Shown here: in pieces, positions 1-64,000 of the stretch | How positions within the stretch are numbered: the first letter of the stretch is position 1 | Layout: each line of letters starts with the position of its first letter | Source: a virus | Length of the DNA: 64,000 bases | Virus record (IMG/VR): IMGVR_UViG_3300050821_010639 | Span: 88,047-152,046 of that record | Strand: one strand, 5' to 3' | Notes under the pieces: generated by a model | Databases searched by the model: none | What the model was told of the DNA's origin: nothing | The model's input: the letters and a program-made list of their open reading frames with translations, nothing else | Made by a program: the position numbers and the translations under genes

Positions 1-420
1 CTCTTGAGTTGTACGCGGGTGCCGGGAGCGGACCAGCCCGTCGACTGGAACCTCCCGGCCCCCACTTCGCTCCGTGTGGGGTGCACCTAAAGCCGCAGGG
101 AGCGCGTCCGCGACCTTCCACACTTGCTCCCGGGCCAGGGGTTTCACTGGTCCGTAGCGGTGTTGCAGGCCGCCAATGTCCGTACGCTGCCCCGAGGGGC
201 CCGTACTAGCTTGGGCTTAGGTCAAGCTCACGCGTTCGCCAGGTACTCGACCTGGCCCGGGAAGTCTCTGTTGAGTTATATCCGGCTTACCCTGCCCTTG
301 TGAGTGAGGCCCTGGGCGGGAGGGGCTGCGACTCGCGCTGTAGCCGGTGCTGCTACCTTTCTGGGCGCTCCTGGCCGGTCCTCCTCTTGCCTGCTCGCTG
401 ACCTTCCGGCCTCGCTCACA
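1..420 (-). ncRNA. Candidate structured non-coding RNA, runs off the window edge
   Basis: Downstream of the promoter at 426-456; no credible ORF; several hairpins (e.g. GCCAGGT-N5-ACCTGGC near 237-255). Confidence 0.3.
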
Positions 421-1011
421 TTCAAAGGATAAGGGATCGACTTGACTCGTGTCAAGTGATCTCCGGTATTTCCTCTCCGCCAGGCTGACCAGGGCCGGAG
501 CCGGGCCGGTAACGCGCTCCTGGGGCCCGCGCTCGCGCTGCCACGCCACGGCCAGGCCCAGCCGGGCCCGCCAAGCGAGCGCGGACACCGCGTTGGGGCT
601 CATGCCGGAGGTTCGCGCCAGCTCGGCCGGCGTGCGCCCCTCCACCTCGGTCTGCCACAGCACCGCGCGCCAGCGGGGCGGCAGCGAGTCGAACGCGCGA
701 CGGGTCATCCGCTGCTCCTCGGCCGCGGTCGCCAGGTCCCCGGCGCCCGGCACGCGCACCATGCGAGGATCGAGCGGCACGGGGTCGATGCGCCTGCGCT
801 CGGCCAGCCAGTCGCGTGCCAGGTTGCGCACCGCGGCCAGCAGGTAGGGCCGGAACGCGCCGTCGGGGCCGTGGCCGGCCCGCTGCCTGGCCAGCACCCG
901 GGTGAACGCCTCCGCCACGATGTCATCGGCCGCGTGCGCGGGCACCAGGGCCAGGGCCACGCGGCGCGCGGCGCTCCGGTGCTCGGCGTACAGGTCGGCG
1001 AACTCGGGCAT
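217..1011 (-). CDS. Sigma-70 family (ECF-like) RNA polymerase sigma factor; functional end probably at or before the TTA at 432-430
   Basis: Region 2 motif ADDIVAEAFTRVL...FRPYLLAAVRNLARD; region 4 AFDSLPPRWRAVLWQTEVEGRTPAELA...NAVSALAWRAR; TAGCAT 6 nt before the ATG suggests a leaderless start. Confidence 0.9.
   Translation of the reverse strand: MPEFADLYAEHRSAARRVALALVPAHAADDIVAEAFTRVLARQRAGHGPDGAFRPYLLAAVRNLARDWLAERRRIDPVPLDPRMVRVPGAGDLATAAEEQRMTRRAFDSLPPRWRAVLWQTEVEGRTPAELARTSGMSPNAVSALAWRARLGLAVAWQRERGPQERVTGPAPALVSLAERKYRRSLDTSQVDPLSFECERGRKVSEQARGGPARSAQKGSSTGYSASRSPSRPGPHSQGQGKPDITQQRLPGPGRVPGERVSLT
426..456 (-). promoter_or_regulatory. SigmaA-type promoter with overlapping palindromic operator
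   Basis: TTGACA-N18-TATCCT; CTTGACTCGTGTCAAG at 441-456. Confidence 0.7.
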
Positions 1012-1022
1012 GGCGGCATGCT

Positions 1023-1053
1023 AATGGCCCCCGGCGCGATGCCGGGGGCCATT
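1023..1053. terminator. 13-bp hairpin, probable terminator just upstream of the sigma gene
   Basis: AATGGCCCCCGGC-GCGAT-GCCGGGGGCCATT. Confidence 0.6.
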
Positions 1054-1068
1054 TCGCTTAGCGCGCTA

Positions 1069-1326
1069 CTACTGGCCCGAGAGACCGTTGAGTACGTCCT
1101 CGAAAGGCCGCGGCTGCGCTCGGGCCAGCGGTAGCTCCAGGGCCTCGCGCAGCTCGCAGACCAGCATCTCCGCCACCCGGCGGCGCGAGCGCAACTCGGG
1201 AAAAGGGATCTCGTCCAGGTGAGCCTCAGCGATGGTAAGCACCCGGGCGAACGCCTCGCGCTCGGGCTCGCTCAGGTCCAGCAGGACCAGCGGGTTCGGG
1301 GGGTTGTAGCCGATGCGCTTGATCAT
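1069..1326 (-). CDS. Hypothetical protein
   Basis: Start overlaps upstream stop; protein-like composition. Confidence 0.65.
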   Translation of the reverse strand: MIKRIGYNPPNPLVLLDLSEPEREAFARVLTIAEAHLDEIPFPELRSRRRVAEMLVCELREALELPLARAQPRPFEDVLNGLSGQ

Positions 1327-1718
1327 TTCTGCCCTGCTTTCCCGCGGCGGCCCGGCCGCACGTAGTCCTTGTAGCGATATTGGGCTGCTATGGCCGTCAG
1401 CGGCGGCTCACCGCGGCACCCGGGGATGTTCTCCTCACTCCACGCCGCCGTGTTCAGGTTGAGGTCGTAGACGACACCGGGCTTATCCGCGTGCATGGGA
1501 AGCTTTGCCTCCACCAGCAGCGGGGTGCTCTCCAGGTAGAGGCCGGTACAGGCGCTGCACAGCCGGTCGCCGCTGCACGCCGTCAGGCCGTCGAACCTGA
1601 CGGCGTTGTGCTCGTACGGGACGCCCGGCTTACCGCACCACGAGCACGCCGGCTGGCGCGCGTGCTCGGCGTCGGCGTACGCCTGGATGCCTGCGGTGAG
1701 GTCGCTCACGTCAGGCAT
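1323..1718 (-). CDS. Hypothetical protein with CxxC motifs
   Basis: Start MPDVS after AAGG; CSWC...CSAC. Confidence 0.65.
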   Translation of the reverse strand: MPDVSDLTAGIQAYADAEHARQPACSWCGKPGVPYEHNAVRFDGLTACSGDRLCSACTGLYLESTPLLVEAKLPMHADKPGVVYDLNLNTAAWSEENIPGCRGEPPLTAIAAQYRYKDYVRPGRRGKAGQK

Positions 1719-2088
1719 CCTTGCGCAGGTTAGGGAAGTCGTACTTGCCGAAGTCCGAGCCGTCCGCCGGCCAGCCGCGCGGTGCCACGCCGAACCCGCC
1801 GTCGAAGTCAGCCTCCCCGCTCGCACGGGGGCGGTCTTCGAGAATGCTCTGCGCGACAGCGGCCTTAGCGCCGGACTGCCCGTAGAAGTAGCCGCTCCAG
1901 AAGTGCGCGAACGCCTTGTCCGGGCCATCTAGCCCGCTGTCGCGAATGCCCTCCACCATCTGTGCAACCGAGCGCTGGTCGGACGGGTCGAACTTGACGA
2001 TCTCGCGCTCGGTGCCTTCCTCAAACAGGATGACCCATCGGCCGATCTGCTGGATAAGGAACCGCCCGCTCGGAAGTCGCGCCATCAT
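1711..2088 (-). CDS. Hypothetical protein
   Basis: Start MMARLP overlaps upstream stop; the rest of the listed ORF is out-of-frame overlap. Confidence 0.65.
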   Translation of the reverse strand: MMARLPSGRFLIQQIGRWVILFEEGTEREIVKFDPSDQRSVAQMVEGIRDSGLDGPDKAFAHFWSGYFYGQSGAKAAVAQSILEDRPRASGEADFDGGFGVAPRGWPADGSDFGKYDFPNLRKDA

Positions 2089-2726
2089 GCCACCGGCCCC
2101 GGGTAGAAGCCCTTGAGCATCTTGTGCGTGTCCGGAATGCGGTCGCGAAACGCCGGCGGGATGGCACCGCCGAACCACATGTTGGTCGACACCAGCACCG
2201 GGCCGCCGTCCAGTGGCTGAAACTCGAACCGGTACCCGCCGAACCCGCGCATGCCCTTCGCGGCCTCGTCGCCGACGCTGAACCAGCAGTGGTTCTCGAT
2301 GACCACGCCCTCCCGGCCCTTCGCCAGCTCGGCGATGTGCTTCTCCCAGCGGGCATCGTCGTTGTCGGTCCACGGCCCGCTCACCCTGACCGAGATGCAC
2401 TGCGACGCCGGCAGGCCCGGCTGAGCGTAAGCCTGCACGTGCCAGACACTCGCCGACCCGTTCGGGTGCCAGCGGTGCACGATGGCCGAGCACCCCCGGC
2501 CATCGGCGCGGAACAGGCCCAGGGTCACCGACCCGGCCACCGTGCCGTCCATCGGCACGAGCTTGTCGCACTCGGCCTGTACCGCCTCCTCCAGCGCGCG
2601 GGCCTGCGCGACGGCCAGGACCCCGGCCGACAGCCCGGTACCGCCGCCGTGCGAGCGCGGCTCGGCGTCTTTCGCGGCCTGCACGGCCTTCCACAGGTCA
2701 CTGCCCTCGTCACAGCGAACGATCAT
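2085..2726 (-). CDS. Hypothetical protein
   Basis: ATGA coupling at both ends. Confidence 0.7.
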   Translation of the reverse strand: MIVRCDEGSDLWKAVQAAKDAEPRSHGGGTGLSAGVLAVAQARALEEAVQAECDKLVPMDGTVAGSVTLGLFRADGRGCSAIVHRWHPNGSASVWHVQAYAQPGLPASQCISVRVSGPWTDNDDARWEKHIAELAKGREGVVIENHCWFSVGDEAAKGMRGFGGYRFEFQPLDGGPVLVSTNMWFGGAIPPAFRDRIPDTHKMLKGFYPGPVA

Positions 2727-3061
2727 GACCTGGCCAGCCTGTTCAGCCGGTCGATCTCGGCCGCCAGCAGAGCACCCGCCTCGCGCGGGCCCTCCTCGTC
2801 AGACCCGATGTCCGCGGTGCCCTGCTGGCGGCCGACCTTGACCCGGGCGAGCAGGAGGCTCGCCATGCTGGCCAGGTCGGCCGTAGCCGTGAACCCGTCA
2901 TCGTGCTCAGGGGTATAGTTCAGCTGCTCGATCTGCCGACGGCGCTCGCGGATGACCTCCGCCACTCCGTCCACCGCGCCAGCCTGGTGGAGGTAGGCGA
3001 TGTCACCCCAGATGGCTTTCAGCGCCTCCACCTGCAAGATATAGTCCGGTACCTGGCTCAT
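2723..3061 (-). CDS. Phage hypothetical protein (ERRRQIE...TPEHDD motif)
   Basis: Motif familiar from phage proteins; coupled ORF. Confidence 0.7.
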   Translation of the reverse strand: MSQVPDYILQVEALKAIWGDIAYLHQAGAVDGVAEVIRERRRQIEQLNYTPEHDDGFTATADLASMASLLLARVKVGRQQGTADIGSDEEGPREAGALLAAEIDRLNRLARS

Positions 3062-3288
3062 GACCTGCTCCTCTTCCGGGTAACCCGAGTCGGCTTGTTC
3101 TCCTCGTACCTGCGGATCTGAGACCTGAAGTTGCGGTACCCCCGGCCGCCCTCGCCGCTGCCCGAGGTCGTGGTGACCAGCGTGCTGCCGTACCAGACTT
3201 CGATATGGCCCTGGCCGTCCCTCTGCTCAGGCACCGTGTAACCGCGCTTCCTGAGCCGTCGGAGGTAGCCGTCGGTGGCGCTGGCCAT
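3058..3288 (-). CDS. HicA-like small basic protein
   Basis: LRKRGYTV...GHIEV...LVT.SGS...RNFRSQIRR pattern resembles actinophage HicA-like proteins. Confidence 0.55.
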   Translation of the reverse strand: MASATDGYLRRLRKRGYTVPEQRDGQGHIEVWYGSTLVTTTSGSGEGGRGYRNFRSQIRRYEENKPTRVTRKRSRS

Positions 3289-3440
3289 TACGGGCCTGCC
3301 AGGGCGGCACGCAGCTTGCCCAGCTGCGCCAGCGCCTCGTCAACGTCGGCCAGCGCGTCCGCCCGTGCGGAAAGCTCCCGGGTGGCGAGCATCCGGTAGG
3401 CGGCCTGCGCGTGCGCGTACACCCCTGACCAGGCTGTCAT
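3288..3440 (-). CDS. Small hypothetical protein
   Basis: MTAWSG start; TAATG coupling to the next gene. Confidence 0.5.
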   Translation of the reverse strand: MTAWSGVYAHAQAAYRMLATRELSARADALADVDEALAQLGKLRAALAGP

Positions 3441-3498
3441 CGCGTCGCGGGCCTCGTCTCCGGACAGCGGGCCGTCCGGGCCGACGGTCCGGGGCCGG

Positions 3499-4107
3499 CT
3501 AACCACCGTGCTTCGCCTGGTTGTGCTCCCGGGCCCGATTGATAACGACGTCCAGACTCGGGTGGTAACCGATCTCGAAGTAAGCCCGGAGGTTCGCTGC
3601 TGCGCACTTGTGGCAGTGCAGTGCGGTCGTGCCCCGGTCAGGAATGACGGTGAACTGGCCGCTGAACTCCGACAGCGGCAGCCCTGCGGGCTCGCGGATG
3701 TCATCGACGCCGTGCCAGTACATCCGCTCCGCCACCCGCCAAAGCAGGTCATACAGGTTGTCACCACTGATGGTGACGTTCTCAGCCGTCGTGAGCGGCC
3801 GGTCCTCGTCGTCGTACTCGGTGTCACGGATGCGCGGGTCCACCTCGTTGTCGACCAGCCAGCGCTTCAGCCGCGCCATGGTCGACTCGCCTTGCGGGTA
3901 GTCGCGGTCATCAGCCGCGCGGGCCTGCTCGCGCTCGCTCGGCCGGGTGTCCTGGTCAAGCAGGAACGGCACGCCGCGCGTCATGTAGTGGCGGAAAAAC
4001 TGGTCCCAGCCGTCGTGCGCAGTGTCGCTCCACACCTCCCGGCCGTCGACCTCAACGGCGATGCCGTCGGTCCCCTCGTCCCAGGTGATGAACTTGATCG
4101 TCTTCAA
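3499..4107 (-). CDS. Hypothetical protein
   Basis: Coupled ORF, acidic, CHKC motif. Confidence 0.7.
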   Translation of the reverse strand: MKTIKFITWDEGTDGIAVEVDGREVWSDTAHDGWDQFFRHYMTRGVPFLLDQDTRPSEREQARAADDRDYPQGESTMARLKRWLVDNEVDPRIRDTEYDDEDRPLTTAENVTISGDNLYDLLWRVAERMYWHGVDDIREPAGLPLSEFSGQFTVIPDRGTTALHCHKCAAANLRAYFEIGYHPSLDVVINRAREHNQAKHGG

Positions 4108-4313
4108 CGTGCCCGCCCCTCGTCGCCTGTGCCTGCTTGCGGGTCAGCTAGCCCCGCAGCCGCGGGGCTGCGCCCCCAGGCCTCCCGGGCCGCGTCGTTC
4201 CCGTAAATGACGTGAAACACCTGGTCCTTGCGCCGTCGCCGTTCGGTCTTGTCGGGAGCGGCACTGATGTACGCCGCTGCCTTGCGGTACGCGGCGTCAC
4301 TCGCCTCGCTCAT
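4104..4313 (-). CDS. Hypothetical protein
   Basis: RBS-like AAGGG; coupled. Confidence 0.6.
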   Translation of the reverse strand: MSEASDAAYRKAAAYISAAPDKTERRRRKDQVFHVIYGNDAAREAWGRSPAAAGLADPQAGTGDEGRAR

Positions 4314-4325
4314 GAGCCCGCCCTT

Positions 4326-4526
4326 CTAGTTGCGCGCGCAGTCCGGCCAGCCGGACGCGCCTACCCCTGTTACGTGCTGGCCCGCCGGGCAGAACACGGT
4401 GGGCGGGGTGAAGATCGCGGGCACGGCGTCGTGGTGCCTCAGGTGCCCGGCCACGGTAGCGGCGATCATGAAAAAGGCGACCCCCGCGACCACGGTCACC
4501 AGGGCAATCACCACAGCCGACCTCAT
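4326..4526 (-). CDS. Small membrane or secreted protein
   Basis: N-terminal hydrophobic helix. Confidence 0.65.
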   Translation of the reverse strand: MRSAVVIALVTVVAGVAFFMIAATVAGHLRHHDAVPAIFTPPTVFCPAGQHVTGVGASGWPDCARN

Positions 4527-4684
4527 GACTCGCCTTCAATCACCAGGTCGTTGTCGGTCTGGTCGGCGCCGAAGCGCGGGATGCCCGGCTCAGCGCCGGA
4601 CCCGATGATGACGCCGTTGGCCGCGCGCCGCTCGCCAGGCCGCAGTTCGATGTTCAGGGTCTTGTCTCCCGGTGCCTGTGTCAC
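4523..4684 (-). CDS. 53-aa leaderless protein (not in the ORF track)
   Basis: GTG 6 nt after -10 TAAGCT; MTQAPGDKTLNIELRPG...; ATGA coupling to the next gene. Confidence 0.6.
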   Translation of the reverse strand: MTQAPGDKTLNIELRPGERRAANGVIIGSGAEPGIPRFGADQTDNDLVIEGES

Positions 4685-4917
4685 GGCCACAGCTTACGCA
4701 GTGTCTTGACTAGAGTCAAGTAATCAGACATTTTCGGCGGGCCGCCGACCGTCCGCAGCCAGAGGAAGACGCCAGCCGCGCCGTTCGCGAACCCGAAGGC
4801 CACAATGCCGAACGGGAGCCACCAGCCCTCCAGGCCGGTCCAGAGCATGAGCCAGAAGCCGACGCTCATGCTGAAAAAGCACATGATGACCCAGGGGTGG
4901 CGCTGCACGGGGTTCAT
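4681..4917 (-). CDS. Small two-TM membrane protein
   Basis: Two hydrophobic segments. Confidence 0.65.
   Translation of the reverse strand: MNPVQRHPWVIMCFFSMSVGFWLMLWTGLEGWWLPFGIVAFGFANGAAGVFLWLRTVGGPPKMSDYLTLVKTLRKLWP
4691..4720 (-). promoter_or_regulatory. SigmaA-type promoter plus operator
   Basis: TTGACT-N17-TAAGCT; CTTGACTAGAGTCAAG at 4705-4720. Confidence 0.8.
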
Positions 4918-5378
4918 CCGAGAGTCCCCTCACCGCTAGCGAAGATGCCGTCCGCGGCCTCGCGCACGGTGGACAGCGTGAAGTCGTGCGCCGGGAGCAC
5001 GCCGGTCAGGAACCGCGCTGCCACGTCAAGCGGGTCAGGCTCCGCCGGCGGGTCCGGCAGCTCGGGCGCGTCCAGCTCGGGCCACCACTCGGCCACGCTG
5101 CTGCCGTCCTCCCACCAGGTGACCTCTTCCGAGCGCTGCACCTCCACGGAGGCGCCGAGCCACGTCAGCATCAGAGCCCGGCTGTACGCGCCCGACGCTG
5201 ACAGGTACAGGTGGTTGCGCGGCCAGCGGAACCCCCGCTTGCGCAGCGCGTTGCGCCGCTTGCGGTCCTTGACCGCGGCGAGCACCTGGGGCCAGGCCTC
5301 CGGTACCCACCCGGGCTCACCTGACCCGGGCGGGTAGAGGACGTTCAGCCGGTAGACGTGGACAGGGCGCTCAGGCAT
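4914..5378 (-). CDS. Hypothetical protein
   Basis: Coupled ORF. Confidence 0.65.
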   Translation of the reverse strand: MPERPVHVYRLNVLYPPGSGEPGWVPEAWPQVLAAVKDRKRRNALRKRGFRWPRNHLYLSASGAYSRALMLTWLGASVEVQRSEEVTWWEDGSSVAEWWPELDAPELPDPPAEPDPLDVAARFLTGVLPAHDFTLSTVREAADGIFASGEGTLG

Positions 5379-5613
5379 CGTCCGCACCCGCCAGCAGCTC
5401 AGGCTCCAGCGACCAGAACAGGACGGTGACCGGCTCGCCGGGGGCGATGCCCAGGTGCTGCTGGACTACGGCCAGGGCCGACTTGAAGGCTGAGGCGCGC
5501 GTCTTCGCCCGGCCAGCCTGCTCAGCGGTCATGGTGCCCTCAACCGTCTGCGCAGTGAGTGTGCCGAAGCCCAGCTTGTTCCACTGCACGGTCATGACCC
5601 AGAACCAGTTCAC
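5371..5613 (-). CDS. Hypothetical protein
   Basis: GTGA coupling. Confidence 0.65.
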   Translation of the reverse strand: MNWFWVMTVQWNKLGFGTLTAQTVEGTMTAEQAGRAKTRASAFKSALAVVQQHLGIAPGEPVTVLFWSLEPELLAGADDA

Positions 5614-6302
5614 CGGTCCGCGCCCCCGTCGGTGATGGCGCGGGTGATCGCGTCCGGCTCAAGGCCGGCCCGCTCGGCCATCCGGGTAACCATGGCCTCA
5701 AGGTCGTTGCGGGACTGCTCCACCACGGTCTCGGCGTGCTCGTCCAGCTTCCTGGTCGCGAACTCCACGTTGGGCACGGCGTTGGCGATGGCGGCCCGCA
5801 AGTCGGACAGCCGGGCCTTCCGCTCTGCGGCCGGAGCCGGGGGCTTGGCGTTCAGCGCAGCCTCGTAAGCAGCCTCAGCAGTCTGGATCTTGGCAAACGC
5901 GTCGTGCGCTGCAGCCCGCACCTCGTCGTGGGTGAGCGAGAACCGGGGAGCGGGGCGGAGGCCAGGCCGGTCGCCCGGCTCCTGCGTGCCGGTCGCGGTC
6001 CACTCGATCGTGCAGGGAACGCCGTCGCCCTGGCCGGTACTGGCCACGAACGAGGCGAACTGCGCCATCGACAGGCTGATTTCGCAGACCATCCGCTCCT
6101 GGTACACGCGGTCAGTGTGCAGGTCGCGCTTGCGGGTAGCCTCGTGGACCGTGACCCGCATGTACTCCGGGTGCCGGACATCGGACTGGAACAGCACCGC
6201 ACCCGGGGTAGAGCTGATCCGGTGAAGGCTGACCAGCCCGAACGCCGGGTGGGTTTCGTCCCCGTTCTCGCCGGTCGTGGAGTCCTCGTACTGCTTAGGC
6301 AT
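5610..6302 (-). CDS. Phage hypothetical protein (HPAFG...LFQSD..H motif)
   Basis: RBS GAGG; motif familiar from phage/prophage proteins. Confidence 0.75.
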   Translation of the reverse strand: MPKQYEDSTTGENGDETHPAFGLVSLHRISSTPGAVLFQSDVRHPEYMRVTVHEATRKRDLHTDRVYQERMVCEISLSMAQFASFVASTGQGDGVPCTIEWTATGTQEPGDRPGLRPAPRFSLTHDEVRAAAHDAFAKIQTAEAAYEAALNAKPPAPAAERKARLSDLRAAIANAVPNVEFATRKLDEHAETVVEQSRNDLEAMVTRMAERAGLEPDAITRAITDGGADR

Positions 6303-6813
6303 TTCCCTCTCCTCTCTTAGTCAGCGGGTACTCGCGGCGGTAGCCGAGCAGCGCCTCCAGCGGGTAGCGCGCGCCGCGTGCCTTGCGCGCCGCGGTCAGC
6401 GCCTCCTGTGCCGCGGCCACCCGGCGCTGAGCGTCAGCGAGGTCCGCCGCCGCCTCGTCGCGCGCATGCTCAGCAGCCACCAGGCCGGTCACGTCCGCCT
6501 CTTCCTCGATCCTGGCCACCAGGGCCAGGCCCTCGTCCGTCAGCCCGTAGTACGAGCGGGTGTGCAGCGTCCGCTTGCTGGCCAGGCGGCGCTTGTGGAG
6601 CCCGCGCGCGGTCCTGTCCAGGTCGGCGATGCCGCGCAGGTTGCCGACCTCGCCGCCCAGCATCAGGCCGTCGGACACCAGGTCGGTGATGGTGAACATC
6701 GTGTGGTGCCCGCTCGGGCACGCGGCGGTCGGCTCGCGCCGGCGCGCGGTCGCGTCGCGCAGCCCCACGAGAACGACGATGGCGCTCTCGCTCAGGGTCT
6801 CGATCTCTGCCAT
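6295..6813 (-). CDS. Hypothetical protein, possibly winged helix plus coiled coil
   Basis: RGLHKRRLASK...YYGLTDEG wing-like motif; first gene after a promoter. Confidence 0.6.
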   Translation of the reverse strand: MAEIETLSESAIVVLVGLRDATARRREPTAACPSGHHTMFTITDLVSDGLMLGGEVGNLRGIADLDRTARGLHKRRLASKRTLHTRSYYGLTDEGLALVARIEEEADVTGLVAAEHARDEAAADLADAQRRVAAAQEALTAARKARGARYPLEALLGYRREYPLTKRGEGNA

Positions 6814-6851
6814 CGGGTGCCTGCCCTCTGCTCGGAAGTGCTTACGACACC

Positions 6852-6881
6852 AGGCTACCGGATGACTTGACTTGAGTCAAG
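6852..6881 (-). promoter_or_regulatory. SigmaA-type promoter plus operator
   Basis: TTGACT-N17-TAGCCT; CTTGACTTGAGTCAAG at 6866-6881. Confidence 0.8.
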
Positions 6882-6899
6882 AGAGTGAGGATATTCCGC

Positions 6900-7220
6900 T
6901 CACGGGCGGCACATGCCCGCGTAGTCGCAGGGCTCGCCCTCGAAGCAGCCGCCAGGACCCGGGCACCTGCCCTCGTTGGCCGAGTAGCCCGGCGGGGTGA
7001 CCGGCACCCACGGGTCTAGCCTGGCGTCGGCGCGGGCGCACCCGCCGCGCTCGATGTACTGCCGCCAGCCCTCCTCGCTGCCGTGGCAGAGCATGCTCGC
7101 GGTGACCTTGACCATTTCGAGCACGGCCAGGGCAAAGGTGTCAGCTGCCTGCTCCCTCGGCAAGCCGATGTGCCCGATGCCCTCGACCCGGACGTACAGG
7201 ACGGGAGTGAACTCAGCCAT
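6900..7220 (-). CDS. Hypothetical Cys-rich protein
   Basis: ORF in operon context. Confidence 0.6.
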   Translation of the reverse strand: MAEFTPVLYVRVEGIGHIGLPREQAADTFALAVLEMVKVTASMLCHGSEEGWRQYIERGGCARADARLDPWVPVTPPGYSANEGRCPGPGGCFEGEPCDYAGMCRP

Positions 7221-7222
7221 CG

Positions 7223-7585
7223 TCAGCAGTGCGGGCAGTCGTTGGCGTCACCGGAAACCGGAAGGCTGGCTACCGGGCGCTCGCGCTGCTGCCAGGCCGG
7301 GTAGCCCTCCAGGGGCTCGCCCGCCTCGAACCGCTCGGCGTAGAGCTTGGCTGACTCGGCGAGCGCCGCCAGCTCGGGCTTCCCGCCAGGGCGGCCGGGG
7401 CCGCGGCCGAGCGGAAAGGCGATGGCGCTCTCCGCTGCCTCGCGAGCGATCACAGCCGTCAGGTTCACGGCAGCGGCACTGATCGAGAAGCGGCACAGCC
7501 GGACCTCCCGCTCTCCGGTGAGGACCAGGTAACCATGCCTGCTCCCGTAGGCGAACGCGCAAGTCTCGCCGTGTATCCACTCCAT
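7223..7585 (-). CDS. Hypothetical protein
   Basis: Start MEWIH after GGGGGGA. Confidence 0.6.
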   Translation of the reverse strand: MEWIHGETCAFAYGSRHGYLVLTGEREVRLCRFSISAAAVNLTAVIAREAAESAIAFPLGRGPGRPGGKPELAALAESAKLYAERFEAGEPLEGYPAWQQRERPVASLPVSGDANDCPHC

Positions 7586-7637
7586 CAGGTCCCCCCCAGT
7601 CCGAGCATTTCCGGCCGATGCCCCAGGGCAAGCCACG

Positions 7638-7940
7638 TCAGTCCTCCCTGGCGTACTCGGCCACCCGGCCAGCAGGTGACCCGAGCCAGGGCTGCGCCTG
7701 GGGCGGGGCCGGGCGCTCCCGGCCGCCGGTGAGCCAGCCGTGCCATAGCAGGGTGCCGTCGTCCTCGAAAACCACGGCGTAGTCGTCCGTGGAGATGTCG
7801 CTCCGGTCGGTGTCGGTGTAGTCGGTGATGACGCCGGCGGTGTCCCCGCCGGCGTCCAGGGCTGCGCGGATGGCCGGCTCCTGGTACTCCTCGTCAGCGT
7901 CGATCCGCCCTTCGCCGACCTTGAAAACCTTGATCTTCAC
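7638..7940 (-). CDS. Hypothetical protein
   Basis: TAGTG coupling. Confidence 0.65.
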   Translation of the reverse strand: MKIKVFKVGEGRIDADEEYQEPAIRAALDAGGDTAGVITDYTDTDRSDISTDDYAVVFEDDGTLLWHGWLTGGRERPAPPQAQPWLGSPAGRVAEYARED

Positions 7941-8719
7941 TACTCGGGCTCCCTTCCGAAGAACGCGGCGAGGCTGGCCCTGGCCGTCTCTACCGAGCGC
8001 AGGTCCAGGTGCGAGCGGAGGTTGGCGGCGGCACCAGCCAGCCCGGAAAGGGCCACCGGGTCAGTCGAGCCAGTGGCCCACGCTACGACCACGGTGAGGT
8101 CGTGCACAGGGTCGTAGACCTTGCGCGGCGTCTCGGTGTAGCGGTCCACGAGCGTGACCCAGGACGCGATGTCGCCGACGTTGAACTGCTGGCCGGGGAT
8201 GTCCGTCCGGCGCGCGCTCTCGCGGAACTCCGTTATCACGTCCTCGGAAATTCCTGCCGCGCGCATGCCCTGCTCGGCGCGGGCCCGGAGCGTGACGGTG
8301 TTGGCGTCAGTACCGCAGGCCGCGCCGCCAACGTCCGCAGCGTGCACCAGCAGGCCGACTTCGACCTCAGGGAAACGCGGCGCGTCCACCACGCCGGCGC
8401 GCTGCATGACCGACCACGCGCGCCCGGGGGTCAGCTTCCGCTTCAGCAGGATGATGACGTGCGCCACGAACACGGGCGCGTAGTTCACGCCATCGGGCAG
8501 CTGGTCGCCGAACCGCTCGAAGAACGGCTCAGTCTGGTCAAGGAACATGTCGTGGTCAACGGTCAGTTCGAGCACGTCGGCCACGTCCGCGCCGTTCAGC
8601 CGCGGGTAGCTCCGCGCGACCCTGCCCAGGAACAGCACCCGCTCGGCCTCGGTCAGCGAGTGCGCGACCGCCAGGAGCGCCGCCTCGCGCTCCGCGTCCT
8701 GCATCTGGTCTGGTGTCAT
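7940..8719 (-). CDS. Hypothetical protein
   Basis: RBS GAAGGG; first gene after a promoter. Confidence 0.7.
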   Translation of the reverse strand: MTPDQMQDAEREAALLAVAHSLTEAERVLFLGRVARSYPRLNGADVADVLELTVDHDMFLDQTEPFFERFGDQLPDGVNYAPVFVAHVIILLKRKLTPGRAWSVMQRAGVVDAPRFPEVEVGLLVHAADVGGAACGTDANTVTLRARAEQGMRAAGISEDVITEFRESARRTDIPGQQFNVGDIASWVTLVDRYTETPRKVYDPVHDLTVVVAWATGSTDPVALSGLAGAAANLRSHLDLRSVETARASLAAFFGREPE

Positions 8720-8751
8720 GCGCCCGCCCTTCTCTCGGTGCCTGTGGTCCC

Positions 8752-8781
8752 ATCGTAGGCCATGGCTTGACTCTGGTCAAG
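8752..8781 (-). promoter_or_regulatory. SigmaA-type promoter plus operator
   Basis: TTGACC-N17-TACGAT; CTTGACTCTGGTCAAG at 8766-8781. Confidence 0.8.
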
Positions 8782-8782
8782 C

Positions 8783-8872
8783 AAAGAGCGGCCCCCGCAC
8801 CAGGGGTGGTGGGCGGGGGCCGCTCGCTCAGGGGTGCCGGGTCAGGAGTACCTGCCCTTCGGTTGATTTCCT
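8783..8872 (-). ncRNA. Candidate ~90-nt small RNA ending in a terminator hairpin (8787-8826)
   Basis: Own promoter (8879-8908), no ORF, 13-bp stem GAGCGGCCCCCGC/GCGGGGGCCGCTC followed by TTT. Confidence 0.55.
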
Positions 8873-8878
8873 GGCTAC

Positions 8879-8908
8879 AGGTTAGGTTACGGCTTGACTT
8901 GAGTCAAG
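8879..8908 (-). promoter_or_regulatory. SigmaA-type promoter plus operator
   Basis: TTGACT-N17-TAACCT; CTTGACTTGAGTCAAG at 8893-8908. Confidence 0.8.
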
Positions 8909-8909
8909 A

Positions 8910-9908
8910 CTAGAAGGGCGGTATGTCGCTCTCGGGGCCCGGGGACGACTCAGGCACGGTACCCGCCGTACGCCGCTTGGGGCGGAGCTGGTGGATGTCA
9001 GGGCCGCGCTCGGGGCAGCCGCACGCGCGGTCCTTGCACTCCGGGCAGTCGCCAACCCAGCACGAGAGGCACGTGGGCTTCTGCCCGCCGCGCCCCGGGC
9101 CCGCCGACGGCTTCGGCGCGGCGGGCGCGCGCTGCGCACGGGCCTTGGCCTTCTGGTAGCCGGACTTAGGGCGGCGGCCGAGCGGGGACGGCCGCCCGGC
9201 GAGCTGGCGGCCATCCCCGCCGAACCGCTTGCGCGAGACAGGCCAGAACAGCGCGCAGCCGTGGCCGGTGAACTCGTCTTCGAGAATGTGCAGCGCCATG
9301 CCTGCCGCCACCAGCCACCACAGGTCGGGGCGGGCGTAGACGACGGCCAGGGCGGCGATGCCGCACCCGGTGAGCGCCCGGCGCAGGCTCCCGTGATGGC
9401 GGTTCCGGCCGTGCCCGCCGTGAGTGAGGAAGCCAGTCGCCTTCAGCCCGGCCACCACGCAGACCGCGATGAACAGGGCGAGGCCGCCCAGCGCCCAGCG
9501 GTTCGGCCACCAGTCGGCGCAGCTGGCCGTGACCAGGGCCATGAGCCCGATGCCGAACAGGGAGTGGAACCCCTGCCGGTGCCCGCCGAACAGCACCGCG
9601 ACCAGGTGACTGGCACCGTGGCTCAGCGCGCCCGCCGAGTAGGCGAACGTCGCCTTGGGGTGGTCCGCGTCGGGCAGCAGGGCGAAGCCGGCGACCAGGG
9701 CGCCGTACAGCAGGTCGTGGCCGATGTTCCCGGCGACGGCGATGCCGTGCGCGTGCGGGGTGCTGGTCAGCAGGCCGAGGCCGGCCCCCAGCAGCAGCCC
9801 CGTAGCTGCGTGGGTGGTGCCCTCCATGTCGCCCTCGTGCTCCCCAGAGCGGTCTTTCGCCCTGACTGTGTAAGCGGTCCGGTAGCCCGGTGCTGTCGCG
9901 GTTGCCAT
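8910..9908 (-). CDS. Membrane-bound metal-dependent hydrolase (YdjM-like) with a C-terminal Cys cluster
   Basis: GTTHAATG, LLPDADHP, GHRQGFHSL, HILED motifs with TM helices. Confidence 0.85.
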   Translation of the reverse strand: MATATAPGYRTAYTVRAKDRSGEHEGDMEGTTHAATGLLLGAGLGLLTSTPHAHGIAVAGNIGHDLLYGALVAGFALLPDADHPKATFAYSAGALSHGASHLVAVLFGGHRQGFHSLFGIGLMALVTASCADWWPNRWALGGLALFIAVCVVAGLKATGFLTHGGHGRNRHHGSLRRALTGCGIAALAVVYARPDLWWLVAAGMALHILEDEFTGHGCALFWPVSRKRFGGDGRQLAGRPSPLGRRPKSGYQKAKARAQRAPAAPKPSAGPGRGGQKPTCLSCWVGDCPECKDRACGCPERGPDIHQLRPKRRTAGTVPESSPGPESDIPPF

Positions 9909-9914
9909 AGCCCA

Positions 9915-9944
9915 AGTCTAACCTATGTCTTGTCTTGAGTAAAG
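9915..9944 (-). promoter_or_regulatory. Leaderless promoter plus degenerate operator
   Basis: TTTACT-N17-TAGACT-N6-ATG; CTTGTCTTGAGTAAAG. Confidence 0.7.
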
Positions 9945-9953
9945 AGAAAATAT

Positions 9954-10154
9954 CTACCGGGGACGGTGGCGCGAGCCGCGCTGCGGGCGCTCGAAGTCCT
10001 GCCAGCGGGCCGCGTAGCCCTCGCGGCGGGCGGGCGCCACCGGGGCAGGCGGCAGCACCACCCGCGCCGGCCCGGCCTGTCCCCGTGCGTAAGCCCGGTA
10101 AGCGGCCCGGCCCGCGGGGCTGAGCCGCCAGCGGACGTAACGAAGGGTCTTCAT
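9954..10154 (-). CDS. Small basic protein
   Basis: GGAGG RBS. Confidence 0.6.
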   Translation of the reverse strand: MKTLRYVRWRLSPAGRAAYRAYARGQAGPARVVLPPAPVAPARREGYAARWQDFERPQRGSRHRPR

Positions 10155-10377
10155 CAGTGCCTCCCCTGTGTCGTGGTGAGTAGTGCAGGTAGAACCTGAA
10201 CAGCAGCCCGGTATGCAGGGCCAGGGCGACGGCCCCGGTCCCGTAGCCGAGCGCGGTCACCCAGTGCCGGCCCGCCAGGCCGAAAACGCAAGTGGCCGCC
10301 AGCGCCGCCGCTGCCATGGAGAGCAGGACGACGCCGGCGGCACGCAGCGCCTGCGCCCGGTCAGCCGGGCTGGGCAC
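10138..10377 (-). CDS. Two-TM membrane protein, apparently ending at an in-frame TTA (formal ORF runs on to 9166)
   Basis: 79 protein-like codons, then TTA just past the next gene's start; the remainder is out-of-frame overlap of two genes. Confidence 0.55.
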
Positions 10378-10516
10378 TGCCCAGCAGCTCGCGCAGGACT
10401 TCGGTGAAGGCGATGGCGCGGAACCTCTCGCGCTCCGCGCGGCAGCCCGCGTCCACGGCCCCGAGCGGGAGCGCCTTGGTGACCAGGGCCTCCGCGCCCT
10501 TGACCGCGGTCGTCAT
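10361..10516 (-). CDS. 51-aa hypothetical protein
   Basis: MTTAVKGAEALV...; fills the gap. Confidence 0.5.
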   Translation of the reverse strand: MTTAVKGAEALVTKALPLGAVDAGCRAERERFRAIAFTEVLRELLGSAQPG

Positions 10517-10540
10517 GTCTTCGCTAGTAGGCGGCACGGT

Positions 10541-10684
10541 TCAGAACCTCCGGCTGATCCGGGTGCCGAACGGCCCCGGGATGGACGCCCACACGGACAG
10601 GCCGTGACGGCGGCGCTTGCGGTAGTGGTGGCCGTGGTACAGCGCGTAAAGCACCACCACGATGACGACGATGGCAGCTGCCAC
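10541..10684 (-). CDS. Small membrane protein
   Basis: AAGGAG RBS; TM helix then basic tail. Confidence 0.6.
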   Translation of the reverse strand: MAAAIVVIVVVLYALYHGHHYRKRRRHGLSVWASIPGPFGTRISRRF

Positions 10685-10686
10685 GC

Positions 10687-10905
10687 CTAGCTCCTTACCC
10701 GGGCGCGGCTGCGCCCGCCGGTAGCCGCCCGGTCGCGCCGCACCCGGGCCAGGGTGGCGAGCCGCAAGGCCCGGTTCCTGGCCTGGCACAGCGCCGGGTC
10801 GGTGTTCCACGCGTCGATGCCGACGCGGTGGGTGGTGTCGTAAATCCAGTCCTGGACGGTGCCCAGCCAGCGCTCCGCGCTCTCGGCGCGGTCAGCCTCG
10901 CTCAT
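10687..10905 (-). CDS. Hypothetical protein
   Basis: ATGA coupling. Confidence 0.6.
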   Translation of the reverse strand: MSEADRAESAERWLGTVQDWIYDTTHRVGIDAWNTDPALCQARNRALRLATLARVRRDRAATGGRSRARVRS

Positions 10906-11414
10906 GACAGGAGCCGCCTTTCGAAGTCGGCCATGTCCGTGTCGTGGATCATGGACTCGTCGCGCGGCAGCGGCTCGCCGTCAGGGCCGAGCCGCCAGTG
11001 GTGCACGGTCACGTCAAGCCGCCGGCCGGCCGGGTCGCGGCCGGCACGCGGCGCCGGGTCCTCCCGGCCGTCCTCGCGGCCCAGCTGGCCGGCGCACTCG
11101 CCGCAAACCGGCCACCGGCCGAGCAGCAGCCGGTCAGCCGGCCGGCCGCAGGCCTCGATGCACGGCTCGCGCGGCTGCTGGGCCGGCCGGGCCGCGCGGT
11201 AACGGACAGCCGGCTGAGCGGCCGGCTCGCGGTAACGGACGGGCCTGGCCAGCCGGCCGCCGGACAGTCGCGCGGCCCCGGCCGCCAGCAGGCACAGGCC
11301 GGCCAGCGACACCAGGGCGAGCACGCCGATGACGACGATCTCGTGCAGCCCGCTGCGGTGCGGGTACAGGACCGCGCCCAGCACCAGGGCGACGGCCAGG
11401 ATGGCCCGCTTCAC
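10902..11414 (-). CDS. Membrane protein with a CxxxC/CxxC motif
   Basis: Two TM helices; CIEAC...CGEC. Confidence 0.65.
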   Translation of the reverse strand: MKRAILAVALVLGAVLYPHRSGLHEIVVIGVLALVSLAGLCLLAAGAARLSGGRLARPVRYREPAAQPAVRYRAARPAQQPREPCIEACGRPADRLLLGRWPVCGECAGQLGREDGREDPAPRAGRDPAGRRLDVTVHHWRLGPDGEPLPRDESMIHDTDMADFERRLLS

Positions 11415-11590
11415 CGCGCGGCCCTCGTCCTGGCGTGCTCGCGCCGGCGTGCCAGCCGCCGGTCCAGGTCGGTGAGCCCGACCTCGATGACGGTGGCCTG
11501 GTGACGCTCCAGCAGCTCAGCCAGGCTGGCGCGGTTGCGCTCCTCCAGCTTCAGGTCGGCCGCGGCAGGCGGCCCCAGCTTCTCCGGCAT
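11411..11590 (-). CDS. 59-aa hypothetical protein
   Basis: GAGGAGGAG RBS after a promoter. Confidence 0.6.
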   Translation of the reverse strand: MPEKLGPPAAADLKLEERNRASLAELLERHQATVIEVGLTDLDRRLARRREHARTRAAR

Positions 11591-11621
11591 TACATCAGCT
11601 CCTCCTCAGTTGCTTAACCCG

Positions 11622-11651
11622 AGTCTAGCCAGTGGCTTGACTGCGGTCAAG
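11622..11651 (-). promoter_or_regulatory. SigmaA-type promoter plus operator
   Basis: TTGACC-N17-TAGACT; CTTGACTGCGGTCAAG at 11636-11651. Confidence 0.8.
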
Positions 11652-11981
11652 AGACCGGGAGAGCCTGCCCGCCGGCTTGTCGAATGAGGCCACCCGCTTG
11701 CGCAGCGTCTCGGTCGTGCCGAGCGTGTTGTGCTCTGGCTGGTAGAAGTCGATCAGGGTCAGCTGCCGGATGCACGCCTGCGGTTCGTGGACTGCCGGGA
11801 TGAGGTACACCTGCCGCGGGTCGTACTGCTCGCGGTAGGTGTAGCTGTGGTCGCGCAGCCTGCTCAGCAGGTGGTCGGAGAGCCCGACGTAGAAAACGTG
11901 GCCGTCGGCGCGGTCGCTCAGCGCGTAGACCCACCACCCGGACAGGTCAGGGAGCATCTTCGCGCCGTAGACCTCAAGCAT
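11625..11981 (-). CDS. GIY-YIG nuclease family protein (start uncertain)
   Basis: WVYALSD...FYVGLS..L.SRLRDH...LI.FYQPEHN; the expected catalytic Glu appears to be Gln. Confidence 0.75.
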   Translation of the reverse strand: MLEVYGAKMLPDLSGWWVYALSDRADGHVFYVGLSDHLLSRLRDHSYTYREQYDPRQVYLIPAVHEPQACIRQLTLIDFYQPEHNTLGTTETLRKRVASFDKPAGRLSRSLDRSQATG

Positions 11982-12238
11982 CGACGGCGCGGGGGCGGGG
12001 GCGGCCAGGGCAGGGGCACGGCGGAACAGCGGCACGGCAAACCTCCGGTTAGGGCACATCTCACTGACCTGGGAGAAGTTAACTTCCCTCACGAGCCGGC
12101 AACCAGCGGCACGGCGGCACGGGGAGTCCGAGCCTCCGTTTAGCACAACTCGCTGACCTGCGCAATCACTGTCAGCGGCCCGGGTGCGATACCGGCAATC
12201 ACCCTGACACGGCGCCGGACGGGCTGACAGGCAGCACA

Positions 12239-12287
12239 GCCGAATATTCTTCGGCGCGGCCGGTGAGGGAACGTAAGAATATTCGGC
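12239..12287. repeat. Perfect 13-bp AT-rich inverted repeat
   Basis: GCCGAATATTCTT-N23-AAGAATATTCGGC. Confidence 0.85.
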
Positions 12288-12328
12288 GGGCGCGGGGGCA
12301 AAACGGGCGGATACCGAAAAATTTCCCG

Positions 12329-12517
12329 CTAGCGGCGGGTTCCGCCGCGTCGCCGCAGGCTGTCGAGGTACACCAGGAACACCGCGCAGGCGATGCAGAC
12401 CACCCCGGCGAGCGCGTAGGCCCCGGTACTGGCGTCCAGCGAGGCTGCCACGACAGCGCCCAGGCCAGCCAGGAGCGCCCACGTGCGCGCGGTTCGGGTC
12501 GTCACGGCGGCAATCAC
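12329..12517 (-). CDS. Small two-TM membrane protein
   Basis: Hydrophobic helices, basic tail. Confidence 0.6.
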   Translation of the reverse strand: MIAAVTTRTARTWALLAGLGAVVAASLDASTGAYALAGVVCIACAVFLVYLDSLRRRGGTRR

Positions 12518-12909
12518 TCCCGGGTGCCCGGCGGCCCGGCAGCGGGCCGCTCAGGGCCAGGATATCCTGCGGGAGATGAGCGGGAACGGCGAAGGAAGTG
12601 CGGCCCGGAGCGCCACGCTGCGGCCCTGGGGCGCTCCTCGCGGGCGCGTGAGGCCCGGCGGGCCCGTTTCGGGCTGCTACGGGGCTCCTGGGGGCCCTGG
12701 CGGGCCTCTCAGGGCCAGCCTGGGGGCTACAGAGCGTGTTCGTCAGCGTCAGGTTCGGTTTTTCCCGTTTGGCCTTCGGCTTTTCCGGAACAGTGGTCCG
12801 GTTAGCGGGCCCGCACGGCTCACGGGCCCCTCGCGCGAAAGCTCCTGACACGCTCACCGGGGCCTCCGCCCAGTCGTCGGCCTCCGGCCGTTTACCACGC
12901 TGTACGCGC

Positions 12910-13335
12910 TCACCGCGTCACCTCGTGCCCGAGGAACACGGCCCGCTCCCCCGCCGGCCTGGACGAGCACGACCGGCCGCCGCCCCCGTCCACGTAGCCG
13001 TCCGGGCGCCAGAACACCGGCGCCCCGCAGTGAGCGCACGCCTCGCTGTCCTCCAGGGCGACGACCGCGCCCGCCGCGGCGTGAGCCTCCTGCACCGGGT
13101 ACGTGGCGATGACCCGCCCCAGCACCTTCCCCGTCGCCTGGCGCACCGCGTCCCGCGTCATCCGGACGGCCATCTCCGCCTGCACGTCCTCCAGCAGGCG
13201 GCCCTCGAACCGGGACCCGGGGCCGCTGCCCTCGGCCTCGTAGTTGCGCTCGATGCGAGCGAGGGCGTCGGCTACCTCCCTGACCAGCGGGTCTGAGGGG
13301 CGGGGCTTGTTCGGGGAGTTCTGCGCCGTACTCAC
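12910..13335 (-). CDS. Hypothetical protein
   Basis: GTGA coupling; CAHC motif. Confidence 0.6.
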   Translation of the reverse strand: MSTAQNSPNKPRPSDPLVREVADALARIERNYEAEGSGPGSRFEGRLLEDVQAEMAVRMTRDAVRQATGKVLGRVIATYPVQEAHAAAGAVVALEDSEACAHCGAPVFWRPDGYVDGGGGRSCSSRPAGERAVFLGHEVTR

Positions 13336-13565
13336 CCCGGCAGCCCCCTCAGCGCTACGCCCTTCGCCTTCAGCTCGTCGAGGATGTCCTGCTCGGTGCG
13401 CCCGTAGTGAACGACGATGACCATCTCCGGCAGCCCGAGCGCCCGCAGGTCTTCCTTCCTGACCCTGACGGGCTCGCCCGCTGCCAGCCGGGTCACGTTC
13501 TCCCCGGACAGGCCCAGGAACAGCAGGTCCGTCCCGAATGCCGTCTTGCCGGCTGCCTTGATCAC
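13332..13565 (-). CDS. Hypothetical protein
   Basis: GGAGGAG RBS; coupled. Confidence 0.7.
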   Translation of the reverse strand: MIKAAGKTAFGTDLLFLGLSGENVTRLAAGEPVRVRKEDLRALGLPEMVIVVHYGRTEQDILDELKAKGVALRGLPG

Positions 13566-13783
13566 GTCTCCTCCTCAGGCCCGACCCGCCACCGGCACTC
13601 CGGGTGACGGCACGTCATCTGGACAAGCCCCTGGTCAGCCAGGGACTGCATCAGGTCGGCCACCCTGGACGGGGTGTTCACGTAGACCTGCACCTCCGGG
13701 TCGGCCTGGATCGCGCGCAGGGTGACGATCCCGTCGACCGCCGCCCTGCGCGCCGCTGCCAGCACGATGTCCGCTACCCGCAC
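13562..13783 (-). CDS. Small winged-helix-like protein
   Basis: SRVADLMQSLADQGLV...RWRV. Confidence 0.55.
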   Translation of the reverse strand: MRVADIVLAAARRAAVDGIVTLRAIQADPEVQVYVNTPSRVADLMQSLADQGLVQMTCRHPECRWRVGPEEET

Positions 13784-15799
13784 TTACCGCTCCTCGCTGT
13801 CCGCTGCCCTGGCCGGGGGCGGGGTGACCCGCCACAGCCTGCGGTTGCCGCCCCCCACCTGACTGGTACGGCCGAACGGGACCATGCCGTCGAGCGCGGT
13901 GTAGATCCAGCCGCGCGAGCGGTTGACCGTGGCCTTGAACTCCTTGCGGGACATGATCTCGTGCGCGCCGACCACCTCGGTGCCCTCGGCGTACATCTTC
14001 AGCAGCAGGCTCCACAGCGCCTCCTCCGCCCGCACCGCCTGGTGGTCCTGCGGGTGGGCGGCCGGGACCGGCTGGCCCCAGGGGCCGGCCACCACCGTGG
14101 AGTCCTTGCGGGGGCGGCCGGGGCCGCGCCGCTGCTCGGCCCCGGGAACCTGGCCGCCGTAGCCGGACACCTCGCTGGCCGGGCGGCCGGGCTCGGCCTC
14201 GAACGCCTCGCCGGTCACGTCGTCCCACGGCCGGGAGGCGGCCGGCCAGTCCGCCATGTACGCGGCGACGGCCTGGCCGGCCGCCGGGGACCGGCCCCAG
14301 TCGAGGAACCGGACCGGCATGGCCGCCTCGCGCTCGGACATCCCCTCGAAGTCGGCCACCGCCGTGCCCTTCTGGCTGTCGCGCCACAGGGTGGGGCGGA
14401 CCCCGGCCTTCATCTGCCGGTCCGACAGCGCCGTCTTGACGTCGTTGGCGTCGTCCAGCCCGAAGGTGATCGGGTGGAAGTTACCGCGGACCTCGGTCGG
14501 GAAGGACTTGTAGCCGCCGCTCTGGTTGGAGACGTTCCAGCTCATGCCGGAGGACCGGCCCGCCCGGACGTTGGTGAACCAGGTCTTCATGTCGAACGGC
14601 TGGCGGGTGCTGCCCCTGGACGCCTCGGCGAGGGCGTCAAGGATCTCGCCCAGCTCCTCCAGCGCGATGTCCAGGTAAGTCAGGCCGCAGCCCAGCGTCC
14701 ACTCGGTCATGTGGTTCTTGCTCAGGTAGTCCAGCCGGGCCACCCGCACCCGCTCCAGCGCGGTGAACAGCCTCAGCGCGCTGGCCGGGTCGATGGCAGC
14801 CGCGTGCAGGCCCGCCCGGACCGGGCCGAGGAACTGCCACAGCTTGGTGACGTCCACCGCGACCATCGCGTAGCCCTCGCGGGTGACGCCCTCGGCCAGC
14901 CGGTTCCACAGCCAGCTCATGGTCTTGCCGCTGCCGGTCATGCCGGCCGCCCGGGTGTGGGAGACGGGCAGCATGCTCAGCAGCCACGGCTCGCCGTCCT
15001 GGCGCACGGCCAGGCGGAACGGGACGGACATGTCCGCGCCGGGCGCGCTCGGGCCGGTCCACGGCCACGGCTGCGCGAGCACGGCCGGGTCCGAGACGGT
15101 GTAGTCGGCGAAGCCGCCGTGCCCGGCGTTCTGGGTCAGGCCCAGCGCGCCGGGCGGGAAGCCCATCGCCCCCTCCAGGTTGGCGGCGCGGGCGGCGGCG
15201 TCGGCCGGGGTGACCTCGCCGCCGTCCAGCGCCACCGTGCCTGACAGGACCCGGCCCCGCCGCCCGCGCGGCTTCGGCGCGGCCGGGACGCCGCGCGGGC
15301 GGCGGGCGGCCGGCAGGACGCGCGCGGTACCCAGGCCGGCCTTCTCCGTGGCCGCGCCGAAGCCCACCGACATGTCGTGGTGCGCGGCGTGGTGCAGCCA
15401 GGCGTCCCAGCCGATCGAGCCGGCGATGCCGCCGAACGCCCACACCAGGACCAGCGGCACCCAGTACCCGGCCAGCAGGAACGCGCCGGCCATCGCGGCG
15501 CCCGCGCCGATGGTGACCGGGCCGATGGACCGGCCGGCCACCGACATCCGGTGACGGCGCAGGTGCCAGTCGAACGCCGCCGTGCCGATGCCGCTCAGCA
15601 GCACCAGCGCGGCGGTCAGCCCGATCCACTCGCCGTGGTCGATGACCTTGCCGAGCGCGATGTAGAGCGCGTTGCCCATGATGGTGACCGCGAGGAAGAT
15701 GGCCCACGGCACGCCCATGCGGACCAGCACGCTCAGCGTCTCGCTGCGGGCGTGCCTGGCCTGCTGCTTCATGGTCGGCGTGGTGTCGTTCGACGGCAT
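13784..15799 (-). CDS. traB: FtsK/SpoIIIE-type conjugative DNA translocase (actinomycete plasmid TraB-like)
   Basis: N-terminal TM helices, Walker A GMTGSGKT, Walker B-like DIALEE, RAGRSSG...NQ motif, C-terminal wHTH (RSRGWIYTAL). Confidence 0.85.
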   Translation of the reverse strand: MPSNDTTPTMKQQARHARSETLSVLVRMGVPWAIFLAVTIMGNALYIALGKVIDHGEWIGLTAALVLLSGIGTAAFDWHLRRHRMSVAGRSIGPVTIGAGAAMAGAFLLAGYWVPLVLVWAFGGIAGSIGWDAWLHHAAHHDMSVGFGAATEKAGLGTARVLPAARRPRGVPAAPKPRGRRGRVLSGTVALDGGEVTPADAAARAANLEGAMGFPPGALGLTQNAGHGGFADYTVSDPAVLAQPWPWTGPSAPGADMSVPFRLAVRQDGEPWLLSMLPVSHTRAAGMTGSGKTMSWLWNRLAEGVTREGYAMVAVDVTKLWQFLGPVRAGLHAAAIDPASALRLFTALERVRVARLDYLSKNHMTEWTLGCGLTYLDIALEELGEILDALAEASRGSTRQPFDMKTWFTNVRAGRSSGMSWNVSNQSGGYKSFPTEVRGNFHPITFGLDDANDVKTALSDRQMKAGVRPTLWRDSQKGTAVADFEGMSEREAAMPVRFLDWGRSPAAGQAVAAYMADWPAASRPWDDVTGEAFEAEPGRPASEVSGYGGQVPGAEQRRGPGRPRKDSTVVAGPWGQPVPAAHPQDHQAVRAEEALWSLLLKMYAEGTEVVGAHEIMSRKEFKATVNRSRGWIYTALDGMVPFGRTSQVGGGNRRLWRVTPPPARAADSEER

Positions 15800-15800
15800 G

Positions 15801-16742
15801 TCAGGCCACCTCCTCCAGGTTCCCGTCCGCCAGCGCCTTCAGCAGCTGGTCGGCCTTGTGCTTGCTGACCTGGTAGGTACGCCAGATCTCGTTGCGGCTC
15901 ATGGACGCAAGGACGCGCCGCAGCTCGTCCCTGCCCTCCGGCAGCGGCAGCCGGTCGTCGCCCACCGCCTTGACCCCGCGCGGCTTGGCAGCCGGGCGCT
16001 GGGACAGGCCCATGGACGGGCCGACCACCGGGATGGCGAACCGGGGCAGCTGCGCTGGCTCAGGAGCAGCCGCGGGGCTCACCAGGCCCCACGGCGCTCC
16101 CTCCGGGCGCGGGCTGAGGGTCAGCGCCCGGGACAGGTCACGGCATGCCGTGACCTCTGGCTCCGGCCCGGGTGCGGCGGGCTCAGGTGCCTGCGGGAGA
16201 AGCTCGGCGGCGATGCGCGCCATCGCCAGCGGGGCAGCGGCCAGGACAGAGGCGACCGACGGCTTAGCGTCGCCCTGGACACGGCGGCGGTACCGCAGCC
16301 ACATCTCGAACAGGAAGGTCGAGCAGGCGAACGCCTGCGCCGGGACCGTGGACCACAGCGCCGCGCCCAGGTTGTGCCCCTGCACCGCGGCCACGATGAC
16401 CTGGTGGCCCTGCATGACCGCGGGGTGGGCGGCCCAGCCGCTCGCCCAGTTGGCGAGCAGCGACTCGACCAGGCCCGGCAGGAAGCCGACCAGGCCCCAC
16501 CACCGGCCCTTGCCCTTGACCTCCATCAGGATGACCGACCCGATGGCGATCTGGCCGTCCACGGTCAGCGGCATCAGGTGCGCGGTCTTCCAGCTCTGGT
16601 TCTCGGTGATGGTCAGCGCGCTGATGTGGGTGTAGGAAATGAAGCCGGTGGAGGCAGCCACGACGGCCAGCGACAGGCCGACGACCAGCGCGGAGGCCCG
16701 CTCGCGCGCCGCCTTAATCACACCGCCGAGGAACTCGAACAT
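15801..16742 (-). CDS. DUF2637/Spd-like plasmid spread membrane protein with C-terminal HTH
   Basis: ISYTHI..L...W..AHLMPLTVDG...SLLAN motif; adjacent to traB. Confidence 0.75.
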   Translation of the reverse strand: MFEFLGGVIKAARERASALVVGLSLAVVAASTGFISYTHISALTITENQSWKTAHLMPLTVDGQIAIGSVILMEVKGKGRWWGLVGFLPGLVESLLANWASGWAAHPAVMQGHQVIVAAVQGHNLGAALWSTVPAQAFACSTFLFEMWLRYRRRVQGDAKPSVASVLAAAPLAMARIAAELLPQAPEPAAPGPEPEVTACRDLSRALTLSPRPEGAPWGLVSPAAAPEPAQLPRFAIPVVGPSMGLSQRPAAKPRGVKAVGDDRLPLPEGRDELRRVLASMSRNEIWRTYQVSKHKADQLLKALADGNLEEVA

Positions 16743-17023
16743 CACGCCACCGCCATTTCGCCAGTCAGGCCGCGCTCGGCGAACCACTGGCGGCCGATGA
16801 CGGCGACGTCCGCGGCCTTGCCGGGCCGGGTGCCGTTGAGCACGTCGTCCAGCCACGACTGGTAGGTCTGCCACAGCCCCGGGGTCATCACGGCGGGCAG
16901 GAAGCCCAGCCGGTACCAGTTCTTCAGCGTGTCCTCGGACACGTTCAGCACCTGCGACGCGCGGTCAAAGCGGACAAGCCGGTCCTTCCGGCTGACCCGC
17001 GTCGCCTGCCCGTTCGTGTCCAC
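16742..17023 (-). CDS. MerR/excisionase-type HTH protein
   Basis: ASQVLNVSEDTLKNWYRLGFLPAVMTPG. Confidence 0.75.
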   Translation of the reverse strand: MDTNGQATRVSRKDRLVRFDRASQVLNVSEDTLKNWYRLGFLPAVMTPGLWQTYQSWLDDVLNGTRPGKAADVAVIGRQWFAERGLTGEMAVA

Positions 17024-17049
17024 TCCCCTGTACTCCTTCAGCCTCTGCC

Positions 17050-17151
17050 GGAATCACCGCGATTCCGCTCACTGTACGGTGAACGGTACAGGTTCGCAAG
17101 ATGTTCCCCTGACCCCGGATTTCGCCGAAGTAAAATCGGGGCGTACGTGAA
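17050..17151. promoter_or_regulatory. Divergent kor/tra control region with inverted repeats
   Basis: GGAATC-N5-GATTCC, CTGTAC-N8-GTACAG, CCCCGGATTT...AAATCGGGG; repeated GTACG(G)TGAAC; TAAAAT -10. Confidence 0.6.
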
Positions 17152-17175
17152 CTATCCGAATAACAGGAGGCTGCG

Positions 17176-17913
17176 GTGCCCCAGGTCCAGCGAAGTGAGC
17201 CGATGTGGCGGCAGGTCGCCAGCCACTACAAGGGAATGATCTTGCGCGGTGAGCTGCGCGAGGGCGACCAGCTCCCGTCGGTCCGCCAGATCCGCGACGA
17301 ATGGGGCGTGTCCCAGGGGGTCGCCCAGCGGGCGGTAGAGCACCTGCACCTGGCCGAGCGCCTGGTGGCCACCGGGCCGTCCGGCACCGTGGTGGCCGCC
17401 CCCCGGGCCGCGTTCGGACCGCAGCAGCGCATGCGGCTGACCGCCGCGCCGGCCTCGGAGGTGGTCACCGTCACCTCGGCGGGCCTGGTGCCGGCGCCGG
17501 CCTACGTGGTACCGCTGCTGGGCCTGGCCGAGGGAGACCCGGTGATCCGGCGCGAGGAGGTCACCCGGCGGGCCGACGGCAGCCCGCACAGGCTGAGCGT
17601 CACCTGGTGCGCCCCGCAGTACAGCCTGCCCGTGCCGGAGCTGACGGCGGAAGAGCCGCTGCCTGACCCGCGGGGAGCCGGCCCGCTCATCGCGCAGCGG
17701 CTGGAGGTCGAGGCCGGCAACCTGCACGGGGGCGTCGCGTTCGAGGCCCGGCTGGCGAAAGACGACGGGCGCGAGCTGCCGGCGCTGGGCCTGGCGGCCG
17801 GCGCGTTCGTGCTGGCCGGGGTGAGCGGCTGGCGGTACGGGGACGACACGCTGGAGTACACCGAGTTCGTCCTGCCGGCCGGGCAGGTGGTGGAGGCCGA
17901 CATCGAGCCGTAG
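17176..17913 (+). CDS. GntR/HutC-family repressor with UTRA domain (KorA/TraR-like)
   Basis: QVASHY..MILRGELREGDQLPSVRQI..EWGVS; divergent from the tra operon. Confidence 0.9.
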   Translation: MPQVQRSEPMWRQVASHYKGMILRGELREGDQLPSVRQIRDEWGVSQGVAQRAVEHLHLAERLVATGPSGTVVAAPRAAFGPQQRMRLTAAPASEVVTVTSAGLVPAPAYVVPLLGLAEGDPVIRREEVTRRADGSPHRLSVTWCAPQYSLPVPELTAEEPLPDPRGAGPLIAQRLEVEAGNLHGGVAFEARLAKDDGRELPALGLAAGAFVLAGVSGWRYGDDTLEYTEFVLPAGQVVEADIEP

Positions 17914-17978
17914 CGTGTAGCCTGCGTGACAAGGAGCTATTGCCACTCGCTTCAGTTGTGCAAGACCTGGAGCAGCGG

Positions 17979-18019
17979 AGAGCCCCGCCCCTCGCGAGGG
18001 GCGGGGCTCTTTTATTTTT
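17979..18019 (+). terminator. Rho-independent terminator
   Basis: AGAGCCCCGCCCCTCGCGAGGGGCGGGGCTCT followed by a T tract. Confidence 0.9.
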
Positions 18020-18124
18020 CCCGGGCCGGGGGTACAACCGTAGCGGGACACGTCACCCTCCAGGGGCCCCGCGTCAAGGCAGAGGCGCGGGGCCTTTGTC
18101 CTGCCCCCGGCCGATGTACCGGGC

Positions 18125-18292
18125 ATGAAGACGAACGCGGAACTCATCGCCGGACTGCAAGCGCTGGACGGGGACCTGCCGGCGCGGGTGCTGGCGGCCG
18201 GGCCGGACGGGAGCGTCAGCTCGTACGACATCACGGGCGTCGCCGCCGGGCCGGCCGACTTCGGGCAGCAGGCCAGCATCAGCATCGGCTTA
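18125..18292 (+). CDS. 55-aa protein, apparently ending at an in-frame TTA (formal ORF to 18487)
   Basis: MKTNAELIAGLQALDGDLP...; TTA at 18290-18292 abuts the convergent gene's end at 18295. Confidence 0.5.
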
Positions 18293-18294
18293 GG

Positions 18295-18840
18295 TCAGAC
18301 ACCGCCGAACCGCCCGAAGTCCGGTACCGCCGGCGCGTCCAGCCGGGTGAACAGGTGCGCCACCTCGGCGATGCTGCGGTGCCGGGACGGCGGCGCCACC
18401 ACCTGCACCCCGAAGTCACCCGGGTACAGCAGCCAGTGCAGGTCACGCAGCGCGTACCAGTCCGGCAGTTTCCCGGGGTCCCGGTAGTACGACAGCGAGA
18501 CGTGCGCCCACAGGCCGCCGCCGTCTTCCCGGTGCAGGGAGTGGATCATCTTCAGGTTCAGGCTGCCGTGCCCCCAGCCGCCCAGGCCGGCGGTGCCCTC
18601 GAACGCCCGGCGCCAGCCCGCGGCCTTCAGCCGGCGCTCCTGCCCCGGCGCGTCCGCCCGGAGGCGGGCCTGCAAGTCCCCGTCCGCCACCGACCGCTCG
18701 TAGTAATCCCGGGCCGCGCGCTCCTCGTCAGGGCCCAGCCCTGTGAGCGCGGCCATGCCGGCGTTCTCCTGCTCCAGGTGCGCGCGCAGCGCGGCGCTGT
18801 TGTCCCTGACCCCGGCCTTGCGGCCTGATGAGCGTCCCAT
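18295..18840 (-). CDS. Phage hypothetical protein (W.HVSLS...LP.W motif)
   Basis: LWAHVSLS...KLPDWY...VAHL motif familiar from phage proteins. Confidence 0.7.
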   Translation of the reverse strand: MGRSSGRKAGVRDNSAALRAHLEQENAGMAALTGLGPDEERAARDYYERSVADGDLQARLRADAPGQERRLKAAGWRRAFEGTAGLGGWGHGSLNLKMIHSLHREDGGGLWAHVSLSYYRDPGKLPDWYALRDLHWLLYPGDFGVQVVAPPSRHRSIAEVAHLFTRLDAPAVPDFGRFGGV

Positions 18841-19150
18841 GGTCTTTTAATACGCCCGGCGGCCCGGCTCTCTCGCGCTGGATTGTCATGCCGGGGCATG
18901 GCTCGCCCCCTACCCCACGATTCGAACAAAATCGAGAGGTGGCGGCCCGTGCCCCGGCTATGCGTCGCCGTCCGCATGGGGAGAGATGCCCCAAGTCTTC
19001 TCCACCAGCCAGGTGCCTTGCAGGTAAGCGGCTCACCCACTCGCAAGGGGCAGCGGTGCGCCTGCGGCATATCCTGACTAGCCTCGTGCCAGAGCTTAGT
19101 CATCTGCTAAACTCCGGTCAAGACAACAGATAGGCACGGAGGTGCACCAG

Positions 19151-19378
19151 ATGGCCGAGCTTGACCCGGCACTGACCGTTGCCTGCCCGCTTTGCAAGGC
19201 GGAGCGCGGCCAGCCTTGCCTCTCCCGCAACGCGGTGAGCGTTCACCAGGCCCGGCGCAGCGCCCTCCAGGGCCTGACCTCCCGGGCCAACGCGATTCTC
19301 CGCAAGGCCGACGGCCCGTCTAAGACCCCGGCCGCGAAGCGCAAGCGCGGGAAGCGCCGCACTAACCGCCGATCGTAA
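19151..19378 (+). CDS. Phage zinc-finger protein
   Basis: CPLCKA..GQPC...H.AR; GGAGGT RBS; degenerate operator at 19107-19122. Confidence 0.7.
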   Translation: MAELDPALTVACPLCKAERGQPCLSRNAVSVHQARRSALQGLTSRANAILRKADGPSKTPAAKRKRGKRRTNRRS

Positions 19379-20018
19379 TTTCAGTGCGAAAAACCCATGC
19401 GACTCCCGGCTCTTTCACGCCGTAGCCGGCAGGGTGCGACCGCCGGTTAACCATGACCGGCTGCTCGCCGGCGTAGGCGCCGCGCAGCGCGTGGTGCGGC
19501 TCCGGCGTGAGCGGCCCGGTCGCCCAGCACCACTCGTGCCAGGCGAAGCAGGCCTCGGACTCAGCGAACGTGGCCTGCCCCCCGATGACGCCCGGCCGCG
19601 GCACGTGCGGGTAGCCGGCGTCCATCGGCCGGTACCAGGTCTGCCCCGGTTCCTCGCCACTGACCGGGCCGAGGTGAACGTGCTCGCGGTCGAACGCGGT
19701 GGCGTCCCCGCCCACCCCGAACGCGGCCCGGCCCGCCTCCAGCGCGTGCCCGCCCAGCCCGGTGAGCAGCAGCGCGAGGTTAAGGGTGCCCCCGACCGTC
19801 ACCCCGTTGCCCTCGTCGTAGACGGTGCCGCCCTCCGGCTCGCGAAACAGCAAGCGCATCAGGCTGCCGTGCAGCACGGTCCGCGGAGCCAGGGCGAGCC
19901 GCTGCGACCACGGGACCTCGCGGCGCTCGCGCGCGTACCGGACCTGGTCGGGGCTGTACTTCTCGATCGTGCACACAGGGTGCCAGGTGATGCCGTCACG
20001 GGCGAGGGGCGAGGCCAT
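19362..20018 (-). CDS. Putative virion protein, paralogue of 27086-27769
   Basis: Shared motifs (GN.VT..G, GVG...TA, HL, WYR, ATF...A.FAW.E); late motif 14 nt upstream. Confidence 0.7.
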   Translation of the reverse strand: MASPLARDGITWHPVCTIEKYSPDQVRYARERREVPWSQRLALAPRTVLHGSLMRLLFREPEGGTVYDEGNGVTVGGTLNLALLLTGLGGHALEAGRAAFGVGGDATAFDREHVHLGPVSGEEPGQTWYRPMDAGYPHVPRPGVIGGQATFAESEACFAWHEWCWATGPLTPEPHHALRGAYAGEQPVMVNRRSHPAGYGVKEPGVAWVFRTEITIGG

Positions 20019-20148
20019 GCCGGGGCAATCGTCGCCGCGGCCCTGCTCAGCGCGGCTGCTTGCATTCAGGCAAGTAACTACATCTTCCGGACGCCCGGTG
20101 TTAGTCTCCGGCTTATGCCTGGACGCATCCGGGCAGGGGAGGACAGAC

Positions 20149-20769
20149 ATGGACAGGACCAGCCTGCTCGGCAGCCGTAGGATCTCCGGCGACCAGGCGC
20201 GCCGGGTGAATTTCCCGTCTCAGGTGCTGGGGGGCTACCGGCCAGGCGACGTGGAGGCGTTCCGTACCCGGGTCACGGCGGAGCTGGACACGCTGGGCCG
20301 GGCACTGGAAGACAGCCAGGCGCAGACACTGGAGCTTGAGCGCGAGGTGGTACGGCTCAGCGAGGAACTGGCCCAGGTCCGCTCCCACCGGCCGGCCGCG
20401 GTGAGCGGCGAGCACGCGATCGACATCCTGAGCGTCGCCCAGGGCCACGCGGACCAGCTGGTGGCCGGGGCCAAGCAGGAGGCCGACCGGCTGGTGAGCA
20501 CCGCCGGGCACGAGGCCCGGCAGATGACCGAGCACGCCCGCCAGCAGGCCGCGGGCATCATCCGCCAGGCCACTAACGAGGGCGGCGCCGAGAAGGCGCG
20601 CATCATCGACTCGGCCACCGCCGAGTCCCGCCGCCAGGCCAGCTTCTACGCCGGGCTGGCAAGGGCGATGGGCGATGGGCTCGGCGGCCAGGTGGAGACC
20701 CTGCTCAAGAACCTGTCGGAGTGGGAGAGCCAGGCCCGGCAGGGCGCCCGGGAGCCGGCTCCCGCCTAG
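20149..20769 (+). CDS. DivIVA-domain coiled-coil protein
   Basis: F....GGYRPGDVEAF..RV..EL..L, then ILSVAQGHADQLVAGAKQEAD coiled coil; GGAGG RBS. Confidence 0.85.
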   Translation: MDRTSLLGSRRISGDQARRVNFPSQVLGGYRPGDVEAFRTRVTAELDTLGRALEDSQAQTLELEREVVRLSEELAQVRSHRPAAVSGEHAIDILSVAQGHADQLVAGAKQEADRLVSTAGHEARQMTEHARQQAAGIIRQATNEGGAEKARIIDSATAESRRQASFYAGLARAMGDGLGGQVETLLKNLSEWESQARQGAREPAPA

Positions 20770-20995
20770 GCCGGGAGCCGGCTGCTTCCTCGGCCTGGCT
20801 CTCCTGCAGCTCCCGTGCCACCCGCGCGGCCTGCTCCCCCTGCAAGGCGGCCAGCAGCGCCGCCTCGCGCTCCTGGCTTTCCTGCAGCGCCGCCTCGGCG
20901 AGGGCTGACCTGGCCACCTCCTCGGTCAGCCGGGCCTTGAGGATGTTGATGACCCGGATCGGGCTGACCGCGAGTTCTGGCTGCGATGTCGTCAT
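20705..20995 (-). CDS. Coiled-coil hypothetical protein
   Basis: Follows the tail genes; helical composition. Confidence 0.65.
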   Translation of the reverse strand: MTTSQPELAVSPIRVINILKARLTEEVARSALAEAALQESQEREAALLAALQGEQAARVARELQESQAEEAAGSRPRREPAPGRPAGPGSPTPTGS

Positions 20996-20998
20996 CAG

Positions 20999-21661
20999 CT
21001 AGGGGTACACCACCGGGGGAACGACCGTCACGGGGTGCGTCACTTTCTCGTGCACGTAGCCGGCCACGACCGCGTACCCGGCCGGGTTGAGGTGCGGGAC
21101 GCTGGTGACGGGGTTGACGGTCTGCCCGTTGGCGGCGAGCTGCTGGCTGAGCGCGGTCGGCGTGCCCAGCACGGCCTCCAGGTCGACGGTGCCGTCCTGC
21201 CCGTGACCCTGCCTGATCCAGTTGTTCACGTTCTCGCGCTGCGTCTCCCGAATGGCCGCCAGCCCGGCGATCGGCGGCAGCGTGGCAAGGAATACCAGGT
21301 CGCCGGCGGCGTGCGCCGCGGCGATCATCCGCGTGTACCCGGCGACGATCTGGGACCCGCCTACGGCCTGCTCGACGTCGTTGACGCCCAGCCACACGAC
21401 CAGCACGGAGCCGGGCGGCACCGCCGGCACAAGCTGCTCGAACCGCACGGTGCCGTTGAGCACGTCGTTGACGGACCCGGACGTCACCATGTCGCCGTTG
21501 ATGCCCTGGTTGGTGACGTCCCAGCCGGACAGCGCCGCCAGCTGGGAGGGGTAGCTGTCTCCCTCGTAGCCGTTCCCGGCCGGGCCGCTCATGCCGGCAC
21601 TGGTGCTTGATCCTGAGCCTGCGCCCCAGGTCAGGGAGTCTCCGAAGGACACGATGTTCAC
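20999..21661 (-). CDS. SGNH/GDSL esterase
   Basis: FGDSLTWG, NQGING, LGVND, PHLNPAGY. Confidence 0.9.
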   Translation of the reverse strand: MNIVSFGDSLTWGAGSGSSTSAGMSGPAGNGYEGDSYPSQLAALSGWDVTNQGINGDMVTSGSVNDVLNGTVRFEQLVPAVPPGSVLVVWLGVNDVEQAVGGSQIVAGYTRMIAAAHAAGDLVFLATLPPIAGLAAIRETQRENVNNWIRQGHGQDGTVDLEAVLGTPTALSQQLAANGQTVNPVTSVPHLNPAGYAVVAGYVHEKVTHPVTVVPPVVYP

Positions 21662-24600
21662 GGGCCGAGCCTCTCTATGGTTGCCGCTATGCCGGACACG
21701 GAGAAGGTGCCGGTCCCTACCGCGCGCAGGTCCAGTGTCACGGGGCTAGTCGTGTCGATCGAGATCGTGGTGCCGGCGGCACCGCCGGTCATGGCCATCA
21801 GGACGCCCGGGTTCGCGTTGCCGGCCACGTTGGGCGGCGACCCGGTGCCCACCTCGCCGATCAGCACCCTGTTCTTGACGTAGCAGGTACCGCCTGCGCC
21901 TGTTGAGGCGAAGCTGATGTCCGTCTCAGCCTCCCAGTAGAACGTGGCCGGGAGGCTGCCAGCCGCCGCCTCGGCCTCGTTCACGCCGTTGGTGAACGCC
22001 TCCCAGGCAACAGACCCGGAGGTGTACGCGCCGACGCCCCACACTTTCAGCCGGTACACGGTACCTGGTGACGGGTCGTTCGCCGGGATGGTGAACACGC
22101 CGCTGACCGTGGTAGCGGAAGTCGTGTGCGCGGTGCCCGCGGGCGGGACCGGGCTGATGGACGTAATCAGCTGCCCGTTCCACCCGGCCGCCCCGTTGCG
22201 GTAGGCGGCGGTGCCGTTGCCGTCCGCGTAGAAGATCGAGTTGACCGAGTTCGGGGTGGTCGCCTGGGTAACCATCTCCAGCCCGCCGCCGCCGCCGGAG
22301 CCGGAGCCCAGTGTCAGGTTGCCCGCGCTGCTGGCCGCCAGCGTGGTGAACTTGCTGGAGCTGTTGAACAGGCCGATGCCGGCCGGGTACGCGTTGCCGC
22401 TCCCGTCCGAGCCGGGCACCGCCGACACGCTCAGCACCAGGTTGCCGGAGGCCGGCACGGCGCTGTAGACCAGGAACTCGCCGCTGGACCCGTCGGCGAT
22501 AATGGTCGCCCCGGTGACGGTCGTTCCGTCGATGATGCCCGCGACGATGATGCCGGCCGCCAGCTTCGCCGCGGTGATGGTGCCCGCCGCGATCTGGCTG
22601 GCGGTGATGGTGGAGGCGGCGATCTGCGCGGCGGTAATGGTGGAGGCGGCGATCTGGCCAGCCGTGATGGTGCTCGCCGCGATCTGGCTGGCGGTAATAG
22701 TGCTGGCCGCGATCTGCGCGGCGGTGATGGTGTTCGCCGCGATCTGGTTGGCGGCGACCGAGCCCGCCGCGATGAGCTGGCCCGGCACCTGGCCGGCGGC
22801 GACCGCGCCGAGCACGTAGACGGTGACGCCGGAGGCGGTCGGGCCGATGACCTGGTAGGCGCTGGTTACGCCGGGCGGGCAGGCCTGCACGGTGGTCAGC
22901 GGTACCCAGGTAGTCGGCGGGACTGAGATGGTGGCCGTGCCGGACGTCCAGTTGAACCCGATGGCCACGTTCACCGCGGAGCCGCCCGGGTTGTAGGCCC
23001 AGGCCGTCATCACGTACGGCTGGCCAGGGGTCACCGGGAAGGGCGCGGTCGACCCGCTGATGAGGCAGTTCGCTGAGGTGGAGACGACCCGGGCGGCGAA
23101 CTGCGCGGCCCCCGGGGCCCCGGCGGGCGGGGTGGCGGCGGACAGCGAGCCGTTGGTGACGAACCAGCCGGTCAGGTCCCCGCCGTTGAAGAACGGGTTC
23201 GGGTTGAGCGCGTTGCCCGCGCTGTTGCCGATGAGGCTGGCCGGGAGCTGGCCGGTAAGCAGCGAGGTCGGCACCGAGGCGGCTACGGCGGATGCCTGGG
23301 CGGAGGGGGTGGACGCGATCCCGGCGGTGCTGACCGCCACCAGCTTGACGAAGTACGTGGTTCCCGCGGTCAGCCCGGAGACGGTCAGCGTCCCGCCGGC
23401 GGTCAACGTGCCCACCTGTGTCGCCGGGCTGGGCGTGAAGCCCGAGGTGCCGCTGACGTGCACCTGCGTGTACTGGAAGTTGGACAGCGGCAGCGCAGCG
23501 GCCAGCAGGCCGTCCCAGGACACGACCAGGCCCTGCACGATGCCCGCCGCCGCCGGGGTGTCCGGAGCCGCCGGAGGGGCCCCTCCGGCGTCTACAGAGG
23601 TAACTGTGCCGTCGCCCTGCAGCCCGGTCGTGGTCGAGCCGCCCGGTGCGCTCACCACCACGGTGGTGTCCCCGACCACGACCGAGCCGCCCGGCGTCTG
23701 GATGGTGACCGGGATCATGTTCCCGGTCACCGGGTCGGTGGTGCCGGCGTGCTGGTACTGGCCGGTGGCCGGGTTGTAGACCAGCGGCGCGCTGGACATG
23801 GTGGACCCGGCGCTGTTGCCGGCGACGTCGGCCAGGCCCTGCAACGTGGCGGCCGGGGTGAAGTAGGTGGGCACCTGGCCGGTGCCGTACTTGGACGGGG
23901 CTACCGGGCTGGTGCCGAGCGCGTTGACGAACTGCCCGCCCAGCTTGTTGGCCAGGTAGGTGAGCTGCTCGGCCAGCCACTGGATGTAGCTCAGGAAGGT
24001 CAGCTCGTGCGTCTCGGCGCCGGTGTTGTCGACCTGCACCGCGATGCCCACCACGCGCACCGCGTCGGTAGCGGAGAAGTCCGGGCGCTCCAGGCCCACC
24101 CAGTCCCCGACGTCGAAGTTGTCGAAGATCGTCTTGCCCGGGACGTTGGGCACCAGGCTGAACGTCCAGCTGACGACCTCGGTCTCGTTCTGCGCGAGCG
24201 CGGAGGCACTCGCGTACGCCATCGACACCGGGTCCACCTGGACCGCGGCCTGGAACCAGGTCTCGCGCTGCCCCCACTGGCTGATGAAGGCGGGGCTGGA
24301 GGCGGAGATCTCGTGCCCGTCGGCGTTCTCCCCGCCCAGCAGGGTGGTGATCTGGTTGCGGGCCCGCACCCGCTGCTTGCTGGCGACGTCGTTGCCCTCG
24401 CGCAGGATGAGGTAGCCCGAGCGGTCCACGCCGAGGGCTACCTGCCCGGTCGCCGGCTGGCCCACCCGGAGCTGGAACCCGGGGTCCATCACGTAGTCCG
24501 CGTTGACCACCGAGGTGGCCGACTGGAGCAGGGAGTACATGTCGGTGCCGTTGACCGCCTGCACGTTCTGCGTGTCCGTCCAGGCCCGGCCGTAGGTGTC

Positions 24601-27051
24601 GGCCGCCGGGGTGACGTTGGAGGTGACGAACGGGATGGTGCCGCGGGCCTGCGCCTGGCTGAACTGGTCCAGCCACACCCCCATCATGGGCACGCCCAGG
24701 TAGAGGGACCCCTGGTAACTGGGGGTGGTGACGTTGGAGTTCAGGTTGGTGATGAGCAGCGACTGGGTGTTGTCGACCGAGTAGGCGGCGGTCACGAAGA
24801 ACGTCACGTTGGTGGCGTCCCAGGCGTGGACCATCGTCCACTGCTGGGTCCACGCCTGCCCGTCGGGGCTGGTCCACCAGTAGAACGTGCCCGAGCCGCC
24901 GCCCGAGCCGGCCTGCTCGGTAATCATCCAGTACGCGTGCGCGCTGGAGTCGTAGGCGGGCAGCACCTTGGTGGACACGTGGCCGCCCGGTGAGCCCATC
25001 TGCACGTAGAACGCGCTGGCGCTCAGCCCGAACATCGCGTAGGCGCTGCTGTCGAAGTTGGACTGGAAGTAGAACTGGGTCAGCTCGGAGCCGTTGAGCC
25101 CGGTGCCGTAGGTGGCCGGGGTGGAGGAGTCGGTGGTGGTGGAGGAGACCCCGATCGGCGTGATCTGCACCGAGATGAGCGTGTCGGTGGCGTCGTACGG
25201 GCTGGAGCCGAGGAACGTGGTCGACGGGCTGGCCTCCAGGGTCAGCGAGCCCGACGGGAACAGCGCGCCCAGGTTGTAGCCGACCCCGCCCGGGTACGCG
25301 AACAGGTTGGCGATCGGCGTGATGAAGACGTGGCCGGACGGGGTGAGGGTCGTCCAGATGTTGGTGTCGACCACGCCGTTGCCGTTGACGTCGACCTCGT
25401 CGAAGCTGTCGAGCAGGCCGTCCAGCTTGAGCACGATGTCGGGGAAGCCCTGCGGCGCCACCATCGCCCACTTGAGGGTGGCGATGGTGCCCGGCCCGGT
25501 GACGGTGACCTGGCGCTGCTCGCTCGGGTCTACCAGCTGCTCGGTGACGGTCTCGCCCAGGAACTCGAACCGCGGCACGCCGTCCTTGCGGAACTGCCAC
25601 AGGCACTCCTCGTCCAGCAGGGTCTCCGCCGGCAGCCCGCCGGGCAGCGTCACCTCCTGCCACCACGGGTCGTCCTGGGACAGCACCACGGTGCCGGACC
25701 CGATGTCGTCCAGCTGACGGGCGAACTGAAAGTTCAGCAGCATCGACTGAGGGATGACCGCCAGCAGGGTCACGTAGTCGAGCCCCGAGTAGACGTAGAC
25801 CTCCCAGCTGTTGCCGACCGCCGACGGGGTGACGGAGGCCGCGCCGGACGGGCCGCCCTGGTAGCCGGGCGGGTTCACCTGGCTGCCGACCGGCGCGGGC
25901 AGGATGCCGCCGAGGCTGGGCGCTCCCCCGGCTGCCCGGACGAGCGAGTCGGCCGCCGCCGCGGTGTCGTGCAGGGCGGCGGTAACGCTGGGAACCACGC
26001 GGGCGTCGGCCGCCGCCGCGGTGTCGTGCAGGGGAACGGCGGCACTGACCGCCAGAGCGTCGGCCGCGGCGGCGGTGTCAGAGACAGCGAGGGCCGCGCT
26101 GACCGCCAGCTTGTCGGCCGCCGCTGCGGTGTCCCCCGGCTGCGGCGTGAGGTTGGCGGCAGCATCGGCCGCCGCTGCGGTGTCGGAGAGGGAGACGGCA
26201 ACGCTGACCGCCAGGGAGTCCGACGCGGCAGCGGTGTCGCCCAGGGAGACCGGGCTGCCGGAGGCCAGGGCGTCGGCTGCCGCCGCGGTGTCGCCCAGGG
26301 GCACGGCAACGCTGACCGCCAGCTTGTCAGACGCGGCGGCGGTGTCACCCAGGGGAACGACGGCACTGACTGACAGGGCGTCAGACGCGGCGGCGGTGTC
26401 CGCCACCGTCTTAGGCGTGGTGACGCTGGCCTCGAAGATCATGATGCCAAGGCCGGCCGTACCGTCAGTGGAGTCGCCGATGTTCGGCGTCTGCGTGGCG
26501 TTGACGCAGCTGAAGTTCATCGCGACGGGGTTGCCGCCCGCGTCAATGAAGTACGTGTACCCGCTGGTAGAACCCGCTGTGCCGGTGCCGTTGTCGAAGA
26601 CGTGGCTCCAGTACGTCCGGCCCGCGGCGGTCGGCGTGACAGGGGCCATGCTGCCGCCGGACCCCACGTCAATGGCGCCCGTGGCGTCCAGGGTGATGGA
26701 ACTGAACCCGACGCTGGTGGTCATCTCTGTCCACGCGACACGCAGCTGAGGCGTGCCGGCGGCCAGCGTGATGGTGACCGTGGCCGAGCTGGCGCTGGTC
26801 ACCTGGCCGATGAAGATCGTCTGGACCAGGGTCGTGCCGACCAGGCCCGTCGTGCCCGTGACGGTGTGCGCGACCAGTACGGTCCACGTCGCGTTGGAGG
26901 AGGAGGCCGCGGTCGCGAAGTCGGCAGTCGTCTCGCTGATGACCGACAGCAGGACGAAGTTGCCGATCGCGTGCGGGGCCAGGGTGAACGTCTTGGCGGT
27001 TGAGCTGTAAGAGCCCGAGAACGGCGAGGTGCCCGCGCCCGCGATGGTCAT
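21658..27051 (-). CDS. Large multidomain minor tail / host-recognition protein
   Basis: Tail-region position; F.RQLDDIGSGTV tail-hub-like segment, FN3-like SGLTAGTTYFVKLVAV, CBM-like LNPNPFF..GW, internal repeats. Confidence 0.85.
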   Translation of the reverse strand: MTIAGAGTSPFSGSYSSTAKTFTLAPHAIGNFVLLSVISETTADFATAASSSNATWTVLVAHTVTGTTGLVGTTLVQTIFIGQVTSASSATVTITLAAGTPQLRVAWTEMTTSVGFSSITLDATGAIDVGSGGSMAPVTPTAAGRTYWSHVFDNGTGTAGSTSGYTYFIDAGGNPVAMNFSCVNATQTPNIGDSTDGTAGLGIMIFEASVTTPKTVADTAAASDALSVSAVVPLGDTAAASDKLAVSVAVPLGDTAAAADALASGSPVSLGDTAAASDSLAVSVAVSLSDTAAAADAAANLTPQPGDTAAAADKLAVSAALAVSDTAAAADALAVSAAVPLHDTAAAADARVVPSVTAALHDTAAAADSLVRAAGGAPSLGGILPAPVGSQVNPPGYQGGPSGAASVTPSAVGNSWEVYVYSGLDYVTLLAVIPQSMLLNFQFARQLDDIGSGTVVLSQDDPWWQEVTLPGGLPAETLLDEECLWQFRKDGVPRFEFLGETVTEQLVDPSEQRQVTVTGPGTIATLKWAMVAPQGFPDIVLKLDGLLDSFDEVDVNGNGVVDTNIWTTLTPSGHVFITPIANLFAYPGGVGYNLGALFPSGSLTLEASPSTTFLGSSPYDATDTLISVQITPIGVSSTTTDSSTPATYGTGLNGSELTQFYFQSNFDSSAYAMFGLSASAFYVQMGSPGGHVSTKVLPAYDSSAHAYWMITEQAGSGGGSGTFYWWTSPDGQAWTQQWTMVHAWDATNVTFFVTAAYSVDNTQSLLITNLNSNVTTPSYQGSLYLGVPMMGVWLDQFSQAQARGTIPFVTSNVTPAADTYGRAWTDTQNVQAVNGTDMYSLLQSATSVVNADYVMDPGFQLRVGQPATGQVALGVDRSGYLILREGNDVASKQRVRARNQITTLLGGENADGHEISASSPAFISQWGQRETWFQAAVQVDPVSMAYASASALAQNETEVVSWTFSLVPNVPGKTIFDNFDVGDWVGLERPDFSATDAVRVVGIAVQVDNTGAETHELTFLSYIQWLAEQLTYLANKLGGQFVNALGTSPVAPSKYGTGQVPTYFTPAATLQGLADVAGNSAGSTMSSAPLVYNPATGQYQHAGTTDPVTGNMIPVTIQTPGGSVVVGDTTVVVSAPGGSTTTGLQGDGTVTSVDAGGAPPAAPDTPAAAGIVQGLVVSWDGLLAAALPLSNFQYTQVHVSGTSGFTPSPATQVGTLTAGGTLTVSGLTAGTTYFVKLVAVSTAGIASTPSAQASAVAASVPTSLLTGQLPASLIGNSAGNALNPNPFFNGGDLTGWFVTNGSLSAATPPAGAPGAAQFAARVVSTSANCLISGSTAPFPVTPGQPYVMTAWAYNPGGSAVNVAIGFNWTSGTATISVPPTTWVPLTTVQACPPGVTSAYQVIGPTASGVTVYVLGAVAAGQVPGQLIAAGSVAANQIAANTITAAQIAASTITASQIAASTITAGQIAASTITAAQIAASTITASQIAAGTITAAKLAAGIIVAGIIDGTTVTGATIIADGSSGEFLVYSAVPASGNLVLSVSAVPGSDGSGNAYPAGIGLFNSSSKFTTLAASSAGNLTLGSGSGGGGGLEMVTQATTPNSVNSIFYADGNGTAAYRNGAAGWNGQLITSISPVPPAGTAHTTSATTVSGVFTIPANDPSPGTVYRLKVWGVGAYTSGSVAWEAFTNGVNEAEAAAGSLPATFYWEAETDISFASTGAGGTCYVKNRVLIGEVGTGSPPNVAGNANPGVLMAMTGGAAGTTISIDTTSPVTLDLRAVGTGTFSVSGIAATIERLGP
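22500..22780 (-). repeat. 10-aa tandem repeats (ITAxQIAAST) in the tail protein
   Basis: About seven 30-nt units. Confidence 0.85.
25940..26405 (-). repeat. ~17-20-aa repeats (LxDTAAAxDxLxVS) in the tail protein
   Basis: Nine DTAAA copies. Confidence 0.85.
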
Positions 27052-27085
27052 GCCCGGCCTCCTCCGTCAACGGGCGGAGGGCCCA

Positions 27086-27769
27086 TCAGGTCGGCGAGGC
27101 CGCGAAACCGAACGTCAGGGTCTCCGTCGCGGTCCAGGTCTGGCCGCTGGCCTTGGTGCCCTGGGAGCTGATGCCGTGGTTGAGGAACACGCCGGAGACC
27201 GTGTTCGAGTCGGCCGCCCCGTTGTCGGTGCCGAACTCGGCCCACGCGAAGTTGCCGGCTGAGGTGCCGAACGTCGCGGCGAACGTCAGGGTAGGCGGGG
27301 AGGAGCCGGTGGAGATGGACGGCGCGGAGGAGACCAGCTTGTACCAGGCGGTGGTCGAGTTGCCGTCCCCGCCCAGGTGCGCGTCGGCGTAGGCGGCGGC
27401 GGTGGCGACGGTGCCGGCCCCGATCCGCCCGGCGGCGGCGCCGAACTTGGTGGCGATCGACGTGCCGGCGATCGAGCCGAGGATGGCGACCCAGCCCGCC
27501 TGGGTGACCAGGTTGCAGTCGTCGTCCTGGGTCTCGGAGTACGGCTTCACGCCGTAGTAGGCGAACGTCTCCGGGCTGATGGTAACGTCCTCGCCCCGCG
27601 TCAGCAGGAACAGCGCGTCCCGGTCGGCCTTGCGCAGCGTCCACGCCGTCTGCTCGGCGTCCCACCGCGTGACCCTGAACGAGGTGCTCACCCGAACGTG
27701 CTCGCCCAGCGGGACCCCGGCTGCGACGACCAGCCGCTCCCCTGCCGCCGCGAAGTCTCCGTGCGTCAT
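27086..27769 (-). CDS. Putative minor tail/virion protein
   Basis: GGAGG RBS; Gly/Ala/Thr-rich beta-type composition; tail region. Confidence 0.7.
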   Translation of the reverse strand: MTHGDFAAAGERLVVAAGVPLGEHVRVSTSFRVTRWDAEQTAWTLRKADRDALFLLTRGEDVTISPETFAYYGVKPYSETQDDDCNLVTQAGWVAILGSIAGTSIATKFGAAAGRIGAGTVATAAAYADAHLGGDGNSTTAWYKLVSSAPSISTGSSPPTLTFAATFGTSAGNFAWAEFGTDNGAADSNTVSGVFLNHGISSQGTKASGQTWTATETLTFGFAASPT

Positions 27770-27912
27770 GCGGGCCTCCCTGGGGCCTCTGGCCGCGGGC
27801 GCGGCGGCGGGGTCGCCGGGTACGGGACCAGGCCACGACCCTGCACCTGCAGCTCCAGGCCCTCGCTCACCAGGCACTCGTCGTAATCGGTCACGGTCAC
27901 GGGCTCGCTCAT
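27766..27912 (-). CDS. 48-aa hypothetical protein
   Basis: ATGA coupling at both ends. Confidence 0.45.
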   Translation of the reverse strand: MSEPVTVTDYDECLVSEGLELQVQGRGLVPYPATPPPRPRPEAPGRPA

Positions 27913-28112
27913 TCGTCCAGCCCCAGGACGGTGAGGAGATCGGCGAGCGTGTCATCGCCGCCCGCCGCGCGGATCTTCAGCCGCAGCAGGGCACGGCGCT
28001 GCTTTTCAACGCGAGCCTGCTCTTCAGCGGCACCGCTCACCGGCAGCGGCCCGTCGTACTCGCGGTCGGCGTACCGCTGGTTCGCCAGGTCGATGATCCG
28101 CTCGGTAGTCAT
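27909..28112 (-). CDS. Hypothetical protein
   Basis: TGATG coupling. Confidence 0.65.
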   Translation of the reverse strand: MTTERIIDLANQRYADREYDGPLPVSGAAEEQARVEKQRRALLRLKIRAAGGDDTLADLLTVLGLDE

Positions 28113-29032
28113 CAGCCGATCCCGTACAGTGCGAAGTTGCTGCCGGCCAGGAAGTTGGACCCGGCCGGGGCGGTCAGCGTGACCGCGGTGACGGCGGCCT
28201 GCGCCGCCGGGTTCCAGAAGCCCCAGCGCAGCCGCCCGTCGACCATGGAGGACGTGCCGTTGCCGGCGCCGGACATGGAGTAGACCGACTTGTTGAACGC
28301 GCCGGCCGCGTAGTTGGGCACCCAGGCGAAGCCGCCGCCGGCGTTGACCGGGGCGCCGCCCTGGCTGGCGTTCACCCGGAACGCGGGGATGCCGCTGACC
28401 GCGAACGCGGTGGAGGCGGCCGGGCCGACCAGTGAGCCGGAGGTGTTGGTGGCCGAGACGGTCAGCTGCGAGTAGTGCGCGCCGGCGTCGCCGTTGAAGT
28501 TGAGCGTGATGTCGTCGGCCAGCGCGGTCGTCTCGGTCAGCCGGGCCTGGCACACGATGAGCAGGTGCTCGTAGGTGGCCGGGATGCCGGACCAGGTGAT
28601 GACGTTGGACGCTGAGGTGGCCAGCGTCGTCTCGTTGATGACGGCCGCGGCGTTGCCGCTCCAGGCGCTGGCGGGCAGGCCGTGCACCCCCGAGCCGGAG
28701 CCCATCGCGTAGTGCAGGGCCGCCGTGGTCAGGTCCCCGGCGCTCCAGGTGTGGGCGATGGGGGTACCTGCCACGTGCGCCTTGGCCAGGGTGCCGTCGT
28801 AGGCGCGGGTCACAGTCCACGGGGTCGCTACCGTGCCGGCGCCCGCCGTCACGCTGACCAGCTCGAAGTTGGCGGAGGCCGGCTCCAGGCACAGGGTGAA
28901 CGGGAAGCTGACGGGGTAGCCGACCGGGGCGCCCGAGCCCGCCACCACCGAGGTGCCCGAGGTGTTCAGGTTCCCGCCGCCTGGCACCGCGAGGGTGTCC
29001 GGTACCGCCAGGTTGCTAAGTAATAGCGCCAT
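28112..29032 (-). CDS. Minor tail protein; TTA at codon 4
   Basis: PFTL.LEP...ELV.VTA...TVTRAYDGT.AKAH..G and IPATY.HL motifs typical of actinophage tail proteins. Confidence 0.8.
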   Translation of the reverse strand: MALLLSNLAVPDTLAVPGGGNLNTSGTSVVAGSGAPVGYPVSFPFTLCLEPASANFELVSVTAGAGTVATPWTVTRAYDGTLAKAHVAGTPIAHTWSAGDLTTAALHYAMGSGSGVHGLPASAWSGNAAAVINETTLATSASNVITWSGIPATYEHLLIVCQARLTETTALADDITLNFNGDAGAHYSQLTVSATNTSGSLVGPAASTAFAVSGIPAFRVNASQGGAPVNAGGGFAWVPNYAAGAFNKSVYSMSGAGNGTSSMVDGRLRWGFWNPAAQAAVTAVTLTAPAGSNFLAGSNFALYGIG

Positions 29033-29097
29033 TGGGTCACGACGGTGGCTTCCCCCCTTGGTCCTCTCGGGGACTCTTCGGGGGTGCTATCGGCGGG

Positions 29098-29961
29098 TCA
29101 GACGTACGCGTCCCCCCAGGCGAAGAGCGCGGTACCCGCAGTGACTGAGATCGAGTTGGCCCCCGGCAGCAAAGTCATCCACATCCGGCTGCCGATGTGG
29201 CCCAGGCCGCCGACCACGTTGTTGCCCACGGCGTCGAGCGCGGTGTAGCGCAGCACGTCCACCGTGACCGGCCAGGACTGGACGCCCGCGCCCGTGTGAG
29301 AGAAGGCCACGCCGGCGGTGTTGTTGGTGACCGTACAGGCCTGGGAGACCGCGACGGTAAAAGAGTTGATCGCGGAGGCGAACCCCTCGCCCACCACGCC
29401 CTCGCCGAGCGCGGTAATCGTGCCGCCGCCCGTGCCCACCACCTGCGACCGCTGAGCGGAGTAAAAGTAAGGGTCGCTGAGCAGCAGGTCCACGCTGAAA
29501 GCCGCGTTGGTCCGGCTGTTCATCGTCGGGTCCATGCTGCCGGCGATCTCGGCCATCGCCGTGGAGGTGACCATGGTCGGCGAGCCGCCCTGGGTCAGCC
29601 ACCAGTTGCGCTGCAGCTGGCCTTGCACGCTGCCCTGCGCCCCGCGGGTGAAGAACAGCTGGCGGAGCATCTGGAAGTTGTCGTTGAACGCGCGGCGCGG
29701 GTCGCCCGCCGGGTACGGCTGGCTCGCCGACATCTGGCTGTCGGTCCACATGGTCAGCGTGATGGTGCGCTCGTCCAGGTACTTGCCCCGGAACAGCTGG
29801 CCGGAGCGGTAGGGCACCTCGTAGTCCTGGCCCCGGTTGGTGGGGACGCCGAAGCGGGAGCCGCCGAAAGTGGCCACGTTGTAGTAGCTGGACTGAAGCG
29901 GAATACCGTTCCAGTACCACATTTCCGCTGGCAGGTAAGCAGCTACCGGGGCAGCGACCAT
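29098..29961 (-). CDS. Distal tail (Dit-like) protein
   Basis: Directly after the tape measure; ERTITL, F.VDL...DPYFY, LLPGANSI. Confidence 0.85.
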   Translation of the reverse strand: MVAAPVAAYLPAEMWYWNGIPLQSSYYNVATFGGSRFGVPTNRGQDYEVPYRSGQLFRGKYLDERTITLTMWTDSQMSASQPYPAGDPRRAFNDNFQMLRQLFFTRGAQGSVQGQLQRNWWLTQGGSPTMVTSTAMAEIAGSMDPTMNSRTNAAFSVDLLLSDPYFYSAQRSQVVGTGGGTITALGEGVVGEGFASAINSFTVAVSQACTVTNNTAGVAFSHTGAGVQSWPVTVDVLRYTALDAVGNNVVGGLGHIGSRMWMTLLPGANSISVTAGTALFAWGDAYV

Positions 29962-32900
29962 AAGATCATGCCTCGCCCTCCGAGGAACGCAAGCCTGTTG
30001 GACGTCCGGGTAATCGAGTCCTCGGTAGCGGCAGGCCGCGGGTTGTTGATGGTCAGGGCGTCCACGTGCAGCCCCACCCGGGTGCTGGCCGCCCCGTCCG
30101 CCATGGTGCGCGGCATCTCCCTGGAGGCCGACGCCGACAGCTGGCGCGAGAGGGTAGCCGACATGCCGGGCACGAACAGGCTGGGCACCAGGCCGCCGGC
30201 CGCCATGCCGCCGCTGAACATCCCGGCCACGCCGGCCAGCCCCGGGACCTCGCCGCCGCCCGCCAGGCCGAAGCCCATGTTCCCGACCGCGGGCGCGGCC
30301 GGGCCGCCGACGATGAGCTTGTTCAGGTCGATGAGCGTGCCGCCGCCGGTCCCGCCCGGCCCGGAGGGGGCCCCTGGCGTGCCGGCCCCCCCTGTCCCGC
30401 CCCCGCTGCCACCGGAACCCGGAGCCGGGGTGAGCGTGGTGCCCCAGATGCCGTGCCACGCGTTGTAGGCGTCCACCACGTCTGCCTGGAACTTAGCCAG
30501 GTTCGACTGGATCGGGCTGTAGAGGGCCGGCTCCCTGGACTGGGCCAGCGTGGCCACGTCCATCGCCGCCTGCCAGCGGCGCACCGAGCTGTTGGCGGTC
30601 GACCACATCGCCGGGGTCAGCTCCTGCGGGTTCGTCTTCAGGTCGGTGAACAGCGGCGCGATGTAGCTGCCCGCCACCGACACCCGGTTCTCGATCGCCG
30701 CCCTCGTCGCCAGCCAGGACTTCCAGTCGGCGGCCGACACCCCGGCCGGCTGCCGGGTCCAGGCGTTCAGTGACTTCCACGGCTGCAGCGCGCCCTCCCA
30801 GTCCGGGTACAGCCGGGCCGCCTCGGCCTGGTAGGCGGCCACGTCGCCGGACGGGGCGGCTGACAGGCTCTGCCCGGGGGCCGGGGCGAGCATGTTCTGC
30901 ACGGCGGTCCACGCGTCGGTCAGCCGGCCGGTGGCCGGGGTGCTCCAGTGCGTGCCGAGCGTGGTCGACGCCATCGCCGCCGCGTTGAGCGCGGCGTTCG
31001 CCGGGGTGTTCTTCCACGCCGACGCGGAAGAGCCCAGTACGCCCTTGGCGTAGGCCGGCTCCACCAGCCGGGCCGCCGTGACAGGGTCCTGGGCCTGCGC
31101 CTGGGTGAGGCCCTTGTGCTTGGCCAGGCTGAGGAGCCACGCGCCGTACTCGCCGTAGGAGGGGGCCGACCCGGCCGCGTTCTGCGCGGTCAGCAGGTAC
31201 GAGCCGAGCGCCATCGCCTCGCGCGTGTCGGCGTTGGGGGTGGTCGCCAGGATGGCGGTCATCACCGGGCCGCCGCCCGCGTACCAGTGGTAGGCCTCCT
31301 CGTGCGCGAGCGCGCCTGCCGGGGTGCCGTAGCGCTGGGCCACGTAGTTGAGGAACGCGGTCACCTGGCCCGCAGCGGTACCCGCGTTCCCCCCGTACTG
31401 GGCGTACTCGCTAGGCCCGTCAATGAACTGGGCAATGCCGTAGGCGTCCGACGTGGGGTTCTGCGCGTTGAGGTTCCAGCCGGCCTCGTCCATCTCGACC
31501 GCGTTCAGGTCGTCCCACAGCGCCCCGGTCCAGCCGCGCGCGGCTGCCATCGCCTTGGCCAGGGCCTGCACCTGCCCCGCCGACCCGCCGACCGCGTTCG
31601 CTGCCGTGGCCCCCGCGGTCTTCGCGACCGACGCGGTGGCCGCCGCGGTCTGGGCGGTCATCCAGGTGGCGACGCCGTTGTGGATGTCCTGCAGCCAGGC
31701 GGCGCCCATGTCGCCCGGCGTGCCGAGCGCCTCCAGCGCCTTCTCGGCAGGCACCCCGGCGGCCGACCACATCGCGTTGAAGACGGCCTGCTCACCGAAC
31801 GAGGCCACGTCCTTGGCCGCGCCGGCGATGCCGTCCCAGGCAGCCGACGCCGCGCCCTTCACCCCGGTGACCGCGTCACCTAGCCAGTTGGTGATGTTCC
31901 CGATGACGCCGCCACTGGCGTACCGGCCGTGCCCGGTGCCCCGCTGGGAGGCCGCGTTGCCGCGCGAGCCCGAGCCCAGCCAGGTGTCCGCCTGGTTGAG
32001 CTGGTCCATCACGTCCGGGCCGTAGGCGGCCTGCAGCGCCATCCGGGCGGGCTTGCGGACCATGAACTCGCCGCCCACGGCGACGATGTGCGTGCCGTCC
32101 TCGTCGCCGGTGCCGGGCACCGAGCCGGACACCGCGTGCACCGGGCCGCCGCCGGCCAGCTTGGAGATGGTGCCGATGTGCACGCCGACGATCGACGTCA
32201 CCGAGTTGATCCACCCGATGACCGTGTTCAGCCCGTCGATGACGTGGTCAATCCCGCCCTTGAGGGAGTTCCACATGGCGTTCGGCAGGGTGGAGGTGAA
32301 GAAGTTCTCGATCGGGGTCAGCACGTCCCGGCTGAACGCCGACCAGGTGTTGGACCAGGCCCTGGTGGCCGCCGCCGTGAAGCTGTCCCACCACTTGGGC
32401 ACGTCGCCGGTGAAGAAGTTCTGCAGCGGGGCGAGCACCGTCTTGCTGAATCCGGACCAGACCGCGCTCCACGCCTTGGTGGCGTCCGTGGCCAGGCTGT
32501 TCCACCAGCTAGGGATGCTGCCGGTGAAGAACTTCTGCAGCGGGGCGAGCACCGTGGTGTCGAACGACTTGACGTTGGCGTTCCACAGGTTCACCCACCA
32601 GCGGCTGACGGAGTTGAACCAGCCGGGCACCGTGCCGGTGAAGAACTTGCCCAGCGGCTGCGCCACGTTGGCGTTGAACTGGGCGGCGGCAGGCCCGAAC
32701 CAGATGTGCCACAGCTGGACCGCCAGCGCGGCGATGGCCTGGAACGTGGTACCGAAAAACGCCTTCAGGGCATTGAAAACCTGGATGCCCCACGACTGGA
32801 TGTCAATCCAGGCCTGGTGCCAGTGGCCGGTCACCACGTCGAGCGCCACGGAGATGATCGCGACCACCGTGTCCCAGGTGATCTTGGCTATCGCGACCAC

Positions 32901-35900
32901 GGTGGCCCACGCGCCCTTGAACGCGAAAGACAGGATGTCAGCAGCGGACTTCGCAGCCTTTTCGACAAATCCGAAAAAGACTTCGGCTCCGAACTGAATC
33001 GTGGACCAGACAGCGGAGCCGGAGACCTTCAGCCACTGCCAGGCCTGCGCCCCGGATTCCCGCAGGCCCTTCCAGACGTAGCCCCAGGCCGAGGACCCGG
33101 CCGAGGACAGGAAGCCCCACGTCGCGGAGCCGGAGACCTTCAGCCACTGCCAGGCCTGTGCCCCGGCCTCCTGGAGCCCCTTCCACACGTCCCGGGTAAA
33201 GCTGTTGTCGGCTGCGGCCTGCATGACGTGCCAGAAGCCGGTGCCGGTGTCCTTGATGAAATCGAACGCCTTGACCGCAGCCCCGCTGATTTCGCCCCAG
33301 ACGGTATCCCAGGTCGCCATGAGCGCCTGGCCGTGGGTGGCCCACCAGGGGTCGAAGTTGGAGGCGACCCAGCTGGTCACGTCACCGAACCCGCGTACCA
33401 CCGGCGCCGCCACGTCGCGCCAGGTGTTGTTCCAGGCCGTGCCGAAAGCGTGCGGAACCGACTGGGTGAACCAGTCGAACATGCCGTCCCAGGCTGCCTC
33501 GAAGGTCCTCGCTACCGGGCCCCACACAGCGCCGAACCCGTGCGGCACCGACTGGGTGAACCAGTTGACCGCCCCGTCCCACGCGGACTCCACGGCGTGG
33601 ACGGAGACCTTCGCCGCCTCCGGCAGGTCGTGCACGAAGAACTGGCCGATCGCGTGGTTCATGATCTCCAGGCCGCGCTGTACCTGGGGAATCCACGCGA
33701 GGAACGTCAGCTCGTAGAACGTGCCGTCTTTGAAGGACTTGAGCAGCGTGTCGACCTCGCCCGGCTTGACCAGGTTCGCCGTAGAGCTGGCCGTTGCCGC
33801 CAGCTGGCCGCGCAGCTTGCTCAGGCTCGCGTTGTCAAGGTCGGAGACATCGCCCTTGGTGGCCTTGAGCTTGTCCTGCAGGGCCTTAAGCTCCAGGTCC
33901 TTGATCTCCGTCTCGACCTGGAGCTTCTTCTTCCCGGTCAGGCCCGGCAGCTCGGCCTTGAGCTTGTCCGCCTTCTGGAGTGCCTGGACCGCGTCCAGCT
34001 CGTAAGTGGTCTTGACGCTCTTCGGGAGCGCGGTGACCTGGACCCACAGCGCGTTCGCCTGCTTGGCGCTCAGCCCCATCGCCTCGCCGAAGCCCACGAA
34101 GTTGGCCTTGGCGCTCGCGCTGCTGCCGGAGACCGCGAGCAGCTCAGCGGCCACGTTGTGCGCCGCCGCCGCGGTAGCGGCGCTGGACGGGCCGGACTTG
34201 GCCAGCGCGTCGGCGAACGTGTTGAAGACCGCCTGCCCGCCGTGGGCATTGAAGATGGCGGCGGCCATCGCCGGGTTGAGCAGGCTCTGCAGGGTGTTAG
34301 TCAGCCGGGCCGCGTCCTGGCTCAGGTTGGAGGCCCCGATGGCAGCGTCGCTGCTGGCCTTGTACAGGGCCTGCAGCGGGTCGACGGCGTTGCCCACCCA
34401 CTGCTGCAGAACCTTGATGTTGTCGGTGGCCGGGCCGCCCGCCTCCTGGGCAAGGGCGGAGATCTGGGCCGCGGCCTCCTTGCTGCCGCCGGCCATGGGG
34501 ATGAGGGTGGCGACCGCGTTCTTGACGAACGCCGTGAAGTTGCCGCCGCCGGCCAGCGCCTGGGTGTTACGGAACGCGTCGAACAGCTGCTCGACGTTGT
34601 TGTAGTTGGACTGGAAGTCGTTCTGCAGGGTGATGCTGGGCCCGCTCAGCCCGGTCATCGCCGCGCCCGCCTTGGCGGCGTCGGAGTTGAACCCGGCGAT
34701 GCTCTGCGCCAGGGTGAGGACGGCGGACGGGCCGCCGGCCACCGTCTTGGTGAAGGTGTCGTAGGCGGTGTTCAGCTTGCCCATCGAGGCGACTTGCGCG
34801 GAGTTCTCCAGGTTCAGCGCGTTCAGGTCGGAGCCGATGGCCCCCAGCTGCTGGCCCATCGCCTGGTACCCGGCGATGAGCCCCTTCACCTGCTGCTCAG
34901 CGGTCGCCCAGACGCTGGCCTGGTTGCTGAACAACTGGTTGGTGGTGACCCCGGCCGCGTTCAGCAGGCTCAGCGCGCCGACGAAGTTCGTCCCGTAGGC
35001 CTTGGAGACGTCGCCGACGTGGGTCAGCTCCTCCTGGAGCTTGCCGGACAGGTCCGACTGAGACGCGGCCAGCTCAGAGGCGTTGCCGACGCCGGTCTGC
35101 TGGGCCTTGTTGAGGGTGGTGGTGACCTCGGCCAGGTTGGACACGGTGGTGGAGACCACCGTGAGCAGCGACGCCTTCTGAACGGCAGCGCCCATGGCAT
35201 CGGTGAACTGCTTGGTCTGGTCGGCCCGGGTGCCCAGGTAGACGCCGACGGCGATGAGCGCGGCGCCCAGCAGGCCGAGGTCCACGTAGACGTTGGACAG
35301 CACCGGGGCAAGGCCGCCGAGCATGGCCAGCAGCCCGCCCCCGCCGCCGACCGCCTCGGCAGCGCCCTCAGCGCCGGCACCCAGTTCTTCAGCCCCGGTC
35401 GCCGCGCCGCCCAGCTTCTCGGCCATCCCGGCCAGCTGGGTGTCGCTCGCGCCGGCGGCGATGCCCAGGGCGACCGACTTCTTGCCCGCGTCGTCCAGGC
35501 CCTCGCTGAACCTCTCCAGCCGGGCCGCCGAGGTGGTGCCGGCCCCGGCCACGAAGTCTTCGACGCTCTGCCCGGTGGCCTTGATGGAGACGGCGAGCTG
35601 GGCCAGCTCCTCCTCGCTGGCCTTGGCCCCGAGCGCGTCGGAAACCGCCCCGACCTCGGCGCTGCTCCTGGTGATGTTGACCAGCTGGGTGTTGGTCGCG
35701 CCCAGCGCGCGGGCCACCGCCTCCGCCCCGGCGTTGAGGGCGGGGAACTTGCCGAGGAGCCCGGCCAGCCCGATGACCACCTTGCCCACCACGTCGGCGG
35801 CGAGCCCGCCCCACAGCACGATGGCGTGCAGCCCGAGGCCGGCGGCCAGCAGCGGGGTGGGGGTGACCTTAACGATGTCGGCAGCGATCTTGAGGATGAA

Positions 35901-38769
35901 GTCACCGATGACGGCCAGGTCCTCGGCCACGTGCGTGAGGGCCGTGGCCTGGATGAACTTGGCGACGATGACGCCCAGGGAGTCGAACCCCTGGCCGATG
36001 AGCGCGAGGTCCCTGGCGCCGACCGCCAGGAAATTCTGCAGCCCGCCTCCGCCGCCTTGCAGGGCGACGACGACCTTGGCGGCGAACCTGTCCAGGTAAC
36101 TGCCGGTCTGGTTGATGAGCTGGCCGAGGACGCCGGTCTTGTTGCCCGCCGCGGTCAGGTAGTCACCGAGCAGCTCGTAGACCTGCGGGCGGACCGCGTT
36201 CTCCAGCTTCTGGAAGTTGCTGGTCAGCGGCGGGATCGTGGTGTTAAGGGCATTGCCGACCGTGCTCAGGCTCTGCCACTGCTGGAAGATCTCCTTGAAC
36301 GACTGGTAGCCGGCCGCGCCGAACGCGATGAGCCCGGCCCCTGCCGTGACCAGGGCGGGCACCCACAGGGCCAGCACCTCGACAACGCTGTCCAGCAGGA
36401 TGTGCCAGAGGGCTACCTGGCCGATCATGTGCGTGTCGCCCAGCAGGCCCGACCACAACTGGACCTGCGTCCGCAGCAGGCCGATGCGCCAGCCCATGTT
36501 GACGGCGGCGTCGCTGTCGGCCTTCATCGCGGCGGCGGCCTTGGCCGCCGGGTCGGCCAGCCCGCCGAGCCCGGCCTTGACGTCGTACAGGGCGCGGCCG
36601 GCATCGGTCGCGGACTGGTCCGCGTCGCGCATCGCCTGGGCGATCTGCTCCCACGCGCGCGACTCGTCCGGGTCGGGCACGTCACCGCCGGGGTCGCCCG
36701 GAGGCGGCCCCCCGCCACCGCCGCCGCCGGAGGCGCCGCCCATGCCGGCGGTGACGCGGTTCTCCGCCGCGCGTGCCTCTTCCAGCTCGCGGACCCAGCT
36801 GGCCAGCTCCGCCTTGGCCGCGTCGTCACCGAAGCTGGCGTAGAACTCGTACTTGCGCTGGACCGCCTCGATGAGCGCGCTCATCCACCGGGACAGCCCG
36901 CTCTCGGCGCCGGTGTCCTCGAAGTCGGCGCGGGTGCCCACCTCGCGCTCAATGTCCTGGATGTCGCGGCTGTAGTCGCGGACCTCCTCCGACGCGCCGC
37001 TGGAGTCAACCACCAGGATGGTGTCCACCTCGTGCGGGATGTCGCGCAGGCCCTCGTCCAGCCCCTCGGCTGCCATCCGGGCCTGCTCGACCTCCTCGAA
37101 GTCGACCCCGAGCCGGGCCTGCGCGTGCTCGTTCAGGTGCGCCAGCTCGCTGGCCAGCAGCTGGGCCTCGGTAACCCCCTGCACGAGGCTGCCGTCCTCG
37201 ATCTCCGGGCGGGCCGGGTGGTCGTCCAGCCACTCCATCTCAACGGCGATCTTGTCCAGCACCTGCTCGGCTGCCGTGCCGCCCTGGACAGCTACCTTCT
37301 CAGTGGCCGTGCCGCCCTGCATGTACTTGCTCAGGCCGGACCACAGCTCCTCTTCCTCCGCCGGGCGGGCGACGACCTGCATGGGCGCGGGCACCGGGTA
37401 GCCGCGCGGGGCGTCGGAGATGACCCCCTCGCGCAGCGCCCCCGCGACGTCCTGCAGCCCGTAGAGGTCGGCGAGGTTCTGGTTGCGCTGCCCGGGAGTG
37501 ACAGGAGCTGCCCGCTTGCCCCGGCCGCCGCGCTGCGGGACGAACCGGGCGCCGGCCTCCGACAGCAGCTGCTCGGCCGCGGCGAGCCGCCCCAGGCCCT
37601 GCTCCAGCGCGCGGGCGTCAACCGCGGCGAGCGCGAGCGAGTCCTGGAACTTGGCGATGGCGTCGGCGGAGACCGCGGTCTTGTCATTCAGCAGCGCCAT
37701 CGAGCCCGCGAGCGCGCCGGTGCCGTCGGACGCGGCGGACAGCGCCTCTCCCGACAGGGGGCCTGGTCCTGACCCGGTGACGGCCAGCGGGGCGCGCAGC
37801 GCCTCCGGGCGGGCTCCGGCGACCGCCTGGGACAGCGCGCGGTTGACCGCCGCGTAGTCGATGTCCGGCCGCACGGAGACCGGCACCGTGGCGTGCTGCG
37901 GCGTGAGCGGGACACCGCCGAGGCGCGAGGCCACCGACACGATGTCCACCCGCTCGGAGCCCGGCAGCCCGAGTAGCGCCGCCCGGTAGGCGGCGAGCTG
38001 CGACATCGCCTGGCCGTCATCGAGCACCGCCTTGGTGACCACCGTGTCCGGCAGCCCGACCAGCGCCGCGCTGTAGGCGTTGAGCGCGCCCAGCCCCTCG
38101 CCGAGGCTGCCCGCCGTGGCGTGCGTGCCCTGCAGCGCGTTGGCGTGCGCGAGCAGCAGCTGGGTCTCGGCGCTGATGGCCGCGCTGCGGTCGCGGATAG
38201 CCGCCGACAGCGAGGCGGTCTGCATGGTCTCGCGCTGCAGGAAGCCCAGGTACTGGTCAGCGGTCTGGTAGCCGGCGAAGTGCGCCCGGTTCTCCAGCAG
38301 GGCGAGGTTGTACATCTGCTGGCGGTAGGACATGGCCTGCTGGACCGAGGAGAAGCCGAGCCAGTGCTGCCGGTTGAGCAGGGTGGTGTAGTTCAGCTCC
38401 TGACTCAGGTCACTCAGGTGCTGGGTCATGTCGTTCCGGCCGCCGTACAGCAGCTGGGTGTTAGTCGACTTGGCCGACTGGGCCAGCTGGGACAGGGCCG
38501 TCGTCTGCTGCTGGATGGCCTGGACGTCCCTGGCCCGCGCGGCAGCCGCCTGGGTAGAGCCCGTCACCTCGGCCGCGGTCTCCGCCTTGACCGCGTCCGA
38601 CATGCCCTGCAGCGCGGCCTTGGCCTCGGCCGCATCCCGCATCAGGCTGCCGAAGTCACCTGAATGTTAAACCGATCGCTTTGTAAATTACGTACCAAAG
38701 CGATCTAACCAATATTCTGGTCCCTCATAAGCCACAGCTGCGGCTCAGAGGCTCAGAATAAGGCGTCAT
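29943..38769 (-). CDS. Tape measure protein with C-terminal lytic transglycosylase-like domain; 5' end split by TTA inserts (contiguous ORF 38642-29943)
   Basis: ~2900 aa Ala/Gly-rich, Trp/Phe periodic repeats, EAGWNLNAQNPTSDAYGIAQF; follows the chaperone. Confidence 0.95.
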
Positions 38770-39489
38770 GAGCACCACCCCCTTCCGCATGAAGGGGCGC
38801 GAGCCCAGGTAATCAGGGAACCGCCAGGCCTGCCCGGTCTTTTCAGCCAGCCCGACCATCTGGTTGCAGGCATGGCACAACAGCCCGCGAATGCACTTCT
38901 TGCAGCAGTGCGTCTGCCCGGACTTCTTGGGCGGGCAGCAATTGTGGTCGTGGTCTACACAGAGGTACACGACACCCTTGCGAGTCTCCGGGCCGCCGTG
39001 AAGGGCGCACACGCCACCCTGCTGTGCTAGCAGCCAGGCGTACTCCTCCTGCGTGATGCCCATGCGCTTGAGCGCCCAGGCCCGGTACTCGCCGTTCCGC
39101 CGGCCTTTACGCGGCTCGCTCCAGCACTCGGTGCACCGCGACATACGCCCGCCTGGCTGTGTCGGCTTGCTCAGGTGGTACTGCTCCCAGGGCTTGTACT
39201 TGCCGCAGCTAGAGCACTCGCGCCCGTCAGGATCAATGCGGAACCCAGTGCCTCGATGACGCTCGGGGACATACGCGGGAGTTGGTCGTGCATAAGTCCC
39301 TGGCTTGCGCCGGGGAATGCCGAACTTGTCCAGCCGGTACCAGACGGCGGCCTGAGAGCAGCCGATCTCAGCAGCGATGTCCGGTGTAGACCTGGCCTGA
39401 CTGACGTACTGCTCGTGAAGCCAAGCCTTGTCGGCGAGCAGTGAGAGATTACGTTCCATGCTCTCTACTACGTGCAAAGCTCTAGCCAT
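38725..39489 (-). CDS. Endonuclease VII-like (HNH) homing-type endonuclease with N-terminal HTH
   Basis: GITQEEY..LL..QGGVCA...LCVDHDH.CC...IRGLLCHACN..VG; inserted between chaperone and tape measure. Confidence 0.9.
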   Translation of the reverse strand: MARALHVVESMERNLSLLADKAWLHEQYVSQARSTPDIAAEIGCSQAAVWYRLDKFGIPRRKPGTYARPTPAYVPERHRGTGFRIDPDGRECSSCGKYKPWEQYHLSKPTQPGGRMSRCTECWSEPRKGRRNGEYRAWALKRMGITQEEYAWLLAQQGGVCALHGGPETRKGVVYLCVDHDHNCCPPKKSGQTHCCKKCIRGLLCHACNQMVGLAEKTGQAWRFPDYLGSRPFMRKGVVLMTPYSEPLSRSCGL

Positions 39490-39492
39490 CTC

Positions 39493-40505
39493 TCACCCTC
39501 CCCTCCCCGGCATCGGCGGCGGACCTCCCATAAGGCTTAGGAAGGCTTCATAGCTTCCGGCCCCGTTGTCCGCCTCCACCCCGGCGTCAGGGTTGGCGGC
39601 TACCTTGCCGAAGCGCGGGTCGTCCTCCACCCGGTCAGCGACCTTGGGGCCGCGGATGCGGTCAAGCTCCTGCTCCTCGGGGCTCTTGCCGCCGAAGATG
39701 TCGATGGACTGTGCCATCTCAACCAGCGGGTTCCTGCCGCCGGTCTTCGACGTGTCCACCATCGCCTGCGCCCCGATGAACTGGCACACCATCTTCACCT
39801 GCCACTCAGCCAGCCTCAGCCGGGCCTTGTTCTCCCGGCCGCGCCGCGACTCCGCCGCCTCCAGGCACTGCCGGACCCGGCACAGCGGGAGGCCTAGGAC
39901 GTACTCGTCGGTCCACCCGTACTCGTGGCTGAGGACGTCGAACGCCGCCGCGAACGCGCCGGCGAGTTGAGGTCCCGCACCGTCGCCTCCGGCTCCGGCG
40001 GCTCCTTGTCCTGGCCCGTCTTGCGGAACAGGTCCAGGGTCCGCTGAAGCTTTTTTCCCAGGGCCTGCAGCTCCGGGGCCTCCCGGCGGATGATGTCCTC
40101 AATCAGGTCGAGGGTGTCGCCCAGCTCAGGGTTGTGCAGTTCCTCGTTGAACCGCGTCCACAGCGCCTGGTTGGCCTCGGTCTCCTGCTTGGTGAGCTGC
40201 GAGGCGGGCTTGTCCACGATGCCGGCTGGCCGGGTCATCGACGCCAGGAAGCCGATGGCCTCCTGCTCGGCGTCAGGAATCGACATGATGACCAGCATGA
40301 GCAGCTTCTGGCCGAACACCTCCGACCCGGCCGCGAAGTCGAGCCCGCTCTGGGCCAGCGCCGGGCCCGCCCCGTGGGTGAGCACGCGCAGCAGGCGGAA
40401 GAACTGGCGGGTCTGCATCCGCACCACTTCGACCTCGAAGCCGGTGGACAGCTTGCGGGCCTCAGGCTGCGGGTCGATGCGGTCAAGCTCGGAGTCGTCC
40501 GGCAT
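39493..40505 (-). CDS. Tail assembly chaperone G (40505-39894) and GT via a -1 frameshift at GGGAAAA (40059-40053)
   Basis: CTG GGA AAA AAG slippery site; the -1 frame is open to 39493 (AFDVLSHEYGWTDEYVLGLPL...). Confidence 0.9.
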
Positions 40506-40638
40506 GCGGTCCTCACAGGGACTCTCGGGGTCAGTTGTCCGAGCAATCGGCGAACAACGCGAAACGGCACGCTAGTCGCCGCCAGCGTACCGTTTCGTCT
40601 CTGTGTTCAGGAGGTACTCGTGCTATACCTCAGTCAAG

Positions 40639-40872
40639 CTACGGGTGCCCGCCCGCGTTGTCCTTCAGGTCCGGGTTCTTCTGCTGCTCTTCCAGGGCCT
40701 CGCCGCCGGTTACCAGGTTGTCCGGCTGCTCGGGCTTCTCCTCGGCCGGGTCGACCCCGGCCTCCGGCTGCCCCTGGGCCGTGCCCGCCGTGCCCGGCTG
40801 CGGCTCGGCCTCCACGGAGTCGCCGGCCGCGGCCTCGTCGCGAAGGGTCCTCTTGCGGTGCTTGCCCGCCAC
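40639..40872 (-). CDS. Small acidic protein
   Basis: Abuts the tail tube stop. Confidence 0.55.
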   Translation of the reverse strand: MAGKHRKRTLRDEAAAGDSVEAEPQPGTAGTAQGQPEAGVDPAEEKPEQPDNLVTGGEALEEQQKNPDLKDNAGGHP

Positions 40873-41532
40873 CTAGACCACCGTCCCGCCGCCGGCCCCG
40901 AAGGGCTCGGGCACGAACGCCCCGGTCTCGGTGCCCGGCATGGACACCAGGCGACCGATCGCGTTGCCGGCCGAGCCGGAGGTGCCGCCGTAGGCGGACG
41001 GCAGCGACACGCCGACCTCGTTGACCGTGGAGAACAGCGCGCGGCCCGCGATGCTGCAGCTCAGGCCGGTCTTGTACGACGGGCCGGTGAAGTTGAACGG
41101 CTGGAACTGCACGCGGTACAGGATGAAGTCCAGTGTCCGGATCTGCCCGCCGGCGTCCTTGGACGGCACCCGGATGGCCAGCGGCTGGGTGACCTGGTTC
41201 ATGCTCGCCAGGGTCCACAGCGGGATGGCGTAGTAGTCCGCGCCCGCGGCGCCGCTGGAAGTCACCGTCGTGCCGGTGATGTACGCGATAGTCGAGAAGG
41301 GGATGTACCCCTCCTCAATGGTCACGTTGGCGAAGTTGATCCAGAAGTGCTCGGAGAGGACGACGTCGTCGCCGGTGTTCTCGAAGTTGCCCTGGTCAGT
41401 GGAAATCGTGCCGTTGCGAACGCCGTAGACAGTCGCGCCCTCAGCCCCGGTCGAGCCGTTCAGGATGGCGGCGTGGCTGAGGGAGAAGCCCTCGAACGGC
41501 GTGCCCGCAAAGGTGTTGCTGGCGGTGGGCAT
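40873..41532 (-). CDS. Major tail (tube) protein
   Basis: Position before the chaperone; size and beta-rich composition. Confidence 0.8.
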   Translation of the reverse strand: MPTASNTFAGTPFEGFSLSHAAILNGSTGAEGATVYGVRNGTISTDQGNFENTGDDVVLSEHFWINFANVTIEEGYIPFSTIAYITGTTVTSSGAAGADYYAIPLWTLASMNQVTQPLAIRVPSKDAGGQIRTLDFILYRVQFQPFNFTGPSYKTGLSCSIAGRALFSTVNEVGVSLPSAYGGTSGSAGNAIGRLVSMPGTETGAFVPEPFGAGGGTVV

Positions 41533-41586
41533 AGTCTCGGGCCCTCTCCTGCTAGGCGGCGAACCTCGCAGGCCTAATCGGCTCGG

Positions 41587-42138
41587 CTACTTGTAAGCCT
41601 GGGTGCAGTTGACCGGCGCGAACGTGAGGTCCACGAAGGCGAGGAACTTCTGCTCCCCGGCCTTCTGCGCCGCGGTCTTCGGCGGCCCCGTGAGCTGGAA
41701 GATGTACTGCCAGAGCTGGCGCTGCTCAGCCCGGGTGTCGTTGCTGCTCGCGCAGTTGGCCAGCTGGGAGGCGTGCAGGGTCTCGCCCTGGGACAGGGCA
41801 CTCAGCGTCAGCAGGGTGACCACGACCGTGAGCACCACGTCGAGCACGATGGACACGCCCAGCCCGACGGCCAGCTGCCGGGTGCGGCGGCCGGCGGCCC
41901 GGTCGGCGACCTGGGCCGCCGTTACCGCCTGGAGGCCGCTGGTAACCAGCCCCAGGGCCATGCCCAGGGTCTCCAGGCGGGCCATGATCCCCGCCAGTGC
42001 CTCCTCCGACAGCATCACGGGCACGACCGCCTGCGGAACGTCTTCCGGCACTTCCTCAGGCGGAGCCTGGCCGACTGGCTCGAACTGCCCGGAGGCCGGG
42101 TTGTAGTTCAGCGGACCCTCTTCACCCGAGCTGTTCAT
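41587..42138 (-). CDS. Membrane protein (lysis cassette)
   Basis: TM helix LAVGLGVSIVLDVVLTVVV. Confidence 0.65.
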   Translation of the reverse strand: MNSSGEEGPLNYNPASGQFEPVGQAPPEEVPEDVPQAVVPVMLSEEALAGIMARLETLGMALGLVTSGLQAVTAAQVADRAAGRRTRQLAVGLGVSIVLDVVLTVVVTLLTLSALSQGETLHASQLANCASSNDTRAEQRQLWQYIFQLTGPPKTAAQKAGEQKFLAFVDLTFAPVNCTQAYK

Positions 42139-42304
42139 TGCCTTCTTCCTGGGCTCCGGCCTGGGCAGCGCCCAGAACCTGCTTCATCGTGAGGACGGTG
42201 GTGTTCAGGTCCGCGACAAGCTGCTCAGCGCGCAGCACCAGGGCATCGATCCGCTCGTCCGCGGCAGCCATGTCACGGCCCCGTTCCTCAGCCGTCATGC
42301 TCAC
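42122..42304 (-). CDS. Small coiled-coil protein
   Basis: Overlapping operon gene. Confidence 0.55.
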   Translation of the reverse strand: MSMTAEERGRDMAAADERIDALVLRAEQLVADLNTTVLTMKQVLGAAQAGAQEEGNEQLG

Positions 42305-42605
42305 CCTCCAGACGGGCCAGGCTCTGCTTGATCTGGTTCAGGGACTCGACAACGAGCGACAGCGCCGGCAGTACCTGCGAGGACTGCGACTCGATGAGGC
42401 GATCACGCTGCTCAATCGCCCGGTCCCGCTCCCGCTCCAGCTCCTGGCGCATCTTCTGCGCCTGGTCCCACAAGACGTCGGCCTCACTGGTCCGGACACT
42501 GCCGGCGGTCGTCCGCCGCCGCATCAGGTACGTGACAAGCCCGCTAGCCAGTCCCGCGCCGAACGCGGCCACGCTGGCAAGGGCGGCAATAGTCCCCGCG
42601 TCCAC
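42288..42605 (-). CDS. N-terminal TM plus coiled-coil protein (holin-adjacent type)
   Basis: TM helix followed by a coiled coil. Confidence 0.7.
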   Translation of the reverse strand: MDAGTIAALASVAAFGAGLASGLVTYLMRRRTTAGSVRTSEADVLWDQAQKMRQELERERDRAIEQRDRLIESQSSQVLPALSLVVESLNQIKQSLARLEGEHDG

Positions 42606-42616
42606 GAAGTGCGCTC

Positions 42617-43282
42617 CTACTTGCTGACGACCACGACGACGATGACGGCGGCCACGGAGATGACCACGGCCAGCAGCTGGAGGACCAGTCCCGTGTTCAG
42701 CCGCTGCTCGGTGCCATGCCGGCCGGCCCCGACGTCCTGGCCCTCGCCCCGGTCGATGCGCTCCTTCAGCTCAGCCAGCCGGTCACCGAACGTGTCCCCC
42801 AGTGCCTTGATCTGGGCCAGGAGAAGGTCGATCTGCTTGGTGAAGCTCAGCTCGGTCTTGTCCGCGGCCTTCGCCGCCGCCTGGGCCTGCTCGAACACTG
42901 CCTCCTTGGCGGCTTGCAGGGCCGCCGCCAGCGCGCTGGCGCTGGCGGTAGCCGCCTGGTCGGTCCGGACGTCCCGCTCACTGAACTGCTGGGCGATGCT
43001 GCTGAACCGCTCGTCAACCGTCGCCGAGCGGTCAGCGAGCTGCTGCTGCACGCTGGTGAACCGCTCGTCGTAGACCTCGCGGATGCCGGTCACCGCCGTC
43101 TGGATGGCGGTCGGGGTCCGGTTGACCGTCTCGGACAGCACCTGGGCGGCCCTGTCCATGGCATTCAGCCGGGTCTCGAAGATCTCGCGCAGCGACGACA
43201 GCTCGCGGAGCAGCTGCTGGGTGGTCAGCAGGGTCGGGTCGGGTCGCGGCGTCCAGTCGCGCGGCTCCTGCGGTACGGTCAT
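42617..43282 (-). CDS. Coiled-coil protein with C-terminal TM anchor
   Basis: Heptad pattern; hydrophobic C-terminus. Confidence 0.7.
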   Translation of the reverse strand: MTVPQEPRDWTPRPDPTLLTTQQLLRELSSLREIFETRLNAMDRAAQVLSETVNRTPTAIQTAVTGIREVYDERFTSVQQQLADRSATVDERFSSIAQQFSERDVRTDQAATASASALAAALQAAKEAVFEQAQAAAKAADKTELSFTKQIDLLLAQIKALGDTFGDRLAELKERIDRGEGQDVGAGRHGTEQRLNTGLVLQLLAVVISVAAVIVVVVVSK

Positions 43283-43294
43283 GCACGGCCCCGG

Positions 43295-44092
43295 CTAGAC
43301 GCCTGACATGTCCGCGAGCAGCTGCTGCAGGTCCAGGCCCTCCACGGTGGTGCCGTTAGCGGTCAGCCAGTCCTGCGTGACCACCGCCCACGCCTCCTCG
43401 GCCGCGTGCGCCTGGAAGCTGACAGTGGCAGGCTGCAGGGCTCCCCAGGTGACGTACTCCAGCGGGGCCTTGCCCGAGCCGAGGCGGCGCTGCAGGCAGA
43501 TGGCGTGCCCGCCGATGACCTCGCCGCCGCGCTTCCACGTCCACGGCTGCTGGTCGGAGAACTCGGTCTCCATCTGCTGCTGCACGTTGATGCCGACGTA
43601 CACCGTGCCGAACACGTCGAGCACCTGGCCGAGCAGGGTCTCGTCCGCCGGGTTGCCGAACGCCGCGTAGCCGGCCACCGTGTGCACCTTGCCGCTGGCG
43701 TCGGTGATGCCGGCTGACTGCTGGTCGGCGAGCACGTCCTACATGACGCAACCCTGGTCCGTGGACGGGTCACCGGGGACGTAGCCGCCCACCCGGGAGT
43801 ACACCGCCTGGATCTGGTCATCGGCGAACAGCGCCTCAGCGGCCCCCGCGTACGTGGACCACGCGCCGTACATGTGGCCGACGGCGGCGATGGCGCAGTC
43901 CTCAAGCTGGTCGTTGAGGTACATGGGCCAGGACGTCACCGCGCTGGCCCGGTCGACGTCCGTGGCCAGCGGCACCGGCGGCAGCCCGGCCGCGCTGAGC
44001 GCGACCCGCGGGTCCAGGTACTTCTCCAGCGTCAGCCGGGGCCGGGCGGGGTCCGGGTGCCGGCGTCCGTACTTGCCTGCCTGCCGTGGCAT
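43295..44092 (-). pseudogene. Papain-like cysteine peptidase interrupted by one in-frame TAG (43741-43739)
   Basis: LNDQLEDCAIAA...GGHAI...VTWG read in a single frame across GCVM*DVLAD. Confidence 0.75.
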
Positions 44093-44149
44093 GCTGCCTC
44101 CTGCGTGACGAAGGGCGAGCCCAAGACCCTGGCTCGCCCTTCCGATCGG

Positions 44150-44683
44150 TCACGCGGAGAAAGTCGGCTGACGCCGGTTGTGCGCTTGCGTCAGCCAGTC
44201 AGCCCAGCGAAGGTTGCCGGGCTCATAGTTACCGTCGTTGTCGATGCGGTCCAGTGTCATGCCCTCGGGCCGGGGCCCGAGGTTCTGCTCGATGTACTCG
44301 ATGAACGCCCCGGCGTCATGCCGCCACGGCTCCCAAACACTGATGCCACGGGCTCCGTACCAGCGGTAATTGTGCGCGTTCGGGTCGTAGCAGCGCTTAT
44401 TGATGCGCAGCCAGAGCCGGTAGAGCGGGTCCTTGTCGCCTGCTGCCCGGCCGTGCGTCGTGAGGGTGCGCTGTGCCAAAGTCGCTACCTGCTCGCGCTT
44501 GAGGCAGCCACAGCTCTGCGACTTACCGTTGCGCAAAGCGAATACGAGAACGTCCTGATGGGTGCCACACTCGCAAACACAAGGGACAACGCGGTGACTG
44601 GCATCTCTCAAGAAGGATTCGCCGGCCACTGCCCAGCGCCCGAAGTGCATGCCGACTGGAAGAGGGGGAAGAGGCTTGCTCAC
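44150..44683 (-). CDS. HNH homing-type endonuclease
   Basis: CVCECG...SQSCGC...YGARGISV...TLDRIDNDGNYEPGNLRWA; leaderless TAAACT-N6-GTG. Confidence 0.9.
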   Translation of the reverse strand: MSKPLPPLPVGMHFGRWAVAGESFLRDASHRVVPCVCECGTHQDVLVFALRNGKSQSCGCLKREQVATLAQRTLTTHGRAAGDKDPLYRLWLRINKRCYDPNAHNYRWYGARGISVWEPWRHDAGAFIEYIEQNLGPRPEGMTLDRIDNDGNYEPGNLRWADWLTQAHNRRQPTFSA

Positions 44684-44702
44684 GCCCCCAGTTTAGCATG
44701 CG

Positions 44703-45275
44703 TCAAGGGGTACACCCATCGTATGGGGCCCAGTCGCTGTAGCCGTCCTGCGCCACCGTGTTGGCGTAGACCTGGTTCTGCTCGGCGACCGACGCGTTGC
44801 CGAAGTCGGCCGGAGCGCCGCCGTGCGCGGACCAGGTGGCCGCACTAAATTGGTACAGGCCCCAGTGGCCAGAGGCGTTCCAGGCGTCAGGGTTGCCGCC
44901 GGACTCGCGGGCGATGATGCACGCCTGCATCGAGCCGACCGTGCCGGATACCGAGGTCACCGCGGGCGCGCTCGCCGGCTGCTGCGGAGCCGGGGCCTGC
45001 GCCGCGCTGGCGTGCGAGACGTAGTGAACCGGCGAACTAGGCGGCGAACTGCCCGGCGAGTTCCCCATCAGCCCGTACCGGCTGGCGATGGCCTGGGCGG
45101 CGGCCTGGCAGGCGACCTTGAACACCTGCCCGGCGTAGATGAGGTCCGGGTTGGCGACGTTGTTGTTGTAGGCCAGGGCGAAGTAGTCGCCCGGGTCCCC
45201 GCAAGCGCGCCCGGCGATGGCCGACAGCGTGTCGCCGGGGCGGACGGTAACGGTGGCAGGCGGAAGTGCGTGCAT
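44703..45275 (-). CDS. LysM plus Rpf-like transglycosylase
   Basis: VTVRPGDTLSAIA...NPDLIYAGQ; CIIARESGGN...GLYQF...TW...A..AEQ. Confidence 0.9.
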   Translation of the reverse strand: MHALPPATVTVRPGDTLSAIAGRACGDPGDYFALAYNNNVANPDLIYAGQVFKVACQAAAQAIASRYGLMGNSPGSSPPSSPVHYVSHASAAQAPAPQQPASAPAVTSVSGTVGSMQACIIARESGGNPDAWNASGHWGLYQFSAATWSAHGGAPADFGNASVAEQNQVYANTVAQDGYSDWAPYDGCTP

Positions 45276-45437
45276 GGGTGTCTCCCGGCCAGGCGGCGCG
45301 CGCCGGTGCCGGCTCCCCTCCGGCGGTGCGCCCCGGGGTCAGGGGAGGCGCGAGCGCTCAGCCGCCGGGCTTACTGGCGGTCAGGTGCGGATCAGGTGAC
45401 GGTAACACCATGACCAGCACGAGCGCTCAGGAACGCG

Positions 45438-46031
45438 CTAAGCCGCCCGCACCAGGCTGAGCCGTGCCTGCAGCAGGCCGGACAGGTCGCCCGGCTTGAC
45501 GTAGCCTGTCCAGCGCTTGTCGTCAAAGAGCTGCACGCCGTTGAGCCGGTAGGCCGCGTCGACGTACTGCGAGCAGATCATCCGGTTAGTCGACTCGATG
45601 TACCCGCGCAGGCCGGGCGCCGGGACGCGCAGCATGTGCAGCACCAGCGCGCCGTAGTCGGCGAACGAGTAGCCGGTGTCCTGGTGGCTCACCGCCCAGG
45701 CGGTGATGCCGGTCCGCTGGGTGCCGGTCAGGTCGATGAGCCCGGACGACCACAGCGAGCCGGGCAGCTCCCAGGCGGGGCACGGCAGGGCGCGCTTGCC
45801 AGGGCCGCTCGGGTAGGTGCTGACCGTGTAGCCGAACGGCCCGGCCGCGTCGGCCTTGCCGATGTAGACCGTGGTGTGGTCGTAGAACTGGAAGCGGTCG
45901 CCGTCCAGCCACTGCCCGACGGTGATGCCGAGCCCGACAGGGCCGCTGACCGGGACGCAGCAGAAGTCACCGGGCCGGGGCCGGGACACCGCGATGGGGG
46001 CAGGCCAGCCGGCTACGGCGCGGTAGTGCAC
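45438..46031 (-). CDS. Permuted NlpC/P60 (YiiX/YebB-like) peptidase/amidase
   Basis: RPGD...YDHT..Y...GYSF...ICSQYVDAAY...PGDL. Confidence 0.8.
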   Translation of the reverse strand: MHYRAVAGWPAPIAVSRPRPGDFCCVPVSGPVGLGITVGQWLDGDRFQFYDHTTVYIGKADAAGPFGYTVSTYPSGPGKRALPCPAWELPGSLWSSGLIDLTGTQRTGITAWAVSHQDTGYSFADYGALVLHMLRVPAPGLRGYIESTNRMICSQYVDAAYRLNGVQLFDDKRWTGYVKPGDLSGLLQARLSLVRAA

Positions 46032-46037
46032 GCGCGG

Positions 46038-46292
46038 CTAATCGGACTGCTTCCGGTGCACCTCCAGCAGCCACTCGATGCCGGCCGTGTGCCCCATGAT
46101 GTCCTCGCAGGCACCGCCTGACTCAGGGAAGCAGCGGTGGTACAGGTGACGGCGCAGCCGCCTGGTCCGGCCGATGACGACGCTGCCCTCGGCGTGCGGC
46201 CGGCCTAGCCAGATGACGTACCACTCAGCCGGCCGCTCCTTGCCCTGGGCCTCACGGTGCACGCCGGCCGGGGTGAACCGCATTCCGCCCAA
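46038..46292 (-). CDS. Hypothetical protein
   Basis: Fills the gap; start uncertain. Confidence 0.55.
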   Translation of the reverse strand: MGGMRFTPAGVHREAQGKERPAEWYVIWLGRPHAEGSVVIGRTRRLRRHLYHRCFPESGGACEDIMGHTAGIEWLLEVHRKQSD

Positions 46293-46682
46293 CTAGCCAG
46301 CCTGCCTCAGGTGCGCCTCGTAGTCGGCGATGAGCCTCTTGGGGTAGTAGAGCTGCCTCGGCCGCCCGTTCTTCCCGGTCGTCCAGTGCTCCTCGGCACG
46401 GCCGACGGAGGCCGCCCACTCGCGCAGCCCGGCGTAGAACTCACGGGCCTGCGCCGAGCCCGGCTTGCCGTGGCTGGCCAGGGCGTCCGGCGCCTGCCCG
46501 GCTTCCAGCCAGGGGGCGAGCACCTTGTCTAGTTCCTCGCCGTGCTCGCCGGTCAGGTCAAGCCGGACATGCTGGACACCGCGTTTCGTCCTGTACGTCA
46601 GCTCCACCTGCACGTCGGAGGCGACCCGCTCCCCCGCCCTCGCGTGCAGGTCGTCCCAGAGCTTGACCAGGATCTCTTGCAT
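46293..46682 (-). CDS. Lsr2-like nucleoid/DNA-binding protein
   Basis: VKLWDDL...LDLT.EH.EEL...LAPWLEAG; LREWA...GR...LIADYEA. Confidence 0.8.
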   Translation of the reverse strand: MQEILVKLWDDLHARAGERVASDVQVELTYRTKRGVQHVRLDLTGEHGEELDKVLAPWLEAGQAPDALASHGKPGSAQAREFYAGLREWAASVGRAEEHWTTGKNGRPRQLYYPKRLIADYEAHLRQAG

Positions 46683-47143
46683 CAGGCACCCCGGAACTGG
46701 ACGGGGGCGACCGGCGGGCGCTCGGGTTCAGCCTCGTCGGTGAGCCCGGTAATTGCCCTGCCCATGAAGGCGGTCAGTTGTGCCTGCCCGCGGCGGCACC
46801 GCTCGTCGCGCATGACCCGGCTGCCGCGCGGCTGGCTCATGGGCATCCGCACCCAGTTCTGGCCGTAAACGATGCCCGACTTCAGGAACCCGTCGACCCC
46901 GCCGCCCGGGTGCGTGTAGGTAACCCGGGTCGCCGCCATGCAGGCCAGGCACGGCTCCATCATCTTGTACCGGCCCTCGCTCGCGAACATCACGCTGACG
47001 CCCCGGGGGATCTCGGACGGCGGCTCCCAGTCATCGAGCGCGAACTTATGGTGCCCGGCCCGGCACCGGACCTGCTTGATGGGGATATCTCCCGGGTCAT
47101 TGCCCTCGGTCCCCCCGACTACGCTCAGCCTTCGGTCGTTCAT
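46682..47143 (-). CDS. Hypothetical Zn-binding protein
   Basis: CR..HH...CLAC; GGAGGTG RBS. Confidence 0.7.
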   Translation of the reverse strand: MNDRRLSVVGGTEGNDPGDIPIKQVRCRAGHHKFALDDWEPPSEIPRGVSVMFASEGRYKMMEPCLACMAATRVTYTHPGGGVDGFLKSGIVYGQNWVRMPMSQPRGSRVMRDERCRRGQAQLTAFMGRAITGLTDEAEPERPPVAPVQFRGA

Positions 47144-47173
47144 TAAATCTCACCTCCGGTGGTGAGGCTACCG

Positions 47174-47440
47174 CTATATCACCTCGCCGTCAGTCAGTGT
47201 CGCCACCAGAGTTCCCGTCAGGTCGAACCTGTGCAGCACGCGACTGACGCTGACGCCGCGCTTGCGGAGCCGCCCCCGGCAGTCGTCGCAGGGCAGCTCG
47301 ATGAGGTTGTCCGGGTGCACGAACGAGGGCGACTCACCCAGGACGATCAGCTTCATCAGCAGCTTGCCCGGCGGGCAGTCGCCGTTCGGGAGCGGCACCG
47401 TGGCCGGGCACCGGACCTCGATCTCCTCCACTGCCGTCAC
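47174..47440 (-). CDS. Small Cys-rich protein
   Basis: EVRCP...NLIELPCDDC; GTGA coupling. Confidence 0.7.
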   Translation of the reverse strand: MTAVEEIEVRCPATVPLPNGDCPPGKLLMKLIVLGESPSFVHPDNLIELPCDDCRGRLRKRGVSVSRVLHRFDLTGTLVATLTDGEVI

Positions 47441-48654
47441 TGGCGCCAGCCGGGCAGCGCGCGCTCCGGGCCCGGCTCGGGCTCGCGGCGGCAGGCGAAC
47501 GCCAGGGCCGCCACCTCGGGCCCGGGGCCGGTCACCTGGTCGCCGATCCGGCGGAACAGGTTCTCCGCGACCACGCCCCAGTCGCACATCTGCGGGATGA
47601 TCCGCGCGGCCAGGTTCCCCTTCTCCCGGGCCTCCGCCCGGTGGGTGTAGATGTGCCAGATCACCTGCTTCAGGTGCTCCACGCTCACCCTGGCGTCGTG
47701 CGCGGCCCACGGCTTGTCCTCGAACGTCGGGGCCAGGGTGTAGTCCAGCGGGTAGGCGTAGTCGCCGTTCAGCCACTGCGTGTGGCCGCCGAAGTTGGTG
47801 GCGGCCACCACGCCGCCGGTGGTCATGAACTCCAGGGCCGGCAGGTTCTTGCCCTCGCCGCGGCTGGGGGCGAGCAGGCAGTGCCCGGCCGAGTAGAAGT
47901 CATCCAGCGTCGGCCGGTCGAACGCCTCCACGAACACCCGGATCTTGGTGTTCCTGAACGGCTCGTTCAGCTCGGGGAACAGCTTGCCGGGGGCGTTGGT
48001 GTGCAGCGCGAGAGTGGCCCCCTCGAAGTCCGCGCCCTTCTCGAACTTGAGCGCCTGGAACGCCTCGATCGCCGTCCACGGGCACTTCCGGTCATTCAGC
48101 GCGCCGTGCATGATGAACCCGAACCGCTCGCTGAACCAGTCGCGCTCGGCCTTCTTCCACTCGCCCGCGTCGTAGCCGCCTTGCAGCACGCCGCGGTGCA
48201 CCCTCGCCGGGATGTAGGGCTCCAGCGCGTCCAGGCTCACCTGGTCGTAGCCCAGCACCAGGTCGAACCAGCGCAGCGAGCTGCGCAGCTTAGACCGCTG
48301 GTCGCAGTGCGGCACCAGCCCGGATACGCCCTTGCCGTCCTTGCCCGGCCCGCCGGCGAACTCCCACATGGTCCAGGCCACCGCCACCCGCGCGCACTGG
48401 CGGGCCTCCGGCGTGATGAACAGGTGGCTCGGGTCCCAGTGGTTGATGAGCAAGTCGAACGGCGCGCGCAGCTCCTTGGCGAACAGCGGCAGCAGGTCGC
48501 GCGGGATGGGAGTGTCCAGCCAGACCGGCTGCAGGTAAACGTCGCAGCCCCAGCGGTGTAGCGCGCGGGCCAGCCCGTAACCGTCCCGGCCGTACCCGCT
48601 GTACTCGCTAAACGGGGACTTGATCAAGATTTTCAATGGCCGGTCGGCTGGCAC
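47437..48654 (-). CDS. GT-B (family 4-like) glycosyltransferase
   Basis: YSGYG, RK, FY...HCLLAPSRGEGKNLPALEFMTTG. Confidence 0.9.
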   Translation of the reverse strand: MPADRPLKILIKSPFSEYSGYGRDGYGLARALHRWGCDVYLQPVWLDTPIPRDLLPLFAKELRAPFDLLINHWDPSHLFITPEARQCARVAVAWTMWEFAGGPGKDGKGVSGLVPHCDQRSKLRSSLRWFDLVLGYDQVSLDALEPYIPARVHRGVLQGGYDAGEWKKAERDWFSERFGFIMHGALNDRKCPWTAIEAFQALKFEKGADFEGATLALHTNAPGKLFPELNEPFRNTKIRVFVEAFDRPTLDDFYSAGHCLLAPSRGEGKNLPALEFMTTGGVVAATNFGGHTQWLNGDYAYPLDYTLAPTFEDKPWAAHDARVSVEHLKQVIWHIYTHRAEAREKGNLAARIIPQMCDWGVVAENLFRRIGDQVTGPGPEVAALAFACRREPEPGPERALPGWRQ

Positions 48655-48723
48655 GGGCCCTCCCCCTCGCGGTTGCGGTTACCTCACCCGCCGCGCTGAC
48701 GATGATGACGCGGCCACGGGTAA

Positions 48724-49245
48724 CTATTCGGTCGCATCCGTCCAGCCGCTGTACTCCACCCCGTAGTAAGCCGTCCCGCGCAGCATCCAGTCGCCGTCGG
48801 CTACCGGCTGGAAGACGGGCTCAGTCAGCAACTGGCAGCCGATGGTGCACAGGTCGCCCCAGAACACCGCGTCCGGGTCGGTGCGCTGCAGCCGGAACTG
48901 AACGGCGTTGAACACCGCCATGCCGCGGTTGCCGGTGACAGAGGAGGACTCGCTGACGTTGGCAGAGGCGTCGCGCTGCGGGTCAATCCAGATGTCCAGG
49001 CGCAGCCGCCGGTAACGGGCGGTAGAGCCAGGCACCGGGACCTCCCAGCCGCCGAAGTCGGCGCACACGACGGCTGCGGCCGAGGTGCCCTCCATGACCT
49101 TGAGCACGCCCTGGTTCATGTCGCTGAACAGCCACGGCCTGCCGGCGAACCCGGGCGGGTCAGACAGCGGGTAGGAGCCGAGCAGGCTGATGACGTCGGT
49201 GAACTGGCTCAAGTAGCGAACTGAGCCGGTCGCTACGTCATCCAC
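48724..49245 (-). CDS. Putative tail terminator/completion protein
   Basis: Synteny and size. Confidence 0.55.
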   Translation of the reverse strand: MDDVATGSVRYLSQFTDVISLLGSYPLSDPPGFAGRPWLFSDMNQGVLKVMEGTSAAAVVCADFGGWEVPVPGSTARYRRLRLDIWIDPQRDASANVSESSSVTGNRGMAVFNAVQFRLQRTDPDAVFWGDLCTIGCQLLTEPVFQPVADGDWMLRGTAYYGVEYSGWTDATE

Positions 49246-49251
49246 GTGCCG

Positions 49252-49485
49252 CTAATCGGACGGCGGCCGGCAGGTGAACCCGCCGGCCGGGCCCCGCTCG
49301 GTGCCCGGCGGAAGAAACTCCAGCTCGTGCCCCTCTTCGGGGATGACGCCGAGCCGCCCGCACACCCGGCAGGTCACCAGCGTGCCGTGCGCGACCGCGT
49401 CCAGTCCGGGCAGCCCCGGGTCCGCGTACGGCCCGTAGCACATGCTGTACCCGTACAGCGGGTGGAAGACCTGCGCGTAGTCCAT
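49252..49485 (-). CDS. Small Cys-containing protein
   Basis: TGATG coupling; CRVC. Confidence 0.55.
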   Translation of the reverse strand: MDYAQVFHPLYGYSMCYGPYADPGLPGLDAVAHGTLVTCRVCGRLGVIPEEGHELEFLPPGTERGPAGGFTCRPPSD

Positions 49486-49910
49486 CAGTCGCCGCCGCTC
49501 TTCCACGGCAGGCCGGCCGACGGGGCCCTCCCGCCCTTGCCGCCGGTCACCCAGTTCCAGAACGCCTGCCGCACGCCCGCCTCGAACTCGTGGCCGCCGG
49601 GATCGAAGAAGTAGTGGCGGCCGGGCACGGGGTGGTGCCTGGTCGGGGCGTCGCCGCGCGCCAGCTCGAAGATGCCGGGGTTACGCGCGTAGTCGATTTC
49701 GCCTGTCCAGGTGTACTTGTCGAAGTGCGACTGCGGGTGACCGGACTCCAGCAGCCCCCCGGTGATGACGTGCACCCGGCGCTCGGTGATAGCGTAGCCG
49801 AGCATCAGCGCCGCTTCCATGTGGGCGATGGTCTGCGCGTCCGGGCCGCGGGCCAGCCGGTCCAGCTCCTCGCCCGCCCCGTCCAGGTAGACCGCGAAGT
49901 ACTCAGCCAT
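49485..49910 (-). CDS. Putative neck/tail-completion protein (HK97 gp10-like position)
   Basis: VHVITGGL..S motif; synteny. Confidence 0.6.
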   Translation of the reverse strand: MAEYFAVYLDGAGEELDRLARGPDAQTIAHMEAALMLGYAITERRVHVITGGLLESGHPQSHFDKYTWTGEIDYARNPGIFELARGDAPTRHHPVPGRHYFFDPGGHEFEAGVRQAFWNWVTGGKGGRAPSAGLPWKSGGD

Positions 49911-50400
49911 CTGCGCTGCCCGGGTACGGCGTCGGGCTGCCTGGCTTGAGCATCTGGGATACCTCGAAAACCTGGGTCTCGATGTGGTGCGCGCCGAACA
50001 GGTTCTGCGCGACGTCGGGGATGAGCCGGACCTCGAACGTGCCGAAGATCGGGCCCTGCACGCACTGCAGGCGGTCGCCCGCCTTGACCAGCGACGCGCC
50101 GTTGGCGTCAGGCGCGGGGTCAAAGTAGCAGACACCCGTGCGGTCGGGGGCACGGCCGGCCACGACGGGGGCGGGCTGGTCCTTGCCGGGCCGCAGGAAC
50201 GTCAGGTCAAGGCGGCACTGCAGCAGGCCGGGCGTGTTCAGGTAGTGGTCCACCACCTGGTCCACCGGGTCCCAGGCGAACGCCATGCCGCCGCCGGAGT
50301 TCAGCGTCTCGTTGAGGCGGAGCACCTGGCAGACCGAGGTGTAGAACATCCGCATGCCCTGGCCAGGCGCGAACGGCTGGTAAGGCTGCGGCGTGGTCAT
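49903..50400 (-). CDS. Putative head-closure (stopper) protein
   Basis: VKAGDRL...FEV...HHIE; synteny. Confidence 0.65.
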   Translation of the reverse strand: MTTPQPYQPFAPGQGMRMFYTSVCQVLRLNETLNSGGGMAFAWDPVDQVVDHYLNTPGLLQCRLDLTFLRPGKDQPAPVVAGRAPDRTGVCYFDPAPDANGASLVKAGDRLQCVQGPIFGTFEVRLIPDVAQNLFGAHHIETQVFEVSQMLKPGSPTPYPGSADG

Positions 50401-50666
50401 GCACTGGGAATCGGAGGCCGCTTCATCACCCTGAGCGTGACCCGGCCGGGAGCGGCCGGGTAGACGCGCAGGTTCATAACCGGAGACGGCCGGAAGCTCA
50501 GCTCGGGCACCGCCTGGATGTCGATCATGTGCCCGTCAAAGTCGAACTCAGTGTCCACCAGCAGGTCCGTGCCTTCCGCTACCGCCGAGGACCCGTCCGG
50601 GTAGTAGAGGTAGATCGCGAGCCGGACCGCCCGCTGGCGGGTACCGTGGTCAAACGGGATCGTCAC
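50397..50666 (-). CDS. Hypothetical protein
   Basis: Coupled. Confidence 0.6.
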   Translation of the reverse strand: MTIPFDHGTRQRAVRLAIYLYYPDGSSAVAEGTDLLVDTEFDFDGHMIDIQAVPELSFRPSPVMNLRVYPAAPGRVTLRVMKRPPIPSA

Positions 50667-50803
50667 CAGTTCACCCTGCCGTACAGCAGCAGGTCCCCGA
50701 TGATGAACAACGCGGAGAACACGATGCCCGCGCCAATAGCGAACAGCAGCGTGAACAGGACCCTGTGCCAGAGCCTGTACCCCTGCACCCCCCGGTGAGC
50801 CAT
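50663..50803 (-). CDS. Small membrane protein
   Basis: Single TM helix; TGATG coupling. Confidence 0.55.
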   Translation of the reverse strand: MAHRGVQGYRLWHRVLFTLLFAIGAGIVFSALFIIGDLLLYGRVNW

Positions 50804-50949
50804 CACACCACCTGCCAGCCGTGCCCGTGAAAGAGGTTCCACACCTTGCCGTGCACGCTCTCCGGGTAGTACCACTGGGTGGCCCACCCCGGCGGCGCGA
50901 AAAAAGCCCAGAGCCCGCCGAAGAGCCCGTCGTTCGCCAGCTTCCTCAT
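50803..50949 (-). CDS. 48-aa aromatic-rich protein (not in the ORF track)
   Basis: MRKLANDGLFGGLW...; coupled at both ends. Confidence 0.5.
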   Translation of the reverse strand: MRKLANDGLFGGLWAFFAPPGWATQWYYPESVHGKVWNLFHGHGWQVV

Positions 50950-51389
50950 GCAGCCGGGATCGGCGCGTACCTCTTCACCGGGATGCCGTGGCCCTCAGCG
51001 TAGCGCGCGCAGTGCCCGGTGCCGTGCGTAACGTGGAAAGGCCAGCCCGGGTCAGGCTGCTTGCCCCTGCACTCCTGCCGCTCGCAGGGCAGCCCGAACG
51101 CCAGGCAGCCCCACGCACCCAGGTCCACCATCTCCGCGCTGCGCCGGAACCCGGCACTGCGGTCGAACGAGCCGCTGGCGTACCAGTCCACCGGGTGGCG
51201 CTCGGTGCCGCCGCCCAGGTACGCGTCCCAGAACGTCTCGCACAGCAGGTCCGCCCCGCGCGGGCACCCGCCGCTGACCAGCAGGATGTCCGGGTCGAAG
51301 TCCCACAGCCTCTTCAGGGGCTTGCGGATGGCGCCCCAGTCGTCCCAGTCCTGCGACCCGGTGACCAGCAGGCGGCGGCGCTCAGCCAC
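50946..51389 (-). CDS. SLOG/YspA (DUF2493-like) nucleotide-binding protein
   Basis: RLLVTGSQDW...LVSGGCPRGAD...HPVDW...AGFRR...GTGH. Confidence 0.85.
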   Translation of the reverse strand: MAERRRLLVTGSQDWDDWGAIRKPLKRLWDFDPDILLVSGGCPRGADLLCETFWDAYLGGGTERHPVDWYASGSFDRSAGFRRSAEMVDLGAWGCLAFGLPCERQECRGKQPDPGWPFHVTHGTGHCARYAEGHGIPVKRYAPIPAA

Positions 51390-51771
51390 CGAGGTAGCGA
51401 ATCGTGTCTTCTTCCACCATGTCGGCGAACCGGCGCGCACCGTTGACGATGGCCTCGCAGCTCTTGGTGTCGTCTCGCTGGTACCGCAAGACGCCGAAGA
51501 ACCCGGTCGCGAACACCGCCGGGCCGTCCGTCGACAGTACGGCCACCGCCTCGGCCCCGTTCCACCTCGGCTGCCACTCGAAGTTCGCGAACTTCAGCTC
51601 TTCGAGGCCCTGGGCCTTGAGCGCGGTTAGCAGCGCGCCGTTACCCGGCAGCTGGGCCACCTGCGTGAGCGCGTCCCAGAACGCCTGCTTGGCCCGAGCC
51701 CGGTCTTCCGCCGACACGTCGGCCTGGTCACATCCGGCGACCTTAGCCGCCAGCTCCCTGTAAATGTCCAT
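51382..51771 (-). CDS. Hypothetical protein
   Basis: DIYRELAAKV...V..EDRARAK resembles a PolA-type helix motif. Confidence 0.6.
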   Translation of the reverse strand: MDIYRELAAKVAGCDQADVSAEDRARAKQAFWDALTQVAQLPGNGALLTALKAQGLEELKFANFEWQPRWNGAEAVAVLSTDGPAVFATGFFGVLRYQRDDTKSCEAIVNGARRFADMVEEDTIRYLGG

Positions 51772-51784
51772 GCCCGTACTACGC

Positions 51785-52363
51785 TTAAGACGGGTCGGCC
51801 GGGAAGCTCTCCGCGCTGATGCTGAAGAACTGGAAGTCGATCTTGTCGTGGTCAGCCGGGCCGACCAGCACCATCCGCTGCTCGCGCGGGTCCCACTTGA
51901 CGTAGGCGAGGTCATCGCGCCCGGTGTGCTCGAAGCCCGTGACCTGGCCGAAGAACACGCCATTCATCGCCTGGCGCCGGGCCAGGCGCCGGATGGCCAG
52001 GTCGAACATCTGCACGCCAGTCTGCTCGGACGTGACCTCGATCGCCTGCGCGTTGCGGGCCATCTCCTGGACCGGCTTGGAGTAGGAGTAGGAGCCGATC
52101 GTCTCGGCCTGCAGCGGGCTCGCCAGCACCTGCGCGTACGGCCAGCGCAGGTACAGGTAGTCGGCCATCGCCATCACGCCCATGTTGGCCAGGGCCTGGA
52201 AGTCCGGCTGCATGCCGCCGTAGTCGTCCGCGCTCAGCTCGCTCAGGATGGTGAACATCATCGTCGCCTGCAGCAGCGCCGAGTTCACGTAAGCGGTGTA
52301 GCTGGCCAGCGGCCGGCCGGTGTACTGCGCCAGCTCCTGCGAAGTCGGCACGGGCCAGGTCAT
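51785..52363 (-). CDS. Head-tail adaptor protein
   Basis: PT..ELA.YTG, ETIGSYSYSK motif; after the capsid gene. Confidence 0.8.
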   Translation of the reverse strand: MTWPVPTSQELAQYTGRPLASYTAYVNSALLQATMMFTILSELSADDYGGMQPDFQALANMGVMAMADYLYLRWPYAQVLASPLQAETIGSYSYSKPVQEMARNAQAIEVTSEQTGVQMFDLAIRRLARRQAMNGVFFGQVTGFEHTGRDDLAYVKWDPREQRMVLVGPADHDKIDFQFFSISAESFPADPS

Positions 52364-52704
52364 GCGCCCTCCAGCAGCGCTGACAGGTCCACGGAGGCCC
52401 CCAGGGCGGACGGGACCGAGATGCCCTCGTAGGGGGGAGGGTTGTTGTCAGCGCTGGTCAGCCGCAGCGTGACGGTGTAGGTGAACGCCGGGCTCACGGC
52501 GTCGGTCGCCGGGATGGTCACCGGGAGCATCACCCCGTCCGTGACCTGCGCCATGGCCGACCCGAAGACCACGAGGTCAGCGGCCGGATCGGCGACAGGC
52601 TCGCTGGCGGTGAAAACCACGTAGCCGGACAGGGGCGCCCCGCCGAAGTCGCGGAGGTTCTCGCCAGTAACCTCGATCGCGGCCAGCCCGCCGGGGAAGG
52701 TCAC
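52360..52704 (-). CDS. Putative virion protein
   Basis: G.PLSG.V.F...IPATD...FTYTV...VDLS motif. Confidence 0.65.
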   Translation of the reverse strand: MTFPGGLAAIEVTGENLRDFGGAPLSGYVVFTASEPVADPAADLVVFGSAMAQVTDGVMLPVTIPATDAVSPAFTYTVTLRLTSADNNPPPYEGISVPSALGASVDLSALLEGA

Positions 52705-52710
52705 GGCTGC

Positions 52711-53424
52711 TCACCCGAACGCCGGGGCCGGCACCGCCCGGCCGCGCCTGCGCTCGGCCTCGTCGGCGTCGCGCAGTTGCTGCACGGTCGGTCCGGTGAT
52801 GGCGACCTTGTTGCCCTGCGCGTCCCGGCCGAAAAGCTGCTCGAAGCTGCCGTAAGCCTCAGCGTAGGAAGAGCGGCCGGGCCACGGGCCGAAGTCAAAC
52901 TTCTGCTCGCCCCAGCGGTCGGCCTGCTGCCAGCGGTTCAGGGTGATCCAGCCGAGTGCCTCGGTCCAGCGCGGATGGTCCGGGCCGATCGACAGCTCCT
53001 GGCCGCGGTACCAGACCTGGCCGAACGCGGTCAGCCCGTCAGCGACGAAGTGAATGAGGACGGCCTCGCCCTCCGCCGGCACGTACTGCTGGGGGGCACT
53101 CTCGAACTGCGCGGCGGCGGCCACGGCGGCGGCATGCTCCCGCTCACGGTCAGCTTTTTCCGCCGGGGTCAGCTCGGCCGCGGGCTTGGGCCGCTGGGGC
53201 TCGCCGCGCACCGGGATGGACGCGCCGACTGGCAGCCCGCACGCGCCGCAGAACCGCATGCCGGGCGCGTTGGGGTGCCCGAGCGGGCAGGAAGACGCAA
53301 TCTCCGTTGGAACCCCGGGCGGCGGTTCCAATCTTGAGGCGGTTTCGTTGGAGGTGCTGGGGCACAGCCGCTCGGAAAGGGCCACCACGTCGATTACGGC
53401 CTGCTCGCCGCTCAGTCCTGCCAT
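52711..53424 (-). CDS. Zinc-ribbon-containing protein
   Basis: CPLGHPN...RFCGACG; start set by the late motif at -14. Confidence 0.7.
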   Translation of the reverse strand: MAGLSGEQAVIDVVALSERLCPSTSNETASRLEPPPGVPTEIASSCPLGHPNAPGMRFCGACGLPVGASIPVRGEPQRPKPAAELTPAEKADREREHAAAVAAAAQFESAPQQYVPAEGEAVLIHFVADGLTAFGQVWYRGQELSIGPDHPRWTEALGWITLNRWQQADRWGEQKFDFGPWPGRSSYAEAYGSFEQLFGRDAQGNKVAITGPTVQQLRDADEAERRRGRAVPAPAFG

Positions 53425-53614
53425 GCCGGGGGTATCGGCGGCCAGAAATCGGGAGGGCCGGGTAGCGGCTTTGCCCGCGAGGCCCCTCTGTTCCTGAGCG
53501 GGGCCAGCCCTCTTAGTCGCGAGCCAGCAGTTAGCGCCCGTCCCTCCCTCATTCCCGGTGCCGGGTCCGGGGGCGGCCCCGTGCCACGGCACGGTAACTA
53601 CTACGGCCAGGGTC

Positions 53615-53689
53615 CTACTCATAGGCGAGGACCAGGCTGACTGCGGCGAGGATGAAACTGAGCCATGCTATGGCCCTGCTCTTGTCCAC
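53615..53689 (-). CDS. 24-aa hydrophobic peptide (type I toxin-like)
   Basis: AAGGAGGTG RBS; MDKSRAIAWLSFILAAVSLVLAYE. Confidence 0.6.
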   Translation of the reverse strand: MDKSRAIAWLSFILAAVSLVLAYE

Positions 53690-53714
53690 TGCCGCCACCT
53701 CCTTCCGGTGCGCA

Positions 53715-53747
53715 AGAAGACCCCGGCCGCCATAGCCGGGGTCTTCT
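53715..53747 (-). terminator. Terminator after the capsid gene
   Basis: AGAAGACCCCGGC-N7-GCCGGGGTCTTCT. Confidence 0.75.
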
Positions 53748-53776
53748 CTGTACTGGGCTCGATGACAGGCTCCAGG

Positions 53777-54982
53777 CTAGTCGATCGGGCTGCCGCCCCC
53801 GACGACGCCCATCGAGCCAGCGTAGTAGCCGGCCGGGGCATTGCCGCCGTTGGAGACGATGTTGGTCGCCACCAGCATCTGCTCGGGCCGGGTGATGATA
53901 GGGAGCATGTGCCACTCCAGCAGGTACTGGCGGGCCGAAGGGTCCTTTTCCTTCCAGGTCTTCGCGTACTTGCCGGTGAAGCCCTCGGGGGCCTCGTCGT
54001 CGGCGGTCGGGCCGATCAGCACTTCCACCGGCCGCTGATCCTGGTAGTTGCCCATGTAAATCTGGCCGTCAGGCACGAAGAACGTCAGGTTGCCGAGGTC
54101 GGACTCGAAGACCTGCTCCACCGTGGTCCAGACGAGGCCCATGAAGCCGGTCATGATGCCGGTCGAGTAGAACTCGTCCTTCATCCGGTCACTCAGCATG
54201 GTGGCCGGGATCGACACGGTGGACGCCTGGGTGGCCGAGACCCACGCCTCCATCAGGGCGACCATGGTCACCGAGGTGGCGAAGATCTCCTTGGCCGGCA
54301 CCCGGCCGTGAACCTGCAGCAGCCTCTTCCAGGACCGGACGTCCTCGATGATGCTCACCGGCGTGGCGTAAGTGACGGTGCCGCCGGAGTTCAGGTTGGT
54401 GTTGGCCTGGCCCAGGGTGGCCGCGTTGCCCGGCGCGCCGCTGTTGGTCGAGCTTCCGCCCGCGGTGTAGTAGCCGAGCGCGGTGTTGGTCACCCACGCG
54501 GTCGCCGGGACGACGAAGTGGCTGCGCGGGAACTTGTAGTCGATCGTGGCCTGGACGTCGGCGTAGTTGTACTGGATCGCGCCGCCCAGCGCCTGCCACG
54601 CCGACCACTCGGCGAAGTTGTCGAACCGCTGGTTGAGGTCGTTGATCTCCCTCAACACCGCGCGCTCGGCGTTGATGCGGGCGATCTCGCCCGGGGTCCT
54701 GAGCCAGTGCAAAGTGGTGGGCTCGAAGACCTTCTTCTCGCGAAGGTAGATGAAGCTCGCCGACTCCTGCGAGCGGCCGAGGCGCGAGATGATGTGCGCT
54801 TCGCTGTTGGGCACGTTCGGCTTGGCGACCGCGCGGCTCCCCTTCACCACGTCCCAGGTAGCGCTGGGGAAAGGCCAGGGGGTCTGGTCCAGCCGGTTGA
54901 GCAGCAGGAGGGTCTCAGGCGTCACGAACTTCTCGACGACCCCTCGCAGCACAACTGGCTCAAGAAGGCTGATATCAGGCAC
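53777..54982 (-). CDS. Major capsid protein (lambda gpE-like family)
   Basis: 401 aa; EW.AWQAL.G.I, IDY..P..H, W...DPS....L...MLP. Confidence 0.9.
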   Translation of the reverse strand: MPDISLLEPVVLRGVVEKFVTPETLLLLNRLDQTPWPFPSATWDVVKGSRAVAKPNVPNSEAHIISRLGRSQESASFIYLREKKVFEPTTLHWLRTPGEIARINAERAVLREINDLNQRFDNFAEWSAWQALGGAIQYNYADVQATIDYKFPRSHFVVPATAWVTNTALGYYTAGGSSTNSGAPGNAATLGQANTNLNSGGTVTYATPVSIIEDVRSWKRLLQVHGRVPAKEIFATSVTMVALMEAWVSATQASTVSIPATMLSDRMKDEFYSTGIMTGFMGLVWTTVEQVFESDLGNLTFFVPDGQIYMGNYQDQRPVEVLIGPTADDEAPEGFTGKYAKTWKEKDPSARQYLLEWHMLPIITRPEQMLVATNIVSNGGNAPAGYYAGSMGVVGGGSPID

Positions 54983-55119
54983 TGCTAGCCCCTCATGTCC
55001 GGGTTCGCTCGGTTAGTCAGCGACCCGGGATTCCGAGTCCGGCCTGCGCCGCCCCGGGAAGGGGCCACATGGCTGGCCTGGCCGCGCCACGGCGGTTACC
55101 CCGTCCTATCGGACACGGC

Positions 55120-55159
55120 AAAAAGCCGCGCCCCGGGGGCTCGCATCCCGGGGCGCGGC
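55120..55159 (-). terminator. Rho-independent terminator
   Basis: GCCGCGCCCCGGG stem followed by TTTTT. Confidence 0.8.
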
Positions 55160-55191
55160 AGTGGCGGTTTACCGCTTAACCGTCAATATCA

Positions 55192-55518
55192 CTAAGCAGG
55201 CGGCACCAGGGTGTTGAGCCCGCCGACCGAAGTGTCCAGCGCTGCCTGGTTCTGCGCGAGCGAGGCGACCGCGGCGTTGAGGTCCGAGGTGTCCACGTTC
55301 TGCGGCAGGGCCGCGAGCGCGGCCTGGATATTGGTCACGTCGGTGCCGATGGCGGCCGACTGGGCCTGAAGGTCACCCATGGTCGCGTTGATCTGGGTGA
55401 CCGCCGCGTTGATGTCGTCTTGAGCTGCCACGATTTCTCCTAGCTTGCCGTCGATCTGGGACAGCCTCTGGTCCAGCCGGCGCTCAAGCGCGGCAAGGTC
55501 TGCCCGGGTAACCCACAC
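55192..55518 (-). CDS. Coiled-coil hypothetical protein
   Basis: Heptads; GTG 14 nt after CCGATA. Confidence 0.65.
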   Translation of the reverse strand: MWVTRADLAALERRLDQRLSQIDGKLGEIVAAQDDINAAVTQINATMGDLQAQSAAIGTDVTNIQAALAALPQNVDTSDLNAAVASLAQNQAALDTSVGGLNTLVPPA

Positions 55519-55535
55519 GCCGGGGCTATCGGTCA

Positions 55536-56225
55536 CTAGAAGATGAAGGCGTTGACCCCGACACCGGTCGGCACGACGCCGGCGGCCGACGGGGGGACGC
55601 CGTCCATCGGGCCGCCGGGGAACGGGGCGCCGAGGGAAGCGCCGGAGACCGCGCCGCCGTAGGGGACGTACCGGGCACCGAGCAGCACCATCGCCTGGCC
55701 CGCGCCGGAGCCGAGGCCCTGGCCGTTGATGATGTTGGTCGTGTCGGTGCCGGAGACCACGTTGCCGTTGAGGATGCCGCGGATGACCATGTTGCCGAGC
55801 GCGTCGCCGGCCACCTTGCCCCCCGGGCTCGCCGGGAAGACGACCGCGCCGCCGGCCAGCGTGATGCCGCCGGGGTTCACGTTGTTGGTTCCGGCGTTGT
55901 AGGCCGACAGGCTGGCCGCGCCGGGGCCGCCGGTGTCGCGACCGTCGCGCAGCACGCCGACCGGGACCTGCCGCCCGTCGGTCGCGCCCGCCTGGTAGGA
56001 GAAGTACTTGCCGGAGGCGACGTGCCGGGCGATGATGCAGCCGGTCGGGAGCACGCCCTGGCCGGCCGCGAGGGTGACCCCGCGCTGGGTGAAGCCGGCG
56101 TAGCTGAGCAGCAGCTCCTGGACGGCCTCGGCGTGAAACTCGTCGCCGAACCCCTGGCCGTACTCGTGCGTCGGCTTGACGTACCCCGGCGGGTAGTCGA
56201 ACTCGAAAGAGTCACTCTGTGGCAT
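55536..56225 (-). CDS. Head decoration protein (gpD-like)
   Basis: VTLAAGQGVLPTG...SGKY..Y...ATDGRQVPVGVL; precedes the capsid gene. Confidence 0.85.
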   Translation of the reverse strand: MPQSDSFEFDYPPGYVKPTHEYGQGFGDEFHAEAVQELLLSYAGFTQRGVTLAAGQGVLPTGCIIARHVASGKYFSYQAGATDGRQVPVGVLRDGRDTGGPGAASLSAYNAGTNNVNPGGITLAGGAVVFPASPGGKVAGDALGNMVIRGILNGNVVSGTDTTNIINGQGLGSGAGQAMVLLGARYVPYGGAVSGASLGAPFPGGPMDGVPPSAAGVVPTGVGVNAFIF

Positions 56226-56256
56226 CAGCCGCGCTCCTCGCTGCGCCTATCCCCGG

Positions 56257-57396
56257 TTACTGCCGGGTCCCGTCGGAGGTGAAGAAGTCCTTGTGCTGCG
56301 CGGTGAGCCGCGCCACCTCGGCGTCGATGTCCTGCTCCTGGCGCTGCTCGCCGTCCGGGCCGGACAGCCCCACCTGCTGGTCGAGCTTCACGTACGGACG
56401 GTCAGCCGGGGCGAGGATGGCGTCCAGGTCATCGCGGCGGGACAGCGCCATCTCGATGGCTGCAGCCCTGGCCTTGGGCAGCAGGCGGCCGGCCCCGATG
56501 TAGCCGTCCACCTCGGTCATGGCCGCCCGGCGCTGCAAGCCGGTCACCGTCTCGCGCAGGCCCTTGTTGTCCGCGGCCAGCTCGACCACCGCAGCGGTGA
56601 CGTCGGACAGGCTCACCGTGCCCGGGTCAGCGGACAGCTGGAACGTGCCCGAGTCCTTGAGTGCCTCCGCGACGGCGACGGGCAGCGCCTGCATGAACTC
56701 GGCCGACAGCGCGGCGGCGTCCGGGGCCGCAGTGGCGGCGGCCTGCAAGGCGGCGACGTCGATGCCGTGCTCGTTCTTCAGAGCGGCGAGCAGCTCTTCC
56801 CTGGTAAGCGGCACGGTTTCCTCCGGCACGGGAGTCAGGACGACGACTTCTCCGGTGCTATCGGCTGACGCGGCAAGGACTTCCTTGTAGTCGTCTAGGT
56901 CCACGCAGTACGGCCGGTTTGTCACCGCGACGTGGAGGAGTGTTGGGCCGACCTTCTTGTCAGTCCGCGTATCGGTGTAGTTCGTGCTCAGGAACGCAGA
57001 CGCACCCAGGTACGTCTTGCCGAGGCGGGCCGCCGCCTGCTCGTCGCGCGCGTCGATGAGGGCGTACACCTTGTCACCACGGGACTTGATGCCGACGACT
57101 TCACCGATGTTGGCATCAGGGTTCTCCACGTGCTCGTTCCTCGCGTTAGCGAGGGGCACCTGGACGATGGGACAGACTCCGGCCTTGAAGTTCGCCTCCA
57201 TCGCAGACACGAAGCCATCGTCAATATTGATCCGGACCTTGGTCACCGGATGAATAAGCGGGCCTTTGTTGAGGATGTGCTTTTCGAACAGCCGGCCTGT
57301 GACCTGGCGCGACCGGGCCAGCTCCACCGGGACGTCCTCAACCGGCCGGAAGGCTCCGCCAGGGGCGGGCACGATGTAACGAAGGTCATCGCCCAT
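56257..57396 (-). CDS. Prohead protease/scaffold (Mu gpI-like)
   Basis: M..NF, N.H, YLGASA, GPTLLHVAVTNRPY; helical C-terminal scaffold. Confidence 0.85.
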   Translation of the reverse strand: MGDDLRYIVPAPGGAFRPVEDVPVELARSRQVTGRLFEKHILNKGPLIHPVTKVRINIDDGFVSAMEANFKAGVCPIVQVPLANARNEHVENPDANIGEVVGIKSRGDKVYALIDARDEQAAARLGKTYLGASAFLSTNYTDTRTDKKVGPTLLHVAVTNRPYCVDLDDYKEVLAASADSTGEVVVLTPVPEETVPLTREELLAALKNEHGIDVAALQAAATAAPDAAALSAEFMQALPVAVAEALKDSGTFQLSADPGTVSLSDVTAAVVELAADNKGLRETVTGLQRRAAMTEVDGYIGAGRLLPKARAAAIEMALSRRDDLDAILAPADRPYVKLDQQVGLSGPDGEQRQEQDIDAEVARLTAQHKDFFTSDGTRQ

Positions 57397-57516
57397 GCCC
57401 CGGGTAATCGGACTAAAGCGGAAACGTCCTGGCCTCGGGGTTCAGCACCACGTACCGGCCGAACCGCTGACCCGCCTGAACAAACCTCCTTGGCGTTCCC
57501 ACACGTCTTACTACGC

Positions 57517-57735
57517 CTAAGGCGTCTTCCGCCTGCGGTAGCTGAAGGCAGGCGACCGGGCCATGATGTCGTCGGCTGCCTGGCGGAGGATGTCCTCTGC
57601 CAGCGACGGGTCAGTTTTCGCCACCCGGGCAGCCCTGCGCACGCTGGCCGCCGCATCGTCCAGCCCGGCAGCCTCCAGGCGGTCGGCGATCTCGGCTGCC
57701 TCGGCCGGTATGTCCCCGTCCTGCCGGATGATCAT
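57517..57735 (-). CDS. Hypothetical helical protein
   Basis: AGAGG RBS; -10 TAGACT upstream. Confidence 0.6.
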   Translation of the reverse strand: MIIRQDGDIPAEAAEIADRLEAAGLDDAAASVRRAARVAKTDPSLAEDILRQAADDIMARSPAFSYRRRKTP

Positions 57736-57742
57736 GTTTCCT

Positions 57743-57772
57743 CTTGACTGGAGTCTAGCAATCGTGCAGAAT
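57743..57772 (+). promoter_or_regulatory. Divergent promoter plus degenerate operator
   Basis: TTGACT-N17-CAGAAT; CTTGACTGGAGTCTAG. Confidence 0.65.
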
Positions 57773-57822
57773 GGGTTCCGCTGCAGCAGTCCGTGCAAAC
57801 TTCTACGGCAGGAGAACAGCAA

Positions 57823-58047
57823 GTGCAGACGGCAGGACATCAGGCCGGCCCGACCTGGGTCAAGAGTTCGCTGAGTTTCGCGAACGGCAACTGCGTTGAG
57901 GTAGCGAGCCTGTCCGGCGGCGAAGTTGGCGTCCGGAACAGCAGGGATGCTGCAGGCGCGGTTCTCCGCTTCACGCCAGACGAATGGCGCGCGTTCATCG
58001 GTGGCGTTCAGAGCGGCGAATTCGACAGGTTCGGCCAGCAGGGCTAA
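57823..58047 (+). CDS. DUF397 (BldB-like) protein
   Basis: WVKSSLS..NGNCVEVA...VGVRNSRD..G.VLRFTPDEWRAFI.GV..GEFD. Confidence 0.95.
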   Translation: MQTAGHQAGPTWVKSSLSFANGNCVEVASLSGGEVGVRNSRDAAGAVLRFTPDEWRAFIGGVQSGEFDRFGQQG

Positions 58048-58197
58048 CTCGTCAGCGTCAGGGGCCGCGGTCCCGTCAGCGTCAGCAGCCCCCGGGTCGA
58101 TGGTGACCCGGGGGCTGCTTTCATTCTCCGGCGGCGGCTCCGGCTCCTCGCGCACGGCCCACTCACCGTCGTCCCGCGTCACCCACTCACTGCCCAT
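58045..58197 (-). CDS. 50-aa acidic protein, apparently ending at an in-frame TTA
   Basis: Late motif at -14; TTA at 58047-58045 is the complement of the DUF397 TAA stop. Confidence 0.5.
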
Positions 58198-58203
58198 ACA
58201 GCG

Positions 58204-58437
58204 CTAATCGGGCTGGTACTCCACCAGGCCGGGCACGCCGGCGAGGACCGTGGCGGCGCGCTCCAGGTCGTCCTCGGTGCCGGAGACGGTCAGCCCGCCG
58301 TCGGTCATGGAATGGATGTCGAGAGGGCCGAAGACGTACCGCACCCGGTGCTCCCTGGCGTACTCGAACAGCGTGAGCACGGCCAGCGCGTAAGAGACGT
58401 TGCCGTCCGCGAACCACTGGCGCGTCTTGTCAGCCAC
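58204..58437 (-). CDS. Hypothetical protein
   Basis: Coupled ORF. Confidence 0.6.
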   Translation of the reverse strand: MADKTRQWFADGNVSYALAVLTLFEYAREHRVRYVFGPLDIHSMTDGGLTVSGTEDDLERAATVLAGVPGLVEYQPD

Positions 58438-59434
58438 CGCCCCCTGCCAGTCTCTTCAGCATTTGGTCAAGTTCGTGGACAGCCGCCCGCAGGAACGCGG
58501 AGTCGGCCTCGTACTCATCGGCGGGCATGTCCTGGATGTCACCTGCGGAGATGAAGGCGGCCGGCACCTGCCCGTCATCCGAAGGTACGTCGGCAGTATC
58601 GCCAGTGCGTACGATTTCCAGCCGGCACCTGCAGAAGGGGTGCAAGAGCGGCCCTTGCAGCTTACCGTGGTACGGACGCGGAGGGTGCGTGTAGACAATC
58701 CTGTGGCCGACGGGCAGCCCGTACTTCCGCTCCCCCGCCTGGGTGGCCACGCGGCGCTCACCGGACTGCGGCATGGCGGCCGGCCCGCCCAGGTAAGGGG
58801 CGAACGACTCGCGCAGGCCTATCGTCACCCCGTTCAGCTTCCGGCACCAGTAGCAGCACGACGCGCTCTCGGCGTGCGCCCGCCACCGCTTGCTCAGCCG
58901 CTCGCCCCGTGCCTCGCGCGCCAGGGCATCGCCGAGCGCCGCGGCCGACGCGCCGGAGCCCTCGGCCGTGTGCGCTGCCATGCGGGCCCGCAGGGCGGCC
59001 TGACGGCCCCAGGACAGCAGGGCGTCCCGCACGGCGCCCGCGCGCTCCTCGGCCGCCCTCTGGTCCGGGTGCTCGCCCGGCGGGGTCACCCCGCGGATGA
59101 ACGCCCGCCGCGGCACCGAGGCGTGCGCGTGCCGGACCAGGCCGCGCAGGCGGGCTACATCCCCGAAAATCGCGCCGGTGTCGTCCAGCAGGTGACCCAG
59201 TACCCCGTCGTCGCCGCTCAGCGCGCCCGAGGAGTACCAGGCCTGGCGGACCAGCTCCTCCGCTGCCGAGCGCGCCTCGTCCAGGGCCTGCTGGAGTACG
59301 GCGTCGGTGTCCGGCCGGCGCAGCAGCGCGTCCGCCGAGCCCGCGGGGTTGTTGCGGGTAACCAGCGCGAGGTACCCGGCCGCCTCCGCGACAGCCTGGC
59401 GGACAACGGCGGCCAGCTGGTCGGGCGCGGCCAC
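58430..59434 (-). CDS. Head morphogenesis protein (Mu gpF/SPP1 gp7-like)
   Basis: KRW...CCYWCRKLNG...PLLHPFCRCRL. Confidence 0.85.
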   Translation of the reverse strand: MAAPDQLAAVVRQAVAEAAGYLALVTRNNPAGSADALLRRPDTDAVLQQALDEARSAAEELVRQAWYSSGALSGDDGVLGHLLDDTGAIFGDVARLRGLVRHAHASVPRRAFIRGVTPPGEHPDQRAAEERAGAVRDALLSWGRQAALRARMAAHTAEGSGASAAALGDALAREARGERLSKRWRAHAESASCCYWCRKLNGVTIGLRESFAPYLGGPAAMPQSGERRVATQAGERKYGLPVGHRIVYTHPPRPYHGKLQGPLLHPFCRCRLEIVRTGDTADVPSDDGQVPAAFISAGDIQDMPADEYEADSAFLRAAVHELDQMLKRLAGGGG

Positions 59435-59435
59435 G

Positions 59436-59921
59436 CTACTCCGGGTTAAGCGTGCCGCGAAACGACGTGCGCCGGTCAACGTCCGTGGACTCGACCGTGA
59501 CCAGGTACGGGTCCCAGCCCGGGGCGTGAACCGGCTTGTAGGGCCGCGCCCAGTCGCGCGGCCCGGTGTCCCCCTCGCTGGCCAGCGCGAAGTCTTCCAT
59601 GCGCTCGTGCAGGTCCACGTCGCCTAGCCGGTCGAACAGCCACCGCGTCCACGACTGCGCGTTGTACGTCGCCGGGGGCACCGGGAAGTAGTGGTTCACG
59701 TCCATCTGCTGCGACGGGTCGTAAGTGTTCGTGCCGTGCCGCCCGACGACTAGCGTCAGGCCGCGTGACTCGCCGCTGTGGCGGCCGGGCTTGTCCCGCT
59801 GGCAGTCATCCTCAAGCCACACGTTCCAGCCGAGGTGGTCACGGTAGCGGAGCCAGCTGACAAGCTCCGCGAGGATCGCGGGGTACGGGGCAACCTGCTG
59901 CATCTGACGGTCATCGCTCAC
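59436..59921 (-). CDS. Hypothetical protein
   Basis: HYFPVPPATYN..W.RW...HE..E motif. Confidence 0.7.
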   Translation of the reverse strand: MSDDRQMQQVAPYPAILAELVSWLRYRDHLGWNVWLEDDCQRDKPGRHSGESRGLTLVVGRHGTNTYDPSQQMDVNHYFPVPPATYNAQSWTRWLFDRLGDVDLHERMEDFALASEGDTGPRDWARPYKPVHAPGWDPYLVTVESTDVDRRTSFRGTLNPE

Positions 59922-60214
59922 TGCCCGGCAATCGGAGGCTGGCCCGGCGGCCCAGGCGGCGCCGGGGGCACGGGCGGCTGCATGTGCACGTAAGCGAGGC
60001 CGGAGATGGTGTCGCCCGGCGGGACCACCAGGTTTACCCCTAGCTGCGGGTACACGGCGCCGGCCCCCGTCTTCGGCGGCGGCACCGTCGCCGGCGTCAC
60101 GGGCGCGACGGGAGGCTGCCCCGGGGCCAGGGCAGCCAGCTCCAGCGCGCGCCCGGCGGCGATCTCCTCAACGAGGTCGCGGGCAAGCGCCACCATGGCG
60201 TCGTGCGCGCTCAC
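59918..60214 (-). CDS. Pro-rich hypothetical protein
   Basis: GTGA coupling. Confidence 0.6.
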   Translation of the reverse strand: MSAHDAMVALARDLVEEIAAGRALELAALAPGQPPVAPVTPATVPPPKTGAGAVYPQLGVNLVVPPGDTISGLAYVHMQPPVPPAPPGPPGQPPIAGQ

Positions 60215-61829
60215 CCGCCCAGCCCGTTCCCCTTGCCGGCCTGCCCGACCGCGCTGCCCCCGGCGGCCGAGGTACCGGTGGCGGTGGTCTGGGAGCCGAC
60301 TGGCACCTTGATGTGCACTACCGGCTGCTGCGGGGACCCGCCCTTGCCGGCCTGGACCGGGTTCTGCTGCTGTTGCTGCGCCTGCTGGGCCGCGGCCTTC
60401 TGCTGGGCGGCCATCTGCTTCTGCTGCTTCTCGCGGTCGGCCTTGATCTTGTCGTAGTCGATGTCGAAGCCGAAGTCGCCGGCGAGACGCTGCTCCAGCT
60501 CCAGCATGAACTCGGGCGTGACGTTGGCCTGCTGCCCAGCTGTGGCGAGCTTATCGAAAGTATCCTGGATAGCCGCCTTGGCTTCCTCGGTCAGCGGGCC
60601 CCACTTGAAGCGCGGGTACATGTCACTGCCGAAGTTCCAGTCGACAAAGCGCGGGAAGATGTGGTCGTTGATGACCTGCGCCATTTCCTCCAGGATGCCC
60701 TCTAGCATGAGGAAATAGGTCACGTCGTCCTGCTTGCCGAAGTCGACCAGTGTGCTATCCCCCTGGCCGCCGCCCTGCTCATTGTCGAACCACTGAGCGA
60801 GAACGCTCTTCGACATCTGGGAATTGTGGTGGTTGATCAATCCCAGGAAGTCAAAGCGCGACGCCGACTCGTTCAGCGTCTGCACGGTCCAGTCGGCCGT
60901 GGGGAGCGCGATGTACTGCGCGAGCCCCAACTGGGCCAGCGCCTTGACGAAGTTGTTCTTGTCCTCCGCCGGCGCATTGGGGACCATCGTGCCCACGCGC
61001 AGGCCTACCGCCGCCCTTTGCGCTGCCAGGTGCGCGATGTAGTAAAGCTTTTCCTTCTTGTCATAGTGATAAAAGGCGCTCTCGAACATGGACACGCCGT
61101 AGAACGGGCGTTCGGCTTCCTCGTGCGCGTAGTACAGCGCGGTTTCCTTCGGGATCTTGACGTCGATCGTCCGTCCCTGGAAGAACGTGCGCTGCCGGAA
61201 GCCGTTGAACTCGCCCTGGCCGTCAAGCAGGAAAGTGAGGGTCTCCGAGGGGCGCCAGTCCATCTTCCGGAGCGTCCACTTGCCCTTGTTGGGCCCCGTC
61301 TTGGGCTGCCAGTAGACCATCTCCCAGGCGCTGAACCCGTTGAACAGCGCGAGCAGCATCTGCTTGACGAACCTGTCGAAGGAGTGAGTCATCCCGCCGG
61401 CCGCCCGCGGGGCGAACAGCAGGTCCTTGCAGAACTGCGCCTCCTCGACCCCGCCCTCCTGGCCGTCGGCGGGCACCACGTCAGCGTTCTTCATCGCCGA
61501 CAGCAGGGGCTTGGTCAGCAGCCGGTACAGCGCCCTGGCCTGGCCGTCGCGGCGGCGCATGGTGACCAGCTGGCGAATTGAAACTGGGTCATCGCGGAAG
61601 ATTTCCCAGCTGTCCCGGTACGGGGTCGCGAAGGGGAGGAAGTACGGGACACCAGGTTAAGCCGACCGCGAAGTTCTGGGCCTCATCCGGCGGACGGACA
61701 AGCGACTGCTCGTCCTGAAGAACGTAACCTTCCTGGCCGTAACCCTGCGTGGCTTAAGGTGACGCCCATTCCTCCGGGCGGCTGCACGCTGGCGGTGTAT
61801 GAGCCTTGTCCCGAACCTGGGGTCGTCAT
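60211..61829 (-). CDS. Portal protein (DUF935/Mu gp29-like); 5' end split by two 10-nt TTA inserts (contiguous ORF 61560-60211)
   Basis: MLLALFNGFSAWEMVY, PFYGVSMFESA, INHHNSQMSKSVLAQ, N.HIFPRFVDWNF; RBS GGAGGTG before ATG 61829. Confidence 0.9.
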
Positions 61830-61835
61830 ATGGCA

Positions 61836-62510
61836 TCACCTCCCCCTGCAGACAGGAGGCAGCGCCTCGCGGACCTGTTCACCTCCCGTCTGATCGGTTA
61901 GTGCTTCCTCGATGTGCGGAGGCAGGGTCTTCCACCAGTGCTCAGGCCGTCGCAAGTGATGCGACACGCAAAGCGTCACAAGCCAGCGAGGGTCGTTAAC
62001 TGGCCGCAGCCGGTACGGGATGACATGGTGAACGACTAGCCCAGCACCAGACGGAATGAACTCTCCGCCGTCCTGGCAGCTGTAGCCGTCGCGCTCAAGA
62101 ACAGCCCGACGGATCTCCGGCCACGTCGCCCCCCGGTAAGTCCGCTCCGAGGGCGAACTGCCACCTCGGAAGTTCGGGTGGGCATCCCCGCGCAGCCAGT
62201 AGTCCCGAATGCCCGTCAAGCCGAGGGCAGACGCCTTATGCCGCACAGCGCCCTCTGAACGGCCAGTCAGCTCAGCAACAGCCCCTAGCGGCATGTCAGG
62301 TTCCGCTAGGAGTTCTAGCTCCCACGGCTCCCAGCCACGCTGCCAGCTTCGGGCCTTACCCTTGCCGCCTTGGCAGAACACCCGGTTCACTCCGAGCTGG
62401 GAGGCTTTCGTACTAGCGCCAGCCAATGTACGGCCCGTTCGCTCCGCCACCTCAGCCAGCGACAGCGACGTGTCCCGCAACAGTGCTAGCTCAGCCTCAG
62501 TCCACCGCAA
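61836..62510 (-). CDS. HNH endonuclease with N-terminal HTH repeats
   Basis: W.EIRRAVLERDGYSCQ...LVVHHVIP...N....LVTLC.SHH; its stop overlaps the portal RBS. Confidence 0.9.
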   Translation of the reverse strand: MRWTEAELALLRDTSLSLAEVAERTGRTLAGASTKASQLGVNRVFCQGGKGKARSWQRGWEPWELELLAEPDMPLGAVAELTGRSEGAVRHKASALGLTGIRDYWLRGDAHPNFRGGSSPSERTYRGATWPEIRRAVLERDGYSCQDGGEFIPSGAGLVVHHVIPYRLRPVNDPRWLVTLCVSHHLRRPEHWWKTLPPHIEEALTDQTGGEQVREALPPVCRGR

Positions 62511-62811
62511 CAGCAGCCTCGCGCAGCCTGCGCAGCTCCGCCACGACCGCGAGCACGCGCCGGTCGCCAGACGGCGGGTTGTACTGGGTCGACTCCTCCC
62601 AGTGCCGCAGGGCCTCTTGCCAGGTCACCCCGGCCGCCTCGTGCTTGCTGCGTAGCGGGCTAGCCGCGTCGCTGGTGCACGACATCTTCATGTCGCGCGA
62701 GTCTCCGACTTCAAGCAGGGCACCGCACACCCGGCAGATCGGCTTCTCCGCGTAGCGAAACTCCAGGACAGCGAGCAGTTCGTCCGTAATCTCAACAGGT
62801 ACTTCACTCAT
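62497..62811 (-). CDS. Hypothetical protein
   Basis: CRVC motif; overlaps the HNH start. Confidence 0.6.
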   Translation of the reverse strand: MSEVPVEITDELLAVLEFRYAEKPICRVCGALLEVGDSRDMKMSCTSDAASPLRSKHEAAGVTWQEALRHWEESTQYNPPSGDRRVLAVVAELRRLREAAVAVD

Positions 62812-62836
62812 ACCTGTTGATACGTGCGAGCCCTAA

Positions 62837-63127
62837 CTACCTGCCAGCGGGCCTGCGGGCCGGGGGCTTGTCCTCAGCAGACGGCGCGTCGATCATGCCG
62901 GCCAGGTTATTCGAGTTGACGAACAGGTGCCGCCCGTCCGGCAGGAGCACCTGCACGCCGATGAGGTTGCCCATCTCGGCCGCGATGGTCACGCTGTCAC
63001 TCGGCACGGTAACCTCGCCGACGCCGCCGACCGGCTGGAGGAGGGTGACCACGACGTCGCCCTTCTGCGCGCCGGGAGCGTTGCCGGCGTCGGCCATGAA
63101 CTCGTGCCACATCCCCTTAAGGTGCAT
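62837..63127 (-). CDS. Hypothetical protein
   Basis: Late motif at -14. Confidence 0.65.
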   Translation of the reverse strand: MHLKGMWHEFMADAGNAPGAQKGDVVVTLLQPVGGVGEVTVPSDSVTIAAEMGNLIGVQVLLPDGRHLFVNSNNLAGMIDAPSAEDKPPARRPAGR

Positions 63128-63151
63128 GCACGGGCAATCGTCCGGACAGCG

Positions 63152-63181
63152 CAGGGCCCCGGCGGCGGTGCCGGGGCCCTG
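63152..63181. terminator. GC hairpin, probable terminator
   Basis: CAGGGCCCCGGC...GCCGGGGCCCTG. Confidence 0.55.
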
Positions 63182-63212
63182 CTGGTTGTTTATGAAGTTG
63201 TCGCCTGGCCGG

Positions 63213-63995
63213 CTACGGCCGGTTGGAGATGAACGTGACGTGCCCGGTGCGCGTGCCGACGATTTGCGTCGTACTGCCCTGGGCCGTCACCGGGGTGAAG
63301 AACACCGCGTAGGTGTGATTCGCCTCAAGGCCGCTGTAAACGCCCGTGTTCAGCTCGCCCGCGATGGCGTGCACCCAGCCCTGGTGGCCGTTGATGGCTC
63401 CCGGGCCGGCGATCTGGAAGTGGACCCAGGTCGTGATGGTCGTGTCAAAGACCACGTTCTCCCGGGTGGGAGCGACGAAGGTCGCCGCGCCGTGCGAGAG
63501 CACCGGCACCGGGGCAACCGGGGCCGGGCCGCCGTTGACCTTGAGCAGGAACCCGCCGGTGCCCACCGCGCCGTTGACGTCGGTGGCGACCACGGCCAGG
63601 TTGTTGTAAGTACCCGGGGCCGCGGTACCCGGCAGCAGCGGGTTGGCGGCGTCCAGGCCGCCCGGGAGGTTGGTCTCGGTGATGCTGACCGCGGCACTCA
63701 GGTTGTCCGTGGCCGAGAACAGGACCGAGCCGGGGCCGTTCTGGTTGGCACTGGTGACGGTCAGAATCTCGTCAGTCAGCACGCCCCCGCCGCCCAGGTT
63801 GACCTGCACTGCGTTCGGCACAGGGAAGGGCACCGTGACCGGCACCGTGACCACGGCCACGTCGCCGTCGGTGTCGATAGCCGTGAGGACAACGGGCCCG
63901 TTCTTGTTGGCGCTGCCGTTGGTGGGGTTACCGACAGCCGTGAGCACGGCATCGCTAACCGCGCCCACGGCAATGGTGGTCACCGAGATCGTCAC
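63213..63995 (-). CDS. Ig-like beta-rich putative virion protein (likely 5'-truncated by the window edge)
   Basis: TNLPGGL...GT..PGTY...V.ATD Ig-like motif. Confidence 0.6.
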   Translation of the reverse strand: MTISVTTIAVGAVSDAVLTAVGNPTNGSANKNGPVVLTAIDTDGDVAVVTVPVTVPFPVPNAVQVNLGGGGVLTDEILTVTSANQNGPGSVLFSATDNLSAAVSITETNLPGGLDAANPLLPGTAAPGTYNNLAVVATDVNGAVGTGGFLLKVNGGPAPVAPVPVLSHGAATFVAPTRENVVFDTTITTWVHFQIAGPGAINGHQGWVHAIAGELNTGVYSGLEANHTYAVFFTPVTAQGSTTQIVGTRTGHVTFISNRP

Positions 63996-64000
63996 GCCGT

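Follow-up and report, generated by a model that had tools for sequence, protein, structure and literature searches.

Genes in the window with TTA in place of a stop codon

The 64 kb window analysed here is part of the 152 kb genome of an uncultured, high-GC phage of the actinomycete type (the source phage, G000). Of the roughly 205 genes in this genome, about 12 lack a canonical stop at the protein end and have an in-frame TTA instead; five of these lie in the window (Table 1). An initial annotation had placed a TTA at the end of these five genes, and all five are present at the positions it gave. The comparison set comprises the source phage and six related phages (G001, G002, G003, G004, G005 and G007), giving seven genomes and ~245,000 codons, all metagenomic; members of this clade are high-GC phages of about 125–150 kb. 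In-frame TTA codons were located using a coding-frame model that is blind to stops. Positions are those of the window unless marked as genome positions.

Table 1. Positions of the genes with TTA at the stop position, putative bypass elements and neighbouring features in the window.
Feature	Position	Strand	Remarks
Sigma ORF 'tail', non-coding	217..429	-	Extends to canonical TAA
Sigma gene terminal TTA	430..432	-	Inside -10 box of promoter
ECF-type sigma factor gene	433..1011	-	Pfam; read to codon preceding TTA
Terminal TTA of small membrane-protein gene	10138..10140	-	First stop-like codon in frame
Small membrane-protein gene	10141..10377	-	Best coding score in its frame
ORF 18125, 55 codons	18125..18289	+	Best coding score of six frames (+18.1)
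Terminal TTA of ORF 18125	18290..18292	+	Context GGC TTA GGT
Minor-tail gene, 5' end	29015..29040	-	Conserved GTG frame (V T Q W R Y Y) meets TTA
Tape measure terminal TTA	29961..29963	-	Overlaps ATG of next gene (TTATG)
Tape measure gene	29964..38735	-	Conserved GTG start (38735) to codon preceding TTA
Tape measure bypass element 2, 5' end	38655..38673	-	GGT / TTAACATTCA / GGT GAC, 13 nt extra
Tape measure bypass element 1, 5' end	38692..38711	-	TGG / TTAGATCGCTT / TGG TAC, 14 nt extra
DUF397 gene	57793-58047	+	Pfam
Acidic ORF terminal TTA	58045..58047	-	Reverse complement of TAA stop of convergent DUF397 gene
Acidic ORF, 50 codons	58048..58197	-	Best coding score of six frames; conserved in relatives
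Portal bypass element 2, 5' end	61651..61663	-	GGC / TTAACCT / GGT, 10 nt
Portal bypass element 1, 5' end	61748..61760	-	ACC / TTAAGCC / ACG, 10 nt

The tape measure protein reads ...GGRGMI up to the TTA at 29963-29961, the A of which is also the A of the ATG of the next gene (29961); past the TTA, the frame meets a canonical TAG 6 codons on (29945-29943). Orthologues begin with V/M-AYEGPEYWYVIYKA, and the C-terminal ..FLGGRGM[IV] is kept in 5 relatives. The codon aligned to the TTA is TGA in G001, G002 and G004; the junction reads TGATG in G002, G004 and locus L010, and TTATG in G003, where a 69-codon tail follows. In the small membrane-protein gene, the TTA at 10140-10138 reaches 17 nt into the gene that follows (9954-10154, starting with ATG at 10154). 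Read by the standard code, this frame stays open for 324 codons past the TTA and across two downstream genes; in G002, the orthologue stops 9 codons past ..HY at a canonical TGA that forms an ATGA overlap.

The Pfam domains of the sigma factor, Sigma70_r2 and r4_2, finish at residue ~150 of 193, and the coding signal stops 13 codons short of the TTA. G001 and G002 share the TTA at the aligned codon and have tails of 27 and 62 codons; in the source phage the next stop lies 71 codons on. The G003 gene, of roughly equal length, ends in TGA. Neither a Pfam family nor a coding signal was found in the source tail, and tail length varies among the relatives. The promoter over this TTA is TTGACA-N18-TATCCT (CTTGAC..GTCAAG at 456-441, TATCCT at 431-426), and the -10 box places the same three bases under a constraint of its own.

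The acidic ORF shares 77% identity with its orthologue in G001 and 64% with that in G002. G000, G001 and G002 share the position of this TTA, and tails of 176, 86 and 67 codons, respectively, follow it; the first of these runs to the next in-frame canonical stop of the source phage. This TTA is also constrained by the convergent TAA stop. For ORF 18125, the coding score falls to 0.2 past the TTA, where the convergent minus-strand gene scores 11.4, and the canonical stop comes 65 codons on, antisense to gene 18295-18840. No orthologue of this ORF was found in the relatives, so its TTA stands by itself.

Distribution of TTA in the seven genomes

The source genome contains 11 in-frame TTA codons in ~42,000 coding codons. 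All are located at gene ends, directly past stops or at frame breaks, and none of the 11 falls within conserved coding sequence; the earlier impression that TTA is missing from the middle of genes is thus borne out. Across the seven genomes, TTA occurs at 8 of 229,661 codons in gene bodies and at 29 of 15,167 in the end zone, the short stretch in which the coding signal runs out (Fisher p = 2e-28), and each of the 8 body codons is at a conserved terminal site or a frame break. Per 1000 codons in six genomes, TTA rises from 0.036 in bodies to 2.1 in the end zone, which is a 58-fold enrichment, with AGA second at 10-fold and all remaining codons at no more than 5-fold. In 43 of 53 cases (seven genomes), the first TTA is no more than 15 codons away from the point where the coding signal ends. 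The avoidance depends on phase: TTA trinucleotides inside genes are distributed 6/325/327 over the three phases, and the in-frame share is 1% inside genes and 20% in the end zone.

Genes were also re-called with TTA as a stop, a check that the initial annotation had suggested. Only 6 of 1123 genes are then cut within their coding signal, compared with 54 or more for any other codon, and 22 of 90 long tails vanish. At ATG starts with an overlap of more than 4 nt, TTA is the overlap codon in three of four; it is in none of 18 ATGA overlaps.

Exchange with canonical stop codons

In orthologues, the codon aligned to a terminal TTA is again TTA in 69 cases and TGA, TAG or TAA in 32. The aligned codon was never a leucine codon with conservation continuing past it, and no sense codon other than TTA was found at orthologous stop positions. 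Exchange between TTA and a canonical stop, at the same or an adjacent codon, was observed in at least nine gene families: the tape measure gene, the gene upstream of the DNA methyltransferase, the DNA methyltransferase itself, and those at sites 14966, 65880, 97325, 73587, 91454 and 61448. The initial annotation had proposed looking in homologues for just such stops. Relatives of the sigma factor and small membrane-protein genes are likewise closed by a canonical stop, at a similar length. TAG/TTA exchanges recur despite needing two changes.

The sequence beyond the TTA behaves differently from that before it. Protein identity between orthologues is 62% upstream of the TTA and 20% downstream, and neither the sequence nor the length of the post-TTA extensions is conserved. 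Nor was an internal TTA aligned to leucine in a conserved domain found in any of the seven phage genomes. Counted from the TTA, the next canonical stop comes after a median of 28 codons; random out-of-frame runs give 37. Several tails are short (2–6 codons), and tails of 137, 176, 324, 402 and 526 codons cross downstream genes out of frame. Outside the window, at genome position 85709, a gene for a two-helix membrane protein starts in frame two codons past a TTA, with a GGAGGTG-N9-GTG start and no stop between the TTA and the start.

Putative bypass inserts in the portal and tape measure genes

The portal and tape measure genes carry inserts that begin with an in-frame TTA and have lengths that are not multiples of three; the take-off and landing codons are matched pairs (TGG/TGG, GGT/GGT, GGC/GGT and ACC/ACG). 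Relatives lacking the inserts have uninterrupted frames, in agreement with the earlier suggestion that TTA triggers hops, here over 10–14 nt. Tape measure element 1 is present in G002 and G004 and absent in G001, G003, G005 and G007, where a single frame gives ..EYWYVIYKA..; element 2 is absent in G003, G005 and G007, and G001 has a 10-nt version, TTACCCAGGT. In place of portal element 1, G001, G002, G003 and G005 have a continuous ORF, and G004 has the same insert. Portal element 2 is found only in the source genome, and skipping it yields ..AVGVPYFLPF, as in G005. Just upstream of the conserved LPFATPY, the portal frame contains a TAA and no start codon.

In the minor-tail gene the conserved frame is picked up 2 nt past the TTA (AGC AAC ..), leaving two extra bases (TT), and the orthologues of five relatives give V.QWR[YF]YSN.AV.DTL from a single frame. 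The G007 gene has TTA at codon 2, its other frame having been read by eye only. At the radical-SAM site, GTA TTA CAG GTA, the take-off codon is repeated; some terminal TTAs, this one for example, may be recoding sites instead of terminators.

tRNAs, release factors and host

Each phage encodes 33–37 tRNAs, and tRNA-Leu(UAA) is among them in none of the seven; a search for an RF-1 domain protein in the phage also found none. The DUF397 protein of the window has up to 95% identity to Trebonia-like genomes, and this one transferred gene points to Trebonia-like Streptosporangiales as the likely hosts. Among the tRNA genes of Trebonia kvetii is one for tRNA(UAA), and in each of five related genomes one copy was found, 93–99% identical to that of T. 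kvetii. Host-like loci contain TTA at 0.28 per 1000 in gene bodies, including mid-gene positions in conserved XRE-type regulators. The likely host thus has a conserved tRNA(UAA) and uses TTA inside genes, which argues against a host-wide code change. The initial annotation had described UUA as stop-like or unassigned. Its stop-like behaviour is upheld by the exchange with stops and the unconserved tails, but permanent loss of assignment is not, since the likely host decodes TTA; we therefore assume that UUA is undecoded in the phages only conditionally, being neither permanently unassigned nor reassigned in the host.

Proposed role of UUA

From these genomic comparisons, TTA seems to be an additional, probably conditional, stop signal in the seven phages. 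We consider it probable that UUA goes undecoded during infection, in a manner resembling bldA control, and acts as either a terminator or a hop trigger. During translation of phage genes in this clade, UUA would not be read as leucine; ribosomes would halt at an in-frame terminal TTA, and we infer that the nascent chain is released, possibly through rescue factors, peptidyl-tRNA drop-off or a phage factor. Evolution would then treat a terminal TTA as equal to TGA, TAG and TAA, with the stop/start overlap kept as TTATG for TGATG. If the codon before the undecoded UUA recurs 10–14 nt downstream, as in the portal and tape measure genes, the ribosome would hop over the insert. The cause is most likely tRNA supply: the phages have no UUA reader and the likely host has a single one which, like bldA of Streptomyces, is presumably scarce, inactive or inactivated in cells in which the phages grow. 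We know of no efficient peptide release by a ribosome stalled on a sense codon. Rescue by tmRNA would mark the stalled product for degradation (PMC2635970), a fate difficult to reconcile with a structural protein like that of the tape measure gene or with the TTATG stop/start junction.

A rival reading makes UUA a true fourth stop codon in infection, recognized by a release-factor-like activity and read as leucine in the uninfected host. The activity could come from a phage factor of an unfamiliar family or an altered host factor, amounting to a sense-to-stop reassignment as in NCBI table 23. The free swapping of TTA with canonical stops at orthologous codons, the preserved TGATG-like arrangement and the lack of selection for a nearby back-up stop all speak for it. 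Nevertheless, we consider it unlikely: no RF-1 domain protein was found in the phage, the likely host keeps tRNA(UAA) and uses TTA for leucine in conserved genes, and efficient release at UUA would compete with the hops in the portal and tape measure genes. Alternatively, TTA might be slowly read as leucine and the tails translated, TTA being the commonest surviving mutated stop because the junk extension stays lowly expressed. The host can decode TTA, several tails span only a few codons, and a single change suffices to turn TGA or TAA into TTA and leaves an overlapping ATG intact. Such tolerated stop loss is nonetheless quite improbable, considering that TTA occupies orthologous stop positions 69 times and other sense codons never do, that the two-change TAG/TTA exchanges recur and that the longest tails run through downstream genes out of frame; moreover, decoding of UUA would ruin the portal and tape measure proteins where the hop inserts lie.

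A +1 slip at TTAG or TTAA would bring a real TAG or TAA into the A site, as suggested for the upstream ORF of adpA. This idea has been raised for UUA followed by G or A (PMC10732093), and the acidic ORF and ORF 18125 both read TTAG. The slip onto TAG that the initial annotation entertained cannot be general, however, because T or C follows most terminal TTAs (TTATGG, TTACAG, TTACGT, TTATCC, TTACCA), and about 10 of the 32 terminal-TTA families have the TTATG arrangement; as an overall account it is very improbable. Least credible of all is chance or gene miscalling, in which AT-rich promoters and antisense sequence would supply TTAs near gene ends. This caveat, which was voiced at the outset, applies only to the local context of the sigma factor TTA, within its -10 box, and of the acidic ORF TTA, which is complementary to a TAA stop. 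The pattern itself is not accounted for in this way: other AT-rich codons are enriched no more than 10-fold compared with 58-fold for TTA (p = 2e-28), the in-frame share differs 1% to 20% between gene interiors and the end zone, and independent assemblies either keep the sites or have stops in their place.

Standard gene callers and code tables presume that bacterial and phage genes end in TAA, TAG or TGA. About one gene in seventeen of the source phage has no canonical stop at its end, and routine annotation therefore misplaces C-termini and creates spurious fusions and long spurious overlaps, with the tape measure protein and the sigma factor among those affected. If UUA is indeed undecoded during infection, one rare codon would serve as both terminator and hop trigger, and the structural and regulatory programme of the phage would hinge on UUA reading by the host, in effect a sensor of host developmental state. 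Were it instead a fourth stop, this would be a virus-specific, switchable sense-to-stop code change, the first outside organelles.

Comparison with known systems

Sense-to-stop reassignment is known from organelles: TTA is a stop in Thraustochytrium mitochondria (NCBI table 23), and TCA is a stop in table 22. As in the phages, the reassigned codon is missing from gene interiors and stands at gene ends for canonical stops. In organelles, however, the tRNA is lost and the code fixed, whereas the likely host of the phages keeps tRNA(UAA) and the effect would be limited to either the phage or some state of the host. Unassigned codons occur in Micrococcus luteus (AGA and AUA) and Mycoplasma capricolum (CGG). 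There too, a rare codon under GC pressure and without a working decoder halts translation, but these codons are merely avoided and do not serve as terminators, and the likely phage host has the tRNA gene.

In Streptomyces, the bldA tRNA-Leu(UAA) governs TTA-containing genes, and the adpA upstream ORF contains UUA (PMC10732093; PMC2635970). In the bldA system and in the likely host alike, one tRNA serves a very rare codon, and the likely host has TTA in regulator genes. The difference is one of position: TTA lies inside Streptomyces genes, the expression of which waits for the tRNA, while in the phages it lies at the protein end and read-through would be abnormal. A close parallel is Streptomyces phage phiHau3, for which bypass in the large-terminase gene was proposed by Smith et al. 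(2013) and taken up by Antonov et al. (2023; PMC10732093); UUA pausing and bypass have been proposed for this terminase and for the adpA upstream ORF (PMC10732093). Both phiHau3 and the source phage are high-GC actinomycete phages with rare UUA as the trigger, and their inserts, of 10 nt and 10–14 nt, respectively, are short, non-coding, begin with TTA and interrupt an essential conserved gene. The logic would be the same in the two phages, as the product needs UUA to go undecoded. The hop is in the terminase of phiHau3, while the putative hops of the source phage are in the portal and tape measure genes. Furthermore, TTA also stands for a stop in about 6% of the genes of the source phage, which is not described in the phiHau3 work; the phiHau3/bldA idea would be widened from a single terminase to a strategy spanning the genome, in at least seven phages.

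Terminal TTA codons in the phage genome

Coding potential along this phage's whole contig (G000; 152,046 bp, of which the window forms the last 64 kb; 69.6% GC, nearly all genes on the minus strand) was assessed with a seven-state model trained on position-specific base composition, in which stop codons are ignored. Most of the approximately 200 coding segments obtained end within a few codons of a canonical stop. The long, apparently non-coding exceptions (337, 148 and 50 codons, and the sigma gene) each have an in-frame TTA 0–13 codons from the end of the coding signal. Several further segments show what look like long tails (open frames reaching the next canonical stop) and lack a TTA where the signal ends; here the model broke off too early within real coding sequence, or the segment overlaps the following gene. 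The initial annotation had seen no in-frame TTA in the middle of a gene, and this holds genome-wide: the approximately 42,000 coding codons include 11 in-frame TTAs, all of them at the ends of genes, immediately behind a stop or at breaks in the frame, and none (0/11) mid-gene. Where the upstream gene overlaps an ATG start by more than 4 nt, three of the four overlapping codons are TTA; among the 18 ATGA overlaps none is.

Two TTATG junctions, one of them with a 50-codon tail, flank a DNA methyltransferase gene outside the window (G000 49701–50914, locus L001), which may have arrived as a cassette at such a junction; the LWLTR-stop at its C-terminus would then be the upstream gene's former tail. 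At G000 85551–85709 (locus L003) a terminal TTA is followed, two codons on, by the start of an in-frame two-helix membrane gene (GGAGGTG-N9-GTG). With no canonical stop to separate them, both genes would be fused under the standard code.

The window carries tail, tape-measure, portal and other structural genes, small regulatory genes, an ECF-type sigma factor and a DUF397 gene, and matches no Rfam family. All five sites at which TTA had been described in place of a stop were borne out at their positions (see table). Apart from the tape measure, none of these genes has a canonical stop near the point where coding character ends, and the open stretches past TTA cross promoters, downstream genes (in the wrong frame) or the antisense of convergent genes.

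TTA sites and hop inserts in the window
Feature	Position	Strand	Description
Tape measure end	29963–29961	−	...GGRGMI then TTA, whose A is the A of the next gene's ATG; TAG 6 codons on
Sigma gene TTA	432–430		frame open 71 codons beyond TTA
ORF 10377			frame open 324 codons beyond TTA
ORF 18125			frame open 65 codons beyond TTA
ORF 58197			frame open 176 codons beyond TTA
Portal hop 1	61760–61748	−	ACC/TTAAGCC/ACG, 10-nt insert; close relative G004 has only this one
Portal hop 2	61663–61651	−	GGC/TTAACCT/GGT, 10-nt insert; this genome
Tape measure 5' end, with two hop inserts	38655–38735	−	14 nt + 13 nt; this genome and close relatives G002 and G004

Three genomes share the TTA codon of the sigma gene; in a fourth the gene ends in TGA at a similar length. 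The small acidic ORF 58197 likewise shares its TTA codon in three genomes, with tails of 176, 86 and 67 codons. For the small membrane gene 10377, the G002 orthologue ends in a canonical ATGA overlap; here the frame is offset by one base, and TTA is the first stop-like codon that it meets. Orthologues of ORF 18125 were sought in the relatives and none was found. Downstream of the sigma gene (217–456, minus strand), a CTTGAC-N4-GTCAAG palindrome and TATCCT form a promoter, followed by sequence lacking a coding signal; this segment has no Rfam match. After the plus-strand gene 17176–17913, the non-coding gap 17914–18124 holds a long GC-rich inverted repeat resembling a terminator hairpin.

Conservation and exchange with canonical stops

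Protein-guided IMG/VR searches returned related contigs of 124–151 kb, seven of which were fetched whole. The terminal-TTA pattern recurs in all six close relatives (G001–G005 and G007; 68–72% GC, 33–37 tRNAs each). When six genomes are combined, no codon is nearly as rare in gene bodies as TTA (0.036 per 1000), and its frequency rises 58-fold in the zone at the end of the coding signal; AGA rises 10-fold and no other codon more than 5-fold. The counts over seven genomes are 8/229,661 codons in bodies versus 29/15,167 in end zones (p = 2e-28). Of 53 first-TTA sites, belonging to 32 families, 43 are no more than 15 codons away from where the signal ends. By phase, TTA occurs 6, 325 and 327 times inside genes. 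When TTA is treated as a stop, only 6 of 1123 genes are cut inside the signal (the next-best codon cuts 54), all six at conserved terminal sites, and 22/90 long tails and 14/45 long overlaps disappear. Orthologues that share a TTA are 62% identical over the 15 residues preceding it and 20% identical past it; from the TTA, the frame stays open for a median of 28 codons before a canonical stop, similar to random out-of-frame runs (median 37).

For each TTA, the 70 residues leading up to it were also aligned to the other genomes and the aligned codon was read off. A stop-like role had implied canonical stops at these positions in homologues, and the homologous codon was TTA 69 times and a canonical stop 32 times. 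A Leu codon with conservation continuing past the TTA position was never found among these alignments; the 14 'sense' alignments are offsets of 1–5 codons with a stop or TTA adjoining. The tape measure ends in TTA here and in G003 (with a 69-codon open tail after TTATG), in TGA in G001, G002 and G004, and in TAA three codons earlier in G005; the TGATG form occurs in G002, G004 and a further locus, L010. In at least eight other families TTA alternates with TGA or TAG, either at the identical codon or at its neighbour.

A radical-SAM protein of ~960 aa (G000 19493, locus L002) and its orthologues, present in all seven genomes, end at a conserved GGC GTA TTA CAG GTA, with tails of 20–526 codons. 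Two copies of the rare codon GTA lie 9 nt apart there (10 nt in G007), and CAGGTACCTG forms a palindrome. This site may act as a hop, or as an RNA or protein-binding element, and not as a plain terminator.

Hop inserts within structural genes

UUA had further been proposed to trigger hops, in which the ribosome bypasses a short insert starting with an in-frame TTA. This is upheld by the portal and tape-measure genes, whose inserts begin with TTA and which are continuous ORFs in relatives lacking them. The portal N-terminus forms one continuous ORF in four relatives; here the gene starts at ATG 61829 (minus strand) and requires two 10-nt hops, and the listed 449-aa ORF (start 61560) is a truncated gene call. 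In three relatives the 5' end of the tape measure reads V/M-AYEGPEYWYVIYKA.GDFG..LMRDAA in one frame. Each tape-measure insert begins with the in-frame TTA and ends with a repeat of the preceding codon (TGG..TGG, GGT..GGT), and a shorter, 10-nt form of the second is present in G001. The start of the tape measure is the conserved GTG 38735 and not ATG 38642; an apparent third bypass, GGC/TTATGAG/GGA, comes from reading the conserved start GTG GCT TAT GAG in the wrong frame. In the minor-tail gene (29015–29040, minus strand), the conserved GTG-start frame (VTQWRYY) meets TTA and resumes 2 nt on, two extra T's of this genome being missing in relatives. Its ATG frame has TTA at codon 4, G007 has a TTA at codon 2 of the gene, and the site has no matching landing codon.

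Decoding of UUA in the phages and their likely host

The 35-gene tRNA array of the phage includes Leu-CAG, Leu-GAG and Leu-CAA; Leu-UAA was not found in it, nor in the tRNA sets of the six close relatives. A PF00472 search of the phage gave no release factor or ArfB, and ARAGORN gave no tmRNA. Proteins from Trebonia and further uncultured Streptosporangiales of peat and soil share up to 95% identity with the phage DUF397 protein. Trebonia kvetii has one UAA-anticodon tRNA among 67 called by ARAGORN in the regions around its 62 Rfam matches, and five related genomes have one copy each, 93–99% identical to it. In host-like loci (307 kb), TTA occurs within gene bodies at 0.28 per 1000, including mid-gene in conserved XRE-type regulators adjoining DUF397 genes. 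Given this tRNA and these codons, the likely host reads TTA as Leu, and it shows the features expected of a bldA-type system, named after the Streptomyces tRNA-Leu(UAA). A host-wide code change is excluded, as far as the indirect host assignment through DUF397 goes.

The Trebonia UAA and CAA tRNAs (loci L174 and L160) and the phage CAA tRNA (G000 6853–6930), whose amino-acid identities are taken from the anticodon only, measure just 75–78 nt and do not have the long variable arm typical of bacterial tRNA-Leu. In the Trebonia tRNA(UAA), position 33 is C, not U. A dense array of ~20 low-scoring tRNA genes, one called Tyr-ATA, (C3:78500–80700, locus L155; also L174) lies on the 185-kb T. kvetii contig that also carries the tRNA(UAA) and looks like a phage-derived island; a portal query found no related prophage in T. 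kvetii.

In Microbacterium phage Magritte, the nearest cultured phage (portal 53% identical), the terminal-TTA pattern was not seen and there is almost no TTA at all. The distant relative G008 (portal 52% identical, 66.7% GC) has only two tRNA genes, one of them tRNA-Leu(UAA) (loci L185–L191); it lacks the pattern, its few TTAs lying far from coding-signal ends.

Discussion

By this evidence, evolution in these phages treats TTA as the equivalent of a stop codon, and the codon marks the functional end of ~6% of their genes. Sequencing or assembly error is ruled out by the recurrence of the same TTAs in independent metagenomic assemblies. An artefact of the coding-frame model being drawn to TTA is likewise ruled out, since one TTA costs ~1.8 nats where the switch penalty is 12, and the model plays no part in the orthologue alignments. 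Cassette insertion between two TTATG repeats may hold for the junctions flanking the methyltransferase gene and leaves the other ~30 families unexplained. For hop-fusion at terminal TTAs, a repeat of the preceding codon was looked for downstream: it follows 28/53 sites versus 42% at canonical stops, no clear difference. The radical-SAM family, with its GTA..GTA, is the notable case in this comparison. A +1 slip onto TAG or TAA, also suggested earlier, fails as a general explanation because T or C follows TTA at most sites.

In the best mechanistic reading, UUA would go undecoded during infection, and a ribosome reaching it would end translation, or hop where a matching landing codon is near. 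As portal and tape measure are essential, the phage must be translated where UUA goes undecoded. A ribosome stalled on a sense codon is normally rescued by way of tmRNA tagging (PMC2635970). Tagging of stalled products fits poorly with abundant structural proteins and the conserved TTATG arrangement, so a dedicated release activity at UUA, the more radical alternative, stays live; if release proves active, this would be a new kind of genetic-code change.

Full-text literature searches yielded work on UUA bypass and on the adpA upstream ORF, and nothing on TTA replacing phage or bacterial stop codons. The portal and tape-measure inserts share the architecture of the bypass proposed for the terminase of Streptomyces phage phiHau3 (PMC10732093).

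Follow-up and report, generated by a model that had tools for sequence, protein, structure and literature searches.

Organization of the tape-measure locus

The window, that is, the whole 64,000-nt stretch of an uncultured soil phage genome analysed here, carries on its minus strand a tail-assembly chaperone gene (40505-39894), recognized by a PHROG match, upstream of a tape-measure gene. Immediately 5' of the latter is a gene of 254 codons (38725-39489, minus strand) for an endonuclease VII-family, homing-type nuclease, assigned to Pfam family PF02945 (E-value 1.4e-12, 47.8 bits, gathering cutoff 23.6) and, among the PHROG endonuclease VII families, to phrog_2633 (E-value 2e-23). The nuclease reading frame ends with TTA (38730-38728) as its last sense codon and TGA (38727-38725) as its stop, and overlaps the tape-measure start proposed below by 11 nt. 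The body of the tape-measure gene (29943-38642, minus strand) is an ORF of 2899 codons as annotated from Met23. The predicted product including the leader comprises 2921 residues, compared to 1931-2955 residues in the homologues, some of which contain lysozyme or SLT domains.

The 22-codon leader that leads into the annotated ATG 38642 consists of three pieces in three reading frames, all on the minus strand. Piece 1 (38709-38735) includes the GTG codon 38735-38733, the putative start, and codons 2-9, the last of which is the candidate take-off codon TGG (38711-38709). Piece 2 (38671-38694) covers codons 10-17 and ends with the candidate take-off codon GGT (38673-38671), and piece 3 (38643-38657) covers codons 18-22 in the same frame as the annotated gene, in which ATG 38642 is the first start codon to follow the preceding stop. 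The pieces are separated by two inserts that are predicted to remain untranslated: insert 1 (38695-38708, minus strand) of 14 nt, which begins with TTA (38708-38706) and ends with the landing codon TGG (38697-38695), and insert 2 (38658-38670, minus strand) of 13 nt, which begins with TTA (38670-38668) and ends with the landing codon GGT (38660-38658). The TGG and GGT hop sites with identical take-off and landing codons that an earlier note on this DNA had described are present in the sequence. Searches of the leader region against a phage collection, at both the DNA and the protein level, yielded no match.

The same note had pointed to a 10-bp stem that begins after the TTA of insert 1 and encloses its landing codon, and this stem indeed folds. 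The predicted RNA hairpin (38674-38705, minus strand) pairs 38705-38696 with 38683-38674 around a 12-nt loop, with a folding energy of -27.6 kcal/mol (z-score -3.17; none of 200 shuffled sequences folded as well), and thereby joins insert 1 to the codons located just 5' of the second take-off site, at the end of piece 2. Insert 1 is, for the most part, the 5' arm of this hairpin. The core helix is retained in all seven two-insert alleles of the locus, with compensatory changes in three pairs. The local structure of single-insert alleles in relatives is no different from that of shuffled sequences, so that the hairpin is not a general requirement. A role of the hairpin as a terminator was considered and rejected, and the 38400-39700 region holds no terminator-like or promoter-like site.

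Interrupted and intact leaders in related loci

Automatic parsing of the leader in 31 related loci and the window identified nine loci with an intact leader, representing eight distinct alleles, and 23 interrupted alleles (22 related loci and the window) with about 30 inserts in all. The inserts are located after codons 8, 9, 11, 14, 17 or 20 and are 4, 7, 10, 11, 13, 14 or 16 nt long, never a multiple of three; each of them starts with TTA, in frame with the piece before it. In silico removal of the inserts yields a rejoined leader peptide of the consensus length in every allele. Both inserts of the window are missing from the intact alleles, in which the flanking sequences adjoin, and homologous inserts of 11-16 nt interrupt the leader at the codon of insert 1 in six other loci, with inserts of 10-16 nt at the codon of insert 2 in ten. 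The earlier note had proposed aligning the rejoined N-terminus with related tape measures, and this peptide proved identical, at every residue, to the start of homologues without inserts. It is the actual N-terminus in 17 of 38 database homologues; in 20 of the 38, the gene calls begin at the internal Met23. At the position of GTG 38735, the homologues start with Met/Val-Ala-Tyr-Glu-Gly, and the 23 interrupted alleles use GTG (10) or ATG (13) as the leader start codon. Given that Met23 is kept in almost all alleles, a shorter protein is also possible. As a case in point for the longer one, however, locus L026 contains both inserts and has Lys where ATG 38642 would encode Met, so that no alternative start is available there.

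The codons at the boundaries of the inserts follow a recognizable rule. For all inserts at codons 8, 9, 17 and 20, the first two bases of the take-off and landing codons are identical. In L026 and L032, where residue 17 is Ala, the two codons have changed jointly, from GGT/GGT to GCT/GCT. In the relatives' inserts after codons 11 and 14, the landing codon matches the take-off codon in only two of three positions, suggesting that the rule is looser than simple re-pairing. Pairwise comparison of leader codons 2-22 among the interrupted alleles gave pS of 0.71, pN of 0.067 and dN/dS of 0.03, and pN/pS was 0.067 in the family with the window's two inserts and 0.063 in the codon-14 insert family, all these values coming from related sequences and hence from non-independent counts. 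These low ratios indicate strong purifying selection on the split pieces, meaning that the split state has lasted under selection. Overall, comparison of the alleles establishes the inserts as real, the flanking pieces as selected, TTA as the first codon of the inserts, and the take-off and landing codons as matching.

Proposed UUA-triggered bypassing and competing explanations

TTA accounts for about 0.2% of the trinucleotides in the phage genome and for 10 of approximately 34,000 codons (0.29 per 1000) in a crude ORF set. Its occurrence, despite this rarity, at the head of both inserts in the window and of each of the approximately 30 in relatives is more than chance. The phage encodes 35 tRNAs, including Trp-CCA, Gly-GCC and Gly-UCC, and none that would read UUA. 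We assume that the host tRNA for UUA is limiting, as hinted at by the codon usage of the phage and by the presence of a DUF397 gene, itself a hint of an actinomycete host. No relatives of the phage were found in reference prokaryote genomes, hence we name no host.

The reading that we favour, with a probability of roughly 0.7 for the two-hop account as a whole, is that translation of the tape measure starts at GTG 38735, not at ATG 38642, and that the 22-residue leader can be made only by bypassing the two untranslated inserts. GTG 38735 is not preceded by a Shine-Dalgarno sequence of its own, so that initiation would rely on coupling to the nuclease ORF. The peptidyl-tRNA would be positioned on the take-off codon, Trp UGG 38711-38709 and later Gly GGU 38673-38671, with UUA, a codon which the phage barely uses and for which it supplies no tRNA, in the A site. 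With the A site empty, the peptidyl-tRNA would detach from its codon and the mRNA would slide by 14 nt at the first site and by 13 nt at the second, bringing up an identical codon (38697-38695 at the first site, 38660-38658 at the second) on which the tRNA could land and re-pair. Decoding would restart one codon further on, producing the same peptide as in the uninterrupted relatives. The hairpin, formed by insert 1 and the codons ahead of the second take-off site, might aid forward movement of the ribosome at the second hop. The hop itself and its efficiency are what we infer from these features.

Several other explanations have to be weighed against this one. An artefactual origin of the inserts, in assembly or sequencing, for which nothing but the metagenomic source of the data speaks, has a negligible probability. 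Independent support comes from the soil run of a different study, in which a contig is identical to the window across positions 38548-39100 (0 differences), and structured inserts recur in 22 loci assembled by or deposited in several sources (IMG/VR, JGI, ENA, Logan and NCBI assemblies). Removal of the inserts from the RNA prior to translation, as a tiny intron or by editing, is very unlikely. Its sole support is that the flanking direct repeats render the excision boundaries ambiguous, whereas the universal TTA in the upstream frame and the phasing of the repeats with the codons would be left unexplained, and we know of no RNA excision of this kind, spanning 4-16 nt, in phages. Furthermore, a relative's contig from the RNA-library run X9 still carries a TTA insert, a weak argument given that the library may contain DNA; this run includes relatives only, as contigs, and has no firm bearing on transcription or on the mRNA start. 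Ribosomal frameshifting without a hop, whereby UUA would be decoded or shifted on and part of the insert translated, adding one to five residues to the leader, appears improbable. The insert lengths are mostly 1 modulo 3, as would be appropriate for a +1 shift, the 4-nt inserts of the relatives are indistinguishable from +1 events by sequence alone, and the same alternative had to be considered for the terminase of the Streptomyces phage phiHau3 (PMC10732093). However, insert 1 of the window measures 14 nt, that is, 2 modulo 3, and in insert 2, a +1 shift leads at once to TAA and the zero frame to TGA after four codons. There is no slippery heptamer, and frameshifting would provide no reason for the match between take-off and landing codons, for their joint change to GCT, or for a leader of constant length across all intact alleles; neither does it agree with an insert of 15 nt, in frame and containing a stop codon, in one relative of the portal gene.

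It is, likewise, quite improbable that the leader is a decaying remnant, with translation starting at ATG 38642 and the inserts representing scars of the nuclease in DNA that is no longer translated. The calling of 20 of 38 homologues from Met23, the near-invariance of this residue and the presence of AGGTGA 13 nt 5' of ATG 38642 are compatible with such a start, but Met23 and GGTGAC are as conserved in the intact alleles, where they are internal codons, and the ATG is missing in L026. Moreover, the split pieces are free of stops and random indels, their dN/dS is 0.03, with pN/pS of 0.06-0.07 at pS of about 0.5 in families sharing the same insert, and TTA comes first in every insert, with a matching final codon in most. 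The earlier note had itself envisaged two or three tandem hops, the first and less certain of them leading, after a start at ATG 38769, from GGC over TTA to GGA. Of that proposal, the TGG and GGT hops stand as well supported by sequence, whereas the first hop becomes unnecessary given the homologous GTG start. ATG 38769 and GGGGGTGG are located within and in frame with the 254-codon endonuclease VII ORF, which had been overlooked, and the stretch concerned (38721-38780, minus strand) is the 3' end of that ORF and is not needed for the tape-measure frame; the supposed hop site GGC-TTA-TGA is simply the end of the nuclease gene, the TTA being its last codon. A three-hop scheme, in which ribosomes would start at ATG 38769 behind GGGGGTGG or run on from the nuclease ORF, is improbable, despite the same outward form of the site (a Gly codon, TTA and another Gly codon 10 nt on), the retention of the Shine-Dalgarno sequence, ATG and short frame in L005 and L031 in spite of a decayed nuclease body, and the lack of a separate Shine-Dalgarno sequence for GTG 38735. 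Read in the -1 frame, the conserved start codons GTG-GCT-TAY inevitably yield GGC-TTA, and they do so in intact alleles as well. An extra hop would remove the conserved residues 2-4, and the arrangement is explained without it if ribosomes terminate at TGA 38727-38725 and re-initiate at the GTG inside the overlap.

The two-hop reading gains breadth from the portal gene. As the earlier note had proposed in ascribing one mechanism to both genes, the portal gene of the same phage and those of its relatives display the same TTA-insert device. A genome-wide scan for a codon followed by TTA, a short gap and a matching codon, with coding potential on either side, returned eight hits for TTA and 1-12 for control triplets and is too crude for counting sites. 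The scan picked up the second of the portal sites. Another of its hits, at window position 49255, was discarded as a hop, being an ordinary TAG stop followed by a GTG restart.

Association with homing-type nucleases and comparison with known bypass systems

At least 17 of the 23 interrupted alleles, and none of the eight intact ones, have a gene for an EndoVII or HNH nuclease, or a remnant of one, immediately 5' of the leader. No nuclease lies close to the interrupted leaders of L002 and L004. The ORFs that precede the leader in L028, L029 and L034, as well as a 224-codon ORF that precedes the portal gene in the window, have no match in Pfam or PHROGs and, therefore, cannot be called nucleases. 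On the tape-measure tree, leader states are scattered (20 changes versus 19.4 in shuffles), and the type of insert is tracked better by nuclease clades than by this tree. Near-identical tape-measure genes occur both with and without inserts, and the sequence identity between such genes breaks inside the leader. Together with the travelling of the inserts with homing nucleases, this favours an origin as a selfish cassette, which fits the data better than a dedicated regulatory switch such as the steep control of head and tail assembly suggested in the earlier note. Judging from these associations, the inserts probably belong to, or have been left by, the upstream homing-type nuclease cassette, and they would break its target in the conserved leader and survive because they can be skipped. 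A broader proposal, which we regard as tentative and rate a little below even odds, is that the skippable, UUA-led inserts serve high-GC actinophages of soil as the immunity component of cassettes for homing nucleases. Different EndoVII and HNH lineages would each target the conserved 5' leader of an essential structural gene (tape measure or portal), spread horizontally between phages and leave, where they cut or close by, an insert that prevents renewed cleavage and that ribosomes can hop over, its first codon being poorly decoded by the host; in two-insert alleles, the conserved hairpin would refold behind the ribosome and drive the second hop.

Programmed translational bypassing is, to our knowledge, among the rarest modes of gene reading, and the established or proposed cases that we are aware of are T4 gene 60, the byps of yeast mitochondria and three terminase genes from phages or prophages of Streptomyces. 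The earlier note had drawn a comparison with known byps, and the two have in common many short, mobile-looking inserts in coding sequences, matching take-off and landing codons, and an A-site codon that is unassigned or slow. The comparison is loose, however, and no sequence or structural likeness is expected: byps, which Lang and co-workers reportedly described from Magnusiomyces capitatus in 2014, are mitochondrial, are not known to have a nuclease partner, and are 27-55 nt long with conserved stem-loops of their own.

The closer precedent is phiHau3, the large terminase gene of which contains two UUA-led inserts of 10 nt (PMC10732093). UUA-mediated bypassing in phiHau3 and two prophages was proposed by Smith et al. 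(as cited in PMC10732093, ref. 45) and addressed experimentally by Antonov et al. (2023; PMC10732093), who observed the full-length product in Streptomyces and, with UUA swapped for UAA, detected the junction peptide by mass spectrometry in Escherichia coli; for this terminase, the mechanism is thus already proposed and partly demonstrated. Inserts of this type were found in 3 of 100 genes in the accompanying terminase survey (PMC10732093). The two systems share a high-GC setting, in presumed actinophages here, short frame-breaking inserts (7-10 nt in that study) whose UUA follows immediately on the last conserved codon, flanks that adjoin in relatives lacking the insert, the presence of two successive inserts in one gene, and the invocation of a landing codon and local RNA structure. 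These parallels support the view that the window inserts have the anatomy of UUA-triggered bypassing of the phiHau3 kind. In contrast to phiHau3, the gene concerned here is the tape measure (in addition to the portal) of uncultured phages of about 150 kb without a match in the phage collection, about 23 alleles carry inserts of 4-16 nt, which occupy six different positions of the 22-codon leader, both window inserts are in the 5' leader, and a conserved hairpin joins insert 1 to the second take-off site. Furthermore, the association with homing-type nucleases is strong here, whereas homing is not mentioned in PMC10732093, and a role as a lysis/lysogeny sensor is not indicated for the tape measure.

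The nuclease association recalls T4 gene 60, in which a 50-nt bypass accompanies the mobA homing-endonuclease cassette and the gap breaks the target of MobA (Bonocora et al., 2011, as recounted in bioRxiv 10.1101/2022.08.31.505936). According to that account, a bypassed insert adjoins a free-standing homing nuclease with an ORF overlapping the downstream start, the insert outlasts the nuclease, which decays or gives way to nucleases of other families, close relatives occur with and without the element, and take-off and landing codons match, all as in the tape-measure alleles. Linkage to and co-inheritance with a nuclease are thus common to both, whereas the set of features described for gene 60, namely, a 50-nt gap, a stop as the A-site codon, a stem-loop including the take-off codon and a nascent-peptide signal, is not found here. 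Instead, two tandem gaps of 13-14 nt have the rare sense codon UUA in the A site, and the hairpin, which begins after UUA, contains the landing codon as well as piece 2. The EndoVII and HNH nucleases are unrelated to MobA by any test made, and protection from cleavage is hypothetical for the tape measure. Hence, the inserts are not of the T4 gene 60 type, although they would work alike. Low-level laboratory hops at slow codons in E. coli reporters, known as hungry-codon bypassing (refs 47-52 as cited in PMC10732093), resemble the proposed mechanism in that, as summarized there, an empty A site lets the peptidyl-tRNA slide by a few to tens of nucleotides to a matching codon; unlike those hops, the device considered here has become a fixed, selectively maintained part of an essential structural gene.

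To these cases, the present family adds a further essential gene, the tape measure, beside the portal gene of the same phage. The approximately 30 natural inserts of 4-16 nt, with their joint codon changes, compensated hairpin and the clear purifying selection on the pieces between them, constitute a test series for the requirements of hopping, such as gap length, landing match and structure. The nuclease link parallels the mobA cassette of T4, although phages and hosts are unrelated, suggesting a general route from selfish nucleases to recoding sites. If the inserts were indeed the immunity half of such cassettes, T4 gene 60 and phiHau3 would be united under one evolutionary logic, and dozens of natural variants would be at hand for deriving the rules of hopping. 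Finally, gene callers shorten or split genes of this kind, and, as a result, annotations of high-GC phages miss these leaders.

The split leader of the tape-measure gene

The virus record is 152,046 bp long with a G+C content of 70%, and the window, its right-hand 64 kb, carries its structural genes on the minus strand. These include a Mu-type portal gene (61560-60211), a head decoration protein gene within the structural gene block, a tail-assembly chaperone gene (40505-39894) and, separated from the latter by a 101-codon ORF on the same strand, an endonuclease VII-family gene (39489-38725), also on the minus strand. A 2899-codon minus-strand ORF (38642-29943) is assigned as the body of the tape-measure gene based on its position, size and homologues. 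Nothing similar to the leader region, that is, the 22 codons from GTG 38735 to the annotated ATG 38642, was found in the cultured-phage collection; its relatives are uncultured contigs with lengths of about 125-153 kb, the majority of them from soil. The presence of a DUF397 (PF04149) gene on the plus strand (57793-58047; E 6.5e-20), a family that we take to be typical of actinomycetes, hints at a Streptomyces-like host.

The leader is interrupted twice. On the minus strand, a TGG codon (38711-38709) is directly followed by TTA, with a second TGG 14 nt further on (38697-38695), and a GGT codon (38673-38671) is likewise followed by TTA, with a second GGT 13 nt on (38660-38658), in agreement with the tandem TTA sites and matching second codons described in the earlier note. 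The three coding pieces of the leader lie in three different frames, running into ATG 38642, and no start codon other than this ATG was found to join them to the gene. The identical stretch 38548-39100 is present in an independent soil run. A further, upstream hop proposed in the earlier note, starting from ATG 38769, was not confirmed: this ATG and the purine-rich stretch preceding it are in frame within the nuclease ORF, and the presumed hop site GGC-TTA-TGA is simply where the nuclease ORF ends. Reading the conserved start codons NTG-GCT-TAY in the -1 frame yields the GGC-TTA motif, which is present in intact alleles too.

Seventeen of the 38 database homologues start with a 22-residue extension ahead of the Met encoded at 38642. 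The N-terminus obtained by skipping both inserts, which had been considered a typical tape-measure start, is exactly equal to this extension. We parsed the leaders in the DNA of 31 related loci against an intact one, using dynamic programming that allowed untranslated gaps. The leader is intact in nine loci (8 distinct alleles), whereas 23 distinct alleles are split and contain about 30 inserts in total, located after codons 8, 9, 11, 14, 17 or 20. Every one of these inserts opens with TTA, and their lengths (4, 7, 10, 11, 13, 14 and 16 nt) are never multiples of three; the rejoined leader peptide has the consensus length in all parsed interrupted alleles. For inserts at codons 8, 9, 17 and 20, the final three bases agree with the preceding codon at positions one and two, if not at all three, and in the two loci with Ala instead of Gly at residue 17 (L026 and L032), the take-off and landing copies are both GCT.

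Several minor observations concern other TTA codons. An RNA-library run (X9) yielded a relative's contig with a loose end at window position 38657, in which a 7-nt TTA insert is retained after Val11 (GTT); this insert ends with the synonymous landing codon GTC, and the DNA loci L022, L028 and L039 have GCC at this position. In three loci with the codon-14 insert (L008, L037 and L038), a short frame opens some 40 nt ahead of the called start of the tape measure, with a strong Shine-Dalgarno sequence and an ATG. This frame reads into GAG-TTA, and a second Glu codon (GAG, but GAA in L038) follows at a distance of 7 nt, just ahead of the Gly5 codon; the arrangement may be an extra hop site that would give another N-terminus, or may simply result from overlapping codons. 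Within the window, an in-frame TTA at 29961-29963 (minus strand), six codons upstream of the tape-measure ORF end, overlaps an ATG, and a TTA at 49255 (minus strand), picked up in a genome scan, is not in frame: TAG closes the gene upstream and GTG 49245 opens the next one, indicating an ordinary gene junction.

Probable recoding: hopping or frameshifting

Across leader codons 2-22, the interrupted alleles display pS of 0.71 and pN of 0.067 (dN/dS 0.03), compared to dN/dS of 0.13 for the intact alleles. The pN/pS ratio is similarly low within families sharing the same inserts, namely, 0.067 (at pS 0.54) in the seven alleles with the two-insert design of the window and 0.063 in the five alleles with a 4-nt insert after codon 14, which argues against the split leader being a set of recent breaks. 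Furthermore, L026, which contains both inserts, encodes Lys at the position of Met23 of the other alleles, so that the internal start is unavailable in this locus. Together, these observations rule out decay of the leader as the main explanation and, judging from the sequence comparisons, some form of recoding is required for the tape-measure leader. The third codon positions of the leader are unusually rich in A/T, with a GC3 of 0.52 for the window's leader, a mean of 0.65 for interrupted alleles and 0.82 for intact ones, compared to 0.95 in the gene body (next 150 codons); slow translation, a foreign origin or evasion of the nuclease may be the cause.

The window is best read as encoding two hops in tandem, the first from UGG to UGG across 14 nt and the second from GGU to GGU across 13 nt, to which we assign a probability of about 0.72. 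Restoration of the frame by frameshifting appears improbable. At insert 2, a +1 shift is immediately stopped by TAA, and in the zero frame TGA follows four codons on. The length of insert 1 equals 2 modulo 3, and a slippery heptamer is lacking. Moreover, frameshifting would lengthen the leader, which is of constant length, by one to five residues and would leave the match between take-off and landing codons unexplained. Hopping is additionally supported by the rarity of TTA (10 occurrences among about 34,000 codons, counted over a crude set of the phage's ORFs) and the lack of a tRNA for UUA (anticodon UAA) among the 35 phage tRNA genes, an almost complete set located outside the window (genome positions 3336-8466) that includes Trp-CCA, Gly-GCC, Gly-UCC and three Leu anticodons.

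The anatomy of the window inserts is the same as in the proposed UUA-mediated bypassing of the phiHau3 terminase gene, which contains two UUA-led inserts of 10 nt, with 7-nt inserts in two prophages (PMC10732093). Antonov et al. reported the full-length terminase product in Streptomyces and, with UUA replaced by UAA, identified the peptide spanning the junction by mass spectrometry in E. coli (PMC10732093). This type of decoding is already published, and the link to nucleases is published for T4 only; the novelty lies in the tape-measure leader as the site, in how dense and varied the inserts are, in the covariation of the hairpin and in the selection statistics.

The 10-bp stem noticed previously (38705-38696 paired with 38683-38674) is borne out by folding and by conservation in the two-insert alleles: the hairpin has a fold energy of -27.6 kcal/mol (z -3.17), and none of the 200 shuffles folds as well. 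Insert 1 is complementary to leader codons 14-16 in all seven two-insert alleles and changes along with these codons (Ile ATC to ATT, or to Val GTA). RNAalifold retains the core helix in 7 of 7 such alleles, with three pairs altered on both sides; single-insert alleles show no structure above chance. The hairpin is not terminator-like, and this reading was rejected. Conjecturally, and in analogy to a proposal of exit-side pairing for gene 60 (bioRxiv 10.1101/2024.12.09.627546), the helix could refold behind the ribosome leaving the second take-off site.

Homing-type nucleases and the portal gene

An EndoVII/HNH gene or its recognizable remnant is located directly upstream of the leader in at least 17 of the 23 interrupted alleles but in none of the 8 intact ones. 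Two loci (L005 and L031) retain both inserts next to a nuclease remnant of 45-48 codons, and two others (L002 and L004) retain one insert with the nuclease absent. When mapped onto a tree built from the first 190 residues of the tape measure, leader states are scattered like random labels (20 changes versus 19.4 in shuffled data). Near-identical tape-measure genes differ in leader state, with DNA identity of 97-100% downstream of Met23 collapsing inside the leader. Insert type follows nuclease clades better than the tape-measure tree, with the two-insert design found in 4 of 4 alleles of one clade and the codon-14 insert in 3 of 4 alleles of another. Such nuclease linkage and scatter match what has been described for the T4 mobA/gene 60 cassette, in which the insert prevents cutting by the linked nuclease and outlasts the latter (bioRxiv 10.1101/2022.08.31.505936). 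By analogy, we infer that the leader inserts would protect the DNA from cleavage by the linked nuclease; the data can be explained without a dedicated regulatory switch, although one may exist.

The portal start (61829-61651, minus strand) also contains two TTA-led inserts, one following ACC and the other GGC; at the first site, a hop of 7 nt suits the consensus length better than one of 10 nt. The majority of the portal starts in 42 parsed relatives are intact, and four carry TTA-led inserts, at the codons used in the window or at others. A further relative, L091, has a 15-nt in-frame insert with a stop codon, flanked by GGT on both sides; the other loci noted for the portal start are L051, L053, L054 and L074. 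Directly upstream of the portal gene lies a 224-codon ORF (61836-62510, minus strand) without a match in the Pfam search. It has homologues in only 6 of 55 portal loci: three belong to the four parsed relatives that carry TTA inserts, one is the locus whose insert measures 15 nt, and two are insert-free. The ORF may encode an unrecognized homing nuclease.

Follow-up and report, generated by a model that had tools for sequence, protein, structure and literature searches.

In T-even phages, the free-standing homing endonucleases (seg, mob) leave their carriers immune via target-site polymorphism, and their flanks are co-converted. To our knowledge, frame-breaking inserts that are rescued by recoding are known in T-even phages only for MobA. 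In T4, this homing endonuclease adjoins an essential gene with an untranslated 5' gap, gene 60 (Huang 1988; Bonocora et al. 2011; Manning & Atkins). According to bioRxiv 10.1101/2022.08.31.505936, which reports on Bonocora 2011, the gene 60 bypass protects against nicking by MobA. UUA gaps of 7–10 nt have been described in the large terminase genes of phiHau3 and of the StrepC.1 and S. catenulae prophages (Smith et al. 2013; Antonov et al. 2023, PMC10732093), and for phiHau3 mass spectrometry showed, in E. coli, that the 10-nt UUA gap of the terminase is bypassed (PMC10732093). The mitochondrial byps of Magnusiomyces capitatus (Lang et al. 2014) are GC-rich hairpin elements of 27–55 nt in an A/T-rich genome. 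The pattern reported here is a variation on two of these systems, the T4 gene 60/MobA cassette and the UUA gaps of phiHau3.

The window, that is, the whole stretch of 64,000 nt that was analysed, belongs to the 152-kb genome of a soil actinophage (G+C 0.70) obtained by metagenome assembly. All nuclease, portal and tape-measure genes concerned are located on the minus strand. About 130 related sequences were used for comparison; the nearest isolate, a Microbacterium phage, has a portal protein that is 53% identical. Gaps were defined by alignment to insert-free relatives and then excised. TTA accounts for 15 of 43,148 codons (0.035%). The phage encodes 35 tRNAs, from which Leu-UAA is absent, and tRNA-Leu(UAA) was likewise encoded in none of five related genomes with 33–37 tRNAs each.

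A free-standing gene of an HNH homing-type endonuclease is located at 61836..62510 (minus strand). It matches PHROG 8446 (8.6e-15) and ten other PHROG HNH endonuclease families; a match to the Pfam HNH profile below the 0.01 cut-off was not reached. The product combines an N-terminal repeated helix-turn-helix-like motif with a C-terminal HNH domain, and the genome holds no paralogue of the gene. Homologues (41–42% identity) occupy the equivalent site in only 4 of 43 related portal loci, and a 60-nt HNH remnant is left at the portal locus of one group of relatives (L018). As stated in the initial annotation, its end coincides with the portal ribosome-binding site: GGGGGAGG is contained in its 3' end, and its stop TGA (61838-61836) lies 6 nt upstream of the portal ATG (61829).

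The portal gene (60211..61829, minus strand; Pfam Portal_Mu 2.9e-35) encodes a single 533-aa protein only with two gaps skipped, and after their excision the N-terminus is collinear with those of 28 uninterrupted relatives. Gap 1 (61751..61757, minus strand, 7 nt, ACC[TTAAGCC]ACG) follows the take-off codon ACC (61760-61758), has GCC at its 3' end and contains TAA in the +1 frame. It is missing in 28 of 28 nuclease-free lineages, and the HNH-bearing relative L005 has TTAGACC at this position. Gap 2 (61651..61660, minus strand, 10 nt, GGC[TTAACCTGGT]GTC) has the take-off codon GGC (61663-61661) and the landing codon GGT, with tRNA-Gly(GCC) common to both, and again TAA in the +1 frame. It is missing in G001-G004 and in every nuclease-free lineage; in L041, a 15-nt gap is found there. 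Both portal gaps are placed in a target-like manner, in the blocks where nucleotide conservation is highest (P=0.012), and RNA structure at the two was not significant (z=-0.3 and +1.0).

The second free-standing gene (38725..39489, minus strand), which has the tail assembly chaperone genes on one side and the tape-measure gene on the other, encodes an EndoVII-type (His-Me finger) homing-type endonuclease with matches to Pfam Endonuclease_7 (PF02945, 1.4e-12) and PHROG endonuclease VII (2e-23). At the tape-measure site, EndoVII was found in L051 (68% identity) and L058 (41%), survives in L055 as a remnant of 48 codons and is absent from six related loci; further copies occupy other sites in relatives. 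The open frames of both nucleases of the window are intact and the domains present (PF02945 for EndoVII; PHROG HNH and EndoVII families). A sequence search of the nuclease genes against the sequences of solved structures gave no significant match. Sequence homology to MobA was not found for these nucleases either, and the likeness to the T4 system is functional, not by homology.

As initially described, the EndoVII gene ends in GGC TTA TGA, with TTA as last sense codon, and overlaps the tape-measure start. The claim that it runs in frame through this start is not supported by the relatives: the tape-measure gene (29943..38735, minus strand) starts by homology at GTG 38735, which overlaps the EndoVII stop and lies within the span of the EndoVII frame, but out of frame. 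In nuclease-free relatives, the gene begins with (G/A)TG, after which AYEGPEYWYVIYKAIGDFG is encoded, and gap excision reproduces the same arrangement. An uncertain alternative start region was read from the sequence at 38721..38769 (minus strand). Its ATG 38769 is preceded by a strong Shine-Dalgarno sequence, GGAAGGGGGTGG, better than that of GTG 38735; translation from there would stay in the EndoVII frame for 13 codons, after which a third hop would be needed, one of 10 nt, GGC[TTATGAGGGA], across the EndoVII stop. The TTA at this position is weak evidence for a hop, since it follows from an ancestral GCT TAY that is present in nuclease-free relatives too. By homology, GTG 38735 is the probable start rather than the in-frame ATG 38769, and the relatives do not point to a single long hop from an in-frame start.

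With both gaps skipped, the joined tape-measure product comprises 2921 aa. Gap 1 (38695..38708, minus strand, 14 nt, TGG[TTAGATCGCTTTGG]TAC) lies between the take-off codon TGG (38711-38709) and a landing TGG, with TAG in the +1 frame. It is missing in six nuclease-free relatives and also in L058 and L059. In L055 it measures 13 nt, with landing TGG and stem retained, which indicates that a difference of one base in gap length is tolerated. Gap 2 (38658..38670, minus strand, 13 nt, GGT[TTAACATTCAGGT]GAC) has GGT as take-off (38673-38671) and landing codon and TAA in the +1 frame; at the same codon, G001 and L054, both without nuclease, carry different 10-nt gaps. RNA folding predicted a hairpin with a 10-bp stem at 38674..38705 (minus strand), in which gap 1 pairs with downstream coding sequence, and an outer stem that joins gap 2 and the take-off region of gap 1. 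The fold of 38650-38740 reached -27.6 kcal/mol (z=-3.2), and 0 of 200 shuffled sequences were as stable. In L055, the stem is kept via a compensatory change.

All four gaps of the window begin with an in-frame TTA immediately after a sense codon and end with a matching codon. The take-off/landing pairs are ACC/GCC, GGC/GGT, TGG/TGG and GGT/GGT; the match is exact for the latter two and covers two of three positions in ACC/GCC. Among 23 gaps of the phage family, about 14 match exactly by our own reading of the alignments. Uninterrupted reading through the window gaps meets a stop after 4–23 codons. Excision opens both frames, collinear with relatives, and restores the conserved protein exactly. 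In the gap-free lineages (28 for the portal and 4 for the tape-measure gene), the flanks are adjacent.

The gap length is 3n+1 in 21 of the 23 family gaps and thus changes the frame by +1, as expected if the interruptions were decoded by a single +1 frameshift at the slow TTA with no hop over the whole insert, and +1 shifting at hungry codons is well known. We nevertheless regard such decoding as very improbable. TTA is followed by a purine in 19 of 23 family gaps (p=0.0013), among them all four of the window, which places TAA or TAG in the +1 frame and rules out a simple +1 shift there. A shift would moreover add 1–4 residues inside the invariant blocks that full excision restores, gaps of 14 and 15 nt do not agree with it, and the junction peptide of phiHau3 corresponds to bypassing. 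That faulty assembly, or inactivating mutation in a dead genome, produced the interruptions is hardly credible in spite of the metagenomic origin of the sequence. Gaps of the same design occur in independent assemblies from many samples, in genomes rated 97–100% complete and in four essential genes; their flanks are under purifying selection, take-off and landing codons are matched, and TTA always stands first. Gapped genes of the phage family are the portal, tape-measure, capsid and exonuclease-like genes, with gaps at the 5' ends.

The initial annotation had placed the inserts within about 200 nt of a nuclease, in AT-richer sequence, and both statements were borne out. The portal gaps lie 79-85 and 176-185 nt beyond the HNH stop and the tape-measure gaps 17-30 and 55-67 nt beyond the EndoVII stop. 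The G+C content is 0.62-0.65 at the portal start (61600-61899) and 0.56-0.57 at the tape-measure start (38600-38799) vs 0.70 for the genome. Where nucleases occur in relatives, all gaps are likewise within about 220 nt of them.

The suggested comparison of inserts and nucleases across relatives gave a positive result for the portal, tape-measure and major capsid genes. For the portal gene, 33 dereplicated lineages were compared: gaps were present in all 5 lineages that have an HNH gene or the 3' remnant of one upstream (11 gaps, distributed over 8 sites) vs 0 of 28 nuclease-free lineages (Fisher p=4e-6). Tape-measure gaps were found in 5 of 5 loci with an upstream nuclease or remnant, in three independent gap sets and beside two nuclease families (EndoVII and a distinct HNH type), and also in two nuclease-free loci. 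One relative (G002) has three EndoVII genes, each adjoining a gapped gene. In an independent test on the major capsid gene, which the initial annotation had not flagged, 3 of 11 EndoVII-adjacent lineages were gapped vs 1 of 37 nuclease-free lineages (p=0.033). The link between gap and nuclease is statistical but strong; the lineages counted are not phylogenetically independent, although their gap sites differ.

The pairing is not strict, and a minority of cases are of the kind that the initial annotation had named as refuting. Gaps occur without nuclease in L052, L054 and L117, and also in phiHau3; the L018 group, L055 and L158 have them beside decayed nuclease remnants; and a nuclease is found without gap in eight capsid lineages and at one glycosyltransferase locus. 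Such exceptions fit nuclease decay and immunity by silent recoding, and do not erase the association. In the capsid gene, enrichment in A/T-ending codons is confined to codons 1-22, next to the nuclease (0.42 vs 0.20, p=2e-5). Among close relatives, free-standing nucleases are distributed patchily at fixed intergenic sites, and decayed copies are present. As in T4, nuclease pseudogenes or remnants remain while the gap persists.

These distributions bear on an alternative in which the TTA gaps are regulatory sensors that tie virion-gene expression to the charging of the host UUA-tRNA, and the nucleases merely favour those intergenic spots. In print, the only UUA gaps described are interpreted as regulatory (PMC10732093), the phiHau3 terminase gene has no adjoining nuclease, gaps outlast nuclease loss, and the tape-measure gaps are held by a significant hairpin. 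We consider this alternative unlikely, as it leaves unexplained the 5 of 5 vs 0 of 28 distribution in the portal gene and the recurrence of the pattern in three other genes with different nucleases, why the gaps are so close to the nuclease and in conserved blocks, and why gap-free alleles next to a nuclease are silently recoded at the same spot. Regulation by the gaps could be a secondary effect.

The flanks of the gaps are mosaic. The first 120 nt of the portal gene are 88–95% identical to those of the HNH-bearing L005 vs 68–78% to the closest overall relatives. Similarly, 38800-38651 is 94–98% identical to L051; beyond the last gap the identity is lower, and nuclease-free relatives are then closest. 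The breakpoints lie approximately 10–40 nt beyond the gaps, which is compatible with co-conversion of nuclease, gap and flank, and spread by this route, as initially suggested, would fit. The portal-site HNH proteins are about 41% identical to each other, vs 88–95% for the adjoining portal stretch, and the mobile unit would therefore not be simply a whole gene plus flank.

The gaps could also have originated as repair scars from imprecise rejoining after a nuclease cut (e.g. end joining), of which only hop-permitting ones survived; they would then be signs of resistant victims in the first place and of nuclease carriers in the second. A 3-nt direct repeat flanks every gap, differing gaps are found at one codon across lineages (three portal sites, one tape-measure and one capsid site), the three lineages named above are gapped without nuclease, and a 2-nt TT insertion is located at a minor tail gene start. 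Against these points, selection for a landing codon accounts equally for the repeats, and most gapped alleles have a nuclease or remnant and a cassette-type flank common to other carriers. This origin appears improbable to us, and it concerns the origin only; the logic of target-site disruption is the same as in the explanation that we favour.

We consider it probable that the gaps are self-immunity marks of homing nucleases beside essential virion genes, over which ribosomes hop. Two selfish free-standing homing-type endonuclease genes would have been inserted upstream of essential virion genes, HNH at the portal and EndoVII at the tape-measure gene. Each would have brought, or selected for, a rewritten first 70–180 nt of its neighbour, richer in A/T and interrupted by two short non-coding gaps. 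The gaps would disrupt the DNA target that the nuclease recognises in nuclease-free phages, and the carrier genome would stay uncut; in mixed infections, nuclease, gaps and near flank would be copied jointly into cut genomes. During translation, the ribosome would stall with the very rare UUA in the A site, assuming scarce host tRNA-Leu(UAA). The peptidyl-tRNA would then quit the take-off codon and re-pair 4–15 nt downstream with the identical or near-identical landing codon, and the correct frame would be resumed. For the major capsid gene of G002, which requires a hop, hopping would have to be highly efficient unless an alternative start has escaped notice. Protection from cleavage has indirect support in the position of the gaps in conserved blocks and in the silent recoding at the same spot in gap-free carriers. 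Ribosome hopping, its efficiency and protection from cleavage are features that we infer, and the comparison of relatives supports the interpretation of the inserts as putative self-immunity marks.

With T4 gene 60, the locus shares the homing endonuclease next to an essential gene with an untranslated 5' gap and the matched take-off and landing codons (Gly in T4 and in two of the four window gaps). In T4, the gap shields the carrier, and nuclease and gap move as a cassette; here, shielding is the presumed role. The gaps of the window differ in being 7–14 nt long instead of 50 nt, in the trigger (the rare sense codon UUA instead of a stop after take-off) and in their number, with two or three per gene, spread over many alternative positions. 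A nascent-peptide signal is not apparent here, and a hairpin is found at the tape-measure gaps only. The nucleases belong to at least two or three unrelated families, and their target genes number at least four. The phiHau3 gaps likewise have an in-frame UUA after the take-off codon (Gly in phiHau3), a landing codon and lengths of 7 or 10 nt, break the frame, have flanks that are contiguous in relatives and occur in a high-G+C actinophage. However, they lie mid-terminase with no adjoining homing nuclease and are read as a lysis/lysogeny sensor, whereas the gaps here are located at 5' gene ends, co-vary with nucleases and include lengths of 4, 13, 14 and 15 nt. The byps of Magnusiomyces resemble the gaps in the possibility of many short inserts per gene, in matched take-off and landing codons and in signs of mobility; they are not known to have a nuclease partner, and the translation system is different. 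Like the seg and mob genes of T-even phages, the nucleases here are intergenic beside conserved genes and patchily distributed, with decayed copies, mosaic flanks and silently recoded targets, whereas immunity in the T-even phages rests on substitutions or introns.

More tentatively, and with somewhat more doubt than confidence, large high-G+C actinophages may in general tolerate inserts by efficient UUA hopping, a mechanism exploited by several unrelated homing endonuclease families. If so, each nuclease variant would immunise its carrier with a short 3n+1 gap (TTA, usually a purine, and at the end the take-off codon repeated) planted where it cleaves a conserved gene, and gaps at differing codons would record an arms race among nuclease specificities. 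Even the major capsid protein could be made via a hop, and the 'regulatory' gaps of phiHau3 would be relics of the same process.

The initial annotation had described a mobile unit that occurs twice, with two nuclease families. The pairs HNH/portal and EndoVII/tape-measure stand, and the number two may be an undercount in view of a minor tail gene (GTG 29040). There, a 2-nt TT insertion gives TAC-TTA, and in one relative an EndoVII gene is located immediately upstream.

The window is the right-hand 64 kb of a 152,046-bp IMG/VR record (69.6% G+C; record rated complete), with the virion genes on the minus strand. A DNA search of a phage collection returned a Microbacterium phage portal (65% identity) as the sole match, and none for the tape-measure region. 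The closest cultured relative, Microbacterium phage Magritte, shares only 53% portal identity, and the host was therefore taken as some high-G+C actinobacterium. Two different nuclease families were assigned, in agreement with the initial annotation. The frame at 38725-39489 (minus strand), at the tape-measure gene, is EndoVII-type (Pfam Endonuclease_7, 1.4e-12; PHROG endonuclease VII families, 2e-23) with a helix-turn-helix-like N-terminus. The frame at 61836-62510 (minus strand), at the portal gene, matched eleven PHROG families, ten of them annotated as HNH endonuclease (best 8.6e-15). Neither nuclease has a paralogue in the genome, and sequence searches of solved structures gave no match. 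Both lie directly ahead of a gene interrupted by gaps, i.e. short frame-breaking inserts that start with an in-frame TTA. The HNH stop (61838-61836) precedes the portal ATG (61829) by 6 nt, the HNH 3' end contains the portal Shine-Dalgarno sequence, and the EndoVII frame terminates with GGC TTA TGA, overlapping the tape-measure start.

Gaps were identified by comparison with related loci. Within-genome TTA-gap scans (codon-position G+C, take-off/landing match) were too noisy and missed gaps near starts, and an indel scan across five whole genomes retrieved no gaps other than those that BLAST could align through. For the portal, 49 related loci were fetched and 43 upstream regions aligned. The N-terminus is a single open frame of conserved sequence in 28 dereplicated lineages, against which the window carries two inserts (minus strand): ACC[TTAAGCC]ACG at 61757-61751 and GGC[TTAACCTGGT]GTC at 61660-61651. 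Excision of both yields a 533-aa portal protein collinear with its relatives.

The tape-measure gene was compared with ten related loci. In relatives without a nuclease, the start (G/A)TG leads into codons for AYEGPEYWYVIYKAIGDFG. The same codons run in the window from GTG 38735, broken by two gaps on the minus strand, TGG[TTAGATCGCTTTGG]TAC (38708-38695) and GGT[TTAACATTCAGGT]GAC (38670-38658), and excision of both gives a 2921-aa protein. The initial annotation had described the GGC TTA TGA end correctly but placed the start at an in-frame ATG, where relatives align to GTG 38735. This ATG (38769) has a much better Shine-Dalgarno sequence than the GTG but requires a third hop, over the EndoVII stop. 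Since the TTA near that stop derives from ancestral codons GCT TAY common to nuclease-free relatives, such a start is possible but unsupported. With the start so corrected, the placement of both gapped genes behind nucleases was confirmed by the sequence comparison.

In each gap the TTA immediately follows a sense codon, and this codon recurs, exactly or nearly so, at the 3' end of the gap. Reading through meets a stop within 4-23 codons, and the +1 frame starts with TAA or TAG in all four window gaps. Across the 23 gaps of the phage family, lengths are 7 (8 gaps), 10 (9), 13 (2), 4 (2), 14 (1) and 15 nt (1), so that 21 of 23 are of length 3n+1, and a purine follows TTA in 19 (p=0.0013). TTA accounts for 15 of ~43,000 codons. 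The tRNA array outside the window (source genome G000:C1, 3336-8466) comprises 35 genes for nearly every amino acid, including Leu-CAG, Leu-GAG and Leu-CAA and the take-off tRNAs Gly-GCC, Thr-GGU and Trp-CCA; Leu-UAA is absent, as it is from four related genomes (33-37 tRNAs). In the related locus L055, tape-measure gap 1 is 13 instead of 14 nt long, with the landing TGG retained and the stem kept by a compensatory change; a translated segment could not vary in this way. Folding of the tape-measure region gave a hairpin (z=-3.2) in which both gaps pair with adjoining coding sequence, and no significant RNA structure was found for the portal gaps. If TTAA is decoded as a four-base codon, the portal frame becomes open, but residues absent from relatives are added, and this reading was rejected. 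Codon anatomy, read-through stops, the +1-frame TAA/TAG, gap lengths, the L055 variation, the rarity of TTA, the missing tRNA Leu-UAA and a design like that of the terminase gaps of Streptomyces phage phiHau3 argue for bypass gaps rather than frameshifts or errors, and ribosomes would be expected to hop over them. Gene callers split or truncate gapped genes, in the window at the cost of the portal and tape-measure N-termini; actinophage annotation pipelines need a rule for them.

The initial annotation had proposed that the inserts protect the nuclease-bearing phage by breaking the nuclease target, and this interpretation is supported by co-occurrence across relatives. At the portal, an upstream HNH homologue (41-42% identity, same PHROG family) is present only in the loci L005, L027/L028 and L041; in the L016/L018-L024 group it is reduced to the last ~60 nt. 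Five nuclease or remnant lineages including the window hold eleven portal gaps, at 8 codon positions that all lie in the first 216 nt. Gaps thus occur in 5/5 lineages with nuclease or remnant vs 0/28 without (Fisher p=4e-6; lineages are dereplicated but not phylogenetically independent), and the nucleotide blocks that they interrupt are the most conserved ones (P=0.012). At the tape-measure gene, the window and L051 share EndoVII and the same pair of gaps, and L055 has both gaps beside a 48-codon EndoVII remnant. L058 combines a 41% identical EndoVII with a 4-nt gap elsewhere, and L059 a different HNH-type nuclease with a gap of 10 nt at a fourth site. Of the loci lacking a nuclease, four carry no gap, and L052 and L054 carry one 10-nt gap each.

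Whole-genome comparison of the related genome G002 revealed three EndoVII genes, each adjoining a gapped gene: the tape-measure, the major capsid (GTT[TTAAGTT]GAG) and an exonuclease-like gene (CAT[TTAGCAT]GAC). The capsid association served as an independent test and was examined in 78 loci, giving 48 assessable lineages. Gaps were found in 3/11 EndoVII-adjacent lineages vs 1/37 others (p=0.033). A TTA gap of 7 or 10 nt lies at capsid codon ~14-16 in L063:3640-3700 (the G002 locus), L117, L182, L158 and L113. Two neighbouring sites are used: four lineages have the gap after GTT (codon 16), and L113, truncated on the upstream side, has it after the GGT two codons ahead. Within codons 1-22 of EndoVII-adjacent lineages, A/T-ending codons are more frequent (0.42 vs 0.20, p=2e-5), and codons 40-100 do not differ. 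Together, these data indicate that nuclease carriers change a target-like stretch by silent recoding or by a gap. In the relatives with a capsid gap, a protein required in hundreds of copies would depend on hopping, or else on some alternative start that has escaped notice. The window capsid gene (53777-54982) has neither nuclease nor gap. Its codons 1-22 (54917-54982) are 36% A/T-ending vs 20% typical of nuclease-free lineages, a possible trace of a nuclease that was once there.

Strict pairing does not hold. Gaps without a nuclease occur in L052, L054, L117 and phiHau3. Nucleases without a gap are found in eight capsid lineages, as an EndoVII gene ahead of a glycosyltransferase gene in the related genome G005, and as EndoVII genes downstream of the capsid gene, where the gene following EndoVII is uninterrupted. 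The pairing is therefore a tendency, not a rule. Homing genes usually pass through invasion, fixation and decay, and the exceptions fit this life cycle combined with immunity by substitution. Self-immunity of nuclease carriers through the gaps would account for the association.

Spread by co-conversion, also proposed initially, agreed with the flanks. The window portal gene is overall closest to the nuclease-free L002 and L003, but its first 120 nt are 88-95% identical to HNH-bearing L005 vs 68-78% to L002/L003. Window positions 38800-38651 are 94-98% identical to L051; just beyond tape-measure gap 2, L051 falls to 86% and nuclease-free relatives climb to 92-94%. Both switches look like co-conversion tracts. 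One point does not fit this simply, in that the bodies of the HNH genes diverge far more than the portal flank does.

Programmed translational bypassing is among the rarest known modes of gene reading. Its solid natural cases are T4 gene 60 with its relatives and one yeast mitochondrion, plus a terminase gene of one Streptomyces phage for which it has been proposed. The present phage family adds many independent gaps of very short length, spread over four essential genes. They share a simple grammar, in which UUA and usually a purine come after the take-off codon, the length is 3n+1 and a landing codon follows, and thus provide natural variants with which the requirements of ribosome hopping can be dissected. 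The T4 MobA/gene 60 cassette follows the same logic, its bypass insert guarding against nicking by MobA as described in a preprint (bioRxiv 10.1101/2022.08.31.505936). It differs in the signal for decoding, the length of the gap, the families of nuclease and the genes targeted, and the nucleases here have no homology to MobA. In phiHau3, a junction peptide was detected in E. coli for the terminase g6/g7 gap with UUA changed to UAA, and the UUA gaps were interpreted as a regulatory sensor (PMC10732093). They share the gap design but lack a neighbouring nuclease. Full-text literature searches returned no paper tying UUA gaps to homing nucleases. The link to at least two families of homing endonucleases would broaden the lone MobA example into a general principle, by which a selfish nuclease shields the phage that carries it with an insert that disrupts a conserved coding target and is passed over by the ribosome. 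This link also suggests that the phiHau3 gaps arose differently from the published reading.

Several further features were recorded. An anti-Shine-Dalgarno stretch near the end of the HNH gene, UGCCUCCU (61837-61861, minus strand), can pair with the portal Shine-Dalgarno sequence GGGAGGUG. A hairpin is kept there via differing sequences in relatives with the HNH gene or remnant; the window fold alone is not significant (z=-1.1). In L018 (3290-3680), from the group that has lost the portal-side HNH gene, a 440-nt spacer holds three copies of a ~25-nt motif (GGCCATCG...GCTTCC...). No TTA gap lies near the small 100-aa HNH gene (genome 46.2-46.5 kb) or the GIY-YIG domain (window ~11.8 kb). A further small HNH gene in the related genome G001 (141240-141710), whose site is empty in the window's genome, adjoins an intergenic inverted repeat, with no coding gap near; a 13-nt candidate insert at G001 141156 proved to be such a repeat beside an HNH gene and was discarded. 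Upstream of the capsid gene (window ~55000-55100, L105-L182), nearly all relatives conserve a leader of GGCGGCGCAGGCCGGGC, a short variable hairpin and GTCGCTG, and a CGATT-containing motif precedes several late genes (among them portal, minor tail and the gene after capsid). These are possibly a late promoter or RNA element. In a minor tail/fibre-like gene (window 29017-29040, minus strand), relatives have GTG followed by (V/T)QWR(F/Y)Y-S-N codons. In the window and the related genome G003, two inserted nucleotides (TT, 29019-29018) produce TAC-TTA and throw the gene out of frame, and ATG 29032, made by CAATGG, opens the downstream frame as MALLLSN. EndoVII lies directly upstream of this gene in G003 and is absent there in the window. 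The insertion may represent a third alteration linked to a nuclease, with rescue through a new start codon and not through a hop.
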